The notes under the pieces: generated by a model
The model's input: only the letters and a program-made list of their open reading frames with translations
The model's database searches: none
What the model was told of the DNA's origin: nothing
Translations under genes and position numbers: made by a program
NCBI GenBank assembly: GCA_016176405.1
Contig: JACOXG010000013.1
Coordinates: 398-64,397, forward strand
Reading direction: 5' to 3'
Source of the DNA: Candidatus Daviesbacteria bacterium
GTDB taxonomy: Bacteria > Patescibacteriota > Microgenomatia > Daviesbacterales > UBA10151
Length of the DNA stretch: 64,000 bases
Shown here: positions 1 to 64,000 of the stretch, piece by piece
How positions within the stretch are numbered: the first letter of the stretch is position 1
How the letters are laid out: each line of letters opens with the position of its first letter

Positions 1-302
1 AATCAGGACCAGCTCCCAATTTCTGCATCATTGAATTTTGAGTTTCTCGGTTCATATGATTCAACTTTTTGCGCACTGAATCATATCTTCCGGATTGATT
101 CAAATCTGCTAAAATTTCTATTGTTTCTAATGTAATCGATGTCTGGGTAAACACCTCAGCTCCTTGAGGGATCATCTCTAAGACTACTTCTTTTGCTTGT
201 TCACCAGTTTGAACAAATTTGGCATTGATGCCATTTGAATTTAATGCCTGAATAGTTCTATCAATAGTTTGTTGATCTGCTAAGGTATTCCATTTATCCA
301 TG
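1..302 (-). CDS. hypothetical protein, 5' portion only (gene runs off the window edge); possibly LUD/DUF162-like
   Basis: The reverse complement of 1-302 reads an ATG at 300-302 followed by an open frame MDKWNTLADQQTIDRTIQALNSNGINAKFVQTGEQAKEVV... to the window edge. It is absent from the ORF track because it is partial. Confidence 0.35.
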
Positions 303-312
303 AAGTTGTTAA

Positions 313-1398
313 TTATATCTCAATTATCTGCTTAGGAGAAAGTGTTATTTGTCTAATTTTATCTTTTTCTAATACAAATAAATCCTCAATTCTGACTCCA
401 CCAAAACCTGCGATGTAAATCCCTGGTTCTATTGAAAATACCATCCCATTTTTTAAAATATCTTTACTTTTAGGAGATAATGAAGGATGTTCATGAACTT
501 CTAATCCTATCCCATGCCCCAAAGAATGAGGAATATCTAAATATCCTTTTGATTTAATATATTCTCTTGCTACTTTATCCACCTCTTTAGCCCTAACTTG
601 CTTTCCCAATTTTATTTGAATATTTATAAAATCCACTGCTCTTTTTTGAGTTTCTAAAACTGTCCGGTATATTTTCTTTTGTTTTTCAGATGCTTTGCCA
701 AAAATAATTGTCCTGGTCATATCTGAACAATAACTTTCTACTTTTGCACCAAGATCTAATAAAACAAAATCTTCTCTTTTTAATTTAGTCTCACCACTTT
801 GATGGTGTGGTATGGAGGAATTTTTTCCAAAAGCCACTATAGGAGGAAAAGAAATTTCAGCTCCATTCTTTTTAAGAAAATATTCTATCTCGAAGACTAT
901 TTCTTTCTCACTTACTCCAACCTTTAGCTTTTTTAATATATGTTCAAATGTATCATCACCCAATTTAGCTGCTTTCTCAATTTTCTTAATTTCCTCAATA
1001 TCTTTTGTATTTCTTAAATGATTTAAATTAAAATGTTTTAATTTTTTAAAATGCTTTTGTAAAATTTTGTGTTCTGAAACTGTTAAATTATCTTCTTCTA
1101 TGCCTAAACTTTTGATTTTTTTCTTCAAACTTTTTAAAAGATCTTCTGTTGATTTTTTATATCCTCTTTCAAAAAGCTCAAAAGATGATACTTCTTCTTT
1201 TATCGCCTCTGTATATCTTCCATCAGTAATAATATAACCAAAATCTCTACCTACTAAAATATAAGCTTCTCTTTCATCCTTGGAAAAATTTGAATATCCG
1301 CTCAGATATTCAATATTTGAAACAGATGAGATAAAAACAGCATCTATATTTTCTTTTTTTATCTGCTTTCTTAACTGTTTAAGTTTTCTATCAAACAT
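313..1398 (-). CDS. pepP: Xaa-Pro aminopeptidase / M24 family metallopeptidase
   Basis: 361 aa with an M24 pita-bread fold signature: HGIGLEVHEHP, plus D/E metal ligands (DLGAKVESYCSDMTRT). The N-terminal creatinase-like domain is present. Confidence 0.8.
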   Translation of the reverse strand: MFDRKLKQLRKQIKKENIDAVFISSVSNIEYLSGYSNFSKDEREAYILVGRDFGYIITDGRYTEAIKEEVSSFELFERGYKKSTEDLLKSLKKKIKSLGIEEDNLTVSEHKILQKHFKKLKHFNLNHLRNTKDIEEIKKIEKAAKLGDDTFEHILKKLKVGVSEKEIVFEIEYFLKKNGAEISFPPIVAFGKNSSIPHHQSGETKLKREDFVLLDLGAKVESYCSDMTRTIIFGKASEKQKKIYRTVLETQKRAVDFINIQIKLGKQVRAKEVDKVAREYIKSKGYLDIPHSLGHGIGLEVHEHPSLSPKSKDILKNGMVFSIEPGIYIAGFGGVRIEDLFVLEKDKIRQITLSPKQIIEI

Positions 1399-1441
1399 AG
1401 GGCCGATTGTATCATGGATTTATGGTAAAATCCCTCTTGCC

Positions 1442-2584
1442 ATGAAGATTCTCCATTTTTCAGATATCCATATTGGCATGGAAAATTATGGGAAATTGGA
1501 TCCCCAAACAGGATTATCCAGCCGCCTTTTAGATTTTTTCCAAACTTTTGATTTTATTGTAGAAACCGCCATTAAAGAGCAAGTTGATGCGGTACTTTTT
1601 GCTGGCGATGCTTATAAAACTCGTGACCCCAACCCGACCCAGCAAAGAGGCTTTGGGGAAAGAATTAGAAAAATTGCCAAAAAAATTCCAGTTATTTTAG
1701 TAGTGGGCAATCATGACACTTCCAATGCAGAAGGCAAGGCCAATACTTTAGATATCTACTCTGCCTTGGAAATAGATAATGTTTATGTTTCTAGAAAAAT
1801 AGAATATTTAAAAATCCCCACTAAGAGTGGAGCCTTACAAGTTATCACTCTACCTTGGCTTCACAAAAATGATTATAAAACTGCGGGGGAGAAGTTAAAA
1901 CTTTTATATGAAAAAATTGATCTATCCTCACCTGCCATATTTTTATCCCATTGTGAAATAGAAGGAGCATCTTTCGGATCTGAGAAAGGTATGGCAATTG
2001 CCAATGATGTAACCATTCCTTTACCACTTTTACAAGATAAAAGATTATCCTATGTAGCTTTAGGTCACCTTCATAAACATCAAGTTTTATCAAAAGACCC
2101 GCTGATTGTTTACTCTGGTTCTCCTCAAAGAATTGATTTTGGAGAAGAAAAAGAGGAAAAGGGAATAATTCTTGTGGAAATTGGCAGCATAGCTAATTTT
2201 CGGTTTATCCCAACAAATGCCAGGAAATTTTTAACCATCACTGTTAATTTAAAATCTTCTGATCAAAATCCTACTCAGACAATAGTTAATGAGATTTTAA
2301 AAAATGATATTACTGAGGCTGTTGTCAGATTAATCATCAATATCCCATCAGATTTGGAAGAGAATTTAGAGATGGCTGTGATTAAAAAGTCTTTAGTAGG
2401 AGCTCATTATATTGCCGGTATTTCCAAAAATATCAATAAAACAAAAAGAATTATTTTAGAAATGCAAGGAGTTGAAAGTCTAAAGCCCTATGAGGCTTTA
2501 AAAAAATATTTTCAGGCCAAAAATTTTTCTAATAAAAAAATTCATGAATTAGAAAACTATGCCCAAAATTTGCTGCAAGAATGA
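1442..2584 (+). CDS. sbcD: DNA double-strand break repair nuclease SbcD (Mre11-like calcineurin phosphoesterase)
   Basis: MKILHFSDIHIG, GDAYKTRDP and GNHD phosphoesterase motifs. The ORF-track start at 1280 overlaps pepP; the in-frame ATG at 1442 matches the canonical SbcD N-terminus. The 3' end overlaps sbcC in an ATGA arrangement. Confidence 0.8.
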   Translation: MKILHFSDIHIGMENYGKLDPQTGLSSRLLDFFQTFDFIVETAIKEQVDAVLFAGDAYKTRDPNPTQQRGFGERIRKIAKKIPVILVVGNHDTSNAEGKANTLDIYSALEIDNVYVSRKIEYLKIPTKSGALQVITLPWLHKNDYKTAGEKLKLLYEKIDLSSPAIFLSHCEIEGASFGSEKGMAIANDVTIPLPLLQDKRLSYVALGHLHKHQVLSKDPLIVYSGSPQRIDFGEEKEEKGIILVEIGSIANFRFIPTNARKFLTITVNLKSSDQNPTQTIVNEILKNDITEAVVRLIINIPSDLEENLEMAVIKKSLVGAHYIAGISKNINKTKRIILEMQGVESLKPYEALKKYFQAKNFSNKKIHELENYAQNLLQE

Positions 2585-4737
2585 TACCTGTAAGACTCAA
2601 ACTGTTAAACTTCACATCATATAAGGACGCTCCCGAGCTTAACTTTTCCAAATTTCACTTGGCAGCTATCTCCGGCCCTAATGGCGCTGGTAAATCATCA
2701 CTTTTGGATGCTATTACCTGGTGTGTTTGGGGCTGGTCCCGGGCAGGAGATTTAGCGGATCAACTTGTTCATAAAGGTACAAAACATATGTTTGTAGAAT
2801 TAACTTTCCAACTTGATAGTCAGGAGTTTACTGTTAAAAGAGAGCGGAATTTGACTGGTGGCTCCTCAACCAATTTGGAACTTTGGTCGGGAAATCACAA
2901 TTTAACAGAAGGCACTATAAAGATGACTCAGGAAAAAATAATCAATCTTTTGCATTTAACCTTTGAAACTTTCATTAATTCCTCATTCTTAAGACAAGGT
3001 CATGCAGATGAGTTTACTACCAAAGGTCCAACAGATAGAAAAAGAATTTTGGCAGATATTCTAGGTTTATCTCACTATGATGAGTTGGAAGAAAAAGCAA
3101 AAGAAAAAATCAAGGATATCCAAACCAAGCTGAAACTTTTGGAATATCAAATTTTAGAGATAGAGGCGGAAATTTCCATGAAAGGAGATAGAGAAAAAAC
3201 CCTGACTGAATCAAAACAGAAAGTTTTCGAAATAGAGAAAACTGTAAGAAGAGTGGAGGAGGAGTTAATGCTTTTACAAAGGAGGAGGGAGGTCCTTATC
3301 TTAGCATCAGAGCAGCATCAGAAATTAGAACAAAATCTTAATGCCCAACTTATGGAACTCAGTGAAATTGTCACAAAAGGTAAACAAAGAGCAAATAGAA
3401 TTAAGGGTCTTGAACAAAAAATTTTAAGCCTCGAATCAGTTGATCAAAAAATTAAGGAATTAAAAAATTTAGAGCAGGAGGTAGAAATTTTAAACAAGAA
3501 AAATCAAGAAAAATTGGAGTTGGAGAAGCAGTTAGCTCAGATTGCTGGTGTCCTCAATGTAAAAGAAGAGCAGAAAAAAAATTTACAAAAAATCATAGAA
3601 GATTTAAAAAAACAGCTGAACCAGTTATCTATTCCTGCCGCCAAATGTCCAACTTGCGGACAAGAAATTGGCAAAGATCAAAAACACCAAGTCAGACAAG
3701 AACTTGAAAAAAAATTAAATGATAGGGTATCTGAAGTTAACAAAATTTCCATCAAAGATGAACAGATACAAATTCAAAATCTAAATCAAAGAATTATTGC
3801 TCTAAAAATTGATGACTCGAAATTAATAAAACTGCAAAAGGATTTACAAAATCTTGAAATTTTGCAAAAACAGAAAGAAGAATTTTTACAAAACCAAGCC
3901 AGTTTAGAAACTGAAAAGAAAACACGAGAAGAATTATTATCACTTTACAATAATAAAAAAACACAAGTAGATAAATTGCGATCCGAGTTAGAAAAACTTC
4001 CCAAAGTCTCACAAAATTTATTAAAAATCCAAGCTGATTTGGAAAGTAAAGAAAATTCTCTGCAAACTTTGAGAGTAACAGAGAAAGAAGCCCAGACTAT
4101 TTTAGGACAGGCTAAAGAGTTGATCTCTAGATCAGAGCAGCTGGAAAAACTAGCCAAACAGAAAAAGGATGAACAAACATCCTTACAAAAAGATAAAGCG
4201 GCCTATGACGAACTGGCTTTGGCTTTTGGCAAAAAGGGTATTCAAGCCATGATTATTGAAACAGCCATTCCGGAAATTGAAGATGAAGCCAATAGATTAC
4301 TGGAAAAATTAACAGATGGTCGGATGAAAATTGAACTACAAACTCAAAGAGAAACTAAAACTAAGCTGGAGACTGGCGAAAAAGGTATCATCGAAACTTT
4401 AGATATTATCATTTCTGATGAGATGGGTGAGCGACCTTATGAACTTTATTCAGGAGGAGAAACTTTTAGGGTTAATTTTGCCCTCAGAATTGCTCTATCT
4501 AAGCTATTAACCAAGCGGGCTGGAGCCAGATTGCAATTTTTGGTCATCGATGAAGGATTTGGTACACAAGATGTAGAAGGAAGAAACAGAATCGTGGAGG
4601 TGTTAGATGCCATTAAAAATGACTTCGAAAAAATATTAGTCATTACTCATTTGGAAGAGTTAAAGGAAGAATTCCCAATTAGAATTGAGGTTTCAAAAGG
4701 AATTAGCGGATCTACCTTTGAAGTGGTCGGTGTTTGA
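2581..4737 (+). CDS. sbcC: DNA repair ATPase SbcC (Rad50/SMC-like)
   Basis: Walker A GPNGAGKSS, a long coiled-coil, a CPTCGQ zinc hook, and a C-terminal signature/Walker B LQFLVIDEGFGTQD. Immediately downstream of sbcD. Confidence 0.85.
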   Translation: MIPVRLKLLNFTSYKDAPELNFSKFHLAAISGPNGAGKSSLLDAITWCVWGWSRAGDLADQLVHKGTKHMFVELTFQLDSQEFTVKRERNLTGGSSTNLELWSGNHNLTEGTIKMTQEKIINLLHLTFETFINSSFLRQGHADEFTTKGPTDRKRILADILGLSHYDELEEKAKEKIKDIQTKLKLLEYQILEIEAEISMKGDREKTLTESKQKVFEIEKTVRRVEEELMLLQRRREVLILASEQHQKLEQNLNAQLMELSEIVTKGKQRANRIKGLEQKILSLESVDQKIKELKNLEQEVEILNKKNQEKLELEKQLAQIAGVLNVKEEQKKNLQKIIEDLKKQLNQLSIPAAKCPTCGQEIGKDQKHQVRQELEKKLNDRVSEVNKISIKDEQIQIQNLNQRIIALKIDDSKLIKLQKDLQNLEILQKQKEEFLQNQASLETEKKTREELLSLYNNKKTQVDKLRSELEKLPKVSQNLLKIQADLESKENSLQTLRVTEKEAQTILGQAKELISRSEQLEKLAKQKKDEQTSLQKDKAAYDELALAFGKKGIQAMIIETAIPEIEDEANRLLEKLTDGRMKIELQTQRETKTKLETGEKGIIETLDIIISDEMGERPYELYSGGETFRVNFALRIALSKLLTKRAGARLQFLVIDEGFGTQDVEGRNRIVEVLDAIKNDFEKILVITHLEELKEEFPIRIEVSKGISGSTFEVVGV

Positions 4738-5132
4738 TCTACAATATATACATGCCGGCATTAGTTAGTAAACTCACTTTAGCCATAATTTTTTGGGTAG
4801 TTTTTATTTATGTAGTTTTATATATTCCTTATCCGCCAAATTTTACTCAAGCTTCTGCCTTTCAGCTGATTTCATTTTTTGGGGCATTATTTTTAGCAAT
4901 AATATTCACCTTAAATATTTTTCTAAATTCTATTTTTCTCTCAGTATCCATTTCTTTGGGTGTAATTTTTCTTTTAATACTTAAAGCCTTAGAATCTTTA
5001 AATATTGTCACCGCTGTATTAACTATTGTGGCTGTCTATTTGCTTTTTACATATTTTAAGAAAAATCAAAAAGGTTTGACTAATCTTTCCAAAATCCCTA
5101 AACTAAGTAGTTTCAGAAGGAGAAAAAGTTGA
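4734..5132 (+). CDS. small integral membrane protein, function unknown
   Basis: 132 aa, four predicted hydrophobic helices, tightly packed between sbcC and metG. Confidence 0.4.
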   Translation: MIYNIYMPALVSKLTLAIIFWVVFIYVVLYIPYPPNFTQASAFQLISFFGALFLAIIFTLNIFLNSIFLSVSISLGVIFLLILKALESLNIVTAVLTIVAVYLLFTYFKKNQKGLTNLSKIPKLSSFRRRKS

Positions 5133-6551
5133 ATGAATAAATTTTATATACATTGTGCCATTCCTTATGTGAATGCCAAACCACATATTGGTCATGCACT
5201 TGAATTTATCCAAACTGATACTATTGCCCGTTACCACCGCTTATTGGGTGAGGAAATCTTAATGCTTTCTGGGTCAGATGAAAATGCCTTAAAAAATGTT
5301 CAAGCAGCTGAAGAAGCAGGTGAAGATGTCCAAACTTTTGTAGATAAAAATGCCAAACTTTTCCAAGATTTGGCGGAAAAACTTAATGTAAATTTTGATG
5401 TCTTCCAAAAAGGCAGTGATAAAAAACATCATCATCCATCAGCTCAAAAACTTTGGCAGCTTTGTGAGAGTGCCGGTGATATCTACAAAAAATCTTATAA
5501 GGGTCTGTATTGTGTTGGATGTGAATTATTTTATTCACCTGATGAATTAGATGAAAAAGGTGAATGCTTTGAACATCCGGGCAAAAAACTAGAGGAGGTA
5601 GAGGAAGAGAATTATTTTTTTAAGCTTTCAAAATACCAAGATAAATTAATCACAATCATTGAATCAGGAGAATATGAAATTATTCCCGAAAGCAGAAAAC
5701 ATGAAGTTTTATCTTTTCTAAAAAGTGGGCTACAAGATATCAGCATTTCTAGAACTAATAAGCGGACCAAAAATTGGGGAGTCCCTGTGCCCGGCGACCC
5801 CTCCCAGCGAATCTATGTCTGGTTTGACGCATTAAATATCTATCAATCAGGTGTGGGATTTGGTTGGGGTGATAAAAAATATCAAAAATGGTGGCCTGCA
5901 GATTTACAAGTCATAGGAAAAGGGATCATTAGATTCCATGCTATTTATTGGCCTGCTTTTTTACTTTCTGCAAAATTAAAATTGCCTAAAAAATTATTTG
6001 TTCATGAGTATTTTACAGTTGATGGCCAAAAAATGTCTAAAACATTGGGTAATGTTTATGATCCAAATATAGCCATAAAAAAGTTTGGTTCAGATGCCTT
6101 ACGTTACTTTTGTTTGGCTAAAATTTCCCCATTTCAAGACGGAGATTTCTCAGAGGAGAAATTAAAAGAGGCTTATAATGCAGATTTGGCCAATGGGTTG
6201 GGAAATTTAGTCTCAAGAATTGCCAAACTTTGTGAACAGAATAATATCCAAGCAACTGATGGATCCAATGTCTGGTGTGCTGATTTGGAAAAATATATGG
6301 GGGAGTTTAAATTTAATGAAGCCATAGCTGTAATTTGGGAGCTTATTGCTGAAGCAGATAAGAAAATCAATCAAGAAAAACCATGGGAACTTTCTGGAGA
6401 AAAGTTAAAGGCTGTTCTATTAGATTATGTCAAAAGGATCCAAGCCATAGGTTATAACTTGCAACCCTTCTTACCAGAAACTGCCGAAATAATCTTAAAA
6501 CAATTCTCAGGGCCAATTAAATCAGGCCTACCCCTTTTTCCAAGGATCTAA
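5133..6551 (+). CDS. metG: methionyl-tRNA synthetase (short form lacking the C-terminal tRNA-binding domain)
   Basis: HIGH motif (AKPHIGHALE), KMSKS motif (KMSKTLGNV), and a Cys knuckle CVGCE...CFEHPG. Confidence 0.85.
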   Translation: MNKFYIHCAIPYVNAKPHIGHALEFIQTDTIARYHRLLGEEILMLSGSDENALKNVQAAEEAGEDVQTFVDKNAKLFQDLAEKLNVNFDVFQKGSDKKHHHPSAQKLWQLCESAGDIYKKSYKGLYCVGCELFYSPDELDEKGECFEHPGKKLEEVEEENYFFKLSKYQDKLITIIESGEYEIIPESRKHEVLSFLKSGLQDISISRTNKRTKNWGVPVPGDPSQRIYVWFDALNIYQSGVGFGWGDKKYQKWWPADLQVIGKGIIRFHAIYWPAFLLSAKLKLPKKLFVHEYFTVDGQKMSKTLGNVYDPNIAIKKFGSDALRYFCLAKISPFQDGDFSEEKLKEAYNADLANGLGNLVSRIAKLCEQNNIQATDGSNVWCADLEKYMGEFKFNEAIAVIWELIAEADKKINQEKPWELSGEKLKAVLLDYVKRIQAIGYNLQPFLPETAEIILKQFSGPIKSGLPLFPRI

Positions 6552-7459
6552 TGTTAATAGATACGCATGCTCATTTATATTGGGATTCCTATAAAGATGA
6601 TTTAGATGAAGTTATTCAGCGCTCCATTGATGCGGGAGTAACTAGCATTATTAATGTTGGGGTTGATGTCCAAAAATCAGAACTTGCAGCCAAACAGGTT
6701 AAAGAGAAGTTATCCAAAATTCCCAATTTTAAAAGCTATTCTACCATTGGAATTCATCCTCATGAATCATTAAAATATAATTCAGATGTATCCATACATC
6801 GTGACATAGAAAAATTAGAGAAACTATATAAGCAAAGCTTGCCTTCGTCTAACGACGAACGTCAAACCCAACCAGATCAAATCATAGCAGTTGGAGAATG
6901 TGGTCTAGATTATTTTTTTGATCCTGAGTTTGTCCCCCCTACTCTACCCCCTGAGCAGATTAAAGATTCTCAAAGAAAACTTTTTAAAGCTCAAATAGAT
7001 TTAGCAAAAAAACTAAATCTACCTTTAATAGTTCACTGCAGAGATGACCGATCTAAAAATCCCAATAATTCTGGGGCATGGGATGAAGTATTAAAGATGG
7101 TGGGCACTCATCCTGCCATCCTCCACTGCTATTCTGGTTTATCCCATACTACTAACTATATGCTGCAAACCACCAACCTAATTGTCTCTTTTGCAGCCAC
7201 CATCACTTATCCCAAAAATGAATATTTAAGAGATGAATATTTAAGAGCAGCTGCCAAAATTTTACCTTTGGAAAAAATAGTCTTGGAAACAGATTGTCCA
7301 TTTTTACCTCCACAATCAAGACGAGGCCAAAGAAATGAACCCTCTGCTGTCTTAGAAATAGCCCAACTGATTGCTGATTTAAAAGAAATTTCTTTAAAAG
7401 AAGTTTCCACTCAAACTACAGCTAATGTTAAAAAAATATTTAATATTAAAGTTATTTAA
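6551..7459 (+). CDS. tatD: TatD-family metal-dependent DNase/hydrolase
   Basis: N-terminal MLIDTHAHL; conserved His/Asp/Glu ligands (GECGLDY, VHCRD, ETDCPFL). Confidence 0.8.
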   Translation: MLIDTHAHLYWDSYKDDLDEVIQRSIDAGVTSIINVGVDVQKSELAAKQVKEKLSKIPNFKSYSTIGIHPHESLKYNSDVSIHRDIEKLEKLYKQSLPSSNDERQTQPDQIIAVGECGLDYFFDPEFVPPTLPPEQIKDSQRKLFKAQIDLAKKLNLPLIVHCRDDRSKNPNNSGAWDEVLKMVGTHPAILHCYSGLSHTTNYMLQTTNLIVSFAATITYPKNEYLRDEYLRAAAKILPLEKIVLETDCPFLPPQSRRGQRNEPSAVLEIAQLIADLKEISLKEVSTQTTANVKKIFNIKVI

Positions 7460-7479
7460 TCATTTGTTATACTTCAAGA

Positions 7480-8217
7480 ATGATTGAAAAACCAAATTGG
7501 TATGGCCTAAGACTTGCTAGAGAAGCTTCAGGGGTTACAGCTTTTAATGTTATTTATGAAGATACTAAAAGAGAAGATGACTTAGTTGCTAGACCATTTG
7601 CAGTTATATGGGGATTAGGGGAATTGATATTCCCAGCAACTATGAGGTTTATGAGAGAACATACAGAATATAATCCCGATAAATCTTTGAGAGATATTTT
7701 GTTCTTTATGAGTTCAATCGCCACAGATGTTGCAACAAATGCCTTGATTGCAGTACCTGGCTTAGATGGTCCTCTTGAAGTTGTAGCTAGAAGAACAACA
7801 TTAAACTATGCCACTCATATGGGGATAGATTTTATGCAACATATATCTCATATTAGAGCAGCTTCCCAAAAACCATTGCAGTCTTCTACTACTGATATTT
7901 CTCAGACTCCAGTTAGAAGAAGGACTCCTGAGAATAGAACACGACCAGTGCAATCTGCAAGATCCCCTCAGAGGCTATCAACTAAAAAACCTATTGAGGT
8001 ACAACCATTACCAATAAATGCTGGTAATATCATCAATATGAATACAGAGGAAAAAGGTTGGCTTCTCAGAGATGAAACAGGCCAGTTAATTAGAGATCCT
8101 GAGGGATTACTAACTATAGAATTTCCTGGACCTCCCAAATATACAGCTAGAATACCCGAAAGTTTGATTGGAACAAAGTATCAGACAATTGATGAAGATC
8201 AAACTCATTCCGAATAA
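7480..8217 (+). CDS. hypothetical protein
   Basis: 245-aa ORF with no motif I recognise. The C-terminal half is Ser/Pro/Arg/Thr-rich and low-complexity. Confidence 0.4.
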   Translation: MIEKPNWYGLRLAREASGVTAFNVIYEDTKREDDLVARPFAVIWGLGELIFPATMRFMREHTEYNPDKSLRDILFFMSSIATDVATNALIAVPGLDGPLEVVARRTTLNYATHMGIDFMQHISHIRAASQKPLQSSTTDISQTPVRRRTPENRTRPVQSARSPQRLSTKKPIEVQPLPINAGNIINMNTEEKGWLLRDETGQLIRDPEGLLTIEFPGPPKYTARIPESLIGTKYQTIDEDQTHSE

Positions 8218-8247
8218 TTCCTATTAAAATCTTACAAATATATAAAG

Positions 8248-8283
8248 AGATCCTTCGACCCTTCGACTTCGCTCAGGATGATC
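8248..8283 (-). repeat. copy of the dispersed GTCATCCTGAGCG..CGAAGGATC repeat family (minus orientation)
   Basis: The reverse complement reads atcatcctgagcgaagtcgaagggtcgaaggatctc, matching copies at 18571, 41049, 46217, 55267 and 63208. Confidence 0.6.
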
Positions 8284-8300
8284 CGCCTCTGGCGGATCAT
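8278..8300 (+). terminator. perfect 10-bp stem / 3-nt loop hairpin (ATGATCCGCC tct GGCGGATCAT) followed by a T-rich run; candidate intrinsic terminator for the upstream gene
   Basis: Inverted repeat read directly from the sequence, followed by ttgctttctc. Confidence 0.4.
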
Positions 8301-8439
8301 TTGCTTTCTCAGCTCAAATTTTTTACACTTAACACTGCTGACTATAATATGCGACTCATTTTGGCTTTTTTTATTGGTTTCATAGGCTTTTTTTATACTG
8401 CAGAACTGCTCCAAAGATTTAGTAGATTTTGGCCCTTTT

Positions 8440-10086
8440 TTGCTTTTACTAAATCAATCTATCCTTGAGGGTGGATTAAATGTTTTATCTGCCAATTTTT
8501 TAATTGGAGCAGGCTTAGGTCTAATTATGCATCATCTTTTATCCCGCCGCTATATTTTCTTTGAGAAATTGGAGAAAGATTTTATTATTAGACATGAAAC
8601 AAAAGTAGAAAGGCTACTAGAAATTTTTCCAGGAGCCTTTACTTGGCTGGCTCTCACCTCACCAATTTGGTTATCCTTTACTCTCCCTTTTGCTGTAGCC
8701 TATTTAATTTTAATTGCAGATACCTATTGGCTACTTACTGCCTTAAGAATTGGTATTTTGATATTAATTGGTTTTAGGAAAATGGAGGTGGCTAAAAAGC
8801 AAGATTGGTTATCTAATCTTAAAAAAGATTTCCCCAATGATTGGGGAAAATATTATCATTTAATACTAGTTCCCACCTATAAAGAAGCACCGTATATACT
8901 TACTACCACCTTCCAAGGAATTATTAATTCCAACTATCCTAAAGATAAAATTTTGCTGGCAGTCGGGTTTGAGGAAAGAGATGAGCCTAAAAAAATTAGA
9001 GATACCCAAAAAAATCTTAAAAAAATTGAAGGAAAAATTGTCGCAGTTTACACTACCATTCACCCTTATAACCTTCCTGGAGAAGTGGCTGGCCAAGGCT
9101 CAAATAAAAACTGGATGATCAAAAATATTGTCCCTCAGCTTAAAGCAAAAGGTATTAAGGTAGAAGATGTTTTTGTGACCACTTTAGATGCTGATTTTGT
9201 CCTACATCGGGAGTTTTTAGCAGGGGCTTTATATAAATACTTATCCCAACCAAACGAAAAAAGAGACAAAAGAACTTTTACTGGAGTATTTTTATATCAC
9301 AATAACTATTGGCAAACTCCAGCTCCGATGAGGCTGATGGCCACTGGTACTTCCTTTTGGCAACTGGCTGAGATGGTTGGTTCTGATAAATATATGAACT
9401 ACTCTTCGATGTCCATTTCTTTAAAAGCTCTCTTAGATGTGGGTGGCTGGATACCAGATAAGGTCAACGATGATAACGGGTTTTATTGGAAGGCCTATTT
9501 TCACTTTAATGGTGACTATAAAGTCATCCCACATTTTTTACCAATTTCTGCTGATGCAGTCCAAGATACCACCCTCCTTAAAACCTTTCAAAACCAATAT
9601 CTACAAATTAAAAGATGGGCTTATGGGGTTGAACATATCCCCTATGTGGTTACACAGTATTTTAAAAAAGAAATCGATTTTTGGGATAAAACTGATAAGT
9701 TACTTTTTAAAATTTGGGGGGATTTGAAATGGGGCTTTTTGGCAATCTTTGTAACATTCGGCAGTATCATTATTCCTTTAGTTAATCCTGATTTTAAAGA
9801 ATCTGTATTGTCTATTAATCTCCCAATAGTCTCGTCTTGGATATTAACAGCGGCATTTTTAGGGCTTTTTGCCACCATCTTTGTTCATGAAAAAACTGCT
9901 CCCAAAAGACCAAGAAATTGGTCGCCCTTTCAAAAAATATTTTCCTATATTCAGTGGCTTTTGGTACCAATTATTTTAATTACTATCTCATCCCTACCTG
10001 CCATTGATGCCCAAACCTCCTTAATGTTTGGTAAAAAATTGGAGTTTAGGGTAACCAATAAAGCGCGGTTATCAGAAAAAGTATAA
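8440..10086 (+). CDS. membrane glycosyltransferase, family 2-like (cellulose-synthase-like architecture)
   Basis: N- and C-terminal transmembrane blocks flank a cytoplasmic domain with GT-A-like features (ILLAVGFEERDEP, TTLDADFVL as a DxD-type motif, QIKRWAYG resembling QxxRW). Confidence 0.5.
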   Translation: MLLLNQSILEGGLNVLSANFLIGAGLGLIMHHLLSRRYIFFEKLEKDFIIRHETKVERLLEIFPGAFTWLALTSPIWLSFTLPFAVAYLILIADTYWLLTALRIGILILIGFRKMEVAKKQDWLSNLKKDFPNDWGKYYHLILVPTYKEAPYILTTTFQGIINSNYPKDKILLAVGFEERDEPKKIRDTQKNLKKIEGKIVAVYTTIHPYNLPGEVAGQGSNKNWMIKNIVPQLKAKGIKVEDVFVTTLDADFVLHREFLAGALYKYLSQPNEKRDKRTFTGVFLYHNNYWQTPAPMRLMATGTSFWQLAEMVGSDKYMNYSSMSISLKALLDVGGWIPDKVNDDNGFYWKAYFHFNGDYKVIPHFLPISADAVQDTTLLKTFQNQYLQIKRWAYGVEHIPYVVTQYFKKEIDFWDKTDKLLFKIWGDLKWGFLAIFVTFGSIIIPLVNPDFKESVLSINLPIVSSWILTAAFLGLFATIFVHEKTAPKRPRNWSPFQKIFSYIQWLLVPIILITISSLPAIDAQTSLMFGKKLEFRVTNKARLSEKV

Positions 10087-10088
10087 AA

Positions 10089-10454
10089 ATGGCCAACTTT
10101 AAAGAAAATTTTGAACAAATGAATCATTTTTCCCAATTTTTCTTATTAACAATCTCTTTACAAATATTTTTGGCGTTTTTGATCAGCCTTTTTATATTAT
10201 TTTCCTCAAAATTTTTACCGCCAAAATTACCACTATTCTATTCCCTACCTTGGGGAGAAAAACAGCTGGCTACTCACCAACAACTTTTTATCCTCCCTGC
10301 TATTTTAGTGTTGATTACTCTTATTAATATTGCCGTCGCCTGGCAACTACATCTTTCTCAATCATTTTTCAAAAAAATATTAATCTTTAGCTCATTGGTA
10401 ACAAGCATGATTCTAGTCATTACTTTTATTAAAATTATTTTAATTTTTATTTGA
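10089..10454 (+). CDS. small membrane protein
   Basis: 121 aa, three hydrophobic helices, starts 3 nt after the upstream gene. Confidence 0.35.
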   Translation: MANFKENFEQMNHFSQFFLLTISLQIFLAFLISLFILFSSKFLPPKLPLFYSLPWGEKQLATHQQLFILPAILVLITLINIAVAWQLHLSQSFFKKILIFSSLVTSMILVITFIKIILIFI

Positions 10455-10464
10455 AAAAAGTTTT

Positions 10465-11508
10465 ATGAGTTTTGTAATACCTGCACTGATTGCTTTTTTG
10501 GCAACTGTTTTAGCAATTTTCCCAACAATTAAAATTGCCAAAAAATTTAATTTATTAGATCATCCTCAAAAAAGACCTCACCCAGCTCATATTCAAAATA
10601 GAGTTGTTCCTAGGGCCGGTGGATTAGCTATATTTTTTGGTCTGATATCCTCTATCTTACTTTTTATCTCTCCCTCACCACCAATTATCGGGATTATTTT
10701 TGGACTATTAATTCTATTGATAGTGGGCTTACTTGATGACAGATACCCTCACCTTTCCCCATATCTAAGATTGGTCAGTCAATTTATGGCGGCCTTTTTT
10801 GTTGTTTCTCAAGGGGTAGATATAAAATTTATCACCAATCCTTTAGGTGGGATTATTAATTTTTCTCCCCTTTTTGCTTCTATCTTAGCCTTGCTTTGGA
10901 TTGTCTGGGTAATGAATATGATCAACTGGTCTAAAGGGGTTGATGGACAAATGCCAGGCATTACCACTATGGCAGCCATTATCCTAGGACTACTCTCCAT
11001 TAAACTCAACTTTTTGGGAGATCCTTCCCAAGCCGATATAGCCAAACTGTCATTTATCACCGCCGCCTCAAGCTTGGGTTTGTTAATTTTTAATTGGTAT
11101 CCTGCCAAAATTTTTCCTGGATTTTCCGGATCAACCATTTTAGGTTTTATGATTGCAGTTTTGGCCATTCTCTCCGGAGCAAAACTAGCCACAGCCGGTC
11201 TGGTCCTTTTAATTCCTGCCACAGATTTTGCTTATACCTTTTTTCGAAGAGTCTTACAAGGCAAATCTCCTGTTTGGGGAGATCAAGGACACCTCCACCA
11301 TAAACTTTTACAAATAGGTTTATCTCACTCACAAATCTCCTTGTTTTATATTTTGGGATCTGCTATCTTAGGGGCAGTTGCCCTAAGTTTAAATAGTCGA
11401 GGTAAACTATTTGCTGCTTTGCTTTTGGCAACTCTAATTTTGGGTGGGATCTTATGGTTAAACTTTTTTGGGGCCTTATCAAAGCGTCGCGCCCCAGACA
11501 GTGGATAA
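10465..11508 (+). CDS. glycosyltransferase family 4 (MraY/WecA-like polyprenyl-phosphate N-acetylhexosamine-1-phosphate transferase)
   Basis: LLDHPQKRPHPAHIQNRVVPRAGGLAIFFG and VGLLDDRYPHLSP resemble WecA/MraY motifs; NMINWSKGVDG is NxxNxxDGxDG-like; about 10 TM helices. Confidence 0.65.
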   Translation: MSFVIPALIAFLATVLAIFPTIKIAKKFNLLDHPQKRPHPAHIQNRVVPRAGGLAIFFGLISSILLFISPSPPIIGIIFGLLILLIVGLLDDRYPHLSPYLRLVSQFMAAFFVVSQGVDIKFITNPLGGIINFSPLFASILALLWIVWVMNMINWSKGVDGQMPGITTMAAIILGLLSIKLNFLGDPSQADIAKLSFITAASSLGLLIFNWYPAKIFPGFSGSTILGFMIAVLAILSGAKLATAGLVLLIPATDFAYTFFRRVLQGKSPVWGDQGHLHHKLLQIGLSHSQISLFYILGSAILGAVALSLNSRGKLFAALLLATLILGGILWLNFFGALSKRRAPDSG

Positions 11509-12380
11509 AAAATTTTGCTCTTTTTGCCGCCCTAATTTTTTCTGGCACCTTGTTTGACCCCATCAGCCAATTAAAAACCTTACAAGCTTTTGCTCTTTTT
11601 TGCGCTTTTTCCTCAGCCACCTATTTATTAAATGATGTTTTTGATATTGAAAGGGATAAACTTCATCCATTTAAAAAAAGGCGGGCCATTACCTCCGGAA
11701 TAATCCCGGTCTGGTTGGCCGTTACAATATCACTTTTAATTGTGGCCATAGGACTACCCATATCCTATCAACTCTCCCCTTCCTTTTTCTTTGCTGCCCT
11801 GGCCTATTTAGTCTTACAACTTTTCTATTCTGCCTATTTAAAACAGATTATTTTAATTGATGTCTTGGTGATTGCAGCAGGATTTGTCTTAAGGGTTTAT
11901 GCCGGGGTTTGGGCAATTGATGCCCACTTAAATGTTTGGTTTTTACTCTCTGTCACCTCATTTGCTCTCTTTTTGGCAATTGGTAAAAGACGATCTGAAA
12001 GAACTTTAATGGAAGCTCAAGCTGGACGTCACCGAGAAACTTTACTCCATTATCCCCCCAACTTATTGGATAGCTTAACCACCATGTTTGCCAATTCTAC
12101 CTGGTTAACCTATGCCTTTTTTGCCTTTTTGCAACCTCCCATTTCTGCCCCTCATGCCTTTATTACCTTTTTAGGTGTGTTTGAACTGCCTCAAGGAGAG
12201 GCTAAATATTTAATGGTCACTGTTCCTGTTGTGATATATGCAGTCATGAGATATCTCTATATTATCTATGAGAAAAAAGAAGGTGAATCACCTGAAAGGG
12301 TGATATTAACTGATATGCCTCTTTTGATAACTGTGATTATTTGGTTAGGTCTAGTTTTAGGAATAATTTATTATTTGTAA
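11454..12380 (+). CDS. UbiA-family prenyltransferase, decaprenyl-phosphate phosphoribosyltransferase (DPPR synthase)-like
   Basis: N-terminal RPRQWIKN plus LNDVFDIERDKLHPFKKRRAITSG (NDxxDxxxD...HPxKxxRxxxSG signature); polytopic membrane protein. Confidence 0.65.
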   Translation: MVKLFWGLIKASRPRQWIKNFALFAALIFSGTLFDPISQLKTLQAFALFCAFSSATYLLNDVFDIERDKLHPFKKRRAITSGIIPVWLAVTISLLIVAIGLPISYQLSPSFFFAALAYLVLQLFYSAYLKQIILIDVLVIAAGFVLRVYAGVWAIDAHLNVWFLLSVTSFALFLAIGKRRSERTLMEAQAGRHRETLLHYPPNLLDSLTTMFANSTWLTYAFFAFLQPPISAPHAFITFLGVFELPQGEAKYLMVTVPVVIYAVMRYLYIIYEKKEGESPERVILTDMPLLITVIIWLGLVLGIIYYL

Positions 12381-12381
12381 T

Positions 12382-13203
12382 TTATTGCTCTTCTTTTTCA
12401 ATATAAGTTGCGGAAACATAGCCTTCTGTACCGTCAGCCAATCTGACTCTGGCCCAAGATGGCAACTCTTCTAAAAGTATTAGTTTGTCTCCTGGTTTAA
12501 CCTGAGTTATTTCTTTACCTGCCAAAGATGGCTTATCTCTAACTCTTAAAAAGCCGGTAGGAGTATCTAAGACCACAACTTCCAGAGTTTGGGTAATAAC
12601 TGGAGTCTGAACACTGGTCAAATCTGCCTCAGATAACTGAAGATCAATTAAGACAATTAAATTATAACCTTCAGGCAGATTGGCCTTGGTATTTCTTTCT
12701 AAATAATTTGAATGGTTTAAGCTGATGTTATGCTCACCGCTATCGATTGCGACAGTGATGGGAGTTTTACCATAAGCTTTGCCATCTATCTTAAGTTCTG
12801 CCTCTTGAGGATTTGATAAAACAGTGATGCCTCTGCCCTTGGTTAAAGTCAATATTTCCCCAACTGATGAATAAGGATCCTGTGATAACTCCCTACTAAC
12901 TACAGTAATAGTGCCCTCATTAAGTTTCACCTTTCCCTGCCAGAAAAGATTATCTTTTTGTATCTTTAAATCATATTCCTTTGGCTCTAAACCTTTACTT
13001 TCAAATGGGGTGATACCAATTTCCTTCCCATCAAGTATCACTGCTGCTCCTTCGGGTGCAGAAGTCACAGTCAGACCACTTAGCCCTTTAATACCCAATA
13101 AGAATTCTAAACCCTGACCTCCAAATCTGATCAAAAGAAAAAGAATACTGATTAAAAGCAAAAATAAAATTATAGTTTTTTTCATCTTTGACAACTTTAG
13201 CAA
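12382..13203 (-). CDS. secreted/anchored protein with PEGA domains and a C-terminal bacterial SH3-like domain
   Basis: N-terminal signal/TM segment; PEGAAVILDGKEIGITP is a PEGA motif; repeated beta-rich modules; C-terminal GYVSATYI SH3b-like. Confidence 0.45.
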   Translation of the reverse strand: MLKLSKMKKTIILFLLLISILFLLIRFGGQGLEFLLGIKGLSGLTVTSAPEGAAVILDGKEIGITPFESKGLEPKEYDLKIQKDNLFWQGKVKLNEGTITVVSRELSQDPYSSVGEILTLTKGRGITVLSNPQEAELKIDGKAYGKTPITVAIDSGEHNISLNHSNYLERNTKANLPEGYNLIVLIDLQLSEADLTSVQTPVITQTLEVVVLDTPTGFLRVRDKPSLAGKEITQVKPGDKLILLEELPSWARVRLADGTEGYVSATYIEKEEQ

Positions 13204-13240
13204 AATCTGCTAATATTCACAACTTATCCGGGCCCAAAGC

Positions 13241-13876
13241 TTGAAAAGATACCAAAAAAACCTTCTGTCTAGGAAAGTTTCTGACGGGGTCGCCCCAATT
13301 TTTAAACTTTCTAAAATTAAGTCCAGGTTTTCCAAAAAGTTTAGCAGGCTTACTATTATCTCCTTAATGCTGATATTTTTGTCAGGTTATTACCCGACAT
13401 TCACTTTTCCACCCCTTAAATCATCTCAAGTTCGCGCCAATACTCAAGAAGAAAAAGGAGAAGTTGTGGCTTTATCGTTTCCGAAACCTTTAGTACTACC
13501 CCATCCAGGTTATTTATCAGCCAAATTTTACAGATGGCACCCAGGAGTTGACATAGCCACAGGTTTAGGGATGCCCATCCATCCTATTACTGAAGGGATT
13601 ATAGAAGATACTGGTTTTGGTTTTTGGGGATATGGTAACAATGTCCTAATTTCCCATGCTAATGGATTTAAATCATTTTATGCTCATATGGGAAAAATTT
13701 ATGTTAAAAAGGGACAAACAGTGAGATCGGAAGACACCTTAGGAGAGGTTGGTATGACCGGTCATACCTCAGGTCCTCATACTCATTTAGAAATCACTCA
13801 TAATGGAAATTATATTGATCCTACCACCATCCTACCAGAAATTCCTACCATGCCCAAAATTATTGTTAAGAAATAA
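13241..13876 (+). CDS. M23 family (LytM-like) peptidoglycan endopeptidase
   Basis: HPGVDIA ... GMTGHTSGPHTHLEI, the classic M23 HxxxD / HxH zinc motifs. Confidence 0.8.
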   Translation: MKRYQKNLLSRKVSDGVAPIFKLSKIKSRFSKKFSRLTIISLMLIFLSGYYPTFTFPPLKSSQVRANTQEEKGEVVALSFPKPLVLPHPGYLSAKFYRWHPGVDIATGLGMPIHPITEGIIEDTGFGFWGYGNNVLISHANGFKSFYAHMGKIYVKKGQTVRSEDTLGEVGMTGHTSGPHTHLEITHNGNYIDPTTILPEIPTMPKIIVKK

Positions 13877-14462
13877 TCTCTCCCTCCACAGTTGAGATTG
13901 GTACCCCTCTTAAACCAACCTGTTCTCTTTCTCTGTTAATCAGTCTTTCCAAAAGATTTTTAATTTCAATTGGATAATCAATATATTTTAAAACAATCGA
14001 TCCTCCTCCGGCAGTATGAATCATAATGTTACCATGATGAAAAAATAATCTGTCAATAAAGGTTTGATCAACTTCGAGATGAGTCACCTTATCATATAAA
14101 GCACTCATCAGTTTGACAGAAAAAAGCCCTCTTTTAAAAATAACTCTTCTGGTTGTCAGCAAATACCTATTAGCATGATAGATATGCATGGTACGCAAAA
14201 TGGCAGCCAAAATCATCAGAAAAATAGCCAAGAAAAAAGCCCACATTCTGGCTGATTCTTCTAATCCTAACAGCCAACCTATGCCTAAGCCAATTCCAAA
14301 AAAAAGCATTCCAGGAAAAAGTAAATACATCACAAATTTAGAGCGGATATACGCTCTAGAAAAGGAGGTCACTAAAACTAATTCCTCATCTTCAGACAGA
14401 TATTTGGCAAAAGCTTTTCTTTGTTTCTCAGTAGGAGCTTCCCTGTAGTGATATTTAGCCAT
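13866..14462 (-). CDS. membrane protein with a bacterial PH (bPH_2 / YdbT-like) domain
   Basis: Two TM helices, then RRVIFKRGLFSVK...IMIHTAGGGSIVLKYIDYP typical of the bPH_2 family. Confidence 0.5.
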   Translation of the reverse strand: MAKYHYREAPTEKQRKAFAKYLSEDEELVLVTSFSRAYIRSKFVMYLLFPGMLFFGIGLGIGWLLGLEESARMWAFFLAIFLMILAAILRTMHIYHANRYLLTTRRVIFKRGLFSVKLMSALYDKVTHLEVDQTFIDRLFFHHGNIMIHTAGGGSIVLKYIDYPIEIKNLLERLINREREQVGLRGVPISTVEGEIIS

Positions 14463-14851
14463 CAGCTAAATTGTAGCACGATTTGACGTTCCCGCGGTCC
14501 ATCAAATTCTATTAACACAACTTTTTGCCAAGTTCCTAAGATAAGTTTTCCATGTTCTACTGGAACAGTTAAAGATGTGCCAATTAAGGCAGATGAAATA
14601 TGATCGGGGGTATGTCCTGGATCATGTGGATGCTTGTAATTCAATTTTGGAACCATTTTCTCAAAAGCAGCCAAATAATCCTGATCAGTCCCGGGGTCCA
14701 AATCAGCAGTAGTAAGGGCTGCTGTAGTATGAGTTAAAAATAAATTACAAATCCCATCCTTAATTTCTAATTTCTCAATTTCCTCATTAACTTGATCGGT
14801 AATATCCACTACTTCTCTTTTTTTAGCAGTTTTTACAGAAATTTTAATCAC
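14462..14851 (-). CDS. YjbQ/UPF0047 family protein (secondary thiamine-phosphate synthase-like)
   Basis: TAALTTADLDPGTDQDYL...HPHDPGHTPDHISSALIGTSLTVPV matches the conserved YjbQ core. Confidence 0.7.
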   Translation of the reverse strand: MIKISVKTAKKREVVDITDQVNEEIEKLEIKDGICNLFLTHTTAALTTADLDPGTDQDYLAAFEKMVPKLNYKHPHDPGHTPDHISSALIGTSLTVPVEHGKLILGTWQKVVLIEFDGPRERQIVLQFS

Positions 14852-14869
14852 AACAACTATTATAATGGA

Positions 14870-16516
<1,647 letters not shown>

Positions 16517-16529
16517 TTACCCTTTAAGA

Positions 16530-16823
16530 TTAACCTCCTTTTGCCAGTCCAGTCTGAACAAGAAAATCTAAATCATACATTCCGACCCTATCTACTGGTT
16601 CACCCCTGGCAATTCGAATACCCAAAGTCACACCATAAAAAAGATTCTGCCTCATCCCATGAGCCATAGTATTTATATCGTCATTAGGAAGTCCAGAACT
16701 TAGTAAATCTTCTAATCTTTTTGCTACACTATTTTCGCCTTCGCTATAAGGAAGCTCTGATATTGCATCCATGTGGGCGTTTAAAGCTAATATAGCATTG
16801 TCTAAATTTATTTCTTGGCTCAT
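16530..16823 (-). CDS. hypothetical 97-aa protein encoded between groES and groEL
   Basis: The ORF exactly fills the 314-bp groES-groEL spacer. Its ATG is 4 nt after the groES stop and its stop is 16 nt before the groEL start. I recognise no motif. Confidence 0.45.
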   Translation of the reverse strand: MSQEINLDNAILALNAHMDAISELPYSEGENSVAKRLEDLLSSGLPNDDINTMAHGMRQNLFYGVTLGIRIARGEPVDRVGMYDLDFLVQTGLAKGG

Positions 16824-16827
16824 ATTT

Positions 16828-17151
16828 TTACTCCAAAATTGCCATTAGATCATCAAATTTTACTAATTTTAATTCTTTTCCTTCTACCTTTATTTCATCT
16901 CCACCCCATTTTTTATAAACTACTTTATCTCCATTTTTAACTGGGCATTTGACCACTTTACCATTTTCTAAAACCATGTCATCTCCACAAGCTACAACTG
17001 TTCCCTGAGCTGGTTTTTCTTGAGCAGATTCTGGCAGGATAATTCCGGAGGCAGTGGTACTTTCAGCTTCAGAAGGCTCAACTAACACATAACCCATTAA
17101 GGGTTTTATAGAAATTTTATTTACTTTTTTATTCTTTCTTGCTTTTGTCAT
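16828..17151 (-). CDS. groS: co-chaperonin GroES (Cpn10) with a short basic N-terminal extension
   Basis: IKPLMGYVLVEP...GIILPESAQEKPAQGTVVACG...GDKVVYKKWGG is the typical GroES core; MTKARKNKKVNK precedes the usual start. Confidence 0.9.
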   Translation of the reverse strand: MTKARKNKKVNKISIKPLMGYVLVEPSEAESTTASGIILPESAQEKPAQGTVVACGDDMVLENGKVVKCPVKNGDKVVYKKWGGDEIKVEGKELKLVKFDDLMAILE

Positions 17152-17211
17152 GAAATATTATGGGGCAGACTTGTCCGCCGAAGCCTTATGCGGAGGCGGA
17201 ATCAGGTACAA

Positions 17212-17240
17212 AATATACAAAATTTAGCACTAAATGTCAA
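17212..17240 (-). promoter_or_regulatory. sigma70-type promoter for groES-groEL (TTGACA - 17 nt - TATATT) overlapping a degenerate CIRCE-like inverted repeat
   Basis: The minus strand reads cTTGACAtttagtgctaaattttgTATATTttg. The adjacent TTAGCACT..GTGTTGCTA is a partial CIRCE match. A GC hairpin (TCCGCC..GGCGGA) lies in the 5' leader at 17175-17198. Confidence 0.5.
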
Positions 17241-18114
17241 GTGTTGCTAGTTTTTCTTTGAAAGATCTTAAAATCTTAGGCCTAATGTCATTAGGATGGA
17301 AATATAGGGCTCCTTCTTGGATCCTCTCCTGACCAATAGATTTTTGCATGATCTTTAACTGAAACCATTTAGATATAGCTTCTAAAGTATCAAAAGTAGT
17401 AGAAATATCAGAGGTATCAGAAGCTTTTGATACATTTGATACTTTTCCATCCTTTGATACCTTTTCCTGAGCTATCCAATTTGGTAAAAATTTAAATACC
17501 CATTCATTATCAGATAAATACTTAGAATAAACCCCATCTCTCTCCCAAATAACCCTCATTTGTAAAACTTCATGAGCTGTATAAAGATCTTTATTTTTTT
17601 GTTCTAAACAATCTTCTTCCAGTAAAATATTTAGACAAATTTTTCCGGCAATTTTTTGGCCAAAATCTTTTGTAGTTCTTCTTTGTCCAGTTAAAGATAA
17701 AAGTCCCAAAGCCAAAAGTCTGCTAATCCATAATCTATTTTCAGCTGTAATCACAATTAAATCTATATCATCCCCTTTTTCAGCATTTTCCATAGCCAGC
17801 CCACCAGAAATTCCCACCAACTTTATCCAGGGAATAATTTTTAGTAGCTGAGAAATAACAGTTACCTTCCTTATATATAATAGTGACTGTCTTTCTCTTC
17901 TTTTTCTTTTTACTACAATACTTTTTCTCCCTAGCAAAAAATAATAACCACTTTGCACTTGGCACTTCCCACTTTGCACTAATTTCCCCAAACTCTTCTC
18001 CACTTGCCTTAAATTAGCTTTTCTGCCAATCAGCCATTTATGAATTTCAAAAAAGTTTAACGGATAATCAAAAATATCAGCGTAAACTAAAGTTTTCAAG
18101 ATTGCTTTATTCAT
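17230..18114 (-). CDS. nucleotidyltransferase-domain protein (Pol-beta superfamily), function unknown
   Basis: GISGGLAMENAEKGDDIDLIVI matches the GS...DhD nucleotidyltransferase motif. Confidence 0.4.
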   Translation of the reverse strand: MNKAILKTLVYADIFDYPLNFFEIHKWLIGRKANLRQVEKSLGKLVQSGKCQVQSGYYFLLGRKSIVVKRKRRERQSLLYIRKVTVISQLLKIIPWIKLVGISGGLAMENAEKGDDIDLIVITAENRLWISRLLALGLLSLTGQRRTTKDFGQKIAGKICLNILLEEDCLEQKNKDLYTAHEVLQMRVIWERDGVYSKYLSDNEWVFKFLPNWIAQEKVSKDGKVSNVSKASDTSDISTTFDTLEAISKWFQLKIMQKSIGQERIQEGALYFHPNDIRPKILRSFKEKLATLDI

Positions 18115-18156
18115 AATTTATAAATCTTAAATCATAAATCATATATAATATCAAGC

Positions 18157-19098
18157 ATGCTTAAATTTATGGATAATTATCCAATGAAAAATCTGACTAC
18201 CTTAAAGATTGGTGGTCCTGCTAAAAAATTTGTCAAAGTTACTAATCCTAATGAATTAATTGAAGCTATAAATTATGCCAAACAAAATAATTTAGAATAT
18301 TTAGTTATTGGTGGAGGAAGCAATCTTTTAGTTTCTGATAAAGGAGTTGATAAATTAATTATCAAAAATGAAATTTTGGGTATTGAACATCAAGGTCAAA
18401 ATATAAAAGTAAAAAGTGGCACAGTTTTGCAAGATTTAGTACATTACTCTATTTCCCATGGGCTGTTGGGAATCCAAAAAATGACAGGAATTCCCGGCAC
18501 AGTTGGTGGAGCAGTTTATGGTAATGCTGGTGCTTATGGCCAAACCATTTCCGACAACATCATTTCTGTTGTCGTCCTGAGCGACCGAAGGGAGTCGAAG
18601 GATCTAATTACTTTAAATAAAGATGATTGCAATTTTAATTACCGGGATAGTGGTTTCAAGAAAAATAAATACACTATTCTAGAAGTGAGATTTAGTTTAA
18701 ATACTAATAATCCAACCACCCTAGATCAAGAGGCTAAAGATGTATTATCCAAAAGATTAATTAAATATCCCCCAGGTATTAAATGTCCTGGGTCTTTTTT
18801 CAAAAATATAGTGGCAGAAACTTTACCAAAAGAAATTTTAGAAAAAATTCCATCAGAAAAAATAACCTATGGCAAAATTTCAGCAGGATATTTATTAGAA
18901 AGCGTTGGTGCCAATGGCCAAGTTCTGGATGGAATAGAAATTGCCGGATATCATGCCAATTTATTTATTAATAAAGGCGGTGGCAGCGCCCAAACTTTCT
19001 ACACTTTAGCCAAAAAATATAGCCAAAAGGTAAAAGAAAAATTTGGCATCACCTTAGAACCCGAAGTCCAACTAATCAACCTTCCACCAATATCTTGA
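18157..19098 (+). CDS. murB: UDP-N-acetylenolpyruvoylglucosamine reductase MurB
   Basis: FAD-binding N-terminus (LKIGGPAKKFV, VIGGGSNLLVSD) and C-terminal MurB domain. An in-frame copy of the dispersed repeat lies at 18571-18605 (VVLSDRRESKDL). Confidence 0.8.
   Translation: MLKFMDNYPMKNLTTLKIGGPAKKFVKVTNPNELIEAINYAKQNNLEYLVIGGGSNLLVSDKGVDKLIIKNEILGIEHQGQNIKVKSGTVLQDLVHYSISHGLLGIQKMTGIPGTVGGAVYGNAGAYGQTISDNIISVVVLSDRRESKDLITLNKDDCNFNYRDSGFKKNKYTILEVRFSLNTNNPTTLDQEAKDVLSKRLIKYPPGIKCPGSFFKNIVAETLPKEILEKIPSEKITYGKISAGYLLESVGANGQVLDGIEIAGYHANLFINKGGGSAQTFYTLAKKYSQKVKEKFGITLEPEVQLINLPPIS
18571..18605 (+). repeat. copy of the dispersed GTCATCCTGAGCG..CGAAGGATC repeat family, inside murB in-frame
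   Basis: gtcgtcctgagcgaccgaagggagtcgaaggatct. Confidence 0.55.
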
Positions 19099-19107
19099 TT
19101 TTAAAAG

Positions 19108-19908
19108 TTGGTTAAAGTATACTTAAAAATAATGCGCTATTTTGCCATACTGATTTCCCTAGCAGCAGTTTTATTTTTCATAGCCAGCCCCACTTTTGCA
19201 GCACCACCTGACAACCCTCTCTCAAATGTTCCGGAAAGATCCGGTTTATATGATGACCCTGATCATCCAGGTATAAAGGTGCGAGTGATTGTCCATCCGG
19301 AAAAACCCAACCAAACTTCCAACTCTGTTTTAGTTTGTTCTTTGGATGATCCTGATTCCTCCGCAGTAGTTTCCCCTGAAGCTTGGCACCTACCCTCTAA
19401 CTGGACTTACAATTTAAATCCCTCCTCAGTCCCTTCATCAGTTGGTGTTGGTTCATCTACTTTATCAACCATGGCCGGAAATGGTTTTGCAGATTGGTCT
19501 TCGGCTATTTCCGGTAAAGTTAACTTCTTAAGAGGTACAGATACTTCTATTGCCAGATCTGCCTATGATAGTAAAAATATTATTGCCTGGGGTAGGACTC
19601 AGGGCACAGCTTTGGGAGTTACCTATATCAGGTATTACACCTCCAGCGGGTTGGCAGTCGATGTTGATACCATCATGAACAAAAAGTTTAGCTGGAAATG
19701 GTCAAATTCTAACTCCTGTGCTTTTGATGATGCTTATGATGCAGAAAATGTTTTAACCCATGAAATCGGACACTGGCTGGGATTAGATGATGAGTATGAT
19801 GTTATCTTTACTGATAACACCATGTTCGGTTATGCTGATAAAGGAGAGGTCAAGAAGAATACCTTAACCACTGGGGATATTTTAGGCGCTCAATCCATCT
19901 ATCCATAA
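19108..19908 (+). CDS. secreted zinc metalloprotease, snapalysin (M7)-like
   Basis: Signal peptide (FIASPTFA|APP); HEIGHWLGLDD matches the snapalysin HExxHxxGxxD motif, followed by a Met-turn-like MFGY. Confidence 0.65.
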   Translation: MVKVYLKIMRYFAILISLAAVLFFIASPTFAAPPDNPLSNVPERSGLYDDPDHPGIKVRVIVHPEKPNQTSNSVLVCSLDDPDSSAVVSPEAWHLPSNWTYNLNPSSVPSSVGVGSSTLSTMAGNGFADWSSAISGKVNFLRGTDTSIARSAYDSKNIIAWGRTQGTALGVTYIRYYTSSGLAVDVDTIMNKKFSWKWSNSNSCAFDDAYDAENVLTHEIGHWLGLDDEYDVIFTDNTMFGYADKGEVKKNTLTTGDILGAQSIYP

Positions 19909-19910
19909 AT

Positions 19911-20099
19911 TTACTCATTAATGATGTTATTTTCAATTAAAAAGTCTTTGACAATGACAAAGAATTGATTGTGTCCCTCATCACTCATATGTACTCCATC
20001 AACCAGTAAACTGGAGTAATCTTTATTGATGAACTGGCGGTAGATTTCTATAAAATGAACATTCTCTTTTAATTTCTGCCATACTTTAATTAACAGTAT
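19911..20099 (-). pseudogene. start-less C-terminal remnant of an SGNH/GDSL-family hydrolase
   Basis: An open frame without a start codon reads ...IEIYRQFINKDYSSLLVDGVHMSDEGHNQFFVIVKDFL...*. DGVHMSDEGH matches SGNH block V (DxxH catalytic Asp/His). It overlaps the 3' end of the neighbouring gene by 14 nt. Confidence 0.35.
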
Positions 20100-21033
20100 T
20101 TATTGGTTTCCCTTTGAGAAAAGCTTCCATGTTATCAAAAAATATTTCCTGTTTAGTAATTCTTGCCTCAGCAGACATAAATCCGACAGTAGGATACAAG
20201 ATACAATTTTCGTACTTTGATAATCTTTTAGCATCATTTTTATCTAATTCATCTGCATGATCAGTAATAAAAGTAATATCTTCTTTTTTTAATCTTTGTT
20301 CTAAAGCTTCTAAATCTGTAATCTCATTTGGAACTGTACTGATAATCAAAGCTCCATGTTTAATACTATTTATCCTTTTTTTATTTAAAAAATGCTTAGT
20401 TTCTGGAGTTTCTGCAAAATGAAGTGAGATTATATCCGCATCTTGTATTAACTGATCGGCATCTTGGTATTTAATACCTTCTCTTTCTAAATCTTTTTTT
20501 CTGTGTTTTGACCAATACCTCACATCAGCTCCAAACCCTTTGGCAATTTGTGCAACTCTTCCTCCAATCATTCCCAAACCCAAAACCGCAAATACTTTAT
20601 CTTTTATTTCTGTGGCTCTTAAACCCACTCCTGAATAATTACCTTTACTTCCTCTACTTTTAGCTTTAGCTATATCTCTAATATTTTCTAAAATTAGTGC
20701 AAAAACCAATTCTGCTACTGACTCTGTAGCATAACCTGGAACATTTGTAACAACTATCCTTTTTTTCTTAGCATAATCAGTATCTATTTTTCCGTAAGCT
20801 GTTGCTAGCGTACTAACATACTTTAAATTTGGCGCTGCATCTATTTCCGCTTTACCAACATCTACTTGAAATCCAGTTAAAATACAATCAGTATCAGCTA
20901 ATTCTTCTTGGATTTGAGGACTATCTTTTGGAAGTATTACTACAGATTCTGCTAGATCATTCAACTTCTCCCAATAAATTGGATCTAATCTATCTTCGCT
21001 AATATTTATTACTAAAGCCTTCTTAAATTTCAT
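20086..21033 (-). CDS. D-isomer-specific 2-hydroxyacid dehydrogenase family (glycerate/phosphoglycerate dehydrogenase-like)
   Basis: NAD-binding GLGMIGGRVAQIAKGFGA (GxGxxG), catalytic-domain layout, conserved R/E/H region (ISLHFAETPET). Confidence 0.7.
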   Translation of the reverse strand: MKFKKALVINISEDRLDPIYWEKLNDLAESVVILPKDSPQIQEELADTDCILTGFQVDVGKAEIDAAPNLKYVSTLATAYGKIDTDYAKKKRIVVTNVPGYATESVAELVFALILENIRDIAKAKSRGSKGNYSGVGLRATEIKDKVFAVLGLGMIGGRVAQIAKGFGADVRYWSKHRKKDLEREGIKYQDADQLIQDADIISLHFAETPETKHFLNKKRINSIKHGALIISTVPNEITDLEALEQRLKKEDITFITDHADELDKNDAKRLSKYENCILYPTVGFMSAEARITKQEIFFDNMEAFLKGKPINTVN

Positions 21034-21051
21034 TTCAAATGAGATTATACT

Positions 21052-21978
21052 CTAAGCAGCAAATATTTTTGCATATTTTCCTAAAGTTGTTTGGGCTGGT
21101 CTTTCAAAAAATGCCCGGGTTACAAAACGAGTAATCTTTTTTAACTCAAGTCTACTTAAAATCTTTCTTGACACATCTAAATAATATTGACCTGCTGTTA
21201 TTTGGTCTTGGTACCATCTTCTCATTGGATGATACCCAGCAAACTGTTCTACCCTATCTACCCTAAGTGCTTCTAATTCAACTCCATATCTTTTAATATC
21301 CTCTTCTGACATATTAATCAACCCATCTCTAAAATCTTTGGGAAAATCTCTTAAATTAAACATGGTTCTGACTGCTAAACTTAAAGGGTCAAAATTACGA
21401 TGATCACATGTTTCCCCAGCAACTTTTAAAGCTCCTCTAATACAAGCTGGGTCTAGCTGACCAAAATATTCATCCAGTTCTTGCTGAGTTAAAATTCTTC
21501 TCTCTCTAGCCCTTTCTTCATCAAAAATAATTGAATCTAAGATGTCAAAAGATTCCTGACTTAAATCAACACCAAGTTTTCTTGAAGTAGAGTAATAATC
21601 TGCCAGTAATATATCCTCTTTATCTCCATAGATAGTTGATTCAGGTTGAGAAAATAACTGATGAATAGTACCTTTTTTATGCTGTAAAAATTCCTCTCTA
21701 CTTTTATACCAAGGCGAAAGAGGTCTATCCTTATCAGCAATATCATCAATAAACCTCCAGTAAAAATTAGCAGATCTAAAAAGCCTTGACTCCTCAGAAT
21801 AGATTAATCCAAATCCCCACATAGCTGCAAAATATGATCCATATTGGATAAAACCCCTTTTACCTCTACTTGTTAAAGTTTCCCATCCAATAGATCTTTG
21901 AAGTTTATCTGCCTCAGCTTGTAAAACTTTTGGTTGGGCAAGAAGATTTGATAAGTTGACGTTTTCCTGCTCTCTCAT
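21052..21978 (-). CDS. hypothetical protein, possibly squalene/phytoene synthase-like (isoprenoid synthase fold)
   Basis: YWRFIDDIADKD resembles the first Asp-rich motif of head-to-head prenyl synthases. Otherwise weak. Confidence 0.3.
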   Translation of the reverse strand: MREQENVNLSNLLAQPKVLQAEADKLQRSIGWETLTSRGKRGFIQYGSYFAAMWGFGLIYSEESRLFRSANFYWRFIDDIADKDRPLSPWYKSREEFLQHKKGTIHQLFSQPESTIYGDKEDILLADYYSTSRKLGVDLSQESFDILDSIIFDEERARERRILTQQELDEYFGQLDPACIRGALKVAGETCDHRNFDPLSLAVRTMFNLRDFPKDFRDGLINMSEEDIKRYGVELEALRVDRVEQFAGYHPMRRWYQDQITAGQYYLDVSRKILSRLELKKITRFVTRAFFERPAQTTLGKYAKIFAA

Positions 21979-22307
21979 TAACCAATTTCATCCTCACTGA
22001 GCAGTTTATAAATTTCTAAAGGAATTTCTTCATAAGGATGAGTTTTCTTAATTGCTGCTACCACATCCTTTACTTTTTCTTTATCACAGATTACCTCAAT
22101 TCTTTCTTCCTCAACTTCTGTTAATTTCCCAACTTTCCCAATAGTTGGTTGCGTCCCTTGCCCTGGAATAAACCTACCAATTCCTTTAGTTGAAAATGAA
22201 GCATGATGATATTTTCCTAAAACTCCAGCCCCTGCATCCCCCATAGCCTGTCTCATTTTATTTGCATCTTTAATCGGCACAAAAGTAATAATTTTAACTA
22301 GGTTCAT
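21978..22307 (-). CDS. small PII/CutA-like fold protein (hypothetical)
   Basis: 109 aa; C-terminal KTHPYEEIPLEIYKL resembles the CutA/Nif3-insert HPYExP motif. Confidence 0.3.
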   Translation of the reverse strand: MNLVKIITFVPIKDANKMRQAMGDAGAGVLGKYHHASFSTKGIGRFIPGQGTQPTIGKVGKLTEVEEERIEVICDKEKVKDVVAAIKKTHPYEEIPLEIYKLLSEDEIG

Positions 22308-23043
22308 GTTCTCCCCTAGCTATTGCTATAAAATTACTAAATAATTGTCTACCATGTTGTGCCATGGTAACTGCCTTAATAAGAGCTTGTTCTTTTAACT
22401 TGTTTTCATCAATCTCAAAATCTTCATGAATCCACTGCCTACCCTCCTTAATCCATTCATTAATCATAAAAGGGGTTGCTTCTAAATGAAATAATATTCC
22501 GAAAGCTATTGTCATTCCCTTACCGTAGGAAAATGCCTGATTCTCGCAATTAGGTGAGGTGGCTAGGCGTACGGCCCCCTTTGGTAGATCAAACTCATCT
22601 CCATGCCATTCTAATACTTCTAAAGGTGATGGTAGATTATTAAAAAGATAATGACCTTCCTCTCTTCTAGTTGAGGTAACATTAGAAAAGCCTATTCCCT
22701 TTGTACCAGCATAAACTTTTGCCCCTAAAGCTTCTGCTATTAATTGACTCCCCAAACATATTCCCAATATAGGTACCCCTGCCTTTAAAGCTGATTTAAT
22801 TACAGCCATTTCAAAATCTTTTGAGGGAAAATCTTGTGGCTGATAAACAGACATCGGTCCTCCCATAATTACCAAACCATCGTATAAATTATCCCGATAT
22901 CTTTTGGCTAACCTAGGCCTAGGATTTTTCCATAATTGAAGAGTATTCAGCTCAACATTCTGTTCCTCTGCTACTTGAGCATATATTCCCATATGCTCAT
23001 ATGGCACATGTTGTAAAACAAGAAATTCTAATTTCTCTCTCAT
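22294..23043 (-). CDS. class I glutamine amidotransferase-like protein
   Basis: ILGICLGSQLIAEALG nucleophile elbow (Cys in GxCxG) and a downstream His/Glu region. Confidence 0.65.
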   Translation of the reverse strand: MREKLEFLVLQHVPYEHMGIYAQVAEEQNVELNTLQLWKNPRPRLAKRYRDNLYDGLVIMGGPMSVYQPQDFPSKDFEMAVIKSALKAGVPILGICLGSQLIAEALGAKVYAGTKGIGFSNVTSTRREEGHYLFNNLPSPLEVLEWHGDEFDLPKGAVRLATSPNCENQAFSYGKGMTIAFGILFHLEATPFMINEWIKEGRQWIHEDFEIDENKLKEQALIKAVTMAQHGRQLFSNFIAIARGEHEPS

Positions 23044-24362
23044 TCTGGTGTGGGAACTGGAGCAGGTTTTGTATATTTATCCAAAGTCTGTTTTACTCCT
23101 GATGCCACTGTTTGTAAAGCACCTAAAGGATCAGCTCCAGCTAAAGTACTATTTATCCCATCCTCCCAATATTTAATTATTTCCACATTGATCCCGCTAT
23201 CACCTTCCTGAGTATTAGAACATAAATACCAACTTTTATAAATTGGTCCCTGTTTAACCACTGCCCCCACCCAAGGATCATTAATCAACTCACTTTGTAA
23301 AGAAACCAAAGAATATGGTTCTCCAAACAGTCTCACGTTGGAGGCTTCAGCATACATCAGTTTCTCAGCTTCCTCTGATGTTAAAAATTTGACAAATTGC
23401 CAGGCTTCTTTGGGATGTTTAGAATTTTTGGAAACAGCTTCTGCCCAAAAGCTTCCGTAAGCTACCTGATTTTGCGAGGACAGTTGAGGTACTGGCGCTG
23501 TCTTAAAATTTAAATTGGGATTGGCCACTCTAATCTCGTGTGCTCTCCAAGATGGAGCAAAGTAAAATCCTAACCTGCCAGAAACAAACATATCTGTTGA
23601 GCGCGGCAGATTAACATCCCAGGTTTTTCTCCCAGGATTTGTCACAAAACCTGTATAAAATCTTAATACATCTGCTGTCAAATCTGTGGCAGGATTGTCT
23701 AAATCTACATTTGGTTGCTGAAAAAGCAGTAGTCCCAAAAGATCGCTCCAATGATCTACATTTGAGGCGGTCCCCACTCCTGCCCCAGCTGTTTTGATAC
23801 CACTACTATCCCTCACAGTCATTTTGGTGGCTATATCAATAAACTCTGGCCAAGTGGTGGGAATTACTCCTCCCACTCCATTTAAAATATCGACATTATA
23901 AAAAAGTACCAACCCATCTATTTCCATGGGGGCAGCATAAATTTGACCCCCTTTAACAAAACTAGTATTAGCAACTGGATAAAACAAGTTCTTATAATCT
24001 GCAATTGTCAAAACATCGGCTGGCGCAGGATATAAATCTTGCTCAAACATAGGCAGCCAGCTGTTATGCATTCTAAAGACATCCGGCCCCACCCCTTCTC
24101 TAATTTGGGTTTGGACTCTGGTTCTATAATTGACAGAAGATTGACGCTGATAAGTAACTTTAATATTGGGATGTTGTTTTTCAAACTCTGCAATAGCCCC
24201 TTTGACTAAATTCTCCTCTTCCCATAAGCCCCAATAGGTTAAAGTAACTGGCCCCTGCGGTTCTTTTTGAGAAAACAAACCAGTAATATTCGGCCCAAAT
24301 TTCCAAACCAAAAATCCCAAAATAATACTTAAAGATAAAACAATAATAATTATTTTTTTCAT
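23040..24362 (-). CDS. ABC transporter substrate-binding protein (family 1 / sugar-type), orphan
   Basis: N-terminal TM/signal, then LTYWGLWEE...FEKQHPNIKVTY typical of SBP_bac_1. No permease or ATPase genes are adjacent. Confidence 0.65.
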   Translation of the reverse strand: MKKIIIIVLSLSIILGFLVWKFGPNITGLFSQKEPQGPVTLTYWGLWEEENLVKGAIAEFEKQHPNIKVTYQRQSSVNYRTRVQTQIREGVGPDVFRMHNSWLPMFEQDLYPAPADVLTIADYKNLFYPVANTSFVKGGQIYAAPMEIDGLVLFYNVDILNGVGGVIPTTWPEFIDIATKMTVRDSSGIKTAGAGVGTASNVDHWSDLLGLLLFQQPNVDLDNPATDLTADVLRFYTGFVTNPGRKTWDVNLPRSTDMFVSGRLGFYFAPSWRAHEIRVANPNLNFKTAPVPQLSSQNQVAYGSFWAEAVSKNSKHPKEAWQFVKFLTSEEAEKLMYAEASNVRLFGEPYSLVSLQSELINDPWVGAVVKQGPIYKSWYLCSNTQEGDSGINVEIIKYWEDGINSTLAGADPLGALQTVASGVKQTLDKYTKPAPVPTPE

Positions 24363-24413
24363 AATCCAATCTGACCCAACATTCTTTCAATTATATCCTA
24401 AAAAGATTAAAAT

Positions 24414-26213
24414 ATGCGTATGGCCAAGGCCAAAACAACCAAATCTAAAAAAACTCTCTTCAAATGGGTTAAAAGAGGCTTAGCTATTACAAAACCAAAC
24501 TTACTGCCAGCCACCTTAACCATACTGCTCATAATTTTTATCCTATTAACTTATCAATTTATCATGGCCAATAAATTTTATCCCCTCACCTTCCTAGGTG
24601 ACACCAATGTCAGTTTTTTAACAAAATCCCAGGCCAAATTCGCTTTAGATAATAAATTTAATCAAAGAAAAAATCAAAAATTAACCTATGGAGATTTTAC
24701 TATTGATCTATCAACTGCCTCAGCCCAACTAAATTATGAAGTCTTAGATCAAGCTTATCAGATTGGTCGAAGCGGTAGTATTTGGGAAAGAATCACAGAT
24801 CAATTTAAAGCCTTAGTCTTAAAAGCCAATTTTAAGCCAAAAATTTCTTTAAGTTTAGACAAACAACTTGAACCAATTTCTACCAACCTCTATAAAGCAT
24901 CAAAAAATGCTCAGCTGATATTCGATGAAAAAACTAATTTAGAAGGCTCACCTTCTGCTAGTATTCAAATTATTCCTGCAGAGAATGGCATGGAGTTAGA
25001 TAAAGAGGCTTTAACTTCCGATCTGGAAAACTATTTACTCTTTGGCTACTCCCAATCTGAGTTACCAAGAAAGATTGTCCAACCAAAAGTAACCACCCAA
25101 CAAGTTGAGCTGGCCAAGCAGGCTTTGGAATCTCTCAAAGATCAGTCAATTAGCTTAAAATTTAAAGGTGATATTTGGTTAGTTGATACTAAACAACTGT
25201 TGACCCTGTTGGATTTACAATCTGGTTCTGATCTGTTACTAGATAAAGAGAAAACTTATGCCTTTTTGGAAAAGATTGCCGCGGAAATTGATCAAGATGT
25301 CCAGGAGGCCCTTTTTGAGTTTGACCCTCAAACCAAAAGAGTCAGCGCCTTTAAACCATCTCAGGAAGGTTACAAGCTGGATGTTGATAAGACTTATCAG
25401 CTTTTGACAGAGGCTTTGACAGAAACTCATGCCAAAAGTATCAACTTGCCGGTTGAGATCTTAAAACCCAAAATTGAAACAGCCAATGTCAATTCTTTGG
25501 GTATTAAAGAGCTGATTGGTCGGGGTATTTCTAATTTTAAAGGTTCAATTGTCAATAGGATCTACAATATAAATTTGGCTGCCTCGCGTATCAATGGCCT
25601 CCTTATTCCTCCAGGAGAGGCTTTCTCTTTTAATGGCCAGGTGGGTGATATTTCCGCTGCCTCAGGTTATAAACAAGCTTATGTGATCAAGAGTGGCAGG
25701 ACTGTTTTGGATGATGGAGGTGGAGTTTGTCAAGTTTCCACCACTGTTTTTAGGGCGGTGTTAAATTCTGGTTTACCAGTTACTCAAAGAGTGGCTCATG
25801 CTTACAGAGTTAGTTATTACGAGCAAGGCTTTCCAGTGGGATTGGATGCCACGATTTTCTCCCCTTCGGTTGATTTTAAATTTAAAAATGATACCCCAAA
25901 TCATATTTTAATCCAAGCTTACATTGCTGGTACTACTTTATACGTAGATTTTTATGGCACTTCAGATGGCAGGGTGGCCACTATCTCCAAATCTATTGTC
26001 ACTAATCTGACTTCTCCTCCACCAGAGTTAAGACAAGATGATCCCACTTTACCTAAAGGTGAAGTTAAACAAGTTGATTTTCCCGCCTGGGGAGCCAATG
26101 TCTCATTTAGTAGAACTGTAACCAGAGGAAGTGAAACATTAATTTCAGAAACATTTAAGTCTAACTATAAGGCATGGCAGGCAGTGTATCTGGTGGGTAC
26201 CAAAGAAAACTAA
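24414..26213 (+). CDS. VanW/YoaR-family protein with a C-terminal G5-like domain
   Basis: N-terminal TM; VanW core (GEAFSFNG...DDGGGVCQVSTTVFRAVLNSGLP...RVAHAY); C-terminal LPKGEVKQV...VTRGSE G5-like module. Confidence 0.75.
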   Translation: MRMAKAKTTKSKKTLFKWVKRGLAITKPNLLPATLTILLIIFILLTYQFIMANKFYPLTFLGDTNVSFLTKSQAKFALDNKFNQRKNQKLTYGDFTIDLSTASAQLNYEVLDQAYQIGRSGSIWERITDQFKALVLKANFKPKISLSLDKQLEPISTNLYKASKNAQLIFDEKTNLEGSPSASIQIIPAENGMELDKEALTSDLENYLLFGYSQSELPRKIVQPKVTTQQVELAKQALESLKDQSISLKFKGDIWLVDTKQLLTLLDLQSGSDLLLDKEKTYAFLEKIAAEIDQDVQEALFEFDPQTKRVSAFKPSQEGYKLDVDKTYQLLTEALTETHAKSINLPVEILKPKIETANVNSLGIKELIGRGISNFKGSIVNRIYNINLAASRINGLLIPPGEAFSFNGQVGDISAASGYKQAYVIKSGRTVLDDGGGVCQVSTTVFRAVLNSGLPVTQRVAHAYRVSYYEQGFPVGLDATIFSPSVDFKFKNDTPNHILIQAYIAGTTLYVDFYGTSDGRVATISKSIVTNLTSPPPELRQDDPTLPKGEVKQVDFPAWGANVSFSRTVTRGSETLISETFKSNYKAWQAVYLVGTKEN

Positions 26214-26215
26214 AA

Positions 26216-26599
26216 TTACTTTAAGGCGGACAATTTTTGATCAAAAGTAAAAATATCCACCTCTTCAATTTCTGATTTAGCAACCAGAAAACAATCAACC
26301 AAACTTAAATTTTTCTCTTTATAGATATTTAATGCTCTTTGAAAAATCTCTTTATCTTGAATATCTAAGTAAGCTACACCGACTATTGATTGGAGTCTAT
26401 CAATAATCTCATTTTTAGGAAAAAGGTAATATTTACTGAGAATAAACTCTATTTCAAAAATAATTATTTGAGGAACTACTAGGTTTAATTTTTTATCTTT
26501 TGCCTTTTGAAGTAACTGTGCTGCTTTCTTTTGCTGAGCTGGTACATCATTTAGAAAAAACCTCAGGAAGATATTGGCATCGGCAAGTAGCGATTTCAT
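26216..26599 (-). CDS. vapC: PIN-domain toxin VapC
   Basis: Starts MKSLLADANIF with the conserved acidic residues of a PIN domain; overlaps the upstream antitoxin gene by 4 nt. Confidence 0.7.
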   Translation of the reverse strand: MKSLLADANIFLRFFLNDVPAQQKKAAQLLQKAKDKKLNLVVPQIIIFEIEFILSKYYLFPKNEIIDRLQSIVGVAYLDIQDKEIFQRALNIYKEKNLSLVDCFLVAKSEIEEVDIFTFDQKLSALK

Positions 26600-26856
26600 C
26601 GCTTTTTATCTTTTCTCGCATACTCCTTCACTATATAATCTGAAAATAACTCGTGTACTTGACTATCTGATAAAGGTTTTTTATTACTTTTTAATGACCC
26701 TCCTAACTCTAGTAGGTCTTTAACCGGCTCCAGTATAAGCTTACCGTCTTTTTCTTCTATAAAGGCTAGTTTATTTTTTCCAAACCCAAGTTTACGTCTA
26801 AGCTTTGCCGGGATACTAATTTGTCCTTGAGAGGTAACTGAAACTGTATAAACCAT
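26596..26856 (-). CDS. vapB: AbrB/MazE-fold antitoxin VapB
   Basis: MVYTVSVTSQGQISIPAKLRRKLG is a SpoVT/AbrB swapped-hairpin motif; 86 aa; operonic with the PIN gene. Confidence 0.65.
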   Translation of the reverse strand: MVYTVSVTSQGQISIPAKLRRKLGFGKNKLAFIEEKDGKLILEPVKDLLELGGSLKSNKKPLSDSQVHELFSDYIVKEYARKDKKR

Positions 26857-26857
26857 A

Positions 26858-26903
26858 CATTAAATATACCATATTACATTAAATTTGTCAAATCACATTA
26901 AAT
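26858..26903. promoter_or_regulatory. three CATTAAAT direct repeats at exact 19-bp spacing immediately upstream of vapB; candidate antitoxin operator
   Basis: CATTAAAT at 26858, 26877 and 26896, read directly from the sequence. Confidence 0.45.
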
Positions 26904-26985
26904 TTGCATTTTTAATTACAGTAAGCTATATACTTAGGCTATTTCAACTAACTATATTGGAACTTACTTCTGATATACTTTCTTT

Positions 26986-27651
26986 ATGATTAAAGCAATC
27001 ATTTTTGATGCAGGTGGACTTTTATATAAAAGAGGTGACGCGATTGAAGCTCTTAAAAAAGATCTTCTAGTGCAATTTGGATATCAAGGTAACTATAAAG
27101 ACTTTGAAAAAGCTTATATAAAAGAAAAGTTCAGTGGCTATATTCAACAAAAATCAGTTGAGGAAATGTTTAAAGATATCCTTTCAACTATTGGACTAAA
27201 ATTGGACTCTTATCAATTATTAGAATTTATTCATCAATTTAATACAATTCATAAAAAGATTGCGCCATCAGAATATGCAATTTCAACTTTATCAAAGCTT
27301 AAAGAAATGGGGTTAAAAATATGTATTCTCACTGATAGCTTTTACAATGAGGAAGAAAAATGGAATTGGTTTAAAAGAATTGGTATGAATCATCTGATTG
27401 ATATCATTGTCACCTCATTTGATATCAAAAAATTAAAAGATTCTAAAGAAGCTTATGAGCAATGCTTAGATAAACTTCAATTAAAACCAGAAGAAGTTAT
27501 ATTTGTGGGTCATCAACAATATGAAATGGATGGAGCAAAGGAAGCAAAAATTATCTCAATCGCAATTGCATCTATCTCTGAACCAAATATTAAAGCAGAC
27601 TTTATCGTTAATTCACTGAAAGAAGTACCAGGATTTATTTCTAATTTGTAG
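26986..27651 (+). CDS. HAD-superfamily hydrolase
   Basis: N-terminal IIFDAGGLL (a DxD-type motif I variant), motif II ILTDS, C-terminal K...GHQQYEMDG. Confidence 0.55.
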   Translation: MIKAIIFDAGGLLYKRGDAIEALKKDLLVQFGYQGNYKDFEKAYIKEKFSGYIQQKSVEEMFKDILSTIGLKLDSYQLLEFIHQFNTIHKKIAPSEYAISTLSKLKEMGLKICILTDSFYNEEEKWNWFKRIGMNHLIDIIVTSFDIKKLKDSKEAYEQCLDKLQLKPEEVIFVGHQQYEMDGAKEAKIISIAIASISEPNIKADFIVNSLKEVPGFISNL

Positions 27652-27655
27652 AAAA

Positions 27656-28180
27656 TTATCTTATGAATCTCTTTGCTAAATAGAGTGCAGCAATCATTCT
27701 AGCCTCTGTAAGTTTCCTATCTTCTATTAATTTTTCAAAATCTTTAAAGGGGTACTCAATAATCTCTAATTCTTCAGGTTCATCACCATCAAGTTTACTA
27801 GGTACTAAATCTCTAGCTAGGAATACATGGGTTCTTTGGGTCAAATATCCGGGGGACATTGTTAAAACTCCTAACTTATCCAATTTCCCCGCCCTATAAC
27901 CAATTTCTTCTTGTAACTCTTTATTGGCAGTTTTCAAATCATCGGAATTGTCCTCTATTCTTCCCTTTGGTAATCCATATTGATATTCGTCTATGGCGTA
28001 GAAGTATTCCTTAACCAGAATTAAATCTCCCTTTGAGTTTATTGGTACTATAAGTGCAGTATCAGATTTTTCCATTATCTGATAGGTTACTTTTTGCCCA
28101 TTTTCCAACTGAAGATCAATATCTTTTATAATAAATAATTTTGTTTTGAAAAGTTCTCTTTCACGAAGTCTTTTTATCAT
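27656..28180 (-). CDS. NUDIX hydrolase (ADP-ribose pyrophosphatase-like)
   Basis: Nudix box GRIEDNSDDLKTANKELQEEIG (GX5EX7REUXEEXGU). Confidence 0.8.
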   Translation of the reverse strand: MIKRLRERELFKTKLFIIKDIDLQLENGQKVTYQIMEKSDTALIVPINSKGDLILVKEYFYAIDEYQYGLPKGRIEDNSDDLKTANKELQEEIGYRAGKLDKLGVLTMSPGYLTQRTHVFLARDLVPSKLDGDEPEELEIIEYPFKDFEKLIEDRKLTEARMIAALYLAKRFIR

Positions 28181-28215
28181 AAATAGATTATAGCAGCTCT
28201 AATACCTCAAATTGG

Positions 28216-28242
28216 CATATTATGGATTTTCCGGGCAAGTTT
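28216..28242 (+). repeat. 27-bp direct repeat (26/27 identical), copy 1, flanking the DUF433/DUF5615 module
   Basis: catatTatggattttccgggcaagttt here versus catatCatggattttccgggcaagttt at 28913-28939, inside the 5' end of the PfkB kinase gene. Confidence 0.7.
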
Positions 28243-28272
28243 CCATAAAGATGTAGTATAATACTTTCTGTT

Positions 28273-28470
28273 ATGACAAATAAATCTACATTGAAGAAAA
28301 ATCTTGTGCCAAAAAGCAGAATCCCTATTTCCTATCTTTTGGATTATATAAAAGAGGGTTTAACCATCTCGGATTTCATAGCTTCATATCCTTGGGTTAA
28401 AAGAAAAGATGTGGAAAAAGCTTTAGAAGAAATTAAAAAGAGAGAATTTACCTCTCGTTATGCCTTCTAA
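28273..28470 (+). CDS. DUF433-family small protein (putative antitoxin)
   Basis: 65 aa; the ...ISYLLDYIKEGLTISDFIASYP... pattern is typical of DUF433; overlaps the downstream partner gene. Confidence 0.5.
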   Translation: MTNKSTLKKNLVPKSRIPISYLLDYIKEGLTISDFIASYPWVKRKDVEKALEEIKKREFTSRYAF

Positions 28471-28864
28471 AAAGAGTAAGCTCCAACTTTATGCTGATGA
28501 ATGTTTTCCAGTCCCAGCAGTAACTTATTTGAAATCCTTAGGTTATTCAATTATTCACTCTTATGATAAAAACTTTATTCAGAAAAGTGATCAGTTTCAT
28601 TTATTAACCAGCAAAAAATTGGGTAGAATTTTAATTACTCTTGATAGAGACTTCAATGATTATGAAACAGCTGATCTTAAAGGGTATCCAGGAGTAATAA
28701 TTATTTCCGCTGGATCTACCACTCCGCTCCACATCATTAAAGTTTGTAAAAAGGTACTGAAATTTATCTCTCAAGATTTGGCAAAAGAATCCCTAATTAA
28801 AGTCACTATAGACAAGCTGATTAAAATCAAGAACGGAGAAATAGTTTATGAAAAATTGCTATGA
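28460..28864 (+). CDS. DUF5615 / Mut7-C-like PIN-like protein (putative toxin partner of DUF433)
   Basis: 134 aa; N-terminal LYADECFP acidic motif typical of PIN-like DUF5615; conserved DUF433-DUF5615 gene pairing. Confidence 0.5.
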   Translation: MPSKKSKLQLYADECFPVPAVTYLKSLGYSIIHSYDKNFIQKSDQFHLLTSKKLGRILITLDRDFNDYETADLKGYPGVIIISAGSTTPLHIIKVCKKVLKFISQDLAKESLIKVTIDKLIKIKNGEIVYEKLL

Positions 28865-28879
28865 TAGAATCATCAAGCA

Positions 28880-29812
28880 ATGATTTTAGTTACTGGCTCT
28901 TTAGCTTTTGATCATATCATGGATTTTCCGGGCAAGTTTGCCGATCATATTCTACCTGATAAAATTCACCAAATTAATCTATCTTTTTTAGTAAATAATC
29001 TATCCAAACAAAAAGGAGGTAATGCCGGCAATATTGCCTATACTTTGGCCTTATTTGGCTGTCCAGTTGCCATAGTTGGATCAGTCGGTGGCGATTTTTC
29101 AGAATATGCTAATTTTTTACAAGATGCTGGTGTAGATGTCTCAAAAATAAAAATTATTGAGGGTGATTCCACTTCATCTGCCTTTATCATGACAGATTTG
29201 GCTGATAATCAAATCACCGCTTTTTATCCAGGGGCCATGAATGAAGCTTCATCCCTTTCACTAAGTGGTGTCCAAAGCGATCTGGTAGTGATATCCCCAA
29301 ATGATCCCAACGCCATGGTAAATTTTGTCAAGCAATGTCAAATCTCCCATACTCCCTACATGTTTGATCCAGGAATGCAGTTGCCAGTTTTATCAGATGA
29401 GCAATTATTACAAGAAATTAGTGCTGCTGAAATTTTAGTTGGTAATGATTATGAAATGGAGCTAATAAAACAAAGAATTAAAGATCAAACATTACTTAAA
29501 AAAATCAAAATCCTAATTACCACTTTAGGAGAAAAAGGATCTTTAATACAGACAAAAGAACAAACCATACAGGTCAATCCAGCCAAACCAGATCAGGTGC
29601 TGGATCCCACAGGTGCAGGTGATGCCTATAGAGCAGGCTTTTTGGCAGGATATATAAAAAATTTAGATCTGAAAACTTGTGGCCAAATGGGCTCGGTTGC
29701 TGCTTGTTATGCAATAGAAAAATATGGTACAACTAATCACAAATTTTCAATTTTGGAATTTTGCCAAAGATATAAGGAGAATTTTGGAGAAGAATTAAAC
29801 TATGAAATATGA
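28880..29812 (+). CDS. PfkB-family carbohydrate/nucleoside kinase (adenosine kinase / ribokinase-like)
   Basis: N-terminal GG motif (KGGNAGNIA); C-terminal DPTGAGDAYRAGFLAG PfkB signature 2. Confidence 0.8.
   Translation: MILVTGSLAFDHIMDFPGKFADHILPDKIHQINLSFLVNNLSKQKGGNAGNIAYTLALFGCPVAIVGSVGGDFSEYANFLQDAGVDVSKIKIIEGDSTSSAFIMTDLADNQITAFYPGAMNEASSLSLSGVQSDLVVISPNDPNAMVNFVKQCQISHTPYMFDPGMQLPVLSDEQLLQEISAAEILVGNDYEMELIKQRIKDQTLLKKIKILITTLGEKGSLIQTKEQTIQVNPAKPDQVLDPTGAGDAYRAGFLAGYIKNLDLKTCGQMGSVAACYAIEKYGTTNHKFSILEFCQRYKENFGEELNYEI
28913..28939 (+). repeat. 27-bp direct repeat copy 2 (within the 5' end of the PfkB kinase gene)
   Basis: See 28216-28242. Confidence 0.7.
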
Positions 29813-31058
29813 TATCAAAGACCTAAAACTTGCTCCTCAAGGCAAACTGAAAATTGAGTGGGCCGGCTCCCAAATGAAGGTACTCCGACTAATCAGGGAT
29901 AGGTTTGCCAAAGAAAAACCCCTCTCCGGTATTAAAATAGCCGCCTGTTTACATATTAGTTCAGAAACTGCCAATCTGATGCTGACTCTTAAAGCAGGTG
30001 GTGCTGATGTGACTCTTTGTGCTTGTAATCCCCTCTCCACCAAAGATGATATTGCAGCATCTTTAGTCAAAGATTTTGGCATTCCCACTTTTGCCATCTC
30101 CGGCGAGGATAAGAAAACTTATTATAAACATTTAACAGCAGCTTTGGATACTCACCCGCAAATTACCATGGATGATGGAGCAGACTTGGTCACTTTGCTC
30201 CACACAGAAAGAAAATCTCAGCTAAAAGAAGTTATTGGTTCATCTGAAGAGACTACCACTGGGATGATTAGACTCAAAGCCATGCTTAAGGAGGGCGCAC
30301 TAAAAATTCCGGTAATGGCAGTGAATAATTCTTTAACCAAACATCTGTTTGACAACCGTTATGGGACTGGTCAATCCACAGTGGATGGGATACTTAGGGC
30401 AACCAATATACTTTTGGCTGGAAAAAAGGCTTTAGTTTGCGGTTACGGTTGGTGCGGCAAAGGGGTGGCAATGAGGCTTCGGGGTATGGCTGCAAATGTG
30501 GCGGTGGCTGAAGTTGATCCTGTTAAAGCATTGGAGGCTTTGATGGATGGGTTTGTAGTTAGAACAATCAAGGATGCCATAAAAGACAATGATCTGGTGA
30601 TTACTGCCACCGGTAATAAATCAGTCATCACAGTATCTGATCTTAAAAAAGCCAAAGACGGGATAATTGTGGCCAACACCGGCCACTTTAATGTGGAATT
30701 TGATTATGAGGGAATTGTTAAAGCTGCCAAAAGTAGAAGAACTTTAAGAGAAAATTTAGAGGAGATTACCTTTGAGGGAGACAAAAAAATTTTTGTTTTA
30801 GCAGAAGGCAGGCTGGTCAATTTAGTCACTGCTGAAGGTCATCCACCGGATGTGATGGATATGAGCTTTGCTAACCAAGCATTAGCTGCAGAATATTTAG
30901 TTCAAAACAAGAGCAAGCTTAAAGTAGGAATTCACACCATTCCTGCTCAGTTAGATCAAATGATAGCCCAACTGAAACTTGAATCTCTCGGTATTTCCAT
31001 TGATAAATTAACTGAAGAACAAAAGAAATATCTATCCTCTTGGCAAGAGGGAACTTAA
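29802..31058 (+). CDS. ahcY: adenosylhomocysteinase (S-adenosyl-L-homocysteine hydrolase)
   Basis: IAACLHISSETANLMLTLKAGGADV, the NAD-binding GYGWCGKGVA, and HPPDVMDMSFANQALA are all SAHH hallmarks. Confidence 0.9.
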   Translation: MKYDIKDLKLAPQGKLKIEWAGSQMKVLRLIRDRFAKEKPLSGIKIAACLHISSETANLMLTLKAGGADVTLCACNPLSTKDDIAASLVKDFGIPTFAISGEDKKTYYKHLTAALDTHPQITMDDGADLVTLLHTERKSQLKEVIGSSEETTTGMIRLKAMLKEGALKIPVMAVNNSLTKHLFDNRYGTGQSTVDGILRATNILLAGKKALVCGYGWCGKGVAMRLRGMAANVAVAEVDPVKALEALMDGFVVRTIKDAIKDNDLVITATGNKSVITVSDLKKAKDGIIVANTGHFNVEFDYEGIVKAAKSRRTLRENLEEITFEGDKKIFVLAEGRLVNLVTAEGHPPDVMDMSFANQALAAEYLVQNKSKLKVGIHTIPAQLDQMIAQLKLESLGISIDKLTEEQKKYLSSWQEGT

Positions 31059-31061
31059 ACC

Positions 31062-31622
31062 ATGCGATTCTTCGTTGCACTTGAAATTCCTGAGGAAAAT
31101 AAAAAACAATTTCAGCAGATTCAAATAAATTTACAAAATCTTCTTCCCAAAATTAGACTGACTGATTTGGAAAAAATCCATCTCACTTTAGCCTTTATTG
31201 GAGAACAACCAGATCATTTAAAAGATAACTTAGCTTCAGTCATTAAACAGGCAGCTTACGGAATTCCTAATTTTGAGGTGACTCCTGCCTATATTGATGG
31301 ATTTCCTAATATTCATCATCCACAAAATCTTTGGGTAGGGGTTAAAGGAGATATAGATAAGATTCTTTTGATAAGAGAAAGGGTTAAAGATGGGTTGGAG
31401 ATTTTACACTTACCAGTTGATGAGAGAAGATTTATTCCTCATGTCACCATTGCCAAGTTTAATAATCATATTAGAATTTATAGAAAATTGGAGGTTGAAC
31501 TGGAAAAAATTATGACCATGTTATTTGATCCAATTAAAATTTCCTCTATCAAACTATTTGAATCAATCCCCTCTGGGGATTTCCATAAACATAATACTTT
31601 AGCTGAGGTTAGGCTTTTATAA
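31062..31622 (+). CDS. thpR: RNA 2',3'-cyclic phosphodiesterase (2H family, ThpR/LigT)
   Basis: Two HxT/S motifs: HLTLAFIG and HVTIAKF. Confidence 0.8.
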   Translation: MRFFVALEIPEENKKQFQQIQINLQNLLPKIRLTDLEKIHLTLAFIGEQPDHLKDNLASVIKQAAYGIPNFEVTPAYIDGFPNIHHPQNLWVGVKGDIDKILLIRERVKDGLEILHLPVDERRFIPHVTIAKFNNHIRIYRKLEVELEKIMTMLFDPIKISSIKLFESIPSGDFHKHNTLAEVRLL

Positions 31623-31678
31623 CCCCTGGCGCTTGACAAGAAGATAAATTTTGCTTAATCTATACATATAGGGTATTA

Positions 31679-31707
31679 AAGGACTTACTTTAGGTCCTTA
31701 TTTTTTT
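31679..31707 (+). terminator. rho-independent terminator hairpin (AAGGAC-ttactttag-GTCCTT) followed by ATTTTTTT
   Basis: Inverted repeat plus T-tract read directly from the sequence. A TTGACA-N17-TAATCT promoter-like element lies just upstream at 31633-31661. Confidence 0.55.
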
Positions 31708-31715
31708 CAAAGCTT

Positions 31716-31901
31716 ATGCCAAGACCAGTTGAAGCCGCCCTAAATTCTGACTCTTCTACCTCAGCTGATTTAGTAGAGGAAAACAAAGATAGTCTTTTGA
31801 GAATGCCAGTTTTTGGGCGAGGACGCAGAAGATTTGGAAGACCTGGAAGAATTGGAAAATCACGAAGAATACTCAATCTATCCAATTCACATTCTGATTA
31901 A
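31716..31901 (+). CDS. hypothetical small basic protein (61 aa, Arg/Gly-rich C-terminus)
   Basis: ORF MPRPVEAALNSDSS...RMPVFGRGRRRFGRPGRIGKSRR. No recognisable RBS, so coding status is uncertain. Confidence 0.25.
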   Translation: MPRPVEAALNSDSSTSADLVEENKDSLLRMPVFGRGRRRFGRPGRIGKSRRILNLSNSHSD

Positions 31902-31910
31902 AGTTAAATT

Positions 31911-32756
31911 TTATTTACTTCCCAGATAATACACATCTTTTTTGTACCTGTAGTCTGAGAATTGAAACTCACCTTTGCCATCAATTATAGCCTGATGAAG
32001 CTGGCAATCCTGACAAAGATCCTCCCCTTTAATACAAACCCAAATACCTTCTTCCAAAGCCTGTTTAAGTTGTTTGGCTTTTTCTTTTAGCCACTCCAGC
32101 TTTGGCTCCAGTGGATCTAAAACAATGGCTCTGGGACTATCATCTCTATCTAAATACCAAAATGAGGCAACAGAAACTACTTTTCCTAAATTAGCCTCTG
32201 CCAAAATAGCATAAATATAAAGCTGAATCGGGTCTTTTTCATCCGTGACACCTGTTTTAAAATCTAAAACATGCAAGGTTTGATCTTCTCTTTCCCCCAC
32301 AAAATCAAAATTACCCATTAAAATAACATCTTCAAAAAGCGGATATTTAGGAAATGAAATAGCTGGAGCCCCTTTTTCCAAAATTTTGGCATTTTGAAAA
32401 AAATTATCTATCATTTTTAAACCTCTTTTACCAAAAGTGGCCTCCTCTTCTCTGGAGCTAAAACCTCCTCTTTTGCCGGAATATTTCAGCCAAAAATTTC
32501 TAAATTTTTTAATCAGTTGATCTTGACTGACCTGTCCACCCATCTCCAAATACCATTTCACACTATCATGAACTGTGGAACCTAAAGATAGGTGAGGAGA
32601 AGCAATCTGGATTCTAAAACCAGTTTCTTTTCGTTTATAAATATTTTTCAGATAATAGCTTCTGGGACATTTTAAAAAATCAGATAAAGAAGTATAGGAA
32701 ATAAAAATGGGGTCTTTGATAAAACCAGTTTGAGGTTTAGTAATCATAATATGCAA
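31911..32756 (-). CDS. PD-(D/E)XK nuclease, RecB/Cas4-like with a four-Cys Fe-S cluster arrangement
   Basis: One N-terminal Cys (LKCPRSY) plus a C-terminal [12 protein letters not shown] cluster; D...E.K core ([11 protein letters not shown]...VLDFKTG). There is no CRISPR context. Confidence 0.5.
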
Positions 32757-32785
32757 ATTTTACTCTCAATTTTGTTAGAATACCA

Positions 32786-32923
32786 ATGATGATTGTTTTG
32801 GGCATTGAAACATCTTGTGATGAGACAGCTGCAGCTGTTTTGGAACAAAAAGGGGGACGGATACAAATATTATCCAATGTTGTGGCATCATCTGCATCCT
32901 TACAAGCTAAATATTACCCGTGA
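32786..32923 (+). pseudogene. tsaD: tsaD N-terminal segment in a different frame from the main tsaD ORF
   Basis: [24 protein letters not shown]...LQAKYYP then TGA. This is the canonical Kae1/TsaD N-terminus (GIETSCDET). The main ORF continues at 32920 in the -1 frame, and about 18 codons (the GGVVPE..R.H block) are missing relative to TsaD homologues. Confidence 0.5.
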
Positions 32924-33828
32924 TTGAGACTGCGCTGAACGGATCACGGATTACGAATCACGAATTAGATGCCATTGCTGTAACCTATGGCCCAGGCCTA
33001 ATTGGTTCACTTTTGGTGGGAGTAGAAACAGCTAAAACTTTAGCATACGTTTGGAATAAACCACTTATTCCAGTTAACCACCTCATAGGGCACTTCTATG
33101 CTAACTGGATAACCTCAGCTCACCTCCGAGGTGAAACTAAGGTGTCACCAAGATCACACCTCGGAGGTGTACCTAAGTTTCCCTGCTTGGGTCTACTGGT
33201 CTCTGGTGGCCATACAGACTTGGTACTATTTCATGATCATAGTAAATATACTTACCTTGGTGGAACTAGAGACGATGCGGCAGGAGAGTGTTTTGATAAA
33301 TGTGCCCGCCTGTTAGGTTTACCCTATCCAGGTGGACCAGCCATTTCTAAACTGGCCAAAAAGGGTGATCCTAATAAATTTAAATTACCTACCCCAATGA
33401 AAGGCATCAAAGGCTTTGATTTTTCCTATTCTGGTCTGAAAACTGCAGTAGCAAACCTTTTGCACACCTCCGAGGTGAAGGCTAGGTTACAGCAAGATCA
33501 CACCTCGGAGGTGAAACAGGATTTGGCAGCTTCAATTGAGGAAACTATAGCTAATTCTTTAATTGATAAGGTTATCTTAGCAGCAAAAAAATATAAAGTT
33601 GAACAAATTATGGTTGCAGGAGGAGTAGCTGCTAACCAGAAATTAGTGGACAGGTTACAGGATACAGTGAACAGTATGAATCCAAAGATCAGCTTACACG
33701 TACCACCTGCCCATCTTTGCACGGACAATGCTGCCATGATTGCAGCAGCCGCCTTTTTCCAAAAACCTATTAATCCGCCAGCTGGCGGACCCCTCTCTTT
33801 ACAGGCAGACCCTAATTTGACTTTATAA
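32920..33828 (+). CDS. tsaD: tRNA N6-adenosine threonylcarbamoyltransferase TsaD (Kae1/Gcp family), body of the gene
   Basis: [26 protein letters not shown] metal site, [49 protein letters not shown]. Carries two in-frame palindromic insertions. Confidence 0.8.
33121..33169 (+). repeat. 49-bp palindromic element (13-bp perfect terminal inverted repeats CACCTCCGAGGTG / CACCTCGGAGGTG) inserted in-frame in tsaD, copy 1
   Basis: Read directly. Encodes [17 protein letters not shown], an insertion relative to TsaD homologues between the HxxGH site and the LVSGGHT motif. Confidence 0.75.
33465..33513 (+). repeat. 49-bp palindromic element, copy 2, inserted in-frame in tsaD in a different reading phase
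   Basis: Same 13-bp arms; the 23-nt loop ends in the same caagatca as copy 1; encodes [18 protein letters not shown]. Confidence 0.75.
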
Positions 33829-33877
33829 ACTAGATTCAATAGAATGTGTCATCAATTACTAGCTTTAGCTTATTTTT

Positions 33878-34246
33878 ATGAAAGAGAGAATATTAGAAAA
33901 AAACCGATCAGTGCACAAGGCTCTCCAGGGAGTAACCATGGTTAATCCTAATCCTGAGAGTTATTTCCCTTATTTGGGGCCAGTGCGACTTTGGGGAGTA
34001 AGTGTAGGAGACAGTAGAAAACTTTTTCTAAAAGACCCTTCATTCCCTACACAAACCTATCACGAGGATAACATATATAGAATGTTAGGCGTTAGTATCA
34101 GACCTTTACAAGGCATACTTACGGTAAAATATCTTGACTTTGCGGAAAGAACACATACTCAAACCTTTAATCTTACTAACATCCCCTATCAATCTATGGT
34201 ACTTTTTAACAGTGTGGTGATACCTAATCGGTATCCCCAGAATTAA
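33878..34246 (+). CDS. hypothetical protein
   Basis: 122-aa ORF, no recognisable motif. Confidence 0.35.
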   Translation: MKERILEKNRSVHKALQGVTMVNPNPESYFPYLGPVRLWGVSVGDSRKLFLKDPSFPTQTYHEDNIYRMLGVSIRPLQGILTVKYLDFAERTHTQTFNLTNIPYQSMVLFNSVVIPNRYPQN

Positions 34247-34289
34247 AAGATAGGTTGACCATAAAGTTAGCTTCCCATATACTTACTGC

Positions 34290-36347
34290 ATGGATAAGGT
34301 ATACAAACAAAACCAAGTTGAACAAAAATGGTATAAGTTTTGGGAAGAAAATGGCTTTTTTAAACCTGAAATAAACCCTTCTGGCAAACCGTATGTTATT
34401 ACCATGCCTCCCCCTAATGTCACAGGAGAACTACACCTGGGCCATGCTTTAACTGCTTCCATTGAGGATTTGCTGATCAGATATCATAGAATGAAGGGTG
34501 AAGCTGCCCTTTGGATCCCAGGAGTTGATCATGCTGGTATCGCCACTCAGGTGGTGGTAGAAAAAGAATTAGCCAAAGAAGGTAAAACCAGACATGATTT
34601 AGGTAAAGATGAATTTTTAAAAAGAGTTTGGGGGTGGGTCAAGAAATATGGCCAAAGAATTGATGAACAGCATAAAAAATTGGGAGTATCGGCTGATTGG
34701 TCCAGAAGAAGATTTACCATGGATGATGATTACCAAGAGGCGGTGCAGGAGGCATTCAATAGATTAAAAAGGAAAGATTTGATCTATCAAGACACGAAAA
34801 TAACCAGTTGGTGCTCTCGTTGTTCAACAGTTTTATCTGACTTGGAAAGTATCTACAAGGAGGAAAGGGCTAAACTTTATTATCTTGATTATGGTTCAAT
34901 CCAAATTGCCACCACCCGACCTGAAACCATATTTGCAGATGTGGCTGTGGCCGTGCCTCCTAAAAAAGCCAAAGCTAAAGTGGCCACCATCCCACTTATT
35001 AATTTAGACATCCCCATTATTGAGGATGGTTTAGTTGATCCCAAATTTGGAACAGGAGCCCTTAAGATTACACCTGCCCATGACCCTTTGGACTTTCAGA
35101 TCTGGCAAAAACATAAAAGTCAAATAAAAGAATTTCCTGTAGTGATCAATGCGGATGGATTATTAGTTAATGATAAACGCACACCCAAAGAGTTTACAGG
35201 ATTAAAAGTTGCTCAGGCCAAAGAGTCAGTTGTGGAATCTTTAAAGAAGGCAGGAAAACTGATTCAAGAAGAAAATATCACTCATTCCGTGGCGCATTGT
35301 CAGCGTTGTGATACTGTGATTGAACCAATGGTATCTTTACAGTGGTTTATTAAGATGCAACCTCTTGCCAAACCAGCCATAAGTGCTGTCAAATCTGGCC
35401 AGATTAAAATTATCCCCAAAAGATTTGAAAAAGTTTACTTTCAATGGCTAGAAAATATTCAGGACTGGTGTATTTCTAGGCAGATTTGGTGGGGTCATGA
35501 AATTTTAGAAGGTGGGGACGTATTAGACACCTGGTTTTCCTCATCTCTTTGGCCATTTGCCACTTTGGGCTGGCCAAAAGAAACTGAAGATCTAAAATAT
35601 TTTTATCCCACTACTGTGATGGAAACAGGCTATGACATTCTCTTTTTTTGGGTAGCCCGAATGATCATGATGGGACTGGAGATGACTGATCAGGCCCCAT
35701 TCCAGACAGTCTATTTACATGGATTAATCAGAGATCCATTAGGCCAAAAAATGAGTAAATCCAAAGGTAATGTGATTGAGCCACTGCTGATGGCAGATAA
35801 ATATGGTACTGATGCCCTGAGAATGTCACTGGTAGTTGGCAATACTCCAGGCAAAGATATGAGATTATCTGAACCAAAAATTCAAGGTATGCGCAATTTC
35901 ACCAATAAACTTTGGAATATCGGCAGATTTATCATTGATTTTGCCCCAGATGATGCCAAACATTTGGACAAAAATGTTTCGATCGAAAACAAAATGTCCA
36001 ATCCAGCTGATCGGGAAATTTTGGATCAGCTCAGTCATACCATCCAATCTGTCACAGAATCAATTGAAAAATATAGATTTCATGATGCAGCAGAAGCTTT
36101 ATATGAATTTATTTGGCATCAGTTTGCAGATAAATATATTGAATCCACCAAGAATAGGCGGACGGAAGCTCAACCTGTTTTAGAATATGTCTTCAGAACT
36201 TCCTTAGAACTCCTCCATCCATTCATGCCTTTTATAACCGAGGAACTATGGCAAGGGCTACCTCACCAAGCAGCCTCAATTATGGTCACCAAATGGCCAT
36301 CCGGTAATAATTTAGGCACGAATTCCCGCAAAATCAACGCAAATTAG
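34290..36347 (+). CDS. valS: valyl-tRNA synthetase (short form without the C-terminal coiled-coil)
   Basis: PPPNVTGELHLGHA (ValRS-type HIGH region), GVDHAGIATQ, editing-domain region, KMSKS (GQKMSKSKGNV), anticodon-binding domain. Confidence 0.8.
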   Translation: MDKVYKQNQVEQKWYKFWEENGFFKPEINPSGKPYVITMPPPNVTGELHLGHALTASIEDLLIRYHRMKGEAALWIPGVDHAGIATQVVVEKELAKEGKTRHDLGKDEFLKRVWGWVKKYGQRIDEQHKKLGVSADWSRRRFTMDDDYQEAVQEAFNRLKRKDLIYQDTKITSWCSRCSTVLSDLESIYKEERAKLYYLDYGSIQIATTRPETIFADVAVAVPPKKAKAKVATIPLINLDIPIIEDGLVDPKFGTGALKITPAHDPLDFQIWQKHKSQIKEFPVVINADGLLVNDKRTPKEFTGLKVAQAKESVVESLKKAGKLIQEENITHSVAHCQRCDTVIEPMVSLQWFIKMQPLAKPAISAVKSGQIKIIPKRFEKVYFQWLENIQDWCISRQIWWGHEILEGGDVLDTWFSSSLWPFATLGWPKETEDLKYFYPTTVMETGYDILFFWVARMIMMGLEMTDQAPFQTVYLHGLIRDPLGQKMSKSKGNVIEPLLMADKYGTDALRMSLVVGNTPGKDMRLSEPKIQGMRNFTNKLWNIGRFIIDFAPDDAKHLDKNVSIENKMSNPADREILDQLSHTIQSVTESIEKYRFHDAAEALYEFIWHQFADKYIESTKNRRTEAQPVLEYVFRTSLELLHPFMPFITEELWQGLPHQAASIMVTKWPSGNNLGTNSRKINAN

Positions 36348-36354
36348 CCGCAAA

Positions 36355-37128
36355 TCAATCTTTTTTAGGCTCCTCCGGAGTAGTTTCAGTAGGTTCAGCT
36401 GGTTTTTCTCCCTCAGCAGGAGCTTCTCCCTCAGCTGGGGCAGCTTCTTCGCCTTCTGCAGCTACTCCCTCAGCCGGAACTTCAGCTCCTGCCTCAGCAG
36501 CTGCTTCAGCAGCCGCGGCAGCTTTTTCAACTGCCTCCTCTTCCAATAACTTCTCCATCTCCTCTGAAACAGCTGGAGCTAACTTGACCACAATTTCTTC
36601 AGGATCGGCATTGATGGTAATTTTTTCTCTATCCACACCTAACTGTCCCACTGTAACGGCATCATCAATTTGTTTAAGAGCAGATACATCCACCTCAATT
36701 TTTTCTGGTAAATCAGTAGGCAAAGCCTCCACCTCCACCTCATTTAAGGTTTGCAAAACAATCGCCTCCCCCAAATGAACTGCCTCAGGCTGCTCACCCA
36801 CTTGTTCAATCGGTACAGATACCTTCACCTTCTCAGACAAATTAACCTGATAAAAATCAATGTGAATTGGTTCCGAAGTCATAGGATCATACTGTACTTC
36901 TCGAATTAAAACCGGCCTAACCTTCTCAGAACCAATTTTTAGATCAATCAGTCCAGTCTCACCAGCAGCCGCAAAAGTTTTAAGAAATTCTTTGGCCTTA
37001 ACACTAACTAGCTCTCCCTCTACCCCTTTACCAAAAACATGGCCGGGTAAAATTCCATCAGAGCGCAATTTCTTCACCTTTTTGCCAACAATTTTTCTAT
37101 CATCAGCATTTAAACTTAATCTATCCAT
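36355..37128 (-). CDS. rplY: 50S ribosomal protein bL25 (general stress protein Ctc form) with an acidic Ala/Glu/Pro-rich C-terminal tail
   Basis: MDRLSLNADDRKIVGKKVKKLRSDGILPGHVFGKG is the conserved L25 N-terminus; two-domain Ctc architecture. Confidence 0.8.
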   Translation of the reverse strand: MDRLSLNADDRKIVGKKVKKLRSDGILPGHVFGKGVEGELVSVKAKEFLKTFAAAGETGLIDLKIGSEKVRPVLIREVQYDPMTSEPIHIDFYQVNLSEKVKVSVPIEQVGEQPEAVHLGEAIVLQTLNEVEVEALPTDLPEKIEVDVSALKQIDDAVTVGQLGVDREKITINADPEEIVVKLAPAVSEEMEKLLEEEAVEKAAAAAEAAAEAGAEVPAEGVAAEGEEAAPAEGEAPAEGEKPAEPTETTPEEPKKD

Positions 37129-37165
37129 AATTAAACTCCTAATTTAACAAAAAAACACTGATTAT

Positions 37166-38008
37166 TCAAGCTGAACTTAGGATGACTACTCCCAGTAGTA
37201 GAATGATTGCTCCAATCATCACCTGGATTTTCTGCTTCTTTTGGGTAATTTCTCTAAAATAAACTAAACCCCAAACTACTGCCACTAACACTGCCACTTG
37301 AGTCAGTGGTAATCCTTTAGCCAAACCAATCAAAGATATGGCCATCACCCCCAATAGATTACCAATATTCCAAATTATGCCTGATAACAGACTTTCTTTT
37401 AAAGCTTCTTTTTCCAACTTTATTCTTTTTATCAAAAATGTCACCAACCCTGTTAAAAAAATCCCCAAAGACATGGAAAAGAAAAAATCCCGAGCCTCAA
37501 TCTGGCCTATTTTAACCGGCACAAATTGACTACCAAACATCAAACCTGCCACGATTGCAGCCAGTAACCCTTTTCTGACATTTTGACTTTGAGCATTGCC
37601 GGTGGAACTGACCAAAACTACTCCCAAAATAATCAGTCCAATCCCACTAAAACCTGCTTTCATACCAGTAGACAACTCATTGAATACTACTGTTCCCCAC
37701 AGAAAGGAGCTTAAGATCACCAGAGAAGCCAGAATTGGAGCAGCTCTGGAAATACCCAAATTTAATACCGCACTTAATGAAATAGTATTAGCAATTGCCC
37801 AAATTACTCCAGTTAAAACTCCAAAAATATTAAAACTTAAAGGAAAACCCATCATAATAGATAGAATTATGCCGGAAATTAAAATACCAATCGTCATCAC
37901 AAACTGAAATAAAATCAATTTGTGAGATTTAGACTTTTTAAAGGGAACAAAATATGAACCCCAAGCCAAAGCTGCCCCTAAAGCAGACAAAACACCTAAA
38001 TTTTCCAT
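37166..38008 (-). CDS. polytopic membrane protein, possibly DMT-superfamily transporter
   Basis: 280 aa, about 9-10 hydrophobic helices; the two halves look internally similar. Confidence 0.3.
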   Translation of the reverse strand: MENLGVLSALGAALAWGSYFVPFKKSKSHKLILFQFVMTIGILISGIILSIMMGFPLSFNIFGVLTGVIWAIANTISLSAVLNLGISRAAPILASLVILSSFLWGTVVFNELSTGMKAGFSGIGLIILGVVLVSSTGNAQSQNVRKGLLAAIVAGLMFGSQFVPVKIGQIEARDFFFSMSLGIFLTGLVTFLIKRIKLEKEALKESLLSGIIWNIGNLLGVMAISLIGLAKGLPLTQVAVLVAVVWGLVYFREITQKKQKIQVMIGAIILLLGVVILSSA

Positions 38009-38107
38009 TAATCTACTATATAGTAATCATCAGGAAGTTTAAAGTCTCTTTGTCTAACCTTGCATGTTATCCAAATAAAACCCATAGTTTCTCACGTGAG
38101 CGGAGGC

Positions 38108-40990
38108 TTACTTCTTAAAGACCACCTCAAAACTTCTATCTTCTGATAAATCTGTTTTGATGACTCTTTCTTGCGGACTAACACTACTGGTCGTGGATGA
38201 CACTATCTGATAATTAATTGGATAGGTAATCTTCCATTCAAAGGGATCTTTTAAAGTCCCCATCTGCTTAATCACATCCAATCTATAAGTAGTTTGATTT
38301 TGTTGAAAATTTAGTTTTTCCCCCAAGTTATAATCTAACACCAAGATTTTTTGCTCCTTAGGTTGCAGTTCCAAAGTTAAAGAGTATCCTACCCTACCAA
38401 AGTCCACAAAAGAGCTCACTTCTTTGGTTATATCTGTCTCCCCCCACAACACTCTGACCATTTTAGTGCCAAAAGGCAAATAGACCCTCATTCTGTTCCT
38501 GTATCTGCCGGCGGGAAAAGCATTAGAGGGAGATCTATTCAGATAATTAATTCTTAATCTATGAGCTACTTCCCCATCTTTACCTATTACCGTTTCCAAA
38601 TTGTAACTGCGATCCAAATAGTAGTTCGCCTTATTGGCCCCTAAATTAGCCTCCACTGGAAAGAGAAAATCTGATAATTGCCCTATTTGTGGTTGGGCTG
38701 GCCTGGGCATCAGTGAGGCCCATCTTTGTGAGACCACATAAGAGAAAAGTTTGGGATCCTCCAAATAAATGGCCATGTGTTTGCCTGCCAAGGATTGACC
38801 TAAAGCACCCACAATGGCTGGCCAATTAGGATGAGGCAAAAAGAAAACCTTATTGAGTACTCCTCCAGTTAGGGTGGTCAGGAAAGTTTTTTTGGCCTGA
38901 GAACCGGGGAAAAAACCTTGCTCAGAATGAGAGATGGCTTTTTCAAAAAGATTTTCGTAAGTTACTTGCTCCCCATAATCGGGCAGATCAATAGGACCCA
39001 AAACAGAGAGCAAATTCTCCATGGCTGTCACATCTAAAGCAATCACTCCCAAAACTTTTTGTCCTGTTTCCTGATTATAAAACCAGGAGGCTTGTCTGGC
39101 AGAGGTGGGAAAATCTGGCTCCCAGTTGGAATCCCTTAAAAACCAGCCTGTTTGAGCCAAATCCTCAGCTATTTCTTTGGGGGGTTCAACATGAACTTTT
39201 AGCTGTCCATCAACAGTGTAAACATCATTAACCTCCAGTTTTTTCAGCTTACCTGCCTCAAAAGTGATGGTGCCAATTGACCCAATAAAGCCGCCTCCTG
39301 GACGAAGTTCCATATTATTTTGTAAAAGTACCAGATAACTCTTACTGGGATTTTCCGCTTCCGAACCAACCACCTCTGGTAAAATAGACACTGATGATCT
39401 GCCCTTTTCCACCAAACTTCGGTAAGTTATTAATTTCTGCTCCAAAGACTTAACTCTCCCTCTTAAAATAACCGGAACAGAGGAAGAAAAATTTTCATCC
39501 TTAAATAAAGCTTCTGCCAAAGATAAATCTTCTTCTGCCCGGCTCAAATTAGCATATGCCTCATCAAAGTAGGACTTGGGGCTATCTGCTCTTTCTCCGG
39601 TCACTGCTTCCAAACCCTGATACAAAAATTCAATCCCCAAAACAGTTGATTTGGCAGAAGATACGGACAGACTGGCTATTTTTGATAAATTATCTCCTGC
39701 CTCAAAAAGATCAGCCAAAAAATTAATATTTCTTAAAACAGATAGTGACTCGAAGATGGCCTGGGATTGTAGTACCCCATCCTCTGCCTGTTCAATTCTT
39801 TTTAAGCTCTGATTAAAATCTCCCTCAGATAGGAGGTTAACCGCCTCTGTCAACTGATATCGAAAGGTGAGCACTCCCCAACTTAAAGAAATAATTGGCC
39901 AAATCAGACTGTAAAAAATTAAACCTAAGGCAATTAACAGATAGATTTTGCCCGGTTTCATCTTTAATTTTGGCAGATTTAACCTTAACCTAGGGGTTTT
40001 TTTAACCTCTGGCTCTGGCTTCTTTGGAGCAATTGCCTTCAGTTCTGCTTCCTTTTCCTCTCTCCATTTTTTCTGCTGCCAAGCTATTTCTTCCTCAACC
40101 TTAGGCAATCTAACCTCATTATCCTTAAAAAATTCTAGAGTTTTTCTTAAAGCCTCCACCAAACTTACTTTTGGTTTCCAGTGCAAAAATTTTAGAGTTT
40201 TATCCAAATTAGGGGTGGGCCAAGGTGGTAACTGATCTGGTGTAAAACCCCTGGTATCAAACCAAACAGGATCCAAAAGTATTTGTTTTATCTCAGCCAC
40301 TTTAACGGGAGTTGGAGAAACTCCGTCAAAGATTTTCTGGGCAGTGGCTCCAGCCAAAATACATTTGATCATTAAATCAGCCGCATCATCTACATATAAG
40401 GCTCTTGAGGAAAATTCCAAATTGACATTTTTCTGTAACTCATCTTTTAGTGAGGCCACAATTAGGCTTACGAGCGGGTCTTTGGTTTTAAAATCCATTC
40501 TGGGACCAAAAACCGCTCCCAGTCTTAAGATCCTGGCGTTTAAATTATGTTCTTTGGCAAATCTGGCCAGTCCGACTTCGTTTTCTTTAAACCATTCTCT
40601 CTCAGCTGGAATTTCCCGATCATAAAGATCGATCCAGGAGATAAAGACACAGCGGCAATTACTCTTTTTAAATAGCTGTAGAATTTGATCCATATCCCAG
40701 CCAGGAGAAGCTGCTAAGAATAGATAATCCAATCTGTTTAAGTCCAAATCTAAATTTTTAGCATCTGTATCGATTAAATGAAAATTTTTATTCTTAATAG
40801 CCTCCTCTAAGTTAGACCTAAATCCATCGGAAAAGTTGTCTACTCCAATCACCTGAATATTTTTATCAAGCAGCTTATCCACCACATGAGATCCCAAAAA
40901 ACCAGCTGCACCCACCACCATTGCTACTGGAGTATTTCGCGAAAGCTGAATAATATTCTTTTGTTTGCTATAATTGCCGAGCTCGTCCAC
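38108..40990 (-). CDS. fusion protein: N-terminal NAD-dependent epimerase/dehydratase (SDR) domain + TM segment + C-terminal DUF4012 domain
   Basis: Rossmann VVGAAGFLGSHVVDKLL at the N-terminus; Pro/Lys linker; TM helix (IYLLIALGLIFYSLIWPII); a long extracytoplasmic domain with the DUF4012 architecture common in CPR and actinobacterial cell-wall loci. Confidence 0.55.
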   Translation of the reverse strand: MDELGNYSKQKNIIQLSRNTPVAMVVGAAGFLGSHVVDKLLDKNIQVIGVDNFSDGFRSNLEEAIKNKNFHLIDTDAKNLDLDLNRLDYLFLAASPGWDMDQILQLFKKSNCRCVFISWIDLYDREIPAEREWFKENEVGLARFAKEHNLNARILRLGAVFGPRMDFKTKDPLVSLIVASLKDELQKNVNLEFSSRALYVDDAADLMIKCILAGATAQKIFDGVSPTPVKVAEIKQILLDPVWFDTRGFTPDQLPPWPTPNLDKTLKFLHWKPKVSLVEALRKTLEFFKDNEVRLPKVEEEIAWQQKKWREEKEAELKAIAPKKPEPEVKKTPRLRLNLPKLKMKPGKIYLLIALGLIFYSLIWPIISLSWGVLTFRYQLTEAVNLLSEGDFNQSLKRIEQAEDGVLQSQAIFESLSVLRNINFLADLFEAGDNLSKIASLSVSSAKSTVLGIEFLYQGLEAVTGERADSPKSYFDEAYANLSRAEEDLSLAEALFKDENFSSSVPVILRGRVKSLEQKLITYRSLVEKGRSSVSILPEVVGSEAENPSKSYLVLLQNNMELRPGGGFIGSIGTITFEAGKLKKLEVNDVYTVDGQLKVHVEPPKEIAEDLAQTGWFLRDSNWEPDFPTSARQASWFYNQETGQKVLGVIALDVTAMENLLSVLGPIDLPDYGEQVTYENLFEKAISHSEQGFFPGSQAKKTFLTTLTGGVLNKVFFLPHPNWPAIVGALGQSLAGKHMAIYLEDPKLFSYVVSQRWASLMPRPAQPQIGQLSDFLFPVEANLGANKANYYLDRSYNLETVIGKDGEVAHRLRINYLNRSPSNAFPAGRYRNRMRVYLPFGTKMVRVLWGETDITKEVSSFVDFGRVGYSLTLELQPKEQKILVLDYNLGEKLNFQQNQTTYRLDVIKQMGTLKDPFEWKITYPINYQIVSSTTSSVSPQERVIKTDLSEDRSFEVVFKK

Positions 40991-41048
40991 GCGTAAATCG
41001 TAGCACGTTAGATTAGGAATGCAAGAGAGATCAAAGGTGACATTCTAT

Positions 41049-41113
41049 GTCATCCCTTCGGGTCTGAGCCTCAGGGTCGAAGACCTGAGCGAGTGAAACG
41101 AGTCGAAGGATCT
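41049..41113 (+). repeat. extended copy of the dispersed GTCATCC..CGAAGGATC repeat family
   Basis: gtcatcccttcgggtctgagcctcagggtcgaagacctgagcgagtgaaacgagtcgaaggatct; lies in the rnhA / DUF4012-gene spacer. Confidence 0.55.
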
Positions 41114-41114
41114 A

Positions 41115-41522
41115 TTACCGGGAATCCAGGGCTTGGTTAGCCAACCTATCTGCCAGCGTATTTTTGGATCTGGGAATATGGCTATAGATCACTCCCCCAA
41201 GCTCCCAGGAGAGAATTTTAATTTTTTCAATGATTGGTTTTAAGTGCTTGGCTTTGATTTTAAAATTACCCGACAGCTGTTCTGCTACCAGCTTTGAGTC
41301 TGCAAACAGTGCTACTTTGGGGTGACGATGACCATAATCTTTTTTGGCATGTTTTAAAGCTTCCAAAACCGCTGTATATTCAGCCACATTATTGGTAGTT
41401 TTACCAATGTATCTACCCTCCTCATACAATAGCTTGCCATTCTCATCTGATATAGTAAAGCCATACGATGAAGGGCCAGGATTGCCGCGAGAAGCTCCAT
41501 CTGTATAGATAATAAGCTGCAT
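41115..41522 (-). CDS. rnhA: ribonuclease HI
   Basis: MQLIIYTDGASRGNPGPSSYG...(D,E,D,D residues)...NTLADRLAN is the canonical RNase H fold. Confidence 0.85.
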   Translation of the reverse strand: MQLIIYTDGASRGNPGPSSYGFTISDENGKLLYEEGRYIGKTTNNVAEYTAVLEALKHAKKDYGHRHPKVALFADSKLVAEQLSGNFKIKAKHLKPIIEKIKILSWELGGVIYSHIPRSKNTLADRLANQALDSR

Positions 41523-41532
41523 ATTTTGACCT

Positions 41533-42738
41533 TTATTTATTGCGTATCAAGATAAATGCTTGTAGAAATAAAATCAAGTACTCAGAGATGACTGTGATCC
41601 AAGATGCAGCATAAAATGAGTATTTCGGAATATAAATAAAATTGAGAGAAAGATTAATGACCAAGCCCAATCCATAAACAAGTAACATTTGTTGGTACTG
41701 ACCTCTGGTGACTAAAATCCACATTATCAGAGCTGACAGAAAATATGCTGGAAAACCCAAAGACAGAATTTGTAAGCTGATGGTAGAACCTGAAAATCCC
41801 CCACCAGTTAGAATTTGGATAATGGTGGGTGAAAAAATAAAGGTCAGGATAGTTCCAGCTGAGGATAACCCCAACAGCCCCAGACCAACCAGTTTAATCC
41901 CTCTCAACGATTTCAACATCAGTGGATAATAAGCATTCATAATAAATGTTGGCAAAACCAAGGCTGTTTGAAAAACTGAAAAAGCCAAATTATAAATACC
42001 TACCTCAGAACCAGATTTAAAATAGGCCAAAATAAAAGCATCAGCCCTAAAATAAACTACATTCAAAGCCAAGGTAGTAGCAATCGGCCAAGAAGCTTTA
42101 AATAAGTGTTTCGTATATGGTATGTCGTAAATAGGAAGAGCAGTCTTTGCTAATTTATAAATCAAAAACAGGGCTACCAAAGCTATCATCAGCCATGAGA
42201 GCAAATGAGCTAAAAGTAAAAGGGGGATTGGTAATTGTAAAAAAATTAGATAGGCAAATATGCCTAGGCCAAAAATTGTACCAAATGATGATGCCAAAAC
42301 TGATAAATCGTATCTAAGTTTGGATTGGAAGATCAGATTACAAGTTACAAATATAGCTGAAGCCATAATTGCTAAGGAGCCAAATAAAACAGCCTGAGAA
42401 AATGGGGCAGTGGCAAAGGGCCAAAAGGGTAGTAGCCCCACTGCCACAAATATCAACACCACAGACCAGATTATTCGTGTTCCCAAAAGTTTCTGCCATT
42501 CAGCCTTGACTCTTAACTCTAGACTCTTGACTCTCCTCAGAACATGAGCATTAAATCCAAAATCGCCTAAAAGATAAAATATGGCCAAATAGGTGAGTGC
42601 TAAAGTAAAAATCCCAGTTCCTTCCTCACCATAATTTCTGGCCACCAGTCCCAAAATAATAAAAGTAGATAGGGAAGTGACTACTTTCCCCAACACCTGC
42701 CAGAGGGTTTGTTGGGAGATTTTAAGAAGATTTGGCAT
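41533..42738 (-). CDS. polysaccharide biosynthesis protein / oligosaccharide flippase (MOP superfamily, Wzx-like)
   Basis: 401 aa, about 12 TM helices; N-terminal pattern typical of the Polysacc_synt family. Confidence 0.5.
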   Translation of the reverse strand: MPNLLKISQQTLWQVLGKVVTSLSTFIILGLVARNYGEEGTGIFTLALTYLAIFYLLGDFGFNAHVLRRVKSLELRVKAEWQKLLGTRIIWSVVLIFVAVGLLPFWPFATAPFSQAVLFGSLAIMASAIFVTCNLIFQSKLRYDLSVLASSFGTIFGLGIFAYLIFLQLPIPLLLLAHLLSWLMIALVALFLIYKLAKTALPIYDIPYTKHLFKASWPIATTLALNVVYFRADAFILAYFKSGSEVGIYNLAFSVFQTALVLPTFIMNAYYPLMLKSLRGIKLVGLGLLGLSSAGTILTFIFSPTIIQILTGGGFSGSTISLQILSLGFPAYFLSALIMWILVTRGQYQQMLLVYGLGLVINLSLNFIYIPKYSFYAASWITVISEYLILFLQAFILIRNK

Positions 42739-43957
42739 TTTTCCATTCTAACATGGACAAAGAGATTCCCCAGATTAAAAAAAGTAATCTATAGCCTTGG
42801 GGTAAAGTTAGAAAGTAGTGGTCAAATAGACCCAGGAAAATGATGACAACCCAGATTAAAAGTAGAGTTTTGGGTTCAGGGTTGGTGGTTCTAAGTTTAA
42901 AAAGCTTCCAAATTGGATAACCAATTAACCCTAACAGCCCCAACAACCCTAAAATTCCCGTTTCAGCCAAAGCTAAAAGGAAAATATTATGTACTGGTTG
43001 TAAAAATCTGGAAGGCCCAGATACTAACCCCTCAGATGAAGCTGGAATAAAATTATTTAAGCCTATTCCAAAAATAGGCGAGCTTAAAAACATCTGCCAG
43101 GCACTGATTGAGAGCTCTTCTCTTCTTATAAGTGTCAAGCTATCAAAACTAAATAAAGCCTCGAATCTAGTAAAAAGAATGGGGGAGAGGATAATTAATA
43201 ATAATACTAAAACTATTTTCCACCTTCTTGACAAAGTCATCATGGCCATAGCCACTCCAGCTATCAAGGCTACTCTGGAGACAGTTAAGAGTAGTGTGAT
43301 TGTGCCTAGAAGCATTGATAAATTTAAAAGCCCCCCTCTCCTGTTTACCCCTTGATAGGCAATCCATGACACCAACATTATTCCAATAACCATAAATCCT
43401 GCCAAAACATTAGGGTGAGGAAAAGTGGCGTATGGCCTTAAAAATTCGAAGCCCCGGAAATCAAATTTGGCAATGGCAGGGGTGGTAATAGAAAAAGTCC
43501 GCTCCCCCAAGATCCAAAGTCCAATAGTCCCTCCCTTTAAAAACTGCAGGATGGCCAAAATAGATTCTCCCAAAATGGCCAAACTTAGTGGTAAAAACAA
43601 CTTTCCCCTTAACACTTCCCACTTTGCACTTGCTATATAGATCCCAAATAAGCCTGCCATTAAATATTGATCTAATCTGACCAACCCTGCTCCCAAATTA
43701 CCGTTAACCAGTGAAAGGCTTTGGGATAAAATAAAAAAGAGAAATAAATTTAAGGCCTTTTTGTTGATGGGCTGTCTTTGGATTAGCCAGACTACCAAAA
43801 GTAATCCCACCAAAAGATCCCAAAAATAGATGGTGGGCGAGAGGTAATCAACTCTTAAGGAGAAAATATAACTAAACTGGGGCCAAAAATGCTTCCCCAA
43901 TTGCGTTGGAAGAAAGAGCAGGGTTAAAAAAAGAAATATTGCCTCAACTCTCTTCAC
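42722..43957 (-). CDS. O-antigen ligase / Wzy_C-family polytopic membrane protein
   Basis: 411 aa, more than 10 TM helices with a periplasmic-loop region typical of the O-antigen ligase family. Confidence 0.45.
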   Translation of the reverse strand: MKRVEAIFLFLTLLFLPTQLGKHFWPQFSYIFSLRVDYLSPTIYFWDLLVGLLLVVWLIQRQPINKKALNLFLFFILSQSLSLVNGNLGAGLVRLDQYLMAGLFGIYIASAKWEVLRGKLFLPLSLAILGESILAILQFLKGGTIGLWILGERTFSITTPAIAKFDFRGFEFLRPYATFPHPNVLAGFMVIGIMLVSWIAYQGVNRRGGLLNLSMLLGTITLLLTVSRVALIAGVAMAMMTLSRRWKIVLVLLLIILSPILFTRFEALFSFDSLTLIRREELSISAWQMFLSSPIFGIGLNNFIPASSEGLVSGPSRFLQPVHNIFLLALAETGILGLLGLLGLIGYPIWKLFKLRTTNPEPKTLLLIWVVIIFLGLFDHYFLTLPQGYRLLFLIWGISLSMLEWKNAKSS

Positions 43958-44453
43958 TTTTCACTTTTGACTTGCCACTTTGCTCGCTTCGCGAAGCGAG
44001 CACTTTTATTACAATGTGTCTATCTCTTCCCTCACCCATACTTTCAGTTTCCAATCCTTCCATCTCACCAATGGCTGTGTGTACTACTCTTCTTTGCCAA
44101 GCTGACATTGGCTCCAGCTCTAAATTTTCTTTAGTTTCCAAAACTTGATTGCCCCAATTTTCAGATTGTCTTTTTAAATCCTCCTCTTTCTGTTTTCTCC
44201 ATCCCCCCACATCTACTATCACTCGCTTGAATCCGTCAGCTGACGGACTTTCTCCCGCCTTTCGAGACACCATCTGGTTAATTAAAAGCTGTAAAGCCTC
44301 CAAAGATTCACCTCTGGCTCCAATCAGCCTTCCTGCATCTTTAGTTTCAATTGAGACTGAAAAATTTTCCTCAGTCTCCTCAATATCATAACTACCCTCA
44401 AGAAGGAGAAGTCCTAATAGATTGTCCAAAATTTCTGATAATTGTTCTTCCAT
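43944..44453 (-). CDS. jag: Jag/KhpB-like RNA-binding protein (KH + R3H domains)
   Basis: GRLIGARGESLEALQLL is a KH-like GxxG motif; R3H region EPMSAWQRRVVHTAI; sits in the conserved rnpA-yidC-jag arrangement. Confidence 0.7.
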   Translation of the reverse strand: MEEQLSEILDNLLGLLLLEGSYDIEETEENFSVSIETKDAGRLIGARGESLEALQLLINQMVSRKAGESPSADGFKRVIVDVGGWRKQKEEDLKRQSENWGNQVLETKENLELEPMSAWQRRVVHTAIGEMEGLETESMGEGRDRHIVIKVLASRSEQSGKSKVKSEES

Positions 44454-44499
44454 GTTATTTAAATTCCAAAAACCAAATTACAAATTTCAAACAAGTTTG

Positions 44500-45348
44500 T
44501 TATTTGGTGCTTGGAGTTTTGAATTTGCCGACGAAATCGGCCATTCCTCCCCAGCCAGCAATTCGATGCTGCTGAATAATCCCTAGTATTGTATAGGCAT
44601 TCCAATAAATTGCAAGTCCAACAGGAAAAGTGAAGGCAAAATAGCCAATCATAATTGGCATCAAGAAAACCATCTGAGATTGAACCGCTGACATACTATC
44701 CTCCATACTCTCCTTTTCCTTCTCCTCTTTGGGTGAATCTGAGGGGTAATGTTTAATCGGCCTTGGCAAGGTCATTTTTGATTGAACAAAGGTCAAAAGA
44801 GCAGTGATTAAGGGCACAGATACTAAAGATATGCCATATTTACTAAAGTCGGAAGGTTTAGCTCCCAGATTTAGCCCAAAAAAGTTGGGATCCGGAAAAT
44901 TATCAAGATGTAGCCAGGGAAAATATAAAATAGAATTAATCCAGCCTAAATTGCCATTTTGCATCCCAGGCAAAATATTAATAATAGCCTGATAAAGACC
45001 AATAAAAATTGGTATTTGTATCAAGGCTGGCAAGCACCCCCCAGCTGGATTTACCCCATGCTCTTTATATAAAGCCATTTGGGCAGAAGCCATAGCCTGT
45101 TTATCATCTTTATGTTTTCTTTTTAACTCATCCAAGTGGGGTTTTAAATCAGCCATTTTCTTGGTAGCTTTAATCTGAGAAGTCATCACAGGCCAAACCA
45201 ACAGCCTAATTAAAACAGTCAAAATAATCAGAGCAAATCCTAAGCTACCGGGAATATGAAGAGAGTTCAAACCATAATAAATCAAAAGCAACAAATTGAT
45301 AATTGGTATTAAAAATAAAGTATTAAAAATATCGCCTATTGCACCCAC
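44500..45348 (-). CDS. yidC: membrane protein insertase YidC (short Oxa1-type)
   Basis: GCLPALIQIPIFIGLYQAI conserved TM2/TM3 region; five-TM core; downstream of rnpA and yidD. Confidence 0.85.
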   Translation of the reverse strand: MGAIGDIFNTLFLIPIINLLLLIYYGLNSLHIPGSLGFALIILTVLIRLLVWPVMTSQIKATKKMADLKPHLDELKRKHKDDKQAMASAQMALYKEHGVNPAGGCLPALIQIPIFIGLYQAIINILPGMQNGNLGWINSILYFPWLHLDNFPDPNFFGLNLGAKPSDFSKYGISLVSVPLITALLTFVQSKMTLPRPIKHYPSDSPKEEKEKESMEDSMSAVQSQMVFLMPIMIGYFAFTFPVGLAIYWNAYTILGIIQQHRIAGWGGMADFVGKFKTPSTK

Positions 45349-45373
45349 GTTTTTTGACTCCTTTCACTTATTT

Positions 45374-45574
45374 TTATCTACAACTCCAAATTCTTTTTAG
45401 GCCCATCCACCCACCATGGATAACCCCATACTGTATGATGGACTGTTTGGTATATTCAGAACAACTTATTGGATATTTACATGCCCCCCCAGGAGTAAAG
45501 ATAGACATTAGCCCATGGTCAAATGACAAATATATTTGATAAAAATTGATTAGACTAATCAACAATTTTTTCAT
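45374..45574 (-). CDS. yidD: membrane protein insertion efficiency factor YidD
   Basis: 66 aa; Y..ISP/FTP..CKYPISCSEY..Q...YG conserved Cys pattern. Confidence 0.7.
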   Translation of the reverse strand: MKKLLISLINFYQIYLSFDHGLMSIFTPGGACKYPISCSEYTKQSIIQYGVIHGGWMGLKRIWSCR

Positions 45575-45893
45575 GCTTTAGTGTATCCTCTAAATCCAAA
45601 AGAATGTCTCCTGATTTTACCTCAAGCACCCTATCTTTGGGAAGAGCCACAATATTTATATTTGATGGTAACTTGGCATATAAAGACTCAAAAACTGTTG
45701 AAGTTATTCTTCTGGCCCTATTTCTCTGGGTGGCTTTTTTAAAAATTTGAGCAGATACAGCAATCCCCACCCTAGCGCTCAGATTATCTCCCATCTTTAT
45801 AAAAAGTTTCATATATTTGGTATCAATTCTTTTACCCGCAGATACCCATTTAAAATCTTTTTTTAAATTAAGGCGTTGAGGTTTTGGAAGCAT
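45555..45893 (-). CDS. rnpA: ribonuclease P protein component
   Basis: LPKPQRLNLKKDF...RNRARRITSTVFE is the RnpA RNR motif; immediately follows rpmH. Confidence 0.8.
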   Translation of the reverse strand: MLPKPQRLNLKKDFKWVSAGKRIDTKYMKLFIKMGDNLSARVGIAVSAQIFKKATQRNRARRITSTVFESLYAKLPSNINIVALPKDRVLEVKSGDILLDLEDTLKHEKIVD

Positions 45894-46031
45894 TTAAATG
45901 GTTAAGCGTTTTCTACCACGAGCCCTTCTTCTTTTTAAAACTCTTCTACCATCGTGGGTCTTGATTCTCTCTCTAAACCCATGCTTTTTAGCTCTTTTTA
46001 ATTTTTTTGGTTGGTATACCCGTTTTGGCAA
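45894..46031 (-). CDS. rpmH: 50S ribosomal protein bL34 (probable TTG start)
   Basis: A minus-strand translation gives (M)[44 protein letters not shown], matching the L34 consensus. It is not in the ORF track because it is under 60 aa; the plus-strand 45898-46080 ORF is therefore spurious. Confidence 0.75.
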
Positions 46032-46182
46032 TCGGAGCGCGCCCCCTTTCTTTGCGCGCGAGATCCACTTGCAAAAATGATCTAAATGATCATTTTTGAC
46101 AAGGGCTAAAGGAGTATATCATAACTTGATCTACTTTTTAATAGTTTCTCTATCTTGTCAATTAAATCTTTCTGGATTATTT

Positions 46183-46210
46183 TGTGGATAACTGATTTGA
46201 CTTATCCACA
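46183..46210. promoter_or_regulatory. pair of inverted perfect DnaA boxes (TGTGGATAA ... TTATCCACA) upstream of dnaA
   Basis: Read directly at 46183-46191 and 46202-46210; the rpmH-dnaA intergenic region is the classic oriC / dnaA-promoter location. Confidence 0.7.
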
Positions 46211-46216
46211 AGTCAA

Positions 46217-46247
46217 ATCATCCTGAGGAGTCTGCGACGAAGGATCT
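46217..46247 (+). repeat. copy of the dispersed repeat immediately upstream of the dnaA start; its GAAGGAT end supplies an SD-like sequence
   Basis: atcatcctgaggagtctgcgacgaaggatct, then catcc ATG. Confidence 0.5.
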
Positions 46248-46252
46248 CATCC

Positions 46253-47572
46253 ATGGATAATCAAAAACTCTGGCACAAATTTTTAGATACTATCAAACCC
46301 CAAGTTAGTTCTGCTAATTTTAAAACCTTTTTTTCCAAAACCAAAATCAACCAAGAGAATGATAAAATAATTTTATCTACCCCCTCTGCCTTCATTGAAG
46401 AAACCCTTAAAAAACGTCACCTGCCTCTCATCCAGCAAATTTTTGATGATATCTTAGGCAAAAAAGTTAAGATTGAATTTTTAATCAGCGGTGAAAACGG
46501 TCAATCAAAAAAGAAGGAGGAAGATGATTTTTTCTCTCCCATCACCATTCAATCCTCTTATTCTTTAAATCCCAAATATACCTTGGAAAATTTTGTGGTG
46601 GGGCCTTCCAATAATGTGGCATTTGCTGCAGCTCAAGCAGTAGTGCAAAATCCCGGCACTTCCTATAACCCTTTATTTGTCTATGGAGGAACAGGAGTAG
46701 GTAAGACTCATCTGATGCTTGCAATCGGAAATGCTATCTTCAAAAAAAAACCCTCGGTCAATATTATCTATTGTTCTTCGGAAAAGTTTATGAATGATTA
46801 TGTGGCAGCCATCCAAAATCACAGGATGATTGATCTAAGAAACAAATATCGCTCAGCTCAAATTCTTTTGATTGATGATGTGCAGTTTTTCTCCGGGCGC
46901 GAAGGCACTCAGGAGGAATTTTTCCATACCTTCAATGAGTTGCAATCAAAAAACTCCCAGATGATTATCACCTCAGACAGATCGCCTCATGAGATTGCCA
47001 AACTAGAGGATCGGTTGAGAAGTCGTTTTGCCGGAGGTTTAATGGTGGATATCCAACCTCCTGATTTTGATACCAGAGTGGCTATCCTTAAGGCCAAATG
47101 TACTGAGTGGGGTAGCCTACTTCCTGAGGATACCCTCAGGCTGATTGCCTCATCAACTGAATCCTCTATTAGGGAGCTGGAGGGAAGATTGATGCAAATT
47201 CTACAAATTTTAAAAGCCCAAAATTTGGAGCCTTCGTCTGAAAATATTGCCCTTTATCTTAAAGAGCCTCAAAAATCTCTTAACCTAAATCATAAACAAG
47301 TCATCTCAGCAATTTGTAGCTATTTTGATCTTTCCCTCAAAGATTTAACTGGTCCCAAAAGACAAAAAGAGTTGGTTTTACCTCGTCACATCACCATGTA
47401 TATTTTGGCTGAGGAGTTGGGGATGACTGTGGAAAAAATTGGACAACTGCTGGGTGGTAGAGACCACACCACAGTCATGCATGGTAGGGACCGGATCAAG
47501 AAACAACTTGCCAAGGATAGAGAAATTCAAAGATTATTTATGGAAATTAAAAACTATTTCCAAACTATTTAG
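46253..47572 (+). CDS. dnaA: chromosomal replication initiator DnaA
   Basis: AAA+ Walker A GGTGVGKTHL, Walker B LLIDDVQF, sensor motifs, and a C-terminal DNA-binding domain (MYILAEELGMTVEKIGQLLGGRDHTTVMH). Confidence 0.95.
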   Translation: MDNQKLWHKFLDTIKPQVSSANFKTFFSKTKINQENDKIILSTPSAFIEETLKKRHLPLIQQIFDDILGKKVKIEFLISGENGQSKKKEEDDFFSPITIQSSYSLNPKYTLENFVVGPSNNVAFAAAQAVVQNPGTSYNPLFVYGGTGVGKTHLMLAIGNAIFKKKPSVNIIYCSSEKFMNDYVAAIQNHRMIDLRNKYRSAQILLIDDVQFFSGREGTQEEFFHTFNELQSKNSQMIITSDRSPHEIAKLEDRLRSRFAGGLMVDIQPPDFDTRVAILKAKCTEWGSLLPEDTLRLIASSTESSIRELEGRLMQILQILKAQNLEPSSENIALYLKEPQKSLNLNHKQVISAICSYFDLSLKDLTGPKRQKELVLPRHITMYILAEELGMTVEKIGQLLGGRDHTTVMHGRDRIKKQLAKDREIQRLFMEIKNYFQTI

Positions 47573-47749
47573 TTTTCCACTTAAAACTTCACTTTTCCAC
47601 AATTTATCCACTAAATAACCACCATTTTTTAACACGAAATAAAAACGAAAAATGAATATAAATTTTTCATTTTTCAACATATCCACAGGACATATTAATA
47701 ACTATTACTGTTTTAAATATGTAGTATAATCTAACCTCTCTGTGGATAA
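47573..47749. promoter_or_regulatory. oriC-like region: at least 5 DnaA-box matches plus an AT-rich unwinding-element-like stretch between dnaA and dnaN
   Basis: TTTTCCACA (47593-47601), TTATCCACT (47604-47612), ATATCCACA (47669-47677), TGTGGATAA (47741-47749), and an AT-rich aaataaaaacgaaaaatgaatataaatttttcatttttcaac. Confidence 0.6.
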
Positions 47750-48197
47750 TTTAAACTTAACCCTGATTGGTATAATTTTACTTCTTTTAATTATTGCTTA
47801 TCTTTTAGGTAGACTACAAGGAAGAGGTCCGCAAGATATCCCCTCGGATCTGATTGATTTGTACCGAGGAGTACAAGAATTACCAGCCAGAATTTTACAG
47901 GTAATTCAGGGCTCAATTAATCCTCAGAAAGGTAGAATGGCAGAGCTTTTAACTTATGCTGAACTGAGATATGATTATGATCGGATTATCCCTTTAGGTT
48001 GGCCAATTGACTTTATTGGTATTAAAAATGGTGATCGGATTGACTTTATTGAAGTCAAGAGCGGACAAACTCATCTCTTGACAGATGAAGAAAAACACAT
48101 TAAAAACCTAATTGCTACGGGAAGAGTCAATTTTAGACTAATTAAGGTTTCAGAGGAAGAAATCCAAAAGTTTGTTTCTGCCCAGAAAGGGGATTAG
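47742..48197 (+). CDS. hypothetical membrane-anchored protein with a PD-(D/E)XK-like core, located between dnaA and dnaN (GTG start)
   Basis: N-terminal TM helix, then DFIGIKNGDRIDFIEVKSG, a D..(D/E)xK nuclease-like motif. Confidence 0.35.
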   Translation: MDNLNLTLIGIILLLLIIAYLLGRLQGRGPQDIPSDLIDLYRGVQELPARILQVIQGSINPQKGRMAELLTYAELRYDYDRIIPLGWPIDFIGIKNGDRIDFIEVKSGQTHLLTDEEKHIKNLIATGRVNFRLIKVSEEEIQKFVSAQKGD

Positions 48198-48198
48198 G

Positions 48199-49296
48199 GT
48201 GAAGTTTTCTTGTCTACAACAAGATCTGCTGCCTCCATTACAACAAGTCGGTCGCTCTGTTGGAGTTCATTCAGCCTTACCTGTTCTGGATAATATTTTA
48301 CTCTCTTGTGAGGGTAAAAAGTTAAGATTAGCAGCCACTAATTTGGAGGTTGGGGTAATAAAGTGGGTCCCAGTTGAGGTGGAAATAGAGGGTGAGCTAA
48401 CCATTCCTGCCAAAACCTTTATTGAGCTAATTTCCAGCTTGGGGCAAAGTAAAATCACCTTTGAGTCTGAGGGAGAAATTTTAACTGTTGAGTCTGGTAA
48501 AGCCAAGGTTACCATCAACGGTATTGCCGCCTCTGAGTTTCCTGCCATTCCGCTACCAGACGGTAAGGGCTTTTCTTTTCCCAAACATATCTTTTTAGCT
48601 TGCTCTCAGATTCTTTTTGCCACCGCAGTTGATGAAGGCAGACCACAGCTGACAGGGGTTTTAACCAAAGCAGAGGGTCAAAAATTAGAGTTTGTAGCCA
48701 CTGATGGTTTTAGATTGGCTCATCTAATAGTACCCCTTGATAAAGAGGGCGCTCCTTTTAAAAGTCTTATTCCCAAAAGAACTTTTGAGGAGATTTTAAG
48801 AATCATTGCTGAAGATAGCGAGGATCAGCTGACTATTTCACCTTCCCAAAATCAAAATCAAATTGTTTTTACTATTGGCCCAACCACTCTTTCCTCCAGA
48901 CTAATTGAGGGGGTTTTTCCTTCTTGGGAAAAAATTATCCCCCAAAAAACTAATACCAGGTTGATCTTGGAACGGGAGGAATTTTTAAAGGCCTTAAAGT
49001 TGGCTGCCATCTTTTCTGCCAGTGAAAATGTGGTTAGTTTAGAATTAGGCAAAGATAAGTTTCAGCTCAGCTCATCTGCCAAGCAGTTAGGTACTCAGGA
49101 GAATGAACTGGAGGCTCAGGTTGAAGGAGAACAGTTAAAGATTGCCTTTAATACCAAGTTTTTATTGGATGTTGTTTCAGCTGCCTCCTCAAAGCAGCTG
49201 ATGGTAGAATTTTCCGGCCCCCTGTCTCCTGCCTTGATTAAACCAGTCGGCATAGAAGGATTGGAATATATTTTAATGCCAGTCAGGTTAACCTAA
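48199..49296 (+). CDS. dnaN: DNA polymerase III beta sliding clamp
   Basis: VKFSCLQQDLLPPLQQVGRSVGVHSALPVLDNILL aligns with the DnaN N-terminus; three-domain length. The GTG at 48199 follows the upstream stop directly; the ORF-track start at 48172 overlaps the preceding gene. Confidence 0.85.
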   Translation: MKFSCLQQDLLPPLQQVGRSVGVHSALPVLDNILLSCEGKKLRLAATNLEVGVIKWVPVEVEIEGELTIPAKTFIELISSLGQSKITFESEGEILTVESGKAKVTINGIAASEFPAIPLPDGKGFSFPKHIFLACSQILFATAVDEGRPQLTGVLTKAEGQKLEFVATDGFRLAHLIVPLDKEGAPFKSLIPKRTFEEILRIIAEDSEDQLTISPSQNQNQIVFTIGPTTLSSRLIEGVFPSWEKIIPQKTNTRLILEREEFLKALKLAAIFSASENVVSLELGKDKFQLSSSAKQLGTQENELEAQVEGEQLKIAFNTKFLLDVVSAASSKQLMVEFSGPLSPALIKPVGIEGLEYILMPVRLT

Positions 49297-49748
49297 AAGC
49301 CTCTAAATTTGACTGTTTTAAAATGGTAAATTTTTTCTTCACTTAATTTGCTACCATCCTCAAATTTGGTATCACCTAAAATAATTAAGGTGTATTCATA
49401 TCCCAACTCAAAGGGTTTGTCCGGAATAATTTTAACTGTCCTTTTATCCTCTGATAACTCCAAACTATATTCAATTTCAGGTTCAAGTCTGTGCTTAAAC
49501 TCACCAGTAAACGATAAGGATTTGTTAAAGGTGATTTCTATAATCTCATCAGAGGAAATAGTGGCATTATCCAAAGGATCTGGTTTGGTAGAAATGATTT
49601 CGGCAGATTCATCTTGGTTTGACTGTGGATTTATTTGATTCTGATTGGGTACACTAGATTGTTTATTATTTTGATTAATCCACCAAAAAATACCAGCTAG
49701 GACGGCTAATCCAATTACTAAAACCACGATTTTCTTGTTTACTTGCAT
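49293..49748 (-). CDS. membrane-anchored/secreted beta-rich protein, first gene-end of the T4SS-like cluster
   Basis: N-terminal TM/signal (IVVLVIGLAVLAGIFWWI), a Gln/Asn/Ser linker, and an Ig-like beta-rich C-terminus. Confidence 0.4.
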   Translation of the reverse strand: MQVNKKIVVLVIGLAVLAGIFWWINQNNKQSSVPNQNQINPQSNQDESAEIISTKPDPLDNATISSDEIIEITFNKSLSFTGEFKHRLEPEIEYSLELSEDKRTVKIIPDKPFELGYEYTLIILGDTKFEDGSKLSEEKIYHFKTVKFRGF

Positions 49749-51577
49749 AAGTTAAAGTATAGATCAGCCGGTTTAAATACTCCATCCTCCTGGATTGTGA
49801 CATGAACATGATCTGTATCTGCTAAATATTGACCTACAGGTGTGGCCGATTGAGCCGTCTGTCCCACTCTTAGGATGGGTGTAATATGTACAAATCTAAT
49901 TGTGTAGTTTTTAGTTTTGGCAGATAGAGCAAATCCGCCACCTTCATTTGTACTTATTGGTGTGCCGGATTCAATGATAGTCCAAGTGACTTGCTCGCCA
50001 TTTAAATAAGGCAAAAATACTGTTTTGTCAGAGCTCTGTAGATCAACAGCTGTTGATCTACCTGTCACATCAGGAGATGCGCAAGGATACTTTTGTTGGT
50101 ATTCTGCACTGCAATGGCCCCCAGGAGTGTCTTTTGAGCCAAGAGTAACGATGCCTCCATTAAGAGGACAACTAACTATCCCATTTCCTCCTCCTGGATT
50201 ATAGCCACTACTGGTTACTTGACAATTTTGGTAGTCTTGCCAGACCTCATTGCAATAACTGTAGCTGCCATAGTTGCAGCTATTGTAGTAGAGTCGGATG
50301 GCTGTATTGACCTGATCTTGAGTTGGCTGTTGAGTAATTCCGTTGGCTTTTAATTTCTCTGCTGCAATTGCCAAGCTGTTGGTAATACTACAAAGGTCTC
50401 CTTTACCTTGATTGTAAATGTCCAAAAGCTGCATCAACCCAACTGCTTGGGCAGTTCTGGCTCCTCTGGCAATTTCTTCAGCAGTACACGGATCATCTTT
50501 TTCAGGATTACTATGTAAAACCTGACCATTTAGCTCACAAAAGCTTTTAGCCTTCTGGCAATACTGATTAGATTTAATAGCATCATGATTATCATCAGCA
50601 TTAGCCACAAAATTGGCACTTTCATGCATGGCAATGCTTGCCAAAACTGCTGGAGCAGCTCCTGCATTGTTACCAGCTGCCACAATCCATCCTTGTAAAG
50701 TGGTGCTTTTAATAGGTAAAGAAGTGCCAGAACGGGTGAACTTGCAATTACTAATGTTAGTGACTGGTGTCACTCCGGCTTCAGACTCTTCTGTGGAAGT
50801 TAAAGGAACAGAAAATCCTGTCAGAAACAGTAGTGCCAAAAATGCTAAAATTATCCCCCAGACTACTTTTTTTGAAGAAGTTTTGGCCCAATTTACTCCT
50901 GGTGAATTGGGAAATCTGCTTAGAACATCGCCTATCCCCCCAATGAATCTGAAACCTCCGTTACCTACCCCACCTAAAACACCACCTAACCCACCGCCCA
51001 GTCTGCTGCCAAATTTTTTTATACCAATGCCTGTGGAAGAACCTAAGTTTTTGACCACCCGCTCACCCACCGCCACCCCACTTCTGTTGGCCACAGCTAG
51101 TTTGGAAGGAGCTGTTTCCTCTGGAGGAGGTTGAGGTGCTCGGGGTACAGTATGAACTATCCTGGGTACTCCAAAAGATCCGCCAGGCATAGGAGGGATA
51201 CCTCCAGCTGCTCCAGCCGCTTCAGCTGGAGGTGATGGTGGCAGGGTTTCTGCCTGCCCAGAAGGAATACCTTCTGCTGAGGCTGTAGGCTCTTCATAAA
51301 AAATTTGTTCCTCAGGTGTTTTGGCGCCTTTATTAATTTCTGTAATTAGTTCACTATTTTTTCTATAAAGGTCTCTGGTAAAAGCCTCAGCAAAATCCTG
51401 ATTGTCCCTGTATGCTAGATTATATTTTTGAAACTGATATCTGGCAGATGGGAAAATCTCCTTTTCAAAATCATATTCATAACCTTTGTAACGGAATTTA
51501 GTTTCTGAGGAATATCTTGGATTAGCTTTGCGCTCCAGAGCCAATGCCAAAAGTTTTTTGTCAGTTATTATTGCCAT
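49739..51577 (-). CDS. bitopic cell-wall hydrolase: SLT-family lytic transglycosylase domain + C-terminal M23 peptidase domain (VirB1/PrgK/TcpG-like role)
   Basis: Cytoplasmic N-terminus, Pro/Gly-rich linker, single TM (VVWGIILAFLALLFLTGF). SLT motifs: MHESANF (catalytic ES) and AVGLMQL. C-terminal M23-like region FVHITP...TDHVHVTIQEDG. Confidence 0.6.
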   Translation of the reverse strand: MAIITDKKLLALALERKANPRYSSETKFRYKGYEYDFEKEIFPSARYQFQKYNLAYRDNQDFAEAFTRDLYRKNSELITEINKGAKTPEEQIFYEEPTASAEGIPSGQAETLPPSPPAEAAGAAGGIPPMPGGSFGVPRIVHTVPRAPQPPPEETAPSKLAVANRSGVAVGERVVKNLGSSTGIGIKKFGSRLGGGLGGVLGGVGNGGFRFIGGIGDVLSRFPNSPGVNWAKTSSKKVVWGIILAFLALLFLTGFSVPLTSTEESEAGVTPVTNISNCKFTRSGTSLPIKSTTLQGWIVAAGNNAGAAPAVLASIAMHESANFVANADDNHDAIKSNQYCQKAKSFCELNGQVLHSNPEKDDPCTAEEIARGARTAQAVGLMQLLDIYNQGKGDLCSITNSLAIAAEKLKANGITQQPTQDQVNTAIRLYYNSCNYGSYSYCNEVWQDYQNCQVTSSGYNPGGGNGIVSCPLNGGIVTLGSKDTPGGHCSAEYQQKYPCASPDVTGRSTAVDLQSSDKTVFLPYLNGEQVTWTIIESGTPISTNEGGGFALSAKTKNYTIRFVHITPILRVGQTAQSATPVGQYLADTDHVHVTIQEDGVFKPADLYFNLCK

Positions 51578-51596
51578 AAATTCATTTTATCTTCTC

Positions 51597-53393
51597 TTAT
51601 GCATTTTGTCTTGCCAAAATTTCCTGTGGGCTGGATGTAATCAGCTCATGTTCTTTAGGGGAAGCCACTACGCTCATGGCTACATGGGTTGATCCGGCAA
51701 AAAATAGGCCTTGGCCTACCCCGGCTGATAATAGCAGTCTCTCCTCTCCTTCCGACAGATAAAAAACCTTAGATAACAGATCAATTGAGGCCGGAGCTTG
51801 TTTAAGTAGGACCTGGATAGATGAGTTGGAAATAATTTCTTTACCCCTCTCAGTTGCCAAAAAATCCTCCACATCTTGGGTTATGGTGGTTAGTCCCAGA
51901 TAGTATTTTCTGGCTCTTTTGGCCATATCCACCAAAAAGTTGGCTGAATCTTCATTTCTCATCAAATACCAGGCCTCATCCACAATTAAAATTCTTTTTT
52001 TGAGCTTAGTTCTGATTTTAGTCCAGACATAATCCAAAATCATATGGATGGCCAAAGGTCGGAGTTGATCAGCCAAATCCCGTACCGAAAAAACTGTGAA
52101 GGAGTTGGTTAAATTGATGTTGGATTGGGAAGAAAAAATGCCCATCAGGGAACCCCTGATAAATCTTTCCAATCTGGCAGCCAGCTCTATGGCTGGTCCC
52201 TCCTCCATGCCCACTAAAATTTTATAAAGATCCTCCATCAAAGGAGGCTGTCTATTTTGAGTTTTTGGATCATCGGTGATACCTTTAAGCTGATAAGTTT
52301 GCTTTAGGGCTCGATCCAAAATGGCACCTTCTGTGGCAGTTAGTTGTCCCAAGACCAATTTTAGAAAAGTAGTTAAAGACAAAATTTTTCGTCCCAGCTC
52401 ATTTTCTCCACTTATTTCTGCTGACATATCAAAGGGATTGATCTTAACCGGCGAAGATGAGGAAAAATTAATAAATTCTCCTCCCACTGCCTGAGCTAAA
52501 GGTAGATACTCTTGCTCAGGATCAATCACGATAATTTCTGTCCCAAACATCAAAGAACGTAGCGCTTCCAGCTTGACAAAGTAACTTTTCCCAGCACCGG
52601 ATTTAGCAAAAACCACCGAGTTGGCATTTTCCAAAGTAAACCTGTCAAATAAAATCAAAGAATCATTGTGAGCATTGATACCATACATAATGCCTTCATT
52701 AGCTGTGAGCTCCGATGAGGCAAAAGGAAAAGTGGTAGCCAAAGAGGTAGTATCCATGTTATGAGCCAGGTTAAGATAATCAACGCCGATGGGAATAGTT
52801 GATCTAAAACCATCTTCCATCTGTAAAGTGGTGGGTCGGGCAGTCATCGACAGGGAGGCAAAGGTTGATTCCACCAGTTTGGAGGTGTTATGGAGTTCTT
52901 CTTTAGATAAAGCAGGTACTGTGATGTATAAGGCAAACTGAAAAAATCTCTCCGCTCCTCTGACCAGTTGATCTTGTAAGGCCCTGGCATCTTCCAAAGC
53001 CACCTCAACTGCTGGATCAACAGCTCTGCCTCTTTCCAGATCTGTTTGGAGCGTTGCCTCCATCTCAGCAATCTTTCTTTTTAATTCATCCAAAACCCCA
53101 GCTGATTCTGAAGGATAAATGAACATGGAGATAAATAGGGAATGATCAAAGGAGATTAATGGTTCTAGCCAGTTTGGTTCCACAAATCTGGGGTAGTTTG
53201 ATACAAAGTAGCTTCTAAAGAAACGATCATTGATGTTGAGCTCATTAAAGTCCACCTCAATCTCTGCCGGGGCAATCACATCAGAGATGGTCAGTTGATC
53301 TTCCCTAGCCACTTCTTCTGGCTTGGTCTTTTTGAATAAACTCGATAATTTCACGTTTTTTGAATCCTTATCCCTCCAACTCCTCCACCACAA
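51597..53393 (-). CDS. VirB4/TraC/CagE-family type IV secretion ATPase
   Basis: Walker A FAKSGAGKSYFV, Walker B RILIVDEAWYLM, and the conserved VirB4 C-terminal region (GLTTITQDVEDF). Confidence 0.8.
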   Translation of the reverse strand: MWWRSWRDKDSKNVKLSSLFKKTKPEEVAREDQLTISDVIAPAEIEVDFNELNINDRFFRSYFVSNYPRFVEPNWLEPLISFDHSLFISMFIYPSESAGVLDELKRKIAEMEATLQTDLERGRAVDPAVEVALEDARALQDQLVRGAERFFQFALYITVPALSKEELHNTSKLVESTFASLSMTARPTTLQMEDGFRSTIPIGVDYLNLAHNMDTTSLATTFPFASSELTANEGIMYGINAHNDSLILFDRFTLENANSVVFAKSGAGKSYFVKLEALRSLMFGTEIIVIDPEQEYLPLAQAVGGEFINFSSSSPVKINPFDMSAEISGENELGRKILSLTTFLKLVLGQLTATEGAILDRALKQTYQLKGITDDPKTQNRQPPLMEDLYKILVGMEEGPAIELAARLERFIRGSLMGIFSSQSNINLTNSFTVFSVRDLADQLRPLAIHMILDYVWTKIRTKLKKRILIVDEAWYLMRNEDSANFLVDMAKRARKYYLGLTTITQDVEDFLATERGKEIISNSSIQVLLKQAPASIDLLSKVFYLSEGEERLLLSAGVGQGLFFAGSTHVAMSVVASPKEHELITSSPQEILARQNA

Positions 53394-54126
53394 ATGGGTG
53401 AGCTCTCGATGATTGGCTTCTAATTGGAGCTTGGTCTAATTTTGTTTCAGCTGCTATTTGAGAAACCTGGGCTGGTGTGACAGTTTCTAAAGGTTTGGGA
53501 GTACTCTTAGGCTCCTTTAAATTAACAGGCATGGTGGGTAAAGCTGGACTGGGTTTGGTACTGTAGTTGTAGATATTAAAAAAAACTTGTAAAAGTTTTT
53601 GGTTATCAAGCTGGGTGGCTTTCAAGCCGATTCTAGACAGCTGTCTCAAAATTTGATCTCGCCTGGGTAGTAGGACAGTTTTTATTTTTTGCTCCAGAGC
53701 TTGTTTTGAGGCAATCAGCCCCAGTTCCAATTTAAAAAGGGGCACCACTATATAAAATTTTTTATCTAAAACTTCATTTTCTTTGATGGTGGATTGGATA
53801 AATTGCCGGTAATGACTCATCATCTGAGATAACAGTTGGTTAGTTTGACTCTTTTGCGCCTTATTCAACAGCTCAAGATAGGATGAGATGTCCAATCTTT
53901 CTGAATCGATGACAATTTGGATACTAAAGGATAGGGAATTTAGCATTTGGGCAAAAGCATCAATGATGGCCATTTGCTCCCGGCCAGAAAGCAAACCAAA
54001 ATTAACAGCCGAAACTTGCAAAATTAAGGCTCCGCCACCACCTTTTAAAATGACGATTCCTTCCTGAATATCAGCTATGGGCAGATGATTTTGGGTGGTA
54101 TTCATGTTAGCTTTTAGCCACCACAT
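53368..54126 (-). CDS. hypothetical T4SS-associated protein (26-nt overlap with the VirB4 gene; possibly a detached VirB4 N-terminal module)
   Basis: 252 aa, no TM; coupled to the downstream ATPase gene by overlap. Confidence 0.35.
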   Translation of the reverse strand: MWWLKANMNTTQNHLPIADIQEGIVILKGGGGALILQVSAVNFGLLSGREQMAIIDAFAQMLNSLSFSIQIVIDSERLDISSYLELLNKAQKSQTNQLLSQMMSHYRQFIQSTIKENEVLDKKFYIVVPLFKLELGLIASKQALEQKIKTVLLPRRDQILRQLSRIGLKATQLDNQKLLQVFFNIYNYSTKPSPALPTMPVNLKEPKSTPKPLETVTPAQVSQIAAETKLDQAPIRSQSSRAHPFVVEELEG

Positions 54127-55183
54127 TAATGGGTGGTAAAACAGAACCTGTCAGTTCAATCTGTAATACATCAAAGGCAAAATTTTCCTTCTCCAGCTCC
54201 AGAGTGTAGATGCCATTAGGCAAAGGAGTAGAGCCACTAAATTGACCTAATTTGTTAGTTTTTAAGGCTCTGACTGGTAGACCCTCTTTGTCATAGATGA
54301 CTGCCACCACTCCTTCTAAATAATTGCCCACTGTATCTTTGACCACCCCATTAATCACATTAGGAAAAGTAGTCAGGGCCACCTGAGCAATCTTTGGTCT
54401 AATTGGGATGACTACCTTAACTTTTTCCTTAGGTGGCTCTTTTTCCGAAGGTTCCGGAGGCCCGGAAACATTTTCCAGTTTTTCCTTGACCGCCGATGCT
54501 TGAGTGATCATGTTTTTTAAATCAGCCAGGATCTTATTGACTTGCTGGCTGTAATCAACTGGTATGGGAGTAGGTTTGGTAGCTTCAGCCCTAATTTGTC
54601 CTAAAGTTCTTTCTGTCTGAATAATTTTTAGCTGTAAATCTTGAGCCTGTTTGGCCAAGTCAACTGTTTTTTGCAACTCTTCGCCGGTGGGCAGTTGGGA
54701 GACAGGTTTAGAGAGCTGAGGAGTTGGTGGAGTAGGTTCTTCGGGCACCTTTTTCATCTGAGGACCGGAAGTAAAAACTAACAATCGGCTGCCAAAAAGA
54801 GGATCTTCAAAATAGCTTTTACCTGCTCTTATCCAAGATCTTTTGGTGGGAGAATAGATGGCTTTAATGAAGGCTGCAAACCAGTGATCAAGGGGTCTAG
54901 ATCCTATTGGTAAAAAAGCAAAAGCTACTCCTGAAAGGGCCGATAAAACAATCAAAGGCCAAGCCAGATAAGGGTAAGGAGCGGCTAAAAAGACAAACAT
55001 TAAATAGGCCAAACCAACACCGGTTGCCAGGTAAAGAAACTGTTTTAAAGTCATATCCCCAATCAGCCTAAACTGAAATGAGGTGACATTTTGTGGAATA
55101 GGATGTGGTTCCATGACTATAAGGTATGCTACAGCGTGAAAAATTACAGGTAAAGAGGTACAAAGTAGGTCATTTAAGGGCAA
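54107..55183 (-). CDS. T4SS-associated membrane protein: VirB3-like two-TM N-terminus + C-terminal carboxypeptidase-regulatory-like beta-sandwich domain
   Basis: TM pair (FLYLATGVGLAYLMFVFLAAP / LIVLSALSGVAFAFLPI), a Pro/Glu/Lys linker, and a C-terminal GVVKDTVGNYLEGVVAVIYDKEG..NGIYTLEL CarbopepD_reg-like region. Confidence 0.4.
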   Translation of the reverse strand: MPLNDLLCTSLPVIFHAVAYLIVMEPHPIPQNVTSFQFRLIGDMTLKQFLYLATGVGLAYLMFVFLAAPYPYLAWPLIVLSALSGVAFAFLPIGSRPLDHWFAAFIKAIYSPTKRSWIRAGKSYFEDPLFGSRLLVFTSGPQMKKVPEEPTPPTPQLSKPVSQLPTGEELQKTVDLAKQAQDLQLKIIQTERTLGQIRAEATKPTPIPVDYSQQVNKILADLKNMITQASAVKEKLENVSGPPEPSEKEPPKEKVKVVIPIRPKIAQVALTTFPNVINGVVKDTVGNYLEGVVAVIYDKEGLPVRALKTNKLGQFSGSTPLPNGIYTLELEKENFAFDVLQIELTGSVLPPINVVAKS

Positions 55184-55266
55184 TCTGAACCAATCTGAGA
55201 GAAAGTACTACACAATATACGCTATATTGACAGAAAAAGTTTTCTTGATATGCTGAAATGGTGGTG

Positions 55267-55315
55267 TACCATCCTGAGTACTGAGCGAAGTCGAAGTATC
55301 GAAGGGTAAGGTACA
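55267..55315 (+). repeat. copy of the dispersed repeat with GTACC/GGTAC inverted termini, in the leader of the minus-strand T4SS operon
   Basis: gtaccatcctgagtactgagcgaagtcgaagtatcgaagggtaaggtac. Confidence 0.55.
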
Positions 55316-55480
55316 AAAGGGAATCCAGTGTAAATCTGGAGTCCATGAAGTGGATCGCTTAGCGATCACTTCAGGACCATGAAGTGAACTTTGCTCTACT
55401 TCATGGCTGTGCCGCAACTGTTAAAGCCAGGAGACCGACCACTCCGCCATCTGGCGGATTCTTTCCCGAGCAGGAGCAAT

Positions 55481-56782
55481 ATGCCAGTTGAAACCTTAGA
55501 ATCATCATATATTCCTCCACCTGAAATAGCCGAAATTGCCATCCCAGAAGTCTTTGTAGAGGCTTTTAGAGAAGAGCCTTCACCTTTAGAATTAAGATCA
55601 ACCAAAGTATCTGAAAGACAGTGGTATTTGTTGCCTGGAACAGGATTTGATGTTAGGGGGCAAATTAATAAACTGATCAGAAGTTTAAATTCTCACTTGG
55701 ATGGGAAAAATCAAGCACAAGTAGTGAGTGAATTTGTCGAAGATACAGCTGAAGATATGAGACATTTTGTAATTGAGTATCCCTTGCAAAGATTAGTTTT
55801 CCCTATTTTTTTAGATCTTAGACAAGGTGGAGTCAGAAAATTAATCGCCCCCCGCTATAGTAACCAGACTTATTCAGATTTGATTTCTTCACAAGAAAGA
55901 AGAGGATCTGTTAAAAGTTCAGTTCTTAGAATAGAGAGCCTGATGATTGATGCTCCTGAGGGTACTATCGCTGGATTCATCAGTCCTCCGGGCTGGACAG
56001 ATCTAGAGGATAGACAAGGAGGGAAGATTGAGTTTGTTGATAATCAAATTTACCTGTATAAAAAGACTAAGACCGGGTTAGAGGCAAGAACAGTTAGGAC
56101 TGATCTAACTTTGGAGCAAAGCGAATTATTACTAGAACAGCTCAACTTCACAAGGGAGAATCCTCCTAATTTACATACCCCGGAAGAAAGAATTATGACA
56201 GTGGTGGAAAGCGTTTTTTACTTACAAGGTCAGACCTTTGAAACTGTGGTGGATCTTATAAAAACAACCAAAGGTAGTGAGCTCGCTTATAAGGACAGAT
56301 CTTTTGAGGAGATTTATTATGATTTGAGTTTGGGTGATGATCTTTTGGACTTTAATTTGGATGTCCAAAAGTATGCTGAGCCAATCATTGAACAGTTTAA
56401 ACTTTTGGCTAGGAACAAATTGGTATATATTTCAGATCAAACTTTAGATGAGCTAGAAATGGAGTTGGGAAAAGCCATATTAAGAATACATAAAGCAATT
56501 AAGAGCAGACATTCTTCTGATGAAATGATTAGACCTATTCCCTATATGACAGAAACAGATTTTAAGAGAGAACTGGTACAACTGCAGGTAATACCAGGAT
56601 GTAATGGAGGAAGCTGTAGACGTTTTATTATAACAGCTTCTGGTGGTGTTAGAGAACTGGTAGGTAATTCAAAGTCCATATCCCCAGATTTTTATGAGTA
56701 TTGTCCTGCTTGTGATGAGGAAATTAATTGTACTGTTAAGGTTGGTCAATCATGCCCCAAATGTAATAAAGTCAGAATGTAA
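55481..56782 (+). CDS. hypothetical protein with a C-terminal multi-Cys zinc-ribbon-like module
   Basis: The ATG at 55481 has AGGAG 5 nt upstream; the ORF-track start at 55391 lacks an RBS and overlaps a GC hairpin. The C-terminus reads CNGGSC...CPACDEEINC...CPKCNK. Confidence 0.45.
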   Translation: MPVETLESSYIPPPEIAEIAIPEVFVEAFREEPSPLELRSTKVSERQWYLLPGTGFDVRGQINKLIRSLNSHLDGKNQAQVVSEFVEDTAEDMRHFVIEYPLQRLVFPIFLDLRQGGVRKLIAPRYSNQTYSDLISSQERRGSVKSSVLRIESLMIDAPEGTIAGFISPPGWTDLEDRQGGKIEFVDNQIYLYKKTKTGLEARTVRTDLTLEQSELLLEQLNFTRENPPNLHTPEERIMTVVESVFYLQGQTFETVVDLIKTTKGSELAYKDRSFEEIYYDLSLGDDLLDFNLDVQKYAEPIIEQFKLLARNKLVYISDQTLDELEMELGKAILRIHKAIKSRHSSDEMIRPIPYMTETDFKRELVQLQVIPGCNGGSCRRFIITASGGVRELVGNSKSISPDFYEYCPACDEEINCTVKVGQSCPKCNKVRM

Positions 56783-56863
56783 ATTGTAAATAAACTTTAG
56801 TTAAATTCATCCCAATACCGTCAGGATTATATCAGGATTTAATCAAGCACTTAATTCCGATTT

Positions 56864-56930
56864 ATTGTTAAATTGCTTCATTGTTATATTGTCTTAAAAA
56901 ACAATTTAACAGTTTAACAATATAACAATT
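56864..56930. promoter_or_regulatory. nested inverted repeats (TTGTTAAATTG / TTGTTATATTG ... CAATTTAACA / CAATATAACAA) upstream of a TTGACA-N18-TACACT promoter and GGAAAGG RBS for the giant gene
   Basis: Palindromes read directly from the sequence; a -35-like TTGACA at 56943-56948. Confidence 0.5.
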
Positions 56931-57003
56931 TTATTTGTTGAAGTTGACACTTAGGTTTCCAAGGCTCTACACTAATTAAGGTAGGCCTTGTGGAAAGGCT
57001 TAC

Positions 57004-60000
57004 ATGTCTAATGCTGAAAGATTAAATATGGCAGATGCTATTGCAACAGAAACAGCTGAGCCAAAAGTAGTGGTTACTTCTGAGAAAGACAGCTACCAAA
57101 AAGGCGGCATAATGAGGTGGCTTAAAAGAGGTTCAAAGGCTCAAGTTTTGATGAAACCAGGTGAATTTGAACCTCCCACAGCAACTCAAGATTCTCAAAT
57201 TGAGAATGTGCATGCTCGGAATCAACAAGCAGCTGAGACATCTTCCAAGAGAGAACATATCCTAAAATTACCTGGTTATGATCCAAATAAAGAATATGAG
57301 ATTAGAGAATTGGGGAATGCTGTAATTATTGTTGATCCAGTAACAGGGAAAGAGATAGGTATATTACCAAGAATTGCTGGAGGTAGCCCGGATATACCAG
57401 ATTGGATTACTGAAGCAGCCAAGAGTAAGCCTTTGAGGTTACAGGAAGCTCAAGAGCTTGATCAAATTTATTCAAGGGTTGATCGTTCTAGACTTCCTGG
57501 GCATCAGGTTGGTGAATTAGACCGCATGATTCAGGCAAATCAGAATGAACTCAATACCCTTCAGAGAGAGGTAGAGCAACTGTTTGAAGAAGCAAGCAAT
57601 GACAATATCTTGAATTTTGTCATAAATGATGTAAGAGCTGCTTACATTAAAGCCATTCAACCACCGCCAGCTTCCATTTGGGAAGCGCAACCTCCAACAG
57701 GCCGAGAAATTGATTTGAAAAATTATCAGGAAACATTTTGGGATTTAGGATACGATGTTTTGCGCGATTTATTTTTAAGGGGGGCGGTCGGACCTATTGA
57801 CATAAGAGCGTTACGAGCAAAGTATGAAGGTTTGGGCAGTTATATAGCCTCAAGAGCGGCTGTAGCTATTGATAAGGATTTAAAAGGATTACCATTATCA
57901 CCATCGACTGAGTTAGGAGATCGTATTCTTGAGGGTGTCAAAAGGGAACATGAATATGCAGAAAGCAGAAGAAGAGCAAGAGCCAGTGCTGATGAGATGC
58001 TTAGATATAGTGACTGGAGAGAACGCTTTGATTTTGACTGGGCTCAAAATAGGCCGGAGTTGAGAGCCTCAGTTTTTGCCTGGCTGGAGAAATTTGTTGC
58101 CCATTTACCAGAAGCAACAATAGATGAACTTAACAATGAATCACTGACTTGGAAGCGTAATGCTATCAGTGCTCTGGAAAAAGCTGCCAATAGGCTACGA
58201 ATTTCAGAAAAAGAACCTTTTTACAAAGAACTTAAAAGTACTATTGAAGCATATGTTGAAGTATATCGAGGAGCAAAGTTTTTGGAAACTGATGGTGGGC
58301 TTGAGGCGGCTACAATTGCCTTGGAAGAATTTGCCCATAATTTTAATCCTAAACATGATGCAATATATTTAGGTAATGCTAAATCTGCCATTATTCAAGC
58401 CTTTATGGCTAGAAATCATGGGGCCATATCCGCTAGCACCGTACCCATCACAAGAGATACCGCTCCTACGGGCGCAGCCATTGAAACTATTGAGAAACCT
58501 CAGGCAGGAGACTTGGAAGAGTTTAGAGGTAATATAGAAGAGCAAGCAAAACAATATGCAGCCACTCACCAGTTATATATCAGGGAAGCTGATTTTGAAA
58601 CAAGAATTAGACAAAGTAACGGGGGTTATAGTTGGGATGATGTTATCGAAGACTTATTACTCGAAGATAGAAGGGGTATGAATGCCGCTAATGCTTTAAC
58701 AGACCCGATTGCTCAAGCTGAAGCTATAGCCAGAGTAGTAACCAGAACAGGTGTTTTCCAAAGAATTAAAGAAAGGTTGGATAGAGAAGATGAAGCGAGA
58801 GATGGAAGAAGCTTTGCCGAACTCACAGATGATGAAAGAAGAGAAGAGATTAGGTTTAGGATCAGAACAAAGATGTTTCTGACAGGATATAGAAATCTGG
58901 TAGACGACATTGATCTTACCACAGATCCGGTAGACAAAGACAGGAAATTATGGAATTGGCTAAAAGGATACAACCTAAGAAGAGAAATCCAGGGTCATAC
59001 GTTGTTTTTCCCCAGCTACTGGGATGAAGTCAGATTAAGCATAAATAGACCAACCAAATTAGTAGATAGGGCTCTCCAAGAAATCAATAAAGCTGAACAA
59101 ATGAGGAGATTGAATCCCATTCAAGCAGAAGCCATCCGAAACAGTATCAAAAACGAAATGAGAGCTAGAGGGGCGGATAAAGAAGTTGACAGAATTGAAT
59201 CCTTAATAAGTCCGCTTAATAGAGACAAGGCTTTATGGAGATGGGTTGATAAGTATAATGCAGCCAGAAAAGACCGTGGGGAGGAACCTTGGTATGCCGG
59301 TGATTGGGATAGAGCTCTACCTGAAGACGAGCTTGAGGCCATGATTGAGGAAGTAGATCCTTTTAGAGGGGTATTACGCATTGATGGCTTAACAGATCAA
59401 GAGATTAATACAGCCATAGAAAATCTTAATTGGACAGATCCCGCACAACCCAATTTTATTGGAAGTGGATTAACTGCTGAACAAATTGAAACAGCCAAGA
59501 GAGAAATGTTGGAAGATGCTTTATTTGATAAACAACAACGAGAAACTGAGGCTGAACGAGCTTACAATATTAACAGAGCTTACCAGAAATTCTTAGGAAT
59601 TGATGCCAGATGGGGTGGTATGTCTATAAGGGAGATTAATGATGAGGGAGAGATGTTCCTGAAAAATGTCTGGGAGAAAGCTGAAGAAATATTGAAGGAG
59701 AAGATTGATAATGAGGAAGAAGAAACAGAAGAAAAAGTAGCTGCCCTTGAAGCAGCTTTAAGAGCCAGAGGGGGTTTAACAGATGCTGAGATAGAGACAA
59801 CTCTCATTGAAAGAAGAAGGTTATTAAGAAGGGATTCCACATTCGGAGCCACCTTGGCGCTTAGGGAAATAGGCATTGCTAATGATTTACCCATTTGGAA
59901 TTACTATTACTATAACGACCCTCAACGTATTCAAACTTTTGCTCCCTTGGTGGGATATACACATAATGATAAACCACAAATAATCGATCTTTTGGACAGA

Positions 60001-61419
60001 GGCAGAAGGGAAATGAGAGCGGTTTGGGATTATCTGGCAGATACTTACATGGATGGTAGAGTCTTGATAGTCAGAGATGAGCCGAATGCTGATGTTAATG
60101 AAAATGGTCAGCCAAAAGACTTTCATCAAGAAAGATGGGATCGGGCCAGGGTCATTAATGAGGCTGGAGTACAAGCCCTAAGAGAAGTATTTGAATCAAG
60201 ATTTATGTTGTCAACTAGCGGAGGGATAGAAGTAGTAGATTTAATCTCTAAGATAGGAGACTTAGGCATATATGATTTGCTTTGGGAAATGGGTTGTAAG
60301 GATTTTAGGGAATTTCAGGGATTTATTAAAAGACGAGATGAAGTGGAACTTAGAAGACAAAGTTTTTGGAATATTAGAGAATGGAGAGATCCCATTTCTT
60401 ATGCTAAAAGACTAAGAGGTGGAGGTGGAGCAATAGTATATCTTCGAGGAGGAGAGGTAAAAGGGCAACAACGTGAGCCAGGCGTACTTCAGGAACCGAT
60501 GATGGGTGCTTATAAATTTAGAGATGAATATGTGAATCGAGAGCATTGGGTAAGTAGTGACATAAGGAATAAACTAGATCAGACTACTGCGGAGTTTAGG
60601 AGAATACTCCAAGAGATAATTAATAATGACCAGAACCTAAGCAAACTTACTGAACAGGAGCGAGATAAACTGATAGAGGTAGGAGCAGGAGTGTTAATTA
60701 CCCTTATAAAATTCATGGATGCCCTGAGGTATAAGATGAATAGAGCCGGACTGGCTCCTAAAAACTGGAAATTAGACAATGAGCTGAACTTCAGACATTA
60801 TGCTGTGGAGTTATTAAAAAGGGTGTCAATTGAAGGCCGAGCAGCTATCTTAGGTGGCGGTGAAAAATTAGGGGAGCAAGATTTAGGTTATGCTGTACAA
60901 GGTAGAAGTCCACTGACTATTAAGATATTCGAAAATTTTTTCAGAACCAGCTCCTACCATATCTTAGTAGAAAAAGATCGTAAAGTTTTTGATCAGATGG
61001 GACAAGAGGTTAAAGCCAGGATGGATACTAAAAGAAGAGAGCTAGATGCTCAACCCTTGCCTGTCGCAATTCAAACAAAAATTAATAATAGGAGAAATCG
61101 TTTAAGAGCCTTGGGTATGGGTACAAGGATAGATAGATTAATAAATCGGGGAGTACTTTCACAATCAGAAATTGATTCATTAACAGATATTCATTTACGA
61201 TTCGAAATGGACAACAAAAGAAAAGAGGAGTTGAAGTCTAGAGGGGTACCTGATGAAGAAATAGATTCATTTCTTAATTTAAACCAAGAGCTTCGGAGAA
61301 TGAGGAATCAATACATAAATGAAGAGCTCCATAGGCAGTTTTATGGGGAATGGTCTGCTAAATTGGCAGAAGTTGCCGAGCAGTTAGAGAAGGTCGGATC
61401 GTATAAACTTGGGGTGTAA
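57004..61419 (+). CDS. giant (1471 aa) highly charged Glu/Arg/Asp-rich hypothetical protein, no signal peptide or TM, no motif I recognise
   Basis: A single uninterrupted ORF with a strong RBS; no Walker or HUH motif recognised; embedded in the T4SS-like cluster. Confidence 0.6.
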   Translation: MSNAERLNMADAIATETAEPKVVVTSEKDSYQKGGIMRWLKRGSKAQVLMKPGEFEPPTATQDSQIENVHARNQQAAETSSKREHILKLPGYDPNKEYEIRELGNAVIIVDPVTGKEIGILPRIAGGSPDIPDWITEAAKSKPLRLQEAQELDQIYSRVDRSRLPGHQVGELDRMIQANQNELNTLQREVEQLFEEASNDNILNFVINDVRAAYIKAIQPPPASIWEAQPPTGREIDLKNYQETFWDLGYDVLRDLFLRGAVGPIDIRALRAKYEGLGSYIASRAAVAIDKDLKGLPLSPSTELGDRILEGVKREHEYAESRRRARASADEMLRYSDWRERFDFDWAQNRPELRASVFAWLEKFVAHLPEATIDELNNESLTWKRNAISALEKAANRLRISEKEPFYKELKSTIEAYVEVYRGAKFLETDGGLEAATIALEEFAHNFNPKHDAIYLGNAKSAIIQAFMARNHGAISASTVPITRDTAPTGAAIETIEKPQAGDLEEFRGNIEEQAKQYAATHQLYIREADFETRIRQSNGGYSWDDVIEDLLLEDRRGMNAANALTDPIAQAEAIARVVTRTGVFQRIKERLDREDEARDGRSFAELTDDERREEIRFRIRTKMFLTGYRNLVDDIDLTTDPVDKDRKLWNWLKGYNLRREIQGHTLFFPSYWDEVRLSINRPTKLVDRALQEINKAEQMRRLNPIQAEAIRNSIKNEMRARGADKEVDRIESLISPLNRDKALWRWVDKYNAARKDRGEEPWYAGDWDRALPEDELEAMIEEVDPFRGVLRIDGLTDQEINTAIENLNWTDPAQPNFIGSGLTAEQIETAKREMLEDALFDKQQRETEAERAYNINRAYQKFLGIDARWGGMSIREINDEGEMFLKNVWEKAEEILKEKIDNEEEETEEKVAALEAALRARGGLTDAEIETTLIERRRLLRRDSTFGATLALREIGIANDLPIWNYYYYNDPQRIQTFAPLVGYTHNDKPQIIDLLDRGRREMRAVWDYLADTYMDGRVLIVRDEPNADVNENGQPKDFHQERWDRARVINEAGVQALREVFESRFMLSTSGGIEVVDLISKIGDLGIYDLLWEMGCKDFREFQGFIKRRDEVELRRQSFWNIREWRDPISYAKRLRGGGGAIVYLRGGEVKGQQREPGVLQEPMMGAYKFRDEYVNREHWVSSDIRNKLDQTTAEFRRILQEIINNDQNLSKLTEQERDKLIEVGAGVLITLIKFMDALRYKMNRAGLAPKNWKLDNELNFRHYAVELLKRVSIEGRAAILGGGEKLGEQDLGYAVQGRSPLTIKIFENFFRTSSYHILVEKDRKVFDQMGQEVKARMDTKRRELDAQPLPVAIQTKINNRRNRLRALGMGTRIDRLINRGVLSQSEIDSLTDIHLRFEMDNKRKEELKSRGVPDEEIDSFLNLNQELRRMRNQYINEELHRQFYGEWSAKLAEVAEQLEKVGSYKLGV

Positions 61420-61433
61420 TTTAAGGATGAATA

Positions 61434-63212
61434 CTAAGGTTTTTTGAGCCTCCACTTCAAAGGATTCCAGGTAGAAGCACTTCTATCTATAGCTTGAAAT
61501 ACCCCAGGTCTAACAGGGCCATACTCAAATCCTCCCGTAGAGGGATCGAAACGATATCCATACTCTCCAAAAATACCCCTCTTTATATTTCCTGAAGCTT
61601 CTGTGACAGCACCAGTTGACTGCCCATAATATGTTCGACCGCTTGCTACACCACCGGAAATTTCCTGTCCTAGAAATTGTCCTGCCTGACCCATTCTACC
61701 AATAGTACTAACTACAATGTCTGGAATTTTGGGAAGTGCCATTAATGCCCCAAAAGCCAAAAGAAGATTAATGAAATTTAAATCCAATCCTCCAAGCAAT
61801 GGAAATGTCTTTTCACCTGTGATTTGAGTATTAGTTTGGGCGGAAACAATAAAACTATTGTTATCTACATAGTTTGATTGTGAAATTTTTAAGGGATAGT
61901 CATTTTTTACAATGCCCGGACCTAAAAGAAAGGCCACAAAATAAAATACCGCCAAAACTGCAGGGAATACTAATATATTTGCCAACATATTTAATATCCA
62001 GGCAGTTGCTATACCTTGCCTTCCTGGTAAGGCTGCTGCCAGAAATTGGAAGGGAGCACTTATTGTCAGAAAGATAATCGTCAAGTAGGTTGTTAGAAGC
62101 CTAAGCAATAACTTTAACATCTGGTAAATTAAGGCCAAGGTTGCTACAAAGCTAATAATGAACCCTAAAAAGAATGTGGGGGCGCCTGCCCCAGCCCCGA
62201 TTGCTATTAAACTAACGGCGGGACCTAAAAATAGACTAAGAGGACCCAGAGCGGCAGGTACACCTCCTGCCAAAGGTGCTATGAGGTGAGCGGATAAGAG
62301 TCCTGCTACTATTCTTAAGGTACCTTGAGCATCGCCTAATTTATCCCAAACAGATCCTAAAGCCTCAGATGCTCTCTCTTGTGTGACTATTCCTACAAGG
62401 GGGCTAAATATAGATAAAACATTCTCTCTGGAGATTTTATTGACCAAATTTGTTCTTTCTGGGTCATCTGTTTTTCCTTGGGCAGCGGCAAAATAATAAC
62501 CTACCATATTTGTTCCCACAAAGGCCATATCTGAAACCAGGCCTGCTAAGAAATAACTAAAGGTAATTAAAATTAATCCAATCACCAATCCTGGTAGAGC
62601 TGCCTGAGCAGTAATGACTGTTTGAGGATTAATTCTTTGTCTAAACATCACCATTAGCCCAATAATCACAAAAATAATGGTCATAATTACATAAGAGATA
62701 TTTCTGGATACCTGCCATAAGGCTAAAATAGGACGTAATACTCCCTCTCCGGATCCTACCACTTGAGCATTAACCTGTTTCACTACTCTAAACTGATCTC
62801 CAAAGGAAGCCAGGTAATCAACAGTTCTAACAGGCGGATTCATGTATAAAGCTGTAATTAAAGAGGTGGTTGTTCCCAAAGCTCCGTTAGATAAATTGGT
62901 TTGGGATAAAATAGGAACTCCCTGAATTGCTCCTTGCGCATTTTTAGTGATCTGATAAGTCAAACATGGTTGGCCGATAAAGGAAGAGCCAACAGTTAGA
63001 CAGGAAAAAGTATGAAACATGTTGTGGACTAAAAGATCTGTATAAAGGGGGGAGGTAGGAGAGATAGAGGTGGGAAGTTGGAGGTTGGAAGATGGATATT
63101 GAGGTGGGAAGTTGGAGGTTGGAAGAGCACTGGGAGTAGCAGTTTGAGCATTAGCAATGGGAATATTAAATATTAAATAGCAAATAGTAAATAATGCCAG
63201 TACCACTGTCAT
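61434..63212 (-). CDS. VirB6/TrbL-like polytopic membrane protein with an N-terminal signal peptide and a Pro/Ser/Thr-rich extracellular segment
   Basis: Likely start at MTVVLALFTICYLIFNIPIANA|Q (signal peptide); the ORF track extends to 63308 through a repeat-element copy. At least 8 TM helices arranged as in VirB6/TrbL; sits next to the pilin-like and VirB4 genes. Confidence 0.5.
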   Translation of the reverse strand: MTVVLALFTICYLIFNIPIANAQTATPSALPTSNFPPQYPSSNLQLPTSISPTSPLYTDLLVHNMFHTFSCLTVGSSFIGQPCLTYQITKNAQGAIQGVPILSQTNLSNGALGTTTSLITALYMNPPVRTVDYLASFGDQFRVVKQVNAQVVGSGEGVLRPILALWQVSRNISYVIMTIIFVIIGLMVMFRQRINPQTVITAQAALPGLVIGLILITFSYFLAGLVSDMAFVGTNMVGYYFAAAQGKTDDPERTNLVNKISRENVLSIFSPLVGIVTQERASEALGSVWDKLGDAQGTLRIVAGLLSAHLIAPLAGGVPAALGPLSLFLGPAVSLIAIGAGAGAPTFFLGFIISFVATLALIYQMLKLLLRLLTTYLTIIFLTISAPFQFLAAALPGRQGIATAWILNMLANILVFPAVLAVFYFVAFLLGPGIVKNDYPLKISQSNYVDNNSFIVSAQTNTQITGEKTFPLLGGLDLNFINLLLAFGALMALPKIPDIVVSTIGRMGQAGQFLGQEISGGVASGRTYYGQSTGAVTEASGNIKRGIFGEYGYRFDPSTGGFEYGPVRPGVFQAIDRSASTWNPLKWRLKKP

Positions 63213-63233
63213 CCTGAGCGCAGCGAAGGATCT
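63208..63233 (+). repeat. copy of the dispersed repeat overlapping the start codon of the VirB6-like gene
   Basis: gtcatcctgagcgcagcgaaggatct. Confidence 0.55.
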
Positions 63234-63348
63234 CAATATTAATCTAGAGATTCTTCGGCCTTTGGCCTCAGAATGACACTTTATGTCAGTTTTGAGTTTG
63301 GACAACATACTTTAAGAGTAAACTAAATAAGCTGTAAATGTCAAAGAT

Positions 63349-63690
63349 TTATCTTGGACAAAACCATTTGGTGGGATCTGCTTTGGCATTTGGATCACCA
63401 CATAAAGCAAAGATATTAAAAACAGTTACTTCTATGCCGGTAAAGGCTTGGATTAGCTGTAAAATAATCCAGGCGATGGCCAAAAATAGAGCTCCCAAAA
63501 GGGCCCAAGTCACTGTTTGATGAGCAGCTTGAATGGCTTTGGGTTCACCACCGCTAATTAAATATTTAATCCCAGCCCAGACCAAAAAGGCCAGCATAGC
63601 TACAAAAGCCAGTCCCACCACCACAGAAATGATGCTGGTAAAAACTTGCTCTATTTCTACTAAACCCGCAGGTGAAGGACCAGGATTCAT
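63349..63690 (-). CDS. VirB2/TrbC-like pilin-like small membrane protein (paralog 1)
   Basis: 113 aa; hydrophobic helix, short charged loop (SGGEPKAIQAA), second hydrophobic helix; paralogous to the adjacent gene. Confidence 0.45.
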   Translation of the reverse strand: MNPGPSPAGLVEIEQVFTSIISVVVGLAFVAMLAFLVWAGIKYLISGGEPKAIQAAHQTVTWALLGALFLAIAWIILQLIQAFTGIEVTVFNIFALCGDPNAKADPTKWFCPR

Positions 63691-63693
63691 GTT

Positions 63694-63969
63694 TTAGGGA
63701 GCCGGAGTGGGGATGTTGAAATTACGGATATCAAACCCTAAGAATAACCCGGCTACCTGGAATAAAGCAAAAGCAATGGCCAAAACAGCCAAACCAATTA
63801 AGGCATTAATAATTCTGCCTCTGGCCTTACCAACAGCCTCTTTGTCTCCTCCTGAGGTAATCCATTCAAATGCTCCCCAAACTAACATGGCTAAAACTAC
63901 CAGTACAGCCACCATAAAAGCCAAAACAAGAGTTTTTTGGATAAAATCACCTAAAGTGGAAAATCCCAC
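63694..63969 (-). CDS. VirB2/TrbC-like pilin-like small membrane protein (paralog 2; the start may lie beyond the window edge)
   Basis: Helix, SGGDKEAVGKA loop, helix; the reading frame stays open upstream to position 64000, so the N-terminus is uncertain. Confidence 0.45.
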   Translation of the reverse strand: MGFSTLGDFIQKTLVLAFMVAVLVVLAMLVWGAFEWITSGGDKEAVGKARGRIINALIGLAVLAIAFALFQVAGLFLGFDIRNFNIPTPAP

Positions 63970-64000
63970 ATCACGTCCATCTACTCGGGGTCTTTCTATG

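Follow-up and report, generated by a model that had tools for sequence, protein, structure and literature searches.

The 64-kb stretch of a Daviesbacteria genome analysed here (the window) carries, directly after dnaA-dnaN and a DnaA-box cluster, a block of type IV secretion system (T4SS) genes. The locus is very probably a chromosomal, origin-adjacent T4SS characteristic of ultrasmall Patescibacteria, derived from MPF-FATA machinery and not a mobile element. Systems of this type have already been reported between 2023 and 2025 (Wang 2023; Quinonero-Coronel 2025; a 2025 FEMS review), and since the T4SS features are all in print there, the locus is a typical example of a known system. The preliminary description had read the block as a T4SS-like gene cluster, some of its components divergent, in a core chromosomal setting at the origin; this core reading holds, and the ORFs of the block lie at the positions given there.

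Origin context and T4SS components

The proximity of the block to the origin is supported by DnaA boxes, GC skew and neighbouring genes. Specifically, the window contains three perfect DnaA boxes (TTATCCACA), at 46183, 46202 and 47741, all flanking dnaA (46253-47572, + strand), and boxes with one mismatch lie at 47593-47687, giving oriC-type clusters over 46183..47749 (no strand assigned). The cumulative GC skew reaches its minimum at 46-52 kb of the window, and rnpA-yidC-jag are located on the opposite side of dnaA from the T4SS block. The dnaN gene (48172..49296, +), identical to a gene with DNA_pol3_beta Pfam domains in loci L086 and L087, converges on the T4SS operon and overlaps its 151-aa gene by 4 nt. 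The remaining genes of the window are housekeeping genes (metG, groEL, murB, a valS-type synthetase, yidC, jag and rnpA), and the G+C content across the T4SS block is unremarkable, with no compositional break.

The PrgI-VirB4 operon, on the minus strand, encodes the C-terminal ATPase part of a VirB4-family protein (598 aa; 51597..53393, -), which scores 389.6 bits against the monoderm-family NCBIfam model conju_CD1110 (cutoff 325) and matches Pfam P-loop_TraG with an E-value of 2.6e-25. The translation shows both Walker motifs (A, FAKSGAGKSY; B, ILIVDEAW), in line with the earlier assignment. The protein shares 55-83% identity with 80 Patescibacteria homologues and at most 40% with plasmid VirB4s, the nearest non-CPR VirB4s being found on plasmids or in ICE-like regions of Firmicutes (Bacillales, Clostridia) and Actinobacteria (30-40% identity). 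Overlapping the VirB4 gene by 26 nt is a translationally coupled ORF for a 252-aa TrsD-like protein (53368..54126, -). It had been described as a coupled upstream ORF without assignment; the coupling stands, while the protein can now be assigned through its match to NF041427 TrsD/TraD (E 9e-9). It aligns to the N-terminal portions of the VirB4_plasma and CD1110 models, its homologues carry the annotation PF26593 TraC-like, and it is the VirB4 N-terminal domain encoded as a separate protein. Almost all of the 80 loci have VirB4 split in this way into N-domain and ATPase proteins.

The adjacent gene encodes a PrgI/VirB3-like membrane protein with a long C-terminal extension (54107..55183, -), for which a VirB3-like protein fused to a CarbopepD_reg-like domain had been proposed. 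The VirB3-like part is borne out by PF12666 (38.4 bits, cutoff 27), while the CarboxypepD_reg-like beta-sandwich match of the extension is weak (E 0.0017, below cutoff); the same weak pair of matches recurs in the homologue of locus L085. The PrgI gene is present in 77 loci, with a median length of 363 aa.

Next to VirB4 on the other side, a 612-aa bitopic protein (49739..51577, -) is a putative cell-wall hydrolase, recognised by motifs only. Its N-terminus is P/G-rich and disordered; a single TM helix, a Cys-rich central domain bearing the SLT-type motifs MHES, GLMQ and YYN, and an M23-like C-terminal domain follow. Of the SLT+M23 hydrolase described earlier, the bitopic layout and the SLT-type motifs are thus visible, while profiles do not confirm it: Pfam, NCBIfam and PDB profiles gave no match, and hhalign matched the C-terminus only weakly to M23 (E 5.7e-4, probability 30%). 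Homologues bear CHAP, M23, C39 or glucosaminidase modules instead, and the C-terminal domain is common to the post-VirB4 gene of other Microgenomates. We infer that the protein is a VirB1 analogue. The operon is closed by the gene of a 151-aa bitopic protein (49293..49748, -) with an N-terminal TM helix and a weak Ig-like domain (Big_5, E 8e-4; 20.5 bits, with the cutoff at 23.6), a position kept in 9 Daviesbacteria loci.

The second operon encodes a 624-aa polytopic membrane protein (61434..63308, -; annotated as 590 aa with its start at 63206) and two tandem pilins. The best match of the predicted structure of the 624-aa protein is VirB6 (R388 TrwI, PDB 7o3v), at 8% sequence identity and with Foldseek E-values that are not significant. 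The earlier VirB6/TrbL-like label thus agrees with the polytopic character and the structural match, though not with Pfam, where no TrbL/VirB6 match was obtained. The family is present in 28 loci, and the predicted fold suggests a VirB6 channel or pilus-base subunit. Both pilins exceed the PF18895 cutoff of 26.6 bits, as expected for the VirB2/TrbC-like pair reported before: pilin 1 (113 aa; 63349..63690, -) scores 30.1 bits, and pilin 2 (63694..64000, -), which is cut by the window end and measures 147 aa at full length in the identical short contigs L001-L003, scores 37.0 bits. Loci L084 and L085 contain six-gene pilin arrays, one member of which is a 382-383-aa pilin-domain protein, and the two pilins of the window are the end of such an array, with about six genes in close relatives. 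Past the pilins, close relatives carry further pilins followed by SpoIID and SmpB; mobility genes are absent there. None of the proteins was identified as a VirB8-like subunit.

Proposed mechanism and function

The ancestry of the system lies in the conjugation machinery of monoderms (MPF-FATA). In the mechanism we propose, the 612-aa bitopic hydrolase would open the peptidoglycan in the role of VirB1, and VirB4 hexamers, anchored at the membrane through PrgI, would pull pilins out of the membrane, so that a pilus could be assembled on the VirB6 platform; VirB4 would also power macromolecule transfer across the single membrane. By analogy with Southlakia epibionticum, which needs its homologous cluster (SEML1_0006-0019), pilins included, to grow on the host (PMC10633639; PMC12857230), the most likely role of the machine is in exploiting the host, not in conjugation. 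As for what is moved, protein export to the host is a plausible but tentative candidate, import of host material is possible if rather unlikely, pilus-mediated contact alone would be a poor guess, and DNA transfer is very unlikely.

A DNA-uptake machine like Helicobacter ComB or archaeal Ced, feeding a nucleotide-auxotrophic cell, has been proposed in the literature (PMC11665869) and would fit the absence of a relaxase and a T4CP. VirB4 does match CedB, but weakly (52.8 bits, where the cutoff is 700); its best matches are of the conjugation type, and neither CedA-like nor ComB-specific partners were detected. In S. epibionticum the competence gene comEC is dispensable and the T4SS essential, a result that is compatible with uptake via the T4SS without proving it. 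We consider DNA uptake unlikely.

Genes between the two operons

The region upstream of PrgI, previously taken for a repeat-containing divergent promoter region, is instead a cobalamin riboswitch (RF00174; aptamer at 55245..55457, +), which forms the Cys-ribbon gene's 5' leader. The window copy scores 27.2 bits, below the gathering score (31.5), with an E-value of 4.4e-5 when 501 nt were searched, and carries a ~65-nt hairpin insertion, with all conserved core blocks present. The orthologous positions score 51-67 bits, well above the gathering threshold, in loci L084, L085, L004 and L012, and match AdoCbl-II (RF01689) in L008 and L006. Additionally, the region folds with a z-score of -2.96, and a terminator-like hairpin (55443-55458) follows the aptamer.

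The Cys/zinc-ribbon protein (55481..56782, +) is 433 aa long when counted from the annotated ATG; the mechanically called ORF begins at 55391 and would give 463 aa. Its family evolves fast, and profile search (Pfam and NCBIfam included) assigned it to no family. The gene is under riboswitch control, and in Davies- and Roizmanbacteria the family nearly always has a cobalamin riboswitch upstream. In Roizmanbacteria-like genomes its relatives adjoin nrdJ and a PduO adenosyltransferase gene, one of them without VirB4 or PrgI within 6 kb; because of these neighbours, the protein is probably cobalamin-related and no T4SS part. The Cys-ribbon protein of the preliminary description is therefore present, while its T4SS membership is not upheld.

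The highly charged soluble protein of 1471 aa (57004..61419, +) matched nothing in Pfam, NCBIfam, PHROG or PDB, and is without assignable family as noted before; 43 relatives were found among 1.84 billion representatives. A large charged ORF on the opposite strand upstream of PrgI was detected by our scan in 35 Microgenomates loci, usually in the slot between the VirB6-like gene and PrgI. These ORFs are mostly unalignable with each other, even between genomes whose VirB6-like proteins share 62% identity. The 1471-aa gene is lineage-restricted, with very divergent proteins occupying the same slot in related loci.

Should all genes from 49293 to 64000, the Cys-ribbon and 1471-aa genes included, form one functional apparatus, their place between two T4SS operons, the recurrence of this arrangement in Daviesbacteria and the large charged protein in the same slot of most Microgenomates loci would be explained. 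This is improbable, however, given the riboswitch and nrdJ/PduO associations of the Cys-ribbon family and the unalignable large proteins; moreover, the riboswitch is absent from 13 other Microgenomates T4SS loci, and the Daviesbacteria loci L007 and L009 lack the Cys-ribbon gene. The two genes are best left out of the core T4SS set.

Conservation, mobility genes and known systems

Conservation at dnaA/dnaN in related genomes, a point raised by the preliminary description, is found: of 80 related Microgenomates genomes, 63 have PrgI-TrsD-VirB4 within 6 kb of dnaA/dnaN (median distance 2.8 kb), the loci spanning Davies-, Woese-, Gottesman-, Roizman-, Levy- and Pacebacteria. Most loci without this adjacency are on short contigs or have VirB4 near a contig end. 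The adjacency argues for a fixed chromosomal system and against a mobile element. VirB4 and dnaA identities across the loci correlate weakly (Spearman 0.24, p 0.065), so vertical descent is argued via synteny and not via co-divergence.

Pfam scans of the ten locus ORFs and, outside the locus, of 40 out of 46 ORFs with a length of 120 aa or more, together with tblastn of the window with two Microgenomates T4CPs, revealed neither a T4CP nor a relaxase or integrase in the 64-kb window (source contig ~67 kb), in agreement with the earlier description, which saw no VirD4, relaxase or integrase. Some other Microgenomates have a T4CP gene directly beside PrgI. This absence and the fixed origin position indicate that the locus is probably no conjugative element, and the published picture of Patescibacteria agrees with a non-conjugative chromosomal T4SS (PMC12102498, PMC10633639, PMC12857230): their VirB4s form a monophyletic clade nested in MPF-FATA, and their T4SSs comprise TrsD, PrgI and pilin arrays without a relaxase, close to dnaA/dnaN in Microgenomatia (PMC12102498). 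An integrated conjugative element, whole, in part or as a remnant, lying by chance beside the origin would suit the homology of VirB4, TrsD and PrgI to Gram-positive conjugation parts, the closest non-CPR VirB4s on conjugative plasmids or ICE-like regions (30-40% identity) and the toxin-antitoxin modules inserted in relatives' loci, but is largely refuted and extremely improbable given the lack of relaxase, T4CP and integrase in the 64 kb and in 10 kb past the pilins in relatives, the same gene order beside dnaA/dnaN in 63/80 genomes, the missing compositional break and the like conclusion in the literature (PMC12102498).

Compared with known systems, the window riboswitch shares core blocks and overall architecture with RF00174 and RF01689 (AdoCbl-II), and differs from RF00174 by its ~65-nt insertion and sub-gathering score; the gene behind it belongs to an uncharacterised zinc-ribbon family and is no known B12 transporter, biosynthesis gene or B12-independent isozyme. 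The 624-aa protein is about twice as long as R388 TrwI/VirB6 (PDB 7o3v); it has an extracytoplasmic region with Cys residues at its N-terminus and is also extended at its C-terminus. The MPF-FATA monoderm systems (pGO1/pSK41 TrsD-TrsE, CTn2 CD1110, pCF10 PrgI) supply the top-scoring models for VirB4, its N-domain protein and PrgI; they are mobile, with relaxase, T4CP and oriT and without VirB2 pilins, whereas the locus described here, fixed at the origin, has pilins and shows neither relaxase nor T4CP within the window.

The Southlakia epibionticum ML1 cluster SEML1_0006-0019 (Wang et al. 2023, PMC10633639) likewise combines Gram-positive-type subunits with a pilin array, has no recognisable relaxase or coupling protein, and by its low locus-tag numbers may also be origin-proximal. 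Peptidase and lysozyme homologues directly follow virB4 there, where the 612-aa gene stands here; Southlakia belongs to a different class (Saccharimonadia), and it is for its system that essentiality was demonstrated. From the Microgenomatia arrangement of the Patescibacteria T4SS (Quinonero-Coronel et al. 2025, PMC12102498), the window locus shows no essential difference. That study makes no mention of a riboswitch or very divergent genes within the locus, and it reports VirB6 as scarce in Microgenomatia and VirB3 as often not found near virB4, whereas here a 624-aa family with VirB6 as its best structural match occurs in 28 loci and a PrgI gene is adjacent in 77. Common to both are a VirB4 of MPF-FATA ancestry, a TrsD-like partner, PrgI/VirB3, tandem divergent VirB2 pilins (PF18895), the absence of a relaxase, and a dnaA/dnaN-proximal chromosomal site.

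Gene content of the T4SS locus beside dnaA/dnaN

The preliminary description placed a type IV secretion system (T4SS)-like cluster at the replication origin, and this observation is confirmed by VirB4, PrgI, and pilin profile matches above cutoff. Operon 1 (55183 to 49293, minus strand) comprises the genes for a PrgI/VirB3-like protein of 358 aa, a TrsD-like protein of 252 aa, the VirB4 ATPase of 598 aa, and two bitopic proteins of 612 and 151 aa; start and stop codons overlap among the first three genes and between the last two. Operon 2, also on the minus strand, extends from beyond 64000 down to 61434 and encodes the T4SS pilins and a 624-aa polytopic protein.

The ATPase scores 389.6 bits with the NCBIfam model conju_CD1110 (cutoff 325) and matches Pfam P-loop_TraG with an E-value of 2.6e-25, while its scores against the Gram-negative TrbE and VirB4 models lie far under their cutoffs. 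The protein is thus unambiguously assigned to VirB4 by its sequence, with a monoderm-type best match, and the Walker A and B motifs read earlier are present. The closest VirB4 genes belong to metagenome-assembled genomes (MAGs) of Daviesbacteria and other Microgenomates. The 80 best of more than 588 genome matches, all MAG assemblies, are 55–83% identical to the window protein; those with informative labels are Patescibacteria, and the assembly names of about half of the 80 are generic or proteobacterial. Among plasmid VirB4s, identity does not exceed 40% even for the nearest. The coupled ORF previously seen upstream of virB4, which overlaps it by 26 nt, can now be named: it matches NF041427 TrsD/TraD (E 9e-9) and aligns to the N-terminal 100–280 residues of full-length VirB4 models, and is the VirB4 N-terminal domain made as a separate polypeptide. 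The first product of the operon matches PF12666 with 38.4 bits (cutoff 27), so that the PrgI part of the proposed fusion of a VirB3-like protein with a CarboxypepD_reg domain stands, whereas the C-terminal CarboxypepD_reg-like match is weak. Almost all loci examined have a PrgI gene adjoining virB4 and the gene for the TrsD-like protein, which sharpens the parts list of the Microgenomatia system.

Both pilins in the window exceed the PF18895 cutoff, in agreement with the two tandem VirB2/TrbC-like genes described before; they are VirB2-like and mutually divergent, and the upstream one is cut by the window end. Close relatives carry six-gene pilin arrays. The first gene of these arrays, at a position that corresponds to beyond the window end, encodes a protein of 382–383 aa with the PF18895 domain only at its C-terminus (6360–7508 and 5451–6602 in the close relatives L084 and L085, respectively), which may represent a pilin extended by a long N-terminal part, for instance a tip or adhesin-type subunit.

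The 624-aa protein (61434–63308, minus strand) had been called VirB6/TrbL-like. Its predicted polytopic helical fold resembles that of TrwI and its gene lies inside the T4SS cluster, which upholds the structural part of this reading; sequence profiles do not add to it: with E-values as high as 1 allowed, neither PF04610 nor the PrgH-type profile matched the protein or any of 40 homologues, there was no PDB profile match, and searches of NCBIfam and PHROGs yielded nothing useful. The family directly follows the pilins in 28 loci, and we accept with moderate confidence that the protein works like VirB6. VirB6 has been found to be scarce in Microgenomatia, and extreme divergence was suspected (Quinonero-Coronel et al. 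2025, PMC12102498). The 624-aa family is the obvious candidate for the Microgenomatia VirB6, and the parts list thereby gains a protein that resembles VirB6 in structure although no profile search detects one.

A putative cell-wall hydrolase and the large charged proteins

The 612-aa bitopic protein (49739–51577, minus strand) is recognised by no profile method in searches of PDB, Pfam, NCBIfam, and PHROGs. Its family comprises four parts, namely a variable P/G-rich N-terminus, one transmembrane helix, a well-conserved Cys-rich domain, and a variable C-terminal module. The Cys-rich domain bears MHES, GLMQ, and YYN motifs, which we take to resemble the three motifs of family-1 lytic transglycosylases, as a resemblance only. 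Pfam SLT matches neither the protein nor any of 32 homologues, a PDB search with the profile of the central domain gave no match, and hhalign of this domain against hen lysozyme was not significant. The C-terminal module varies among homologues, being CHAP, Peptidase_M23, C39-like, or another domain; the window-type module is also found in the gene after virB4 of many other Microgenomates. In the window protein it aligns weakly with M23 (hhalign E 5.7e-4, probability 30%): the D of 'AVDL', 'VHI', and 'HVHV' are in register with M23 motifs, conservation is lacking at the first His of HxxxD, and in one homologue these alignment columns are occupied by a true PF01551 domain. The 'SLT+M23' architecture assigned earlier is therefore not demonstrated. 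Homologues of peptidases and lysozyme are encoded after virB4 in Southlakia epibionticum, where they are essential (PMC12102498). Given the motif resemblance, the variety of C-terminal modules, and this gene order, a putative role as cell-wall hydrolase is a reasonable inference for the 612-aa protein, and a modular hydrolase-like gene after virB4, present in many loci, joins the Microgenomatia list.

On the opposite strand, the 1471-aa protein (57004–61419, plus strand) is soluble, contains about 32% charged residues, has no detectable domain in PDB, Pfam, NCBIfam, or PHROGs, and matches only 43 of 1.84 billion cluster representatives. A scan just upstream of PrgI revealed, in 35 Microgenomates loci, 40 large charged opposite-strand ORFs (570–1470 aa), usually flanked by PrgI and the VirB6-like gene; they are devoid of transmembrane segments and fall into many tiny similarity groups. 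In L085, whose VirB6-like protein is 62% identical to that of the window, the slot holds a 1416-aa protein with no BLAST or HMM similarity to the 1471-aa one, and an iterative HMM search intended to link the latter to same-slot large proteins found only three relatives. We also observed that the same-slot proteins across the compared loci L004–L085 are mostly unalignable with each other and with the window protein, even where flanking genes are about 60–80% identical. The 1471-aa protein, listed before as a T4SS member, should be set aside on these grounds. Sequences that diverge beyond recognition at a fixed position would fit a host-specificity factor or a secreted substrate, and these very divergent proteins are natural candidates for host-specific factors.

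A cobalamin-sensing module joined to the T4SS locus

A cobalamin-sensing module is physically linked with the T4SS genes of Daviesbacteria and of some Roizmanbacteria. A 297-bp spacer separates PrgI from the annotated start of the Cys-ribbon (zinc-ribbon) gene and contains a full-length cobalamin aptamer (RF00174) at 55245–55457 on the plus strand. The repeats of what was described as a repeat-containing divergent promoter region are real, but the region is not only a promoter. The aptamer scores 27.2 bits, below the RF00174 gathering score of 31.5, with an E-value of 4.4e-5 in a 501-nt search. It keeps every conserved block in the alignment (GGTGGTG, AAGGGAAUCCAGUGUAAAUC, CUGUGCCGCAACUGU, and AGCCAGGAGACCGACCAC) and carries an insertion of about 65 nt made of CCATGAAGTG repeats, the same repeats as noticed earlier; a GC-rich hairpin followed by a T-rich tract lies at 55443–55458, 23 nt upstream of the ATG.

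At the orthologous position in related loci, on the strand of the Cys-ribbon homologue, the copies score 48–67.5 bits with RF00174 or 36.5–41.6 bits with RF01689. RF00174 matches were found on the minus strand in L084 (18132–18308, 67.5 bits), L085 (18305–18476, 62.2 bits), L004 (3255–3479, 53.5 bits), and L012 (7549–7694, 51.4 bits), and AdoCbl-II matches in L008 (7906–7984, minus strand, 41.6 bits), L006 (5762–5841, minus strand, 36.5 bits), and L089 (5727–5802, plus strand); copies on the plus strand of L070 (4369–4522) and L088 (94–223) match RF00174 or AdoCbl-II. Because the orthologues score well and the core blocks are kept, we accept the window copy as a riboswitch despite its score, one that may still bind its ligand, and it is to be added to the parts of the locus. 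Thirteen T4SS loci of other Microgenomates have no cobalamin riboswitch, and the literature searched makes no mention of one in Patescibacteria.

The gene behind the riboswitch (55481–56782, plus strand) encodes a zinc-ribbon protein of 433 aa from the annotated ATG, or 463 aa when the ORF is taken from 55391. Its relatives are very fast-evolving and measure 424–487 aa, apart from one of 339 aa in L006; between subtypes, their N-terminal regions can hardly be aligned. Common to all are a 'hydrophobic strand-SPPG(W)' element, 'GC(N/A)GG', a Gly/Ser-rich linker, and a C-terminal CxxC...CxxC zinc ribbon. Searches of the protein and its family against PDB, Pfam, NCBIfam, and PHROGs returned nothing useful, and the AF2 model (pLDDT 66.6) has no informative structural neighbour. 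The possibility that it is a degenerate VirD4-type coupling protein (T4CP) was rejected by hhalign, which found no relation to the Microgenomates T4CP family.

A Cbl-type riboswitch core lies just upstream of the gene in 6/6 independent metagenomic relatives. L089 has the order nrdR, intein-containing class II ribonucleotide reductase, PduO-type corrinoid adenosyltransferase (PDB E 1.5e-31), AdoCbl-II riboswitch, and zinc-ribbon gene, with a T4CP 1.2 kb past the latter and no VirB4 or PrgI within 6 kb; in L070, an nrdJ-PduO-riboswitch-zinc-ribbon unit lies 2.6 kb upstream of PrgI. In these Roizmanbacteria-like genomes (L089 1257–7245; L070 3–5810), the zinc-ribbon gene is the last member of the B12 cluster. 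In Daviesbacteria, the riboswitch/zinc-ribbon pair is wedged between the two T4SS operons. From the riboswitches, the nrdJ-PduO neighbours, and the thirteen riboswitch-free T4SS loci, we conclude that the gene probably belongs to a cobalamin regulon and lies in a T4SS locus only in some lineages, and the Cys-ribbon protein is accordingly removed from the T4SS members proposed before. These neighbourhoods suggest an uncharacterised cobalamin-related function for the family, which may be a new cobalamin-regulon member in organisms unable to make B12. These cells appear to depend on B12, as relatives encode class II ribonucleotide reductase and PduO adenosyltransferase. A far more speculative proposal, which we consider improbable, is that the zinc-ribbon and large charged proteins are B12-responsive cargo or adaptors of the T4SS, host-directed factors raised when corrinoid is short; if true, this would provide the first concrete substrate or regulatory handle on the Patescibacteria secretion system.

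Chromosomal setting, mobility, and relation to known systems

The origin of replication is placed at dnaA: perfect DnaA boxes occur in the window at just three positions, 46183, 46202, and 47741, with one-mismatch boxes at 47593–47687, and the cumulative GC skew has its minimum at 46–52 kb. The 3' end of the T4SS operon reaches 4 nt inside the convergent dnaN, 1.5–3 kb from the DnaA boxes. The first 46 kb of the window is housekeeping in content, including prolidase, SbcCD-like, metG, TatD, glycosyltransferase, groEL, murB, AdoHcy hydrolase, TsaD, class I tRNA synthetase, L25, polysaccharide, jag, and yidC genes. By tblastn and ORF clustering, PrgI-TrsD-VirB4 is within 6 kb of dnaA/dnaN in 63 of the 80 loci (median 2.8 kb), the others being mostly short contigs or having VirB4 near a contig end; this bears out the core chromosomal context beside oriC claimed earlier and shows it to be conserved in relatives. 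A Pacebacteria-like subgroup has dnaA-dnaN inverted. As a test of vertical descent, VirB4 and dnaA identities were compared across loci and correlate only weakly (Spearman 0.24, p 0.065).

Two further features of this region were observed. Between dnaA and dnaN, overlapping the dnaN ORF, lies a gene (47742–48197, plus strand) with a 151-aa product that carries an archaeal-Holliday-junction-resolvase-like endonuclease domain (PF10107, E 8.4e-9); identity of this protein across Daviesbacteria loci (72–80%) exceeds that of dnaA and dnaN themselves. The 960-aa product of 38108–40990 (minus strand) has an NAD-dependent epimerase-like region at its N-terminus together with DUF4012; a DUF4012 family (cluster c12) also occurs near yidC-jag at the origin in many related loci.

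The block is not mobile, because its synteny with dnaA/dnaN holds in 63 loci, the window has no T4CP, relaxase, or integrase, and no mobility genes lie in the 10 kb beyond the VirB6-like gene of two close relatives. As the preliminary description had it, none of these three was found in the 64 kb by Pfam (the ten ORFs of the block and 40/46 other ORFs of at least 120 aa), and tblastn with two T4CPs gave no match in the window. The ten kb past the VirB6-like gene in two close relatives hold six pilin genes, a toxin-antitoxin pair, SpoIID, unknowns, and SmpB. A conjugative element, whether ICE or plasmid, was rejected on gene content and position: linked relaxase, T4CP, and oriT were not found, no integrase occurs in the window, and the position of the locus is constant across the class.

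Some Gottesman-, Woese-, and Roizmanbacteria carry a T4CP gene (TrwB_AAD_bind, TraG-D_C) that adjoins PrgI in divergent orientation, and given such genes in other Microgenomates, a coupling protein may be encoded elsewhere in this genome. These T4CP loci are L021 (5592–7787), L022, L031, L033, L042, L071, L072, L075, and L089 (8472–10835); the slot that the T4CP takes there is the riboswitch and zinc-ribbon slot in Daviesbacteria, the window having no T4CP. Toxin-antitoxin pairs (PIN/PhD, RelB-type, and HicAB) also occur inside and beside the T4SS locus of relatives (L084 15725–16521; L085 16317–16876 and 4907–5380), and their insertion point corresponds to a 221-bp AT-rich spacer in the window with inverted repeats at 56863–56929.

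The S. epibionticum T4SS (genes 0006–0019) was reported as essential, pilin-bearing, relaxase-less, and Gram-positive-like, and a requirement for epibiotic growth has been established in that species only (Wang et al. 2023, PMC10633639); a Patescibacteria T4SS is thus essential for epibiotic growth in one tested species. A survey of 3,035 Patescibacteria genomes placed their VirB4 in a monophyletic clade nested in MPF-FATA, with TrsD as the partner met most often, PrgI, tandem VirB2 pilins of divergent sequence detected by PF18895, relaxases nearly absent, and dnaA/dnaN proximity in Microgenomatia and Paceibacteria (Quinonero-Coronel et al. 2025, PMC12102498). In a 2025 review, the Patescibacteria systems count as an established subgroup of T4SSs (PMC12857230), and their function has been called 'completely unknown' (PMC11665869). 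The core of the earlier interpretation is right but already known, with two listed members set aside and one regulatory RNA added. All of its main points have been published, and the window is a typical member rather than a new kind of system: with VirB4, a TrsD-like protein, PrgI, PF18895 pilins, no relaxase, and a location at dnaA/dnaN, it matches the Patescibacteria-clade T4SS.

Follow-up and report, generated by a model that had tools for sequence, protein, structure and literature searches.

[quoted passage not shown] The window analyzed here, a stretch of 64,000 nucleotides (GCA_016176405.1 JACOXG010000013.1:398-64397), carries such a gene, for which an initial annotation had put forward three roles: a secreted effector, a cytoplasmic scaffold or a DNA-processing protein replacing a relaxase. 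Of these, the first two are viable and the third is not borne out by our searches. Judging from sequence comparison, the best reading is a diversifying substrate or effector dedicated to the T4SS, to which we assign a probability of about 40%, followed by a fast-evolving cytoplasmic component of the machine.

A giant gene within a T4SS cluster

The gene is a single ATG-initiated open reading frame of 4.4 kb, as first described, and its product is identical to the NCBI hypothetical protein HYS94_03385 of Candidatus Daviesbacteria. It is real and intact. Independent assemblies hold some 40 relatives at full length (about 1000-1700 aa), so that it is no assembly artefact, and it is not a merger of several genes. 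The family is rare, with only 52 related clusters among 1.84 billion representatives. Neither the single sequence nor a profile retrieved a match from Pfam, NCBIfam, PHROGs, PADLOC or PDB sequences, housekeeping families included, and a motif scan detected no Walker A, HUH/HxH, HExxH or DEAD motif, in agreement with the initial assignment of unknown function and no recognizable catalytic motif. Also as initially reported, hydropathy and transmembrane (TM) scans reveal neither a hydrophobic signal at the N-terminus nor a convincing TM segment; the peak Kyte-Doolittle 19-residue score (1.74, residues 1223-1241) falls within a helix of the compact structural model described below. Glu, Arg and Asp are indeed the leading charged residues (E 10.4, R 9.7, D 7.0, K 5.3%), but the description of the protein as extremely rich in them was overstated, since charged residues make up 32% of the protein and its pI is 5.4.

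The gene lies beside dnaA/dnaN in a Patescibacterial T4SS cluster, on the strand opposite to the T4SS genes on both sides. The cluster comprises PrgI/VirB3, TrsD-like and VirB4 genes, VirB2-type pilins and a polytopic VirB6-like protein, confirming that the gene is embedded in a T4SS-like locus:

51597..55183, minus strand: core T4SS block (PrgI/VirB3-like, TrsD-like, VirB4)
51597-53393, minus strand: VirB4 ATPase
53368-54126, minus strand: TrsD-like VirB4 N-terminal paralogue
54107-55183, minus strand: PrgI/VirB3-like gene
55391..56782, plus strand: zinc-ribbon partner, ~460 aa, soluble, with C-terminal CxxC…CxxC, upstream of and co-oriented with the giant gene
57004..61419, plus strand: giant gene, 1471 aa, type 1 member in the T4SS-cluster slot, conserved over its full length in the alignment
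61434..63308, minus strand: polytopic membrane protein from the TM scan, VirB6-like candidate (NCBI HYS94_03390, annotated 590 aa), convergent with the giant gene

TrsD has been described as a T4SS gene of Patescibacteria (PMC12102498), and the TrsD-like and VirB4 proteins are encoded by two separate genes also in related loci L001, L003, L009, L010, L014 and L015. The VirB6-like candidate has more than 345 homologues, mostly in Daviesbacteria and Microgenomates. The scarcity of VirB6 homologues in Microgenomatia has been attributed to sequence divergence (PMC12102498), which fits the Pfam-negative polytopic neighbor seen here. The zinc-ribbon protein, present in every locus with a visible upstream region, is the only constant partner; it evolves fast and does not co-vary with the type of giant gene. 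The intergenic region between partner and giant gene is an insertion hotspot, harboring PIN/Phd, MazE/PIN, HicAB, RelB and ParE, as well as AbiEii, 23S_rRNA_IVP and AAA_14/DUF4143.

According to published work (PMC10633639; PMC12102498; PMC12857230), the Patescibacterial T4SS is essential for epibiotic growth, is devoid of a relaxase and of a nearby coupling protein, has been proposed to export proteins or to have another role, and is neighbored by hypervariable pilin arrays. The cluster in the window matches the published MPF-FATA-like cluster (Quinonero-Coronel et al. 2025, PMC12102498; Wang et al. 2023, PMC10633639) in its VirB4 with a separate TrsD-like gene, PrgI/VirB3, VirB2-type pilin array, lack of a relaxase and dnaA/dnaN site. 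It departs from it in the giant gene: the available cluster description covers VirB1/2/3/4/6/8, TrsD, T4CP, PrgF and others, with unassigned neighbors colored grey, and includes no giant soluble protein (PMC12102498).

Upstream region and start codon

The initial annotation placed the gene under a palindromic operator, a TTGACA promoter and a strong ribosome-binding site. The upstream region and the start of the gene contain the following features:

56818..56849, plus strand: conserved noncoding element CCGTCAGGATTATATCAGGATTTAATCAAGCA, ~30 bp, 23 invariant columns
56864..56929, no strand assigned: imperfect 66-bp dyad with five TTGTTAWATTG copies, two direct and three inverted, specific to the window
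56944..56973, plus strand: sigma-70-type promoter, TTGACA-18-TACACT, with -35 and -10 conserved in L001, L004 and L005
56992..56998, plus strand: Shine-Dalgarno-like GGAAAGG, 5 nt before ATG 57004
57028..57039, plus strand: second in-frame ATG (M9) followed by A-D/E-G/A, the conserved N-terminal 'MAEG' tag

Both the promoter and the GGAAAGG site hold, the latter having a similarly placed GAAAGG(A) in L001, L005 and L007. The repeats are also real: TTGTTAWATTG recurs exactly at 56865, 56881 and 56918(-) and with one mismatch at 56902(-) and 56910(-), and the right arm has an 8-bp periodicity. They had been described as nested, but their order, A B A' B', is interleaved, and together they form an imperfect dyad. 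The dyad is non-random (RNA fold of -16.5 kcal/mol, z = -3.6), and elsewhere in the window the 11-mer occurs at chance frequency. Its role as an operator, however, is not upheld. The dyad lies wholly upstream of the promoter, with 15 bp between its end and the -35, its repeats are absent from the equivalent intergenic region of every related locus examined, and the adjacent genes scanned include no HTH gene and no other DNA-binding Pfam match. The spacer between the ~30-bp element and the -35 measures 94 nt in the window versus 40 nt in L001, and the repeats occupy this stretch. Their position upstream of the -35 and their absence from all relatives point to a local insertion rather than a conserved operator. 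Besides promoter and Shine-Dalgarno likenesses in some loci, the ~30-bp element is the only noncoding part conserved across loci in this upstream region. Seven genomes contribute 8 copies of it, among which 23 columns are invariant, and L011 has one copy on either side of a ParE-type TA cassette. The giant gene would have its own conserved sigma-70-type promoter for transcription, in a model that needs no window-specific palindromic array.

Conservation also bears on the start codon. M9 and A10 are invariant in an alignment of eight loci, several family members start straight at MAEG, MPEG or MPDG, and GAAAGA stands before the second ATG in most loci. The window protein reads 'MADA' at M9, and ATG 57028 corresponds to the family-conserved position. 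The true start codon is thus ambiguous, with ATG 57028 a possible alternative to 57004, and the 'MAEG' tag could stem from start-codon context instead of protein function.

Divergence and architecture of the giant proteins

The check for co-occurrence with VirB4 and VirB6 genes suggested in the initial annotation revealed a fixed slot: each of the 14 loci examined has, next to its VirB6-like gene, a convergent gene of 1,250-1,650 aa that lacks a Pfam match and is opposite to PrgI-TrsD-VirB4. The genes in this slot fall into at least three types without BLASTP links, whereas the flanking machinery is 50-84% identical. Compared with the window, L001 shows 84% identity for VirB4, 62% for the VirB6-like protein and 61% for the giant protein; the corresponding values are 81, 61 and 24% for L009, and 79 and 60% for L010, where the giant protein has no detectable match. 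Identity remains at 56-84% for VirB4, TrsD, PrgI, the VirB6-like protein and, notably, the pilins where that of the giant protein drops to 24% or becomes undetectable. By these identities, the divergence of the giant protein is decoupled from that of the machinery and far exceeds it, and the protein becomes a candidate cargo or accessory part of the secretion system. Profile comparison with hhalign nevertheless connects the types, with a probability of 94% between types 2 and 3 and of 60% between types 1 and 2. L014, through a match of 92 bits, bridges them, and the types may be a single hyperdivergent superfamily and not swapped cassettes.

Along the protein, four regions can be delineated:

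57259..57408, plus strand, residues 86-135: N-terminal module, YDPNKEY…VDPVTGKE…RIAGGSPDIPDW (alignment A8)
57709..59103, plus strand, residues 236-700: alpha-helical conserved N-terminal half of the body
59104..59328, plus strand, residues 701-775: window-specific insertion with a second 'KDxxLWxWxxxYN…WD' unit
59329..61416, plus strand, residues 776-1471: C-terminal body, confidently modeled as compact alpha/beta

The N-terminal module (~45 aa, YDP…DPxTGKE…GG) occurs in some, but not all, members of each of the three BLAST-unlinked types. Strong matches to the A8 HMM are restricted to the big genes of the window, L001/L002/L006, L004, L009, L010 and L012; a weak match (19.9 bits) lies on the short contig L013, beyond which no non-giant protein in the loci is matched. 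The module is absent from L003, L005, L007, L008, L011, L014, L015 and L016, and missing from so many members it is no universal signal. Between L009 and L010, the module retains 59% protein identity and 75% DNA identity over 159 nt, and no DNA similarity is found between the two giant genes beyond those 159 nt. Such a patchy distribution suggests recombination, a trait more usual in cargo than in core parts.

In the body, the insertion has an alignment occupancy of 0.02 across 47 sequences, and residues 727-769 duplicate residues 632-674 (local alignment score 86, z = 12.5 versus shuffles). Residues 776-1471 are modeled as a compact fold (pTM 0.85) with helices of at most 40 aa and beta hairpins; the model has no known structural relative and no PDB fold match. 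The heptad-like runs noted initially thus correspond to long helices, but these are packed compactly in the model and do not form an extended coiled coil. An SMC-like or extended coiled-coil scaffold was rejected on this model and on the lack of any SMC or coiled-coil Pfam match. The most conserved motifs lie in the C-terminal body: ARWGG (868-872), RGRR (999-1002), STSGG (1070-1074), KRRDE (1109-1113) and NRAGLAPKNW (1246-1255). STSGG, RGRR and KRRDE are near-invariant within type 1 (40-47 sequences), and the conserved core combines the invariant Arg/Lys residues R1001, R1002, K990, R1049 and R1110 with the Ser/Thr/Gly loop of STSGG. These type 1 motifs were not found in types 2 and 3.

Candidate roles of the giant protein

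The effector reading is favored on account of the fixed slot, the diversification of types decoupled from the machinery and the common N-terminal module. The protein shows genetic linkage to the T4SS (14 of 14 loci) and carries no Sec signal or TM segment; with no ATPase motif either, export, if any, must start from the cytoplasm. CagA of Helicobacter pylori is a soluble protein of >1,100 aa, encoded in a T4SS island, highly polymorphic, confined to a narrow lineage and accompanied by a co-encoded chaperone, CagF; it requires a C-terminal signal and its host is eukaryotic. By analogy, the giant protein is single, large, soluble, lineage-restricted and encoded inside a T4SS cluster with a cytoplasmic partner. 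It shares no sequence or fold likeness with CagA, which is not among the PDB matches, and here the host would be a bacterium and translocation is a candidate process. Polymorphic effectors with a trafficking module, such as X-Tfe/XVIPCD in the Xanthomonas T4SS, LXG in the T7SS, and MIX, Rhs and PAAR in the T6SS, offer a second comparison. T4SS toxins with a 'VirD4-binding domain' have also been mentioned (PMC12419801). The giant genes partly resemble such effectors: a short conserved module precedes long bodies that cannot be aligned with one another, the locus beside the secretion genes is fixed, and similarity ceases right after the module as at a recombination boundary. They differ in that the module is N-terminal, unlike the C-terminal XVIPCD, and missing in many members, that neither a known toxin domain (Pfam and PADLOC, any type) nor an immunity-like gene was found, and that the bodies may be remote homologues instead of unrelated cassettes.

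Several observations speak against an effector. In classical T4SS substrates, the signal sits at the C-terminus and not at the N-terminus; none of the kinds sought (basic or E-block C-terminus, BID, XVIPCD) was found in the giant protein, whose C-terminal 30 residues have a net charge of 0, and no basic tail or motif is conserved at the C-terminus across types. The N-terminal module is missing from many members, no immunity-like gene and no known toxin or enzyme domain came to light, and a single copy per genome, an invariant slot and a conserved size are equally expected of a structural component. The possible start-codon origin of the 'MAEG' tag and the possible common descent of the types also count against this reading.

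Somewhat less likely than an effector, the protein may be such a component, a cytoplasmic structural or adaptor platform docking on VirB4, TrsD or the VirB6-like protein and replacing the missing coupling-protein or recruitment function, its fast evolution being merely general to the proteins of these bacteria. Its solubility without an export signal, the strongly conserved type 1 core and the remote homology of types hinted at by hhalign, as if derived from one ancestral component, agree with this. So does the lack of a VirD4-like coupling protein among the genes scanned (34-64 kb and, within the first 34 kb, the larger ORFs), T4CP genes being rarely found near virB4 in Patescibacteria (PMC12102498). 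Subunits that touch conserved partners, however, normally co-evolve at like rates, and here the giant protein diverges where VirB4, TrsD, PrgI, the VirB6-like protein and the pilins do not. It also lacks an ATPase motif, its model resembles no PDB entry for a T4SS component, and the patchy module is cargo-like.

A novel protein for processing nucleic acids, which would take the place of a relaxase or handle RNA or DNA so as to prepare or escort a nucleic-acid substrate for the T4SS, appears very unlikely. TraI-type relaxases are similar in size, and relaxases (TraI/TrwC, MOB) and VirD4 coupling proteins are likewise made in the cytoplasm, large and soluble (relaxases) or T4SS-linked, and 'missing' from the cluster. 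The Arg/Lys-rich core and Ser/Thr/Gly loop may fit phosphate or nucleic-acid binding, and published work that reports no recognizable relaxases leaves 'very different relaxases' possible (PMC12102498). Nonetheless, no HUH, other nuclease or relaxase motif was found, Pfam and NCBIfam returned no relaxase, Rep, primase, helicase or nuclease match for the giant protein and 34 relatives, no fold matched, and the pI is acidic. There is no oriT-like conserved repeat, the dyad being confined to the window, and such enzymes are not expected to be swapped for BLAST-unrelated types between sister genomes. An HUH/MOB relaxase was rejected for lack of an HxH/HUH or catalytic Tyr motif and of a family match (Relaxase, TrwC, Mob_Pre, MobC, Rep_trans), the sole inverted-repeat array being absent in relatives; a VirD4-type coupling protein, for lack of a Walker A/B motif, a TM anchor and a T4SS-DNA_transf/TraG match. 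About as unlikely is a passenger on the chromosome with no tie to the T4SS, such as part of a variable island or defense hotspot that happens to lie between T4SS operons. This would suit the opposite strand of the giant gene and its partner and the TA modules and small insertions between them, but not a linkage to the VirB6-like gene that stays invariant even where the giant proteins have lost all resemblance, the lack of PADLOC or PHROG matches or TA modules that differ per locus where the giant gene is always present.

Under the preferred reading as a T4SS substrate or effector, the giant protein would be a lineage-restricted product of the cytoplasm dedicated to the MPF-FATA-like T4SS of Daviesbacteria and related Microgenomates, and the T4SS/pilus apparatus would export it toward the host cell. 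Its N-terminal tag and module would be recognized by the machine, or by the zinc-ribbon partner as an adaptor or chaperone, and its large body, with the Arg/Lys-rich core and STSGG loop, would act outside the producer cell. Diversification of the giant protein would then represent adaptation to different hosts, in parallel to the variable VirB2 pilin arrays in its neighborhood.

The giant gene and its T4SS neighbourhood

The giant ORF of the window (57004-61419, + strand) consists of a single 1471-codon frame, with GGAAAGG placed 5 nt ahead of its ATG (57004) and a TTGACA-18-TACACT promoter at 56944-56973, in line with the ORF, GGAAAGG and TTGACA of the initial annotation, and its product is 100% identical to the NCBI entry 'hypothetical protein HYS94_03385 [Candidatus Daviesbacteria bacterium]'. 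A word-indexed search yielded 13 full-length homologues (best-HSP identity 28-61%), and when a profile was searched exhaustively against 1.84 billion cluster representatives it matched 52 clusters, of which 39 fell below 1e-30 and were mostly of ~1,000-1,700 aa. Conservation spans the protein from approximately residue 236 to the C-terminus, which, together with the full-length homologues, refutes an artefact merging several genes; judged from its relatives, the giant ORF is a real gene. Scanning GTDB genomes with family patterns returned one locus only, from the same genome as the related locus L001, and the giant-gene families are restricted to an uncultivated lineage.

The earlier description of the protein as extremely rich in Glu, Arg and Asp holds in part, charged residues making up 32% of the sequence (E 10.4, R 9.7, D 7.0 and K 5.3%) at a pI of 5.4. 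Walker A, HUH, HExxH and DEAD motifs and a signal peptide are all absent, in agreement with the first reading. Pfam, NCBIfam, PHROGs and PADLOC gave nothing above noise for the giant protein or for 34 distant relatives, and PDB sequences gave no match to it as a single sequence or as a 47-sequence profile; the protein belongs to no known family, housekeeping families included, and to no solved fold. Residues 776-1471 yield a confident AlphaFold2 model from a 40-sequence alignment (pLDDT 86.5, pTM 0.85), in which they are predicted to form a compact alpha/beta domain rather than the extended coiled coil that heptad-like runs had suggested; one borderline hydrophobic stretch (1223-1241) lies within a helix of this model. 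The N-terminal half is modelled at low confidence only, as helical, and its structural matches are of the generic helical-hairpin kind. Residues 701-775 (59104-59328) constitute a private insertion, found in none of 46 other aligned family members, which holds a tandem duplicate of a 'KDxxLWxWxxxYN…WD' unit (632-674 versus 727-769, 43 aa, z = 12.5); this duplication emerged from a targeted alignment, self-BLAST of the protein having revealed no internal repeats. A basic secretion tail was sought at the C-terminus and none was found, and a literature search found no description of such a giant protein.

The 34-64 kb portion of the window carries leuS, ribosomal protein L25, cell-envelope polysaccharide genes, jag/khpB, yidC, rnpA, dnaA and dnaN, and the G+C content of the window ranges from 32 to 43%. 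By this gene content and the match to Candidatus Daviesbacteria (Patescibacteria, Microgenomates group), the window lies close to the replication origin on the chromosome of an ultrasmall CPR bacterium. The genes on the upstream side of the giant gene are the following:

55391-56782, +, soluble protein of ~460 aa with a C-terminal CxxC…CxxC zinc ribbon (zinc-ribbon partner)
54107-55183, -, PrgI/VirB3-like
53368-54126, -, 252-aa TrsD-like VirB4 N-terminal paralogue (TrsD/TraC-like)
51597-53393, -, VirB4, 598-aa P-loop protein (CD1110-type, 390 bits)
49739-51577, -, 612-aa bitopic protein (TM 238-256), directly 3' of VirB4

Beyond the bitopic protein lie a Big_5 protein and then dnaN. On the other side of the giant gene, and convergent to it, is a 624-aa polytopic membrane protein (VirB6-like candidate), accompanied by VirB2-type pilins. 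VirB4 is seemingly split, the TrsD-like and P-loop ORFs overlapping by 26 nt; since the two-gene arrangement recurs in six related loci (L001, L003, L009, L010, L014 and L015), we read it as the normal Patescibacterial TrsD and VirB4 pair and not as a frameshift. The 612-aa bitopic protein has no Pfam match and no tblastn match in the available parts of the other loci; its C-terminal '…DHVHV…' resembles an M23/LytM-type metallopeptidase motif, and the protein may be an analogue of VirB1-like cell-wall hydrolases. A gene for a 151-aa Holliday-junction-resolvase-related endonuclease (47742-48197, +; Endonuc_Holl E = 8e-9) is located between dnaA and dnaN.

The T4SS context assigned to the giant ORF is borne out by these genes. 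By gene content, the window cluster is an instance of the Patescibacterial MPF-FATA-like T4SS described in PMC12102498, with which it has in common TrsD plus VirB4, PrgI, pilin arrays, dnaA/dnaN proximity and the lack of a relaxase; neither a relaxase nor a coupling protein was found among the window genes scanned. The epibiotic growth of the Saccharibacterium Southlakia epibionticum requires its T4SS (PMC10633639, PMC12857230), and Patescibacterial T4SS are without relaxase and local coupling protein, their cargo being unknown (PMC10633639, PMC12102498, PMC12857230). The portions of these three sources available to us describe no giant soluble protein.

Giant-protein types and the shared N-terminal module

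Related loci were recovered in part through the giant protein and in part through its more widespread VirB6-like neighbour (>345 homologues). All 14 loci contain a 1,250-1,650-aa gene with no Pfam match, convergent to the VirB6-like gene. Beyond it, where the contig reaches, follow a zinc-ribbon protein (~300-520 aa) and PrgI-TrsD-VirB4, with L016 as the sole such locus deviating in this part. The giant proteins fall into at least three types, between which BLASTP finds no linking match.

Types of giant protein (A4, type-1 family HMM)
Type 1: window, L001, L003, L004, L005, L007, L008, L009, L016; 940-1434 bits against A4
Type 1, very distant: L014; 92 bits against A4
Type 2: L010, L011; mutual identity 32%
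Type 3: L012, L015; mutual identity 50%

The type-1 signature motifs are not present in types 2 and 3. By profile comparison the types may be remote homologues: hhalign gives probabilities of 60% between types 1 and 2, 94% between types 2 and 3 and 5% between L012 and type 1. Judged by the identities tabulated below, the giant gene diverges independently of the machinery.

Protein identity of three related loci to the window
Locus: VirB4; VirB6-like; giant protein
L001: 84%; 62%; 61%
L009: 81%; 61%; 24%
L010: 79%; 60%; no detectable match

The record containing L001 and L006 (GCA_964649615.1, CAZYPW010000001.1) is titled 'uncultured Gammaproteobacteria bacterium' and has a Daviesbacteria-type dnaN-T4SS-giant-gene locus; because of this locus type, and of the VirB4 identity to the window, its taxonomic label looks wrong. 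In L016, the pilin array and the VirB6-like gene are separated by an inserted gene for a 395-aa Fic-domain protein (6836-8023, -). Since Fic enzymes are frequent among secreted effectors, this gene may encode a further cargo candidate.

A short module (N-module) at residues 86-135 of the window giant protein, YDPNKEY…VDPVTGKE…RIAGGSPDIPDW, occurs also in members of all three types (L001, L004 and L009 of type 1, L010 of type 2 and L012 of type 3) and is missing from the remaining members of each. An HMM of the module, run against the DNA of all loci, matched strongly in giant genes only, the lone other match being a weak one of 19.9 bits on L013, a short contig. Between the giant genes of L009 and L010, the sole DNA similarity is a stretch of 159 nt at 75% identity over the module; between the two proteins the module reaches 59% identity and the bodies cannot be aligned. 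Most members also have an 'M-A-E/D-G' sequence upstream of the module, either at the extreme N-terminus or behind a short extension. The codons of this extension spell GAAAGA, which is Shine-Dalgarno-like; translation in the window may therefore begin at the ATG at 57028, and the 'M-A-E/D-G' tag may in part reflect initiation context.

Homologues of the zinc-ribbon partner, which has no Pfam match, are found in L001, L003, L004, L005, L009 and L010, one of them adjoining a type-2 giant gene. This protein is very fast-evolving (24-36% identity), and the giant-gene types are not mirrored in its relationships.

The region upstream of the giant gene

The inverted repeats that the initial annotation saw as a nested palindromic operator are real, but they interleave (order A, B, A', B') instead of nesting. 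A third inverted copy joins them in an imperfect 66-bp dyad (56864-56929), an array of TTGTTAWATTG 11-mers ending 15 bp upstream of the -35; outside it the 11-mer occurs in the window at chance rate. The dyad is statistically non-random, with an RNA fold of -16.5 kcal/mol (z = -3.6). The array is not conserved in relatives, unlike the promoter, which leaves the operator unsupported. We also considered the dyad as an intrinsic terminator of the upstream gene, a reading favoured by this fold and the T-rich run that follows it and opposed by the same lack of conservation. A relic of a TA operator was considered because relatives have TA modules at this position, and was rejected: the dyad does not resemble the L001 TA promoter region. 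An Rfam search of the upstream region gave chance matches below threshold only.

A conserved noncoding element of ~30 bp, CRTCAGGATTWW…AG..TTWAATCAAGCA, has 23 invariant columns across eight copies in seven genomes, type-2 giant-gene loci included, and persists upstream of giant genes whose protein is unrecognisable. It includes AGGATT/AGAATT direct repeats ~11 bp apart. The distance from element to -35 is 40 nt in L001 versus 94 nt in the window, the excess DNA being the dyad.

Copies of the 30-bp element
Window: 56818-56849
L001: ~9860-9891
L004: ~2308-2339
L005: ~2172-2203
L009: ~16747 (-)
L010: ~16244 (-)
L011: ~18553 and ~17881 (-)

As a candidate regulatory site, the element is preferable to the palindrome; it may be bound by a regulator or be associated with insertion. 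In L011, its two copies stand on either side of a ParE-type TA cassette. The intergenic slot that separates the zinc-ribbon gene from the giant gene is an insertion hotspot, occupied by toxin-antitoxin modules and other small mobile units (Phd/PIN, MazE/PIN, HicAB, RelB, ParE, AbiEii, 23S_rRNA_IVP and AAA_14/DUF4143), the set differing in nearly every genome. Among the slot loci, the window alone has no module insert and carries the AT-rich dyad instead.

Intergenic slot in related loci
L001: 9051-9847
L003: 4497-5813
L004: 1691-2300
L005: 1688-2080
L009: 16486-17493
L010: 16317-16876
L011: 16429-21810
L015: 14896-15740

Candidate roles of the giant protein

We regard a T4SS substrate or effector as the best explanation of the giant protein, at a probability of roughly 40%, because the protein is soluble, lacks a Sec signal, is linked to the T4SS locus, diversifies at the level of types against a conserved machine and has a patchily distributed terminal module. 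Such a combination is typical of polymorphic effectors and dedicated secretion substrates, and its nearest analogies would be CagA/CagF, X-Tfe/XVIPCD and LXG-type architectures. The main rival, a fast-evolving cytoplasmic component of the T4SS machine, is possible though doubtful: it would fit a gene kept strictly as a single copy in a fixed slot and the strong conservation of the type-1 core, and it is at odds with a rate of evolution discordant with that of every other subunit. The proposal of a relaxase stand-in is improbable, the only positive evidence for a relaxase-like protein being an STSGG loop in a conserved core rich in Arg and Lys, and an unrelated passenger gene is more improbable still, given the invariant linkage to the T4SS locus.

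Building on the substrate or effector reading, we put forward a more specific and rather unlikely proposal, whereby Daviesbacteria and related Microgenomates would deploy polymorphic giant effectors of orphan fold from a fixed T4SS slot. The MAEG tag plus the YDP…DPxTGKE…GG module would then act as a hitherto unrecognised signal for recruitment to the Patescibacterial T4SS, the co-encoded zinc-ribbon protein would read this N-terminal signal, and the type-level diversification of the effectors would follow host range. The functional steps in all of these readings are ones that we infer.

Accessory or cargo proteins dedicated to a T4SS, the kind assigned to the giant protein, are familiar; what is new is the sequence, fold, N-terminal module and type-level polymorphism of the giant protein within an essential, functionally unexplained secretion system, essentiality for epibiotic growth coming from the one genetically tractable patescibacterial species (PMC10633639, PMC12857230). 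The analysis defines the families and provides a 700-residue domain with a confident model, which could be expressed, together with a short shared N-terminal module. A giant soluble protein at the heart of the cluster, with no known fold and diversifying apart from the machine, is a concrete candidate for either its cargo or a missing cytoplasmic part and, if the proposal is true, the giant effectors would give the secretion system on which these epibionts depend for life on their hosts its first identified cargoes.

Follow-up and report, generated by a model that had tools for sequence, protein, structure and literature searches.

To our knowledge, the T4SS of the Patescibacteria is the only T4SS that is essential for the growth of its owner, which takes place on a host bacterium, and its pilin array sets it apart from other monoderm systems. 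Arrays of two to 11 VirB2-like pilin genes have been described in Patescibacteria, notably in the Microgenomatia, with the T4SS located near dnaA; in that survey, Quinonero-Coronel et al. (2025) applied PF18895 together with PF04956 to 3,035 genomes (PMC12102498). In the T4SS cluster of Southlakia epibionticum, Wang et al. (2023) found several predicted pilins to be essential (PMC10633639), and six essential pilins are described for this species (PMC10633639, PMC12857230). Among other monoderm systems, PrgF of the plasmid pCF10 is an essential VirB2-like protein that has been modelled as a pilus standing on a PrgH/VirB6 pentamer (bioRxiv 10.64898/2025.12.18.695078). Patescibacteria T4SS pilin arrays were thus already described between 2023 and 2025, and the finding reported here is the correct identification of a known feature: one more Daviesbacteria example, which leaves the general picture unchanged.

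The window (the whole 64-kb stretch of DNA that was analysed) contains a replication-origin neighbourhood with rnpA, yidC (44500..45348), jag, dnaA and dnaN, followed by a T4SS locus. At the end of this locus are two adjacent small genes that probably encode membrane-inserted VirB2-type pilin subunits of a Patescibacteria (CPR) T4SS, and that would be the last two members of a six-gene array. The features of the locus are as follows.

51597..54126, minus strand: VirB4 ATPase, encoded in two overlapping ORFs.
53368..54126, minus strand: N-terminal part of VirB4, 252 aa, with a weak TraC_F_IV match.
51597..53393, minus strand: P-loop part of VirB4, 598 aa, with PF19044, AAA_10 and DUF87 matches.
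54107..55183, minus strand: PrgI/VirB3-like T4SS protein (PF12666 PrgI, 38.4 bits against a gathering score of 27), kept in related loci.
55391..56782: conserved protein of unknown function, between the PrgI/VirB3-like gene and the gene for the 1471-aa protein.
57004..61419, plus strand: 1471-aa protein without assigned function, whose gene and the VirB6-like gene converge.
61434..63308, minus strand: polytopic membrane protein with a signal peptide, candidate divergent VirB6 platform, directly downstream of the pilin array.
63208..63282, minus strand: predicted stable RNA hairpin or palindromic element that follows pilin 1 and overlaps the annotated start of the VirB6-like gene.
63349..63690, minus strand: pilin 1 (orthogroup 1, the last gene of the array), 113 aa, ATG start.
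63694..64000, minus strand, open at the window end: pilin 2 (orthogroup 2), a 147-aa protein of which the window covers the last 101 codons.

Pilin 1 is identical to NCBI HYS94_03395 and the 147-aa pilin 2 corresponds to HYS94_03400; both are annotated as 'hypothetical protein' in a Candidatus Daviesbacteria MAG, in a contig of 66,991 bp. Within the window, pilin 2 was listed as an ORF of 91 aa with a GTG start (63694..63969), but this start is an artefact of the window edge, because the reading frame runs without a stop to the edge of the window. A search for the exact protein yielded three short Logan contigs (~1.1 kb), among them L001, which is 100% identical to the window across a 701-bp overlap and reaches 346 nt further; on this contig the ATG of pilin 2 lies 137 nt beyond the window, and the true product has 147 aa. 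Orthologues of the window pilins elsewhere share 60-80% identity with them, and therefore the pilin frames, not antisense ORFs, are the coding ones. The two genes share a frame and are parted by TAA-AAC; a readthrough or fusion of the two pilins was considered and rejected, as the gap between orthogroups 2 and 1 varies from -32 to +381 nt in other species.

The first-pass annotation had read the pair as adjacent small proteins sharing one architecture, in which a hydrophobic helix, an SGG(E/D) loop and a second helix follow one another, and had called them candidate paralogous T4SS pilins. Both ORFs are real and lie on the minus strand, and the quoted loops are present in the proteins named, SGGEPK in pilin 1 (63538..63555) and SGGDKE in pilin 2 (63838..63855). 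The two proteins are indeed paralogues, with 36% identity over 67 aa (E 2e-12), far above chance level. Pilin 1 has a short acidic N-tail, a TM helix, the SGGEPK loop, a second TM helix and a C-terminal tail with a Cys...Cys pair. It has no signal peptide: in a 30-sequence alignment its orthologues begin directly at MGPxPAGL, with no leader, and S46, G48 and K51 are invariant while the tail Cys pair is near-invariant. Pilin 2 has a hydrophobic N-terminal leader (MGKILNLLIGVGFLSIAFTIFQIGG) and a linker of ~35 aa, followed by a TM helix, the SGGDKE loop and a second TM helix. A 19-residue Kyte-Doolittle scan gives two hydrophobic spans per protein (peaks 2.75/2.37 and 2.89/2.46), and the AlphaFold2 model of pilin 1 (52-sequence alignment, pLDDT 82) is a hairpin consisting of helix 10-45, loop 46-49 and helix 50-84. 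Lys and Arg are clustered in the interhelix loop of both pilins, making it net-basic, and acidic residues are found in the N-tail of pilin 1. This charge pattern fits a predicted topology with the N-terminus out, the loop in and the C-terminus out, and the conserved Cys pair in the tail of pilin 1 likewise fits a predicted extracytoplasmic C-terminus.

The pilin assignment is supported by the family PF18895 (T4SS_pilin; curated gathering score 26.6 bits), which matches pilin 1 with 30.1 bits and the visible part of pilin 2 with 37.0 bits, both above the cut-off, and matches all 52 relatives scanned above the gathering score. The two TM segments and charged loop of this family are found in both proteins (by Kyte-Doolittle and, for pilin 1, AlphaFold2), as is its T4SS-cluster setting, with the VirB4 and PrgI-like (PrgI/VirB3-like) genes 8-12 kb away on the same strand. 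Small two-TM proteins of an unrelated kind, such as holin-like proteins or accessory subunits of transporters, could resemble pilins by composition alone; the weak sub-threshold matches of our proteins to DctQ, DUF2721 and other membrane families, and the lack of a significant match to solved pilins, would be expected if they were of this kind. We find this explanation hardly credible, since every other Pfam family compared with the two pilins scores far under its own threshold and none comes near it, while PF18895 exceeds its threshold in 52 of 52 relatives, NF045849 (see below) is matched by the same 52 over nearly its full length, and strict synteny with T4SS genes was seen across the Daviesbacteria-clade loci that we inspected. 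Of the two outcomes that the first-pass annotation had named as counter-evidence, a topology at odds with two TM helices and strong matches to an unrelated small membrane protein family, neither was observed.

How VirB2-like these pilins are is a separate matter. The earlier description of the pair as VirB2/TrbC-like agrees with their architecture and genomic context, but finds no counterpart in sequence comparisons. PF04956 (TrbC/VirB2) gave no match at E<=1 for either window pilin and matched 15 of the 52 relatives weakly (best E 1.1e-4). With hhalign, the pilin family profile compared with nine annotated, genuine plasmid VirB2/TrbC proteins reached a probability of 0.7%, and a search of PDB sequences with the family profile returned no pilin, solely de novo designed TM proteins. 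Foldseek with the AlphaFold2 model of pilin 1 found nothing in the PDB at E<1; its top match was the archaeal conjugation pilin 8dfu (E 3.2, 15% identity, target-normalised TM-score 0.64, 75 aligned columns), and a two-helix hairpin is a simple fold, common to many unrelated proteins. Sequence homology to diderm VirB2/TrbC is therefore undetectable in this analysis, at the level of the predicted proteins, and we use 'VirB2-like' here for a common architecture and context, without demonstrated homology.

A clearer affinity was found to NF045849, the Mbov_0395 family of pilin-like conjugal transfer proteins. Each of the 52 relatives matches almost the whole of this model with E<=0.01 (best 5e-8), all 52 scores being under its curated equivalog cut-off of 40 bits (16.3 and 22.4 bits for the window proteins). 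Judged by these profile scores, both pilins are related to the NF045849 family and are not members of it, and their nearest named relatives appear to be the monoderm "pilin-like" proteins of Mycoplasma ICEs. This affinity is in line with the grouping of Patescibacteria VirB4 in the MPF-FATA class (PMC12102498) and with the report on PrgF (bioRxiv 10.64898/2025.12.18.695078).

The pair had been taken for two duplicated pilins. Paralogues they are, but they are not just two: the pair occupies positions 1 and 2 of a six-member array. Contig L001 carries, upstream of pilin 2, the 3' end of a third paralogue (…WGAWDWMTSGGDKEKLHAAQQKI…) that belongs to group 3. In three related contigs (L004, L006 and L008), the pilin 1 orthologue ends a row of five or six PF18895 genes, and the array is always followed by a polytopic protein of ~600 aa and then by a convergent gene for a protein of ~1400 aa. 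In an all-against-all BLAST, the array positions separated into distinct orthologous groups, one per position, with 60-84% identity between genomes at the same position and 25-50% between positions, that is, between paralogues. A pilin 1 alignment next served as the query against one genome per GTDB species, a set of representatives to which the source genome does not belong; pilin-domain ORFs were called with an iterated HMM and sorted into six groups, of which window pilin 1 belongs to group 1 and window pilin 2 to group 2. The exact order 6-5-4-3-2-1 occurs in 34 of 51 Daviesbacteria-clade loci (species representatives with a pilin 1 orthologue). Most of the remaining loci are cut by contig ends; the rest are without one member, have an extra weak match or carry additional copies of group 2. 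By homology and gene order, the window pair is thus the tail of a conserved array of six predicted pilin genes, which in the source genome itself was read as far as the third paralogue. The comparison with Saccharibacteria T4SS pilin loci that the first-pass annotation had recommended gave a similar gene number, as the Saccharibacteria loci from the same scan mostly have 5-7 pilin genes, six being the most frequent; per-orthogroup HMMs separated the Daviesbacteria groups by margins of 0-10 bits on the Saccharibacteria pilins, too little for a one-to-one pairing of orthologues.

Tandem VirB2 genes in Bartonella and Anaplasma suggest another role for such an array, namely a variation cassette in which pilins are swapped or diversified to suit different host strains or to evade recognition. 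This has been proposed for Patescibacteria arrays (PMC12102498), and would agree with the strong divergence of paralogues within an array (25-50% identity) and with the local duplications of group 2 in a few loci (L049, L050 and L057). For the array described here we regard it as quite improbable: the paralogues form separate orthogroups whose order is kept in 34 of 51 species, with 50-80% identity between species, and the core motifs of pilin 1 are invariant. Ordered and conserved orthogroups therefore point to old, subfunctionalised paralogues under purifying selection, and not to turnover.

One of these orthogroups is distinguished by its upstream sequence. On L001, the ATG of the 147-aa pilin is preceded, at a distance of 6 nt, by a TTGACA-17-TATTAT promoter motif that matches at 11 of 12 positions. 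We scored such promoters in 37 canonical loci, requiring at least 10 of 12 matching positions and an in-frame start codon 4-10 nt past the -10 hexamer. The promoter precedes group 2 in 28 of the 37 loci and any other group in 0-1 of 37, and the motif cTTGACAag…TAtagT…ATGAAAAAA can be recognised by eye in almost all of them. Within the 64-kb window, about two other real genes have the same arrangement of promoter and start. We infer that the group 2 pilin heads a conserved, essentially leaderless transcript; a literature search for leaderless mRNAs in Patescibacteria found no paper. A conserved, near-consensus predicted promoter before group 2 alone makes the 147-aa pilin the best candidate for the abundant (major) subunit. 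The earlier suggestion that the two proteins are major and minor pilin subunits is plausible; the predicted promoter, restricted to the orthogroup of the 147-aa pilin, lends it some weight.

The first gene of the array, group 6, differs in size from a simple pilin. Its proteins have 330-756 aa and consist of an unannotated ectodomain of 250-680 aa and a C-terminal PF18895 domain; such a protein, with a large ectodomain on a pilin anchor, could be a candidate adhesin.

If VirB2/TraA pili and the PrgF-PrgH model for pCF10 are taken as a guide, a route of assembly can be proposed. In the cytoplasmic membrane, the basic loop of the pilins would face inwards and both termini outwards. Insertion would probably depend on YidC, or follow the reverse signal-anchor mode, for pilin 1, which has no leader; pilin 2 would use Sec and then have its leader cleaved. 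The VirB4 ATPase would pull the pilins out of the membrane, and the VirB6-like platform would be the site where they polymerise, giving a tube or pilus with the loop along its lumen. Such a tube would span the cell wall and make contact with the host bacterium. Its major subunit would be the 147-aa pilin, and the 113-aa pilin (group 1, with the Cys...Cys tail) and the other paralogues would be minor or specialised.

No pilus has been seen for any Patescibacteria T4SS, and the literature calls a pilus a possibility (PMC12857230). The pilins could instead be T4SS components that do not leave the envelope: they would belong to the membrane channel, or to a short stalk that crosses the thin CPR cell wall, perhaps with the six paralogues joined in a hetero-oligomer, and there would be no extended pilus. 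Six distinct and individually conserved paralogues resemble a multi-subunit complex more than a homopolymer, and the pilin genes directly adjoin the polytopic VirB6-like gene, both of which would suit such a structure, as would the fact that a pilus has never been observed (PMC12857230). We nevertheless consider it unlikely, because this family architecture forms pili in all characterised cases, the predicted strong promoter of a single paralogue suggests that this protein is needed in bulk, and an ectodomain of 250-680 aa on a pilin anchor is best explained by display outside the cell.

The preferred reading, that of VirB2-type pilin subunits of a Patescibacteria T4SS, can be extended tentatively to the make-up of the filament. 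It is possible, and we would not put it more strongly, that the filament is a heteropolymer, with six specialised proteins of the pilin family as its fixed components, and not a homopolymer of one pilin: group 2 would provide the bulk, with four minor pilins and one pilin-anchored, adhesin-like protein. The pilin module, with the Mycoplasma ICE pilin-like proteins and PrgF as its relatives, would then have come down together with the MPF-FATA machinery of monoderms and not have been co-opted from diderm systems. The leaderless, disulfide-tailed 113-aa protein would in this case be one of the minor pilins. As far as we know, an organisation into bulk, minor and adhesin subunits is known for type IV and type II pili and not for VirB2-type pili.

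The gene directly downstream of the array had been called VirB6-like, a label that has an indirect link in its favour and is matched neither by Pfam nor by a significant VirB6 fold. It encodes a polytopic protein, of 624 aa as an ORF and of 590 aa as called by NCBI, with a start near 63203. The protein and 39 homologues (40 sequences) have no Pfam match; its AlphaFold2 model is of moderate confidence (pLDDT 67.5, with values of 75-95 in a helical membrane core), and Foldseek against the PDB gave nothing significant, with R388 TrwI/VirB6 chains at E 1.6-6. The link comes from the Saccharibacteria, in which the neighbour of the array has ~1000-1240 aa: one of these proteins matches PF04610 (TrbL/VirB6; E 1e-4, 22.5 bits, under the gathering score of 25.9), and hhalign aligned the Daviesbacteria family with the Saccharibacteria array neighbours with a probability of 93.7% (E 2e-7) over 63 columns, inside the TrbL-matching region. 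Through these extended VirB6-like proteins, the VirB6 label is plausible for the Daviesbacteria protein as a transitive link of moderate strength, in agreement with the report that VirB6 is hard to detect in Microgenomatia (PMC12102498). Its synteny is kept in the related loci inspected, and it has hundreds of homologues in Daviesbacteria/Microgenomates assemblies.

Other parts of the locus are also conserved. The arrangement of PrgI-like and VirB4 genes with the pilins recurs in related loci that reach far enough. The division of VirB4 into two ORFs is kept in L019, L041, L034, L042 and L045, so that a frameshift, a pseudogene and an assembly error were rejected as its cause. The 1471-aa protein has no Pfam match; related loci encode a protein of 1100-1680 aa at this site, L004, L006 and L008 being among those with a large gene there, and sequence homologues are present in seven more loci (L044, L021, L035, L042, L037, L018 and L025). 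The predicted hairpin between pilin 1 and the VirB6-like gene has an MFE of -33.2 kcal/mol (z -3.9), and 0 of 200 shuffles fold as well; it might lower downstream expression. An Rfam scan of 61000..64000 returned no family. A half-site related to this element is found at 46217..46248, upstream of dnaA.

As far as we found, four aspects of the array are absent from PMC10633639 and PMC12102498: orthogroups that keep a fixed order, a promoter before group 2, an ectodomain protein with a pilin anchor, and an affinity that is stronger to the pilin-like proteins of Mycoplasma ICEs. The first three argue against the analogy with antigenic variation drawn in PMC12102498, at least in the Daviesbacteria clade. 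The ordered orthogroups, the single promoter and the ectodomain protein can also help in choosing which paralogue to tag, to purify or to model with the VirB6-like platform.

Compared with known systems, the array shares different properties with each. With the diderm VirB2/TrbC pilins (PF04956; the Agrobacterium T-pilin, R388 TrwL and RP4 TrbC), pilin 2 shares the propilin layout of leader, two TM helices and basic loop, and common to both are the predicted N-out/C-out topology and adjoining homologues of VirB3 and VirB4 with a candidate VirB6; however, the diderm systems have a single pilin, whereas here the organism is a monoderm with six paralogues and pilin 1 is leaderless. The VirB2 arrays of Bartonella and Anaplasma phagocytophilum likewise arose by tandem amplification of pilins in a T4SS locus, but are thought to supply antigenic or host-range variation, while the array described here consists of fixed, ordered orthogroups across species. 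The archaeal Ced/Ted pilins (Aeropyrum pernix, 8dfu) provide the best structural match, a non-significant one (E 3.2), and show a VirB2-like hairpin in a cell that lacks an outer membrane; the Ced/Ted system imports DNA.

Among monoderm systems, the Mbov_0395 family of Mycoplasma ICEs and PrgF(B2) of Enterococcus pCF10 are likewise small two-TM proteins, from MPF-FATA conjugation systems. For PrgF, which we liken to our pilins by its published description, essentiality has been shown experimentally and a pilus has been modelled with the charged loop lining the lumen. Both kinds of system, on ICEs and on the plasmid, are conjugative, employ a relaxase and a coupling protein, and have one pilin gene, in contrast to six chromosomal paralogues with no known role in DNA transfer. 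The six-pilin cluster of Southlakia epibionticum ML1 belongs to the Saccharibacteria, and the array described here to the Daviesbacteria/Microgenomatia, essentiality being known solely for S. epibionticum; the VirB6-like neighbour also differs, having ~600 aa and following the array here, but having ~1000-1240 aa and being divergent from the array in Saccharibacteria. The two clusters are alike in their PF18895 proteins with two TM helices and a charged loop, in having about six divergent tandem paralogues, and in their location near dnaA within a monoderm-type T4SS locus that encodes VirB3/PrgI, VirB4 and a VirB6-like protein.

A near-consensus sigma-70-type promoter is placed between orthogroups 3 and 2 of the six-gene pilin array, both in L001, a contig identical to the window over their overlap and running past its end, and among the related loci L010-L059.

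L001 175..203 (about 64144..64172, just past the window end): near-consensus sigma-70-type promoter, cTTGACAag-N17/18-TAtagT

This promoter precedes orthogroup 2 in 28 of 37 related species; each of the five remaining pilin genes has one in 0-1 of 37. Only 4-10 nt lie between its -10 hexamer and the orthogroup 2 ATG, a leaderless-type arrangement.

Downstream, pilin 2 (orthogroup 2) and pilin 1 (orthogroup 1) share a reading frame and are separated by TAA-AAC alone (63691..63696). Recoding across this junction is not implied, because the spacing is not conserved, ranging from -32 to +381 nt in other species. Between pilin 1 and the VirB6-like membrane protein gene lies a palindrome, with a related half-site elsewhere in the window.

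63208..63282, minus strand: palindromic element of about 75 nt, stable predicted hairpin (-33 kcal/mol, z -3.9), with no match in Rfam
46217..46248, plus strand: half-site related to the palindrome, immediately upstream of dnaA

The hairpin overlaps the annotated start of the VirB6-like gene, and reading through it would give a spurious peptide of the '…SEAKGRRISRLILRSFAALRMT' type.

Other genes of the T4SS (type IV secretion system) locus include a VirB4 in two parts and, between the pilin/VirB6-like and PrgI/VirB4 genes, two proteins that have no Pfam match.

51597..54126, minus strand: VirB4, as two overlapping ORFs (252-aa N-terminal part and 598-aa P-loop part)
55391..56782, plus strand: 463-aa protein
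57004..61419, plus strand: 1471-aa protein

VirB4 is split in this way in five or more related species (L019, L034, L041, L042, and L045), so the two-ORF form is a genuine gene organization rather than a frameshift error. Related loci have homologs of the 1471-aa and 463-aa proteins at the equivalent place, varying in length and fast-evolving in sequence; the two proteins may be uncharacterized T4SS components or substrates.

In related genomes (L004, L006, L008), toxin-antitoxin pairs (MazE/PIN, ParE, AbiEii) and, likewise, AAA_14/DUF4143 ATPase genes are repeatedly inserted among and around the pilin genes; in L008 and L009 such insertions interrupt the array, with no orthogroup lost. The first gene of the array, which lies outside the window, was located in these and other loci.

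L004 6949..7938, L006 6416..7918, L008 1450..2952, L029 3387..5657, and others: first array gene

Its product is a secreted protein of 330-756 aa with a variable, unannotated ectodomain. At its C-terminus, a conserved NPG..TAIGCIHT motif leads into a PF18895 pilin domain, and the protein may act as a pilin-anchored adhesin.

A further gene adjoins the pilin array.

L004 4313..6025, L006 4632..6338, L061 4624..6324, L067 10669..12471: coiled-coil protein bearing a domain of the SpoIID (lytic transglycosylase) type

It is divergent and upstream in L004, L006, and L061; in L067 it shares the strand of the array and lies downstream at a distance of about 400 nt. VirB1 is reported to be mostly missing from Patescibacteria T4SSs; the SpoIID-domain protein could be a functional counterpart of VirB1.
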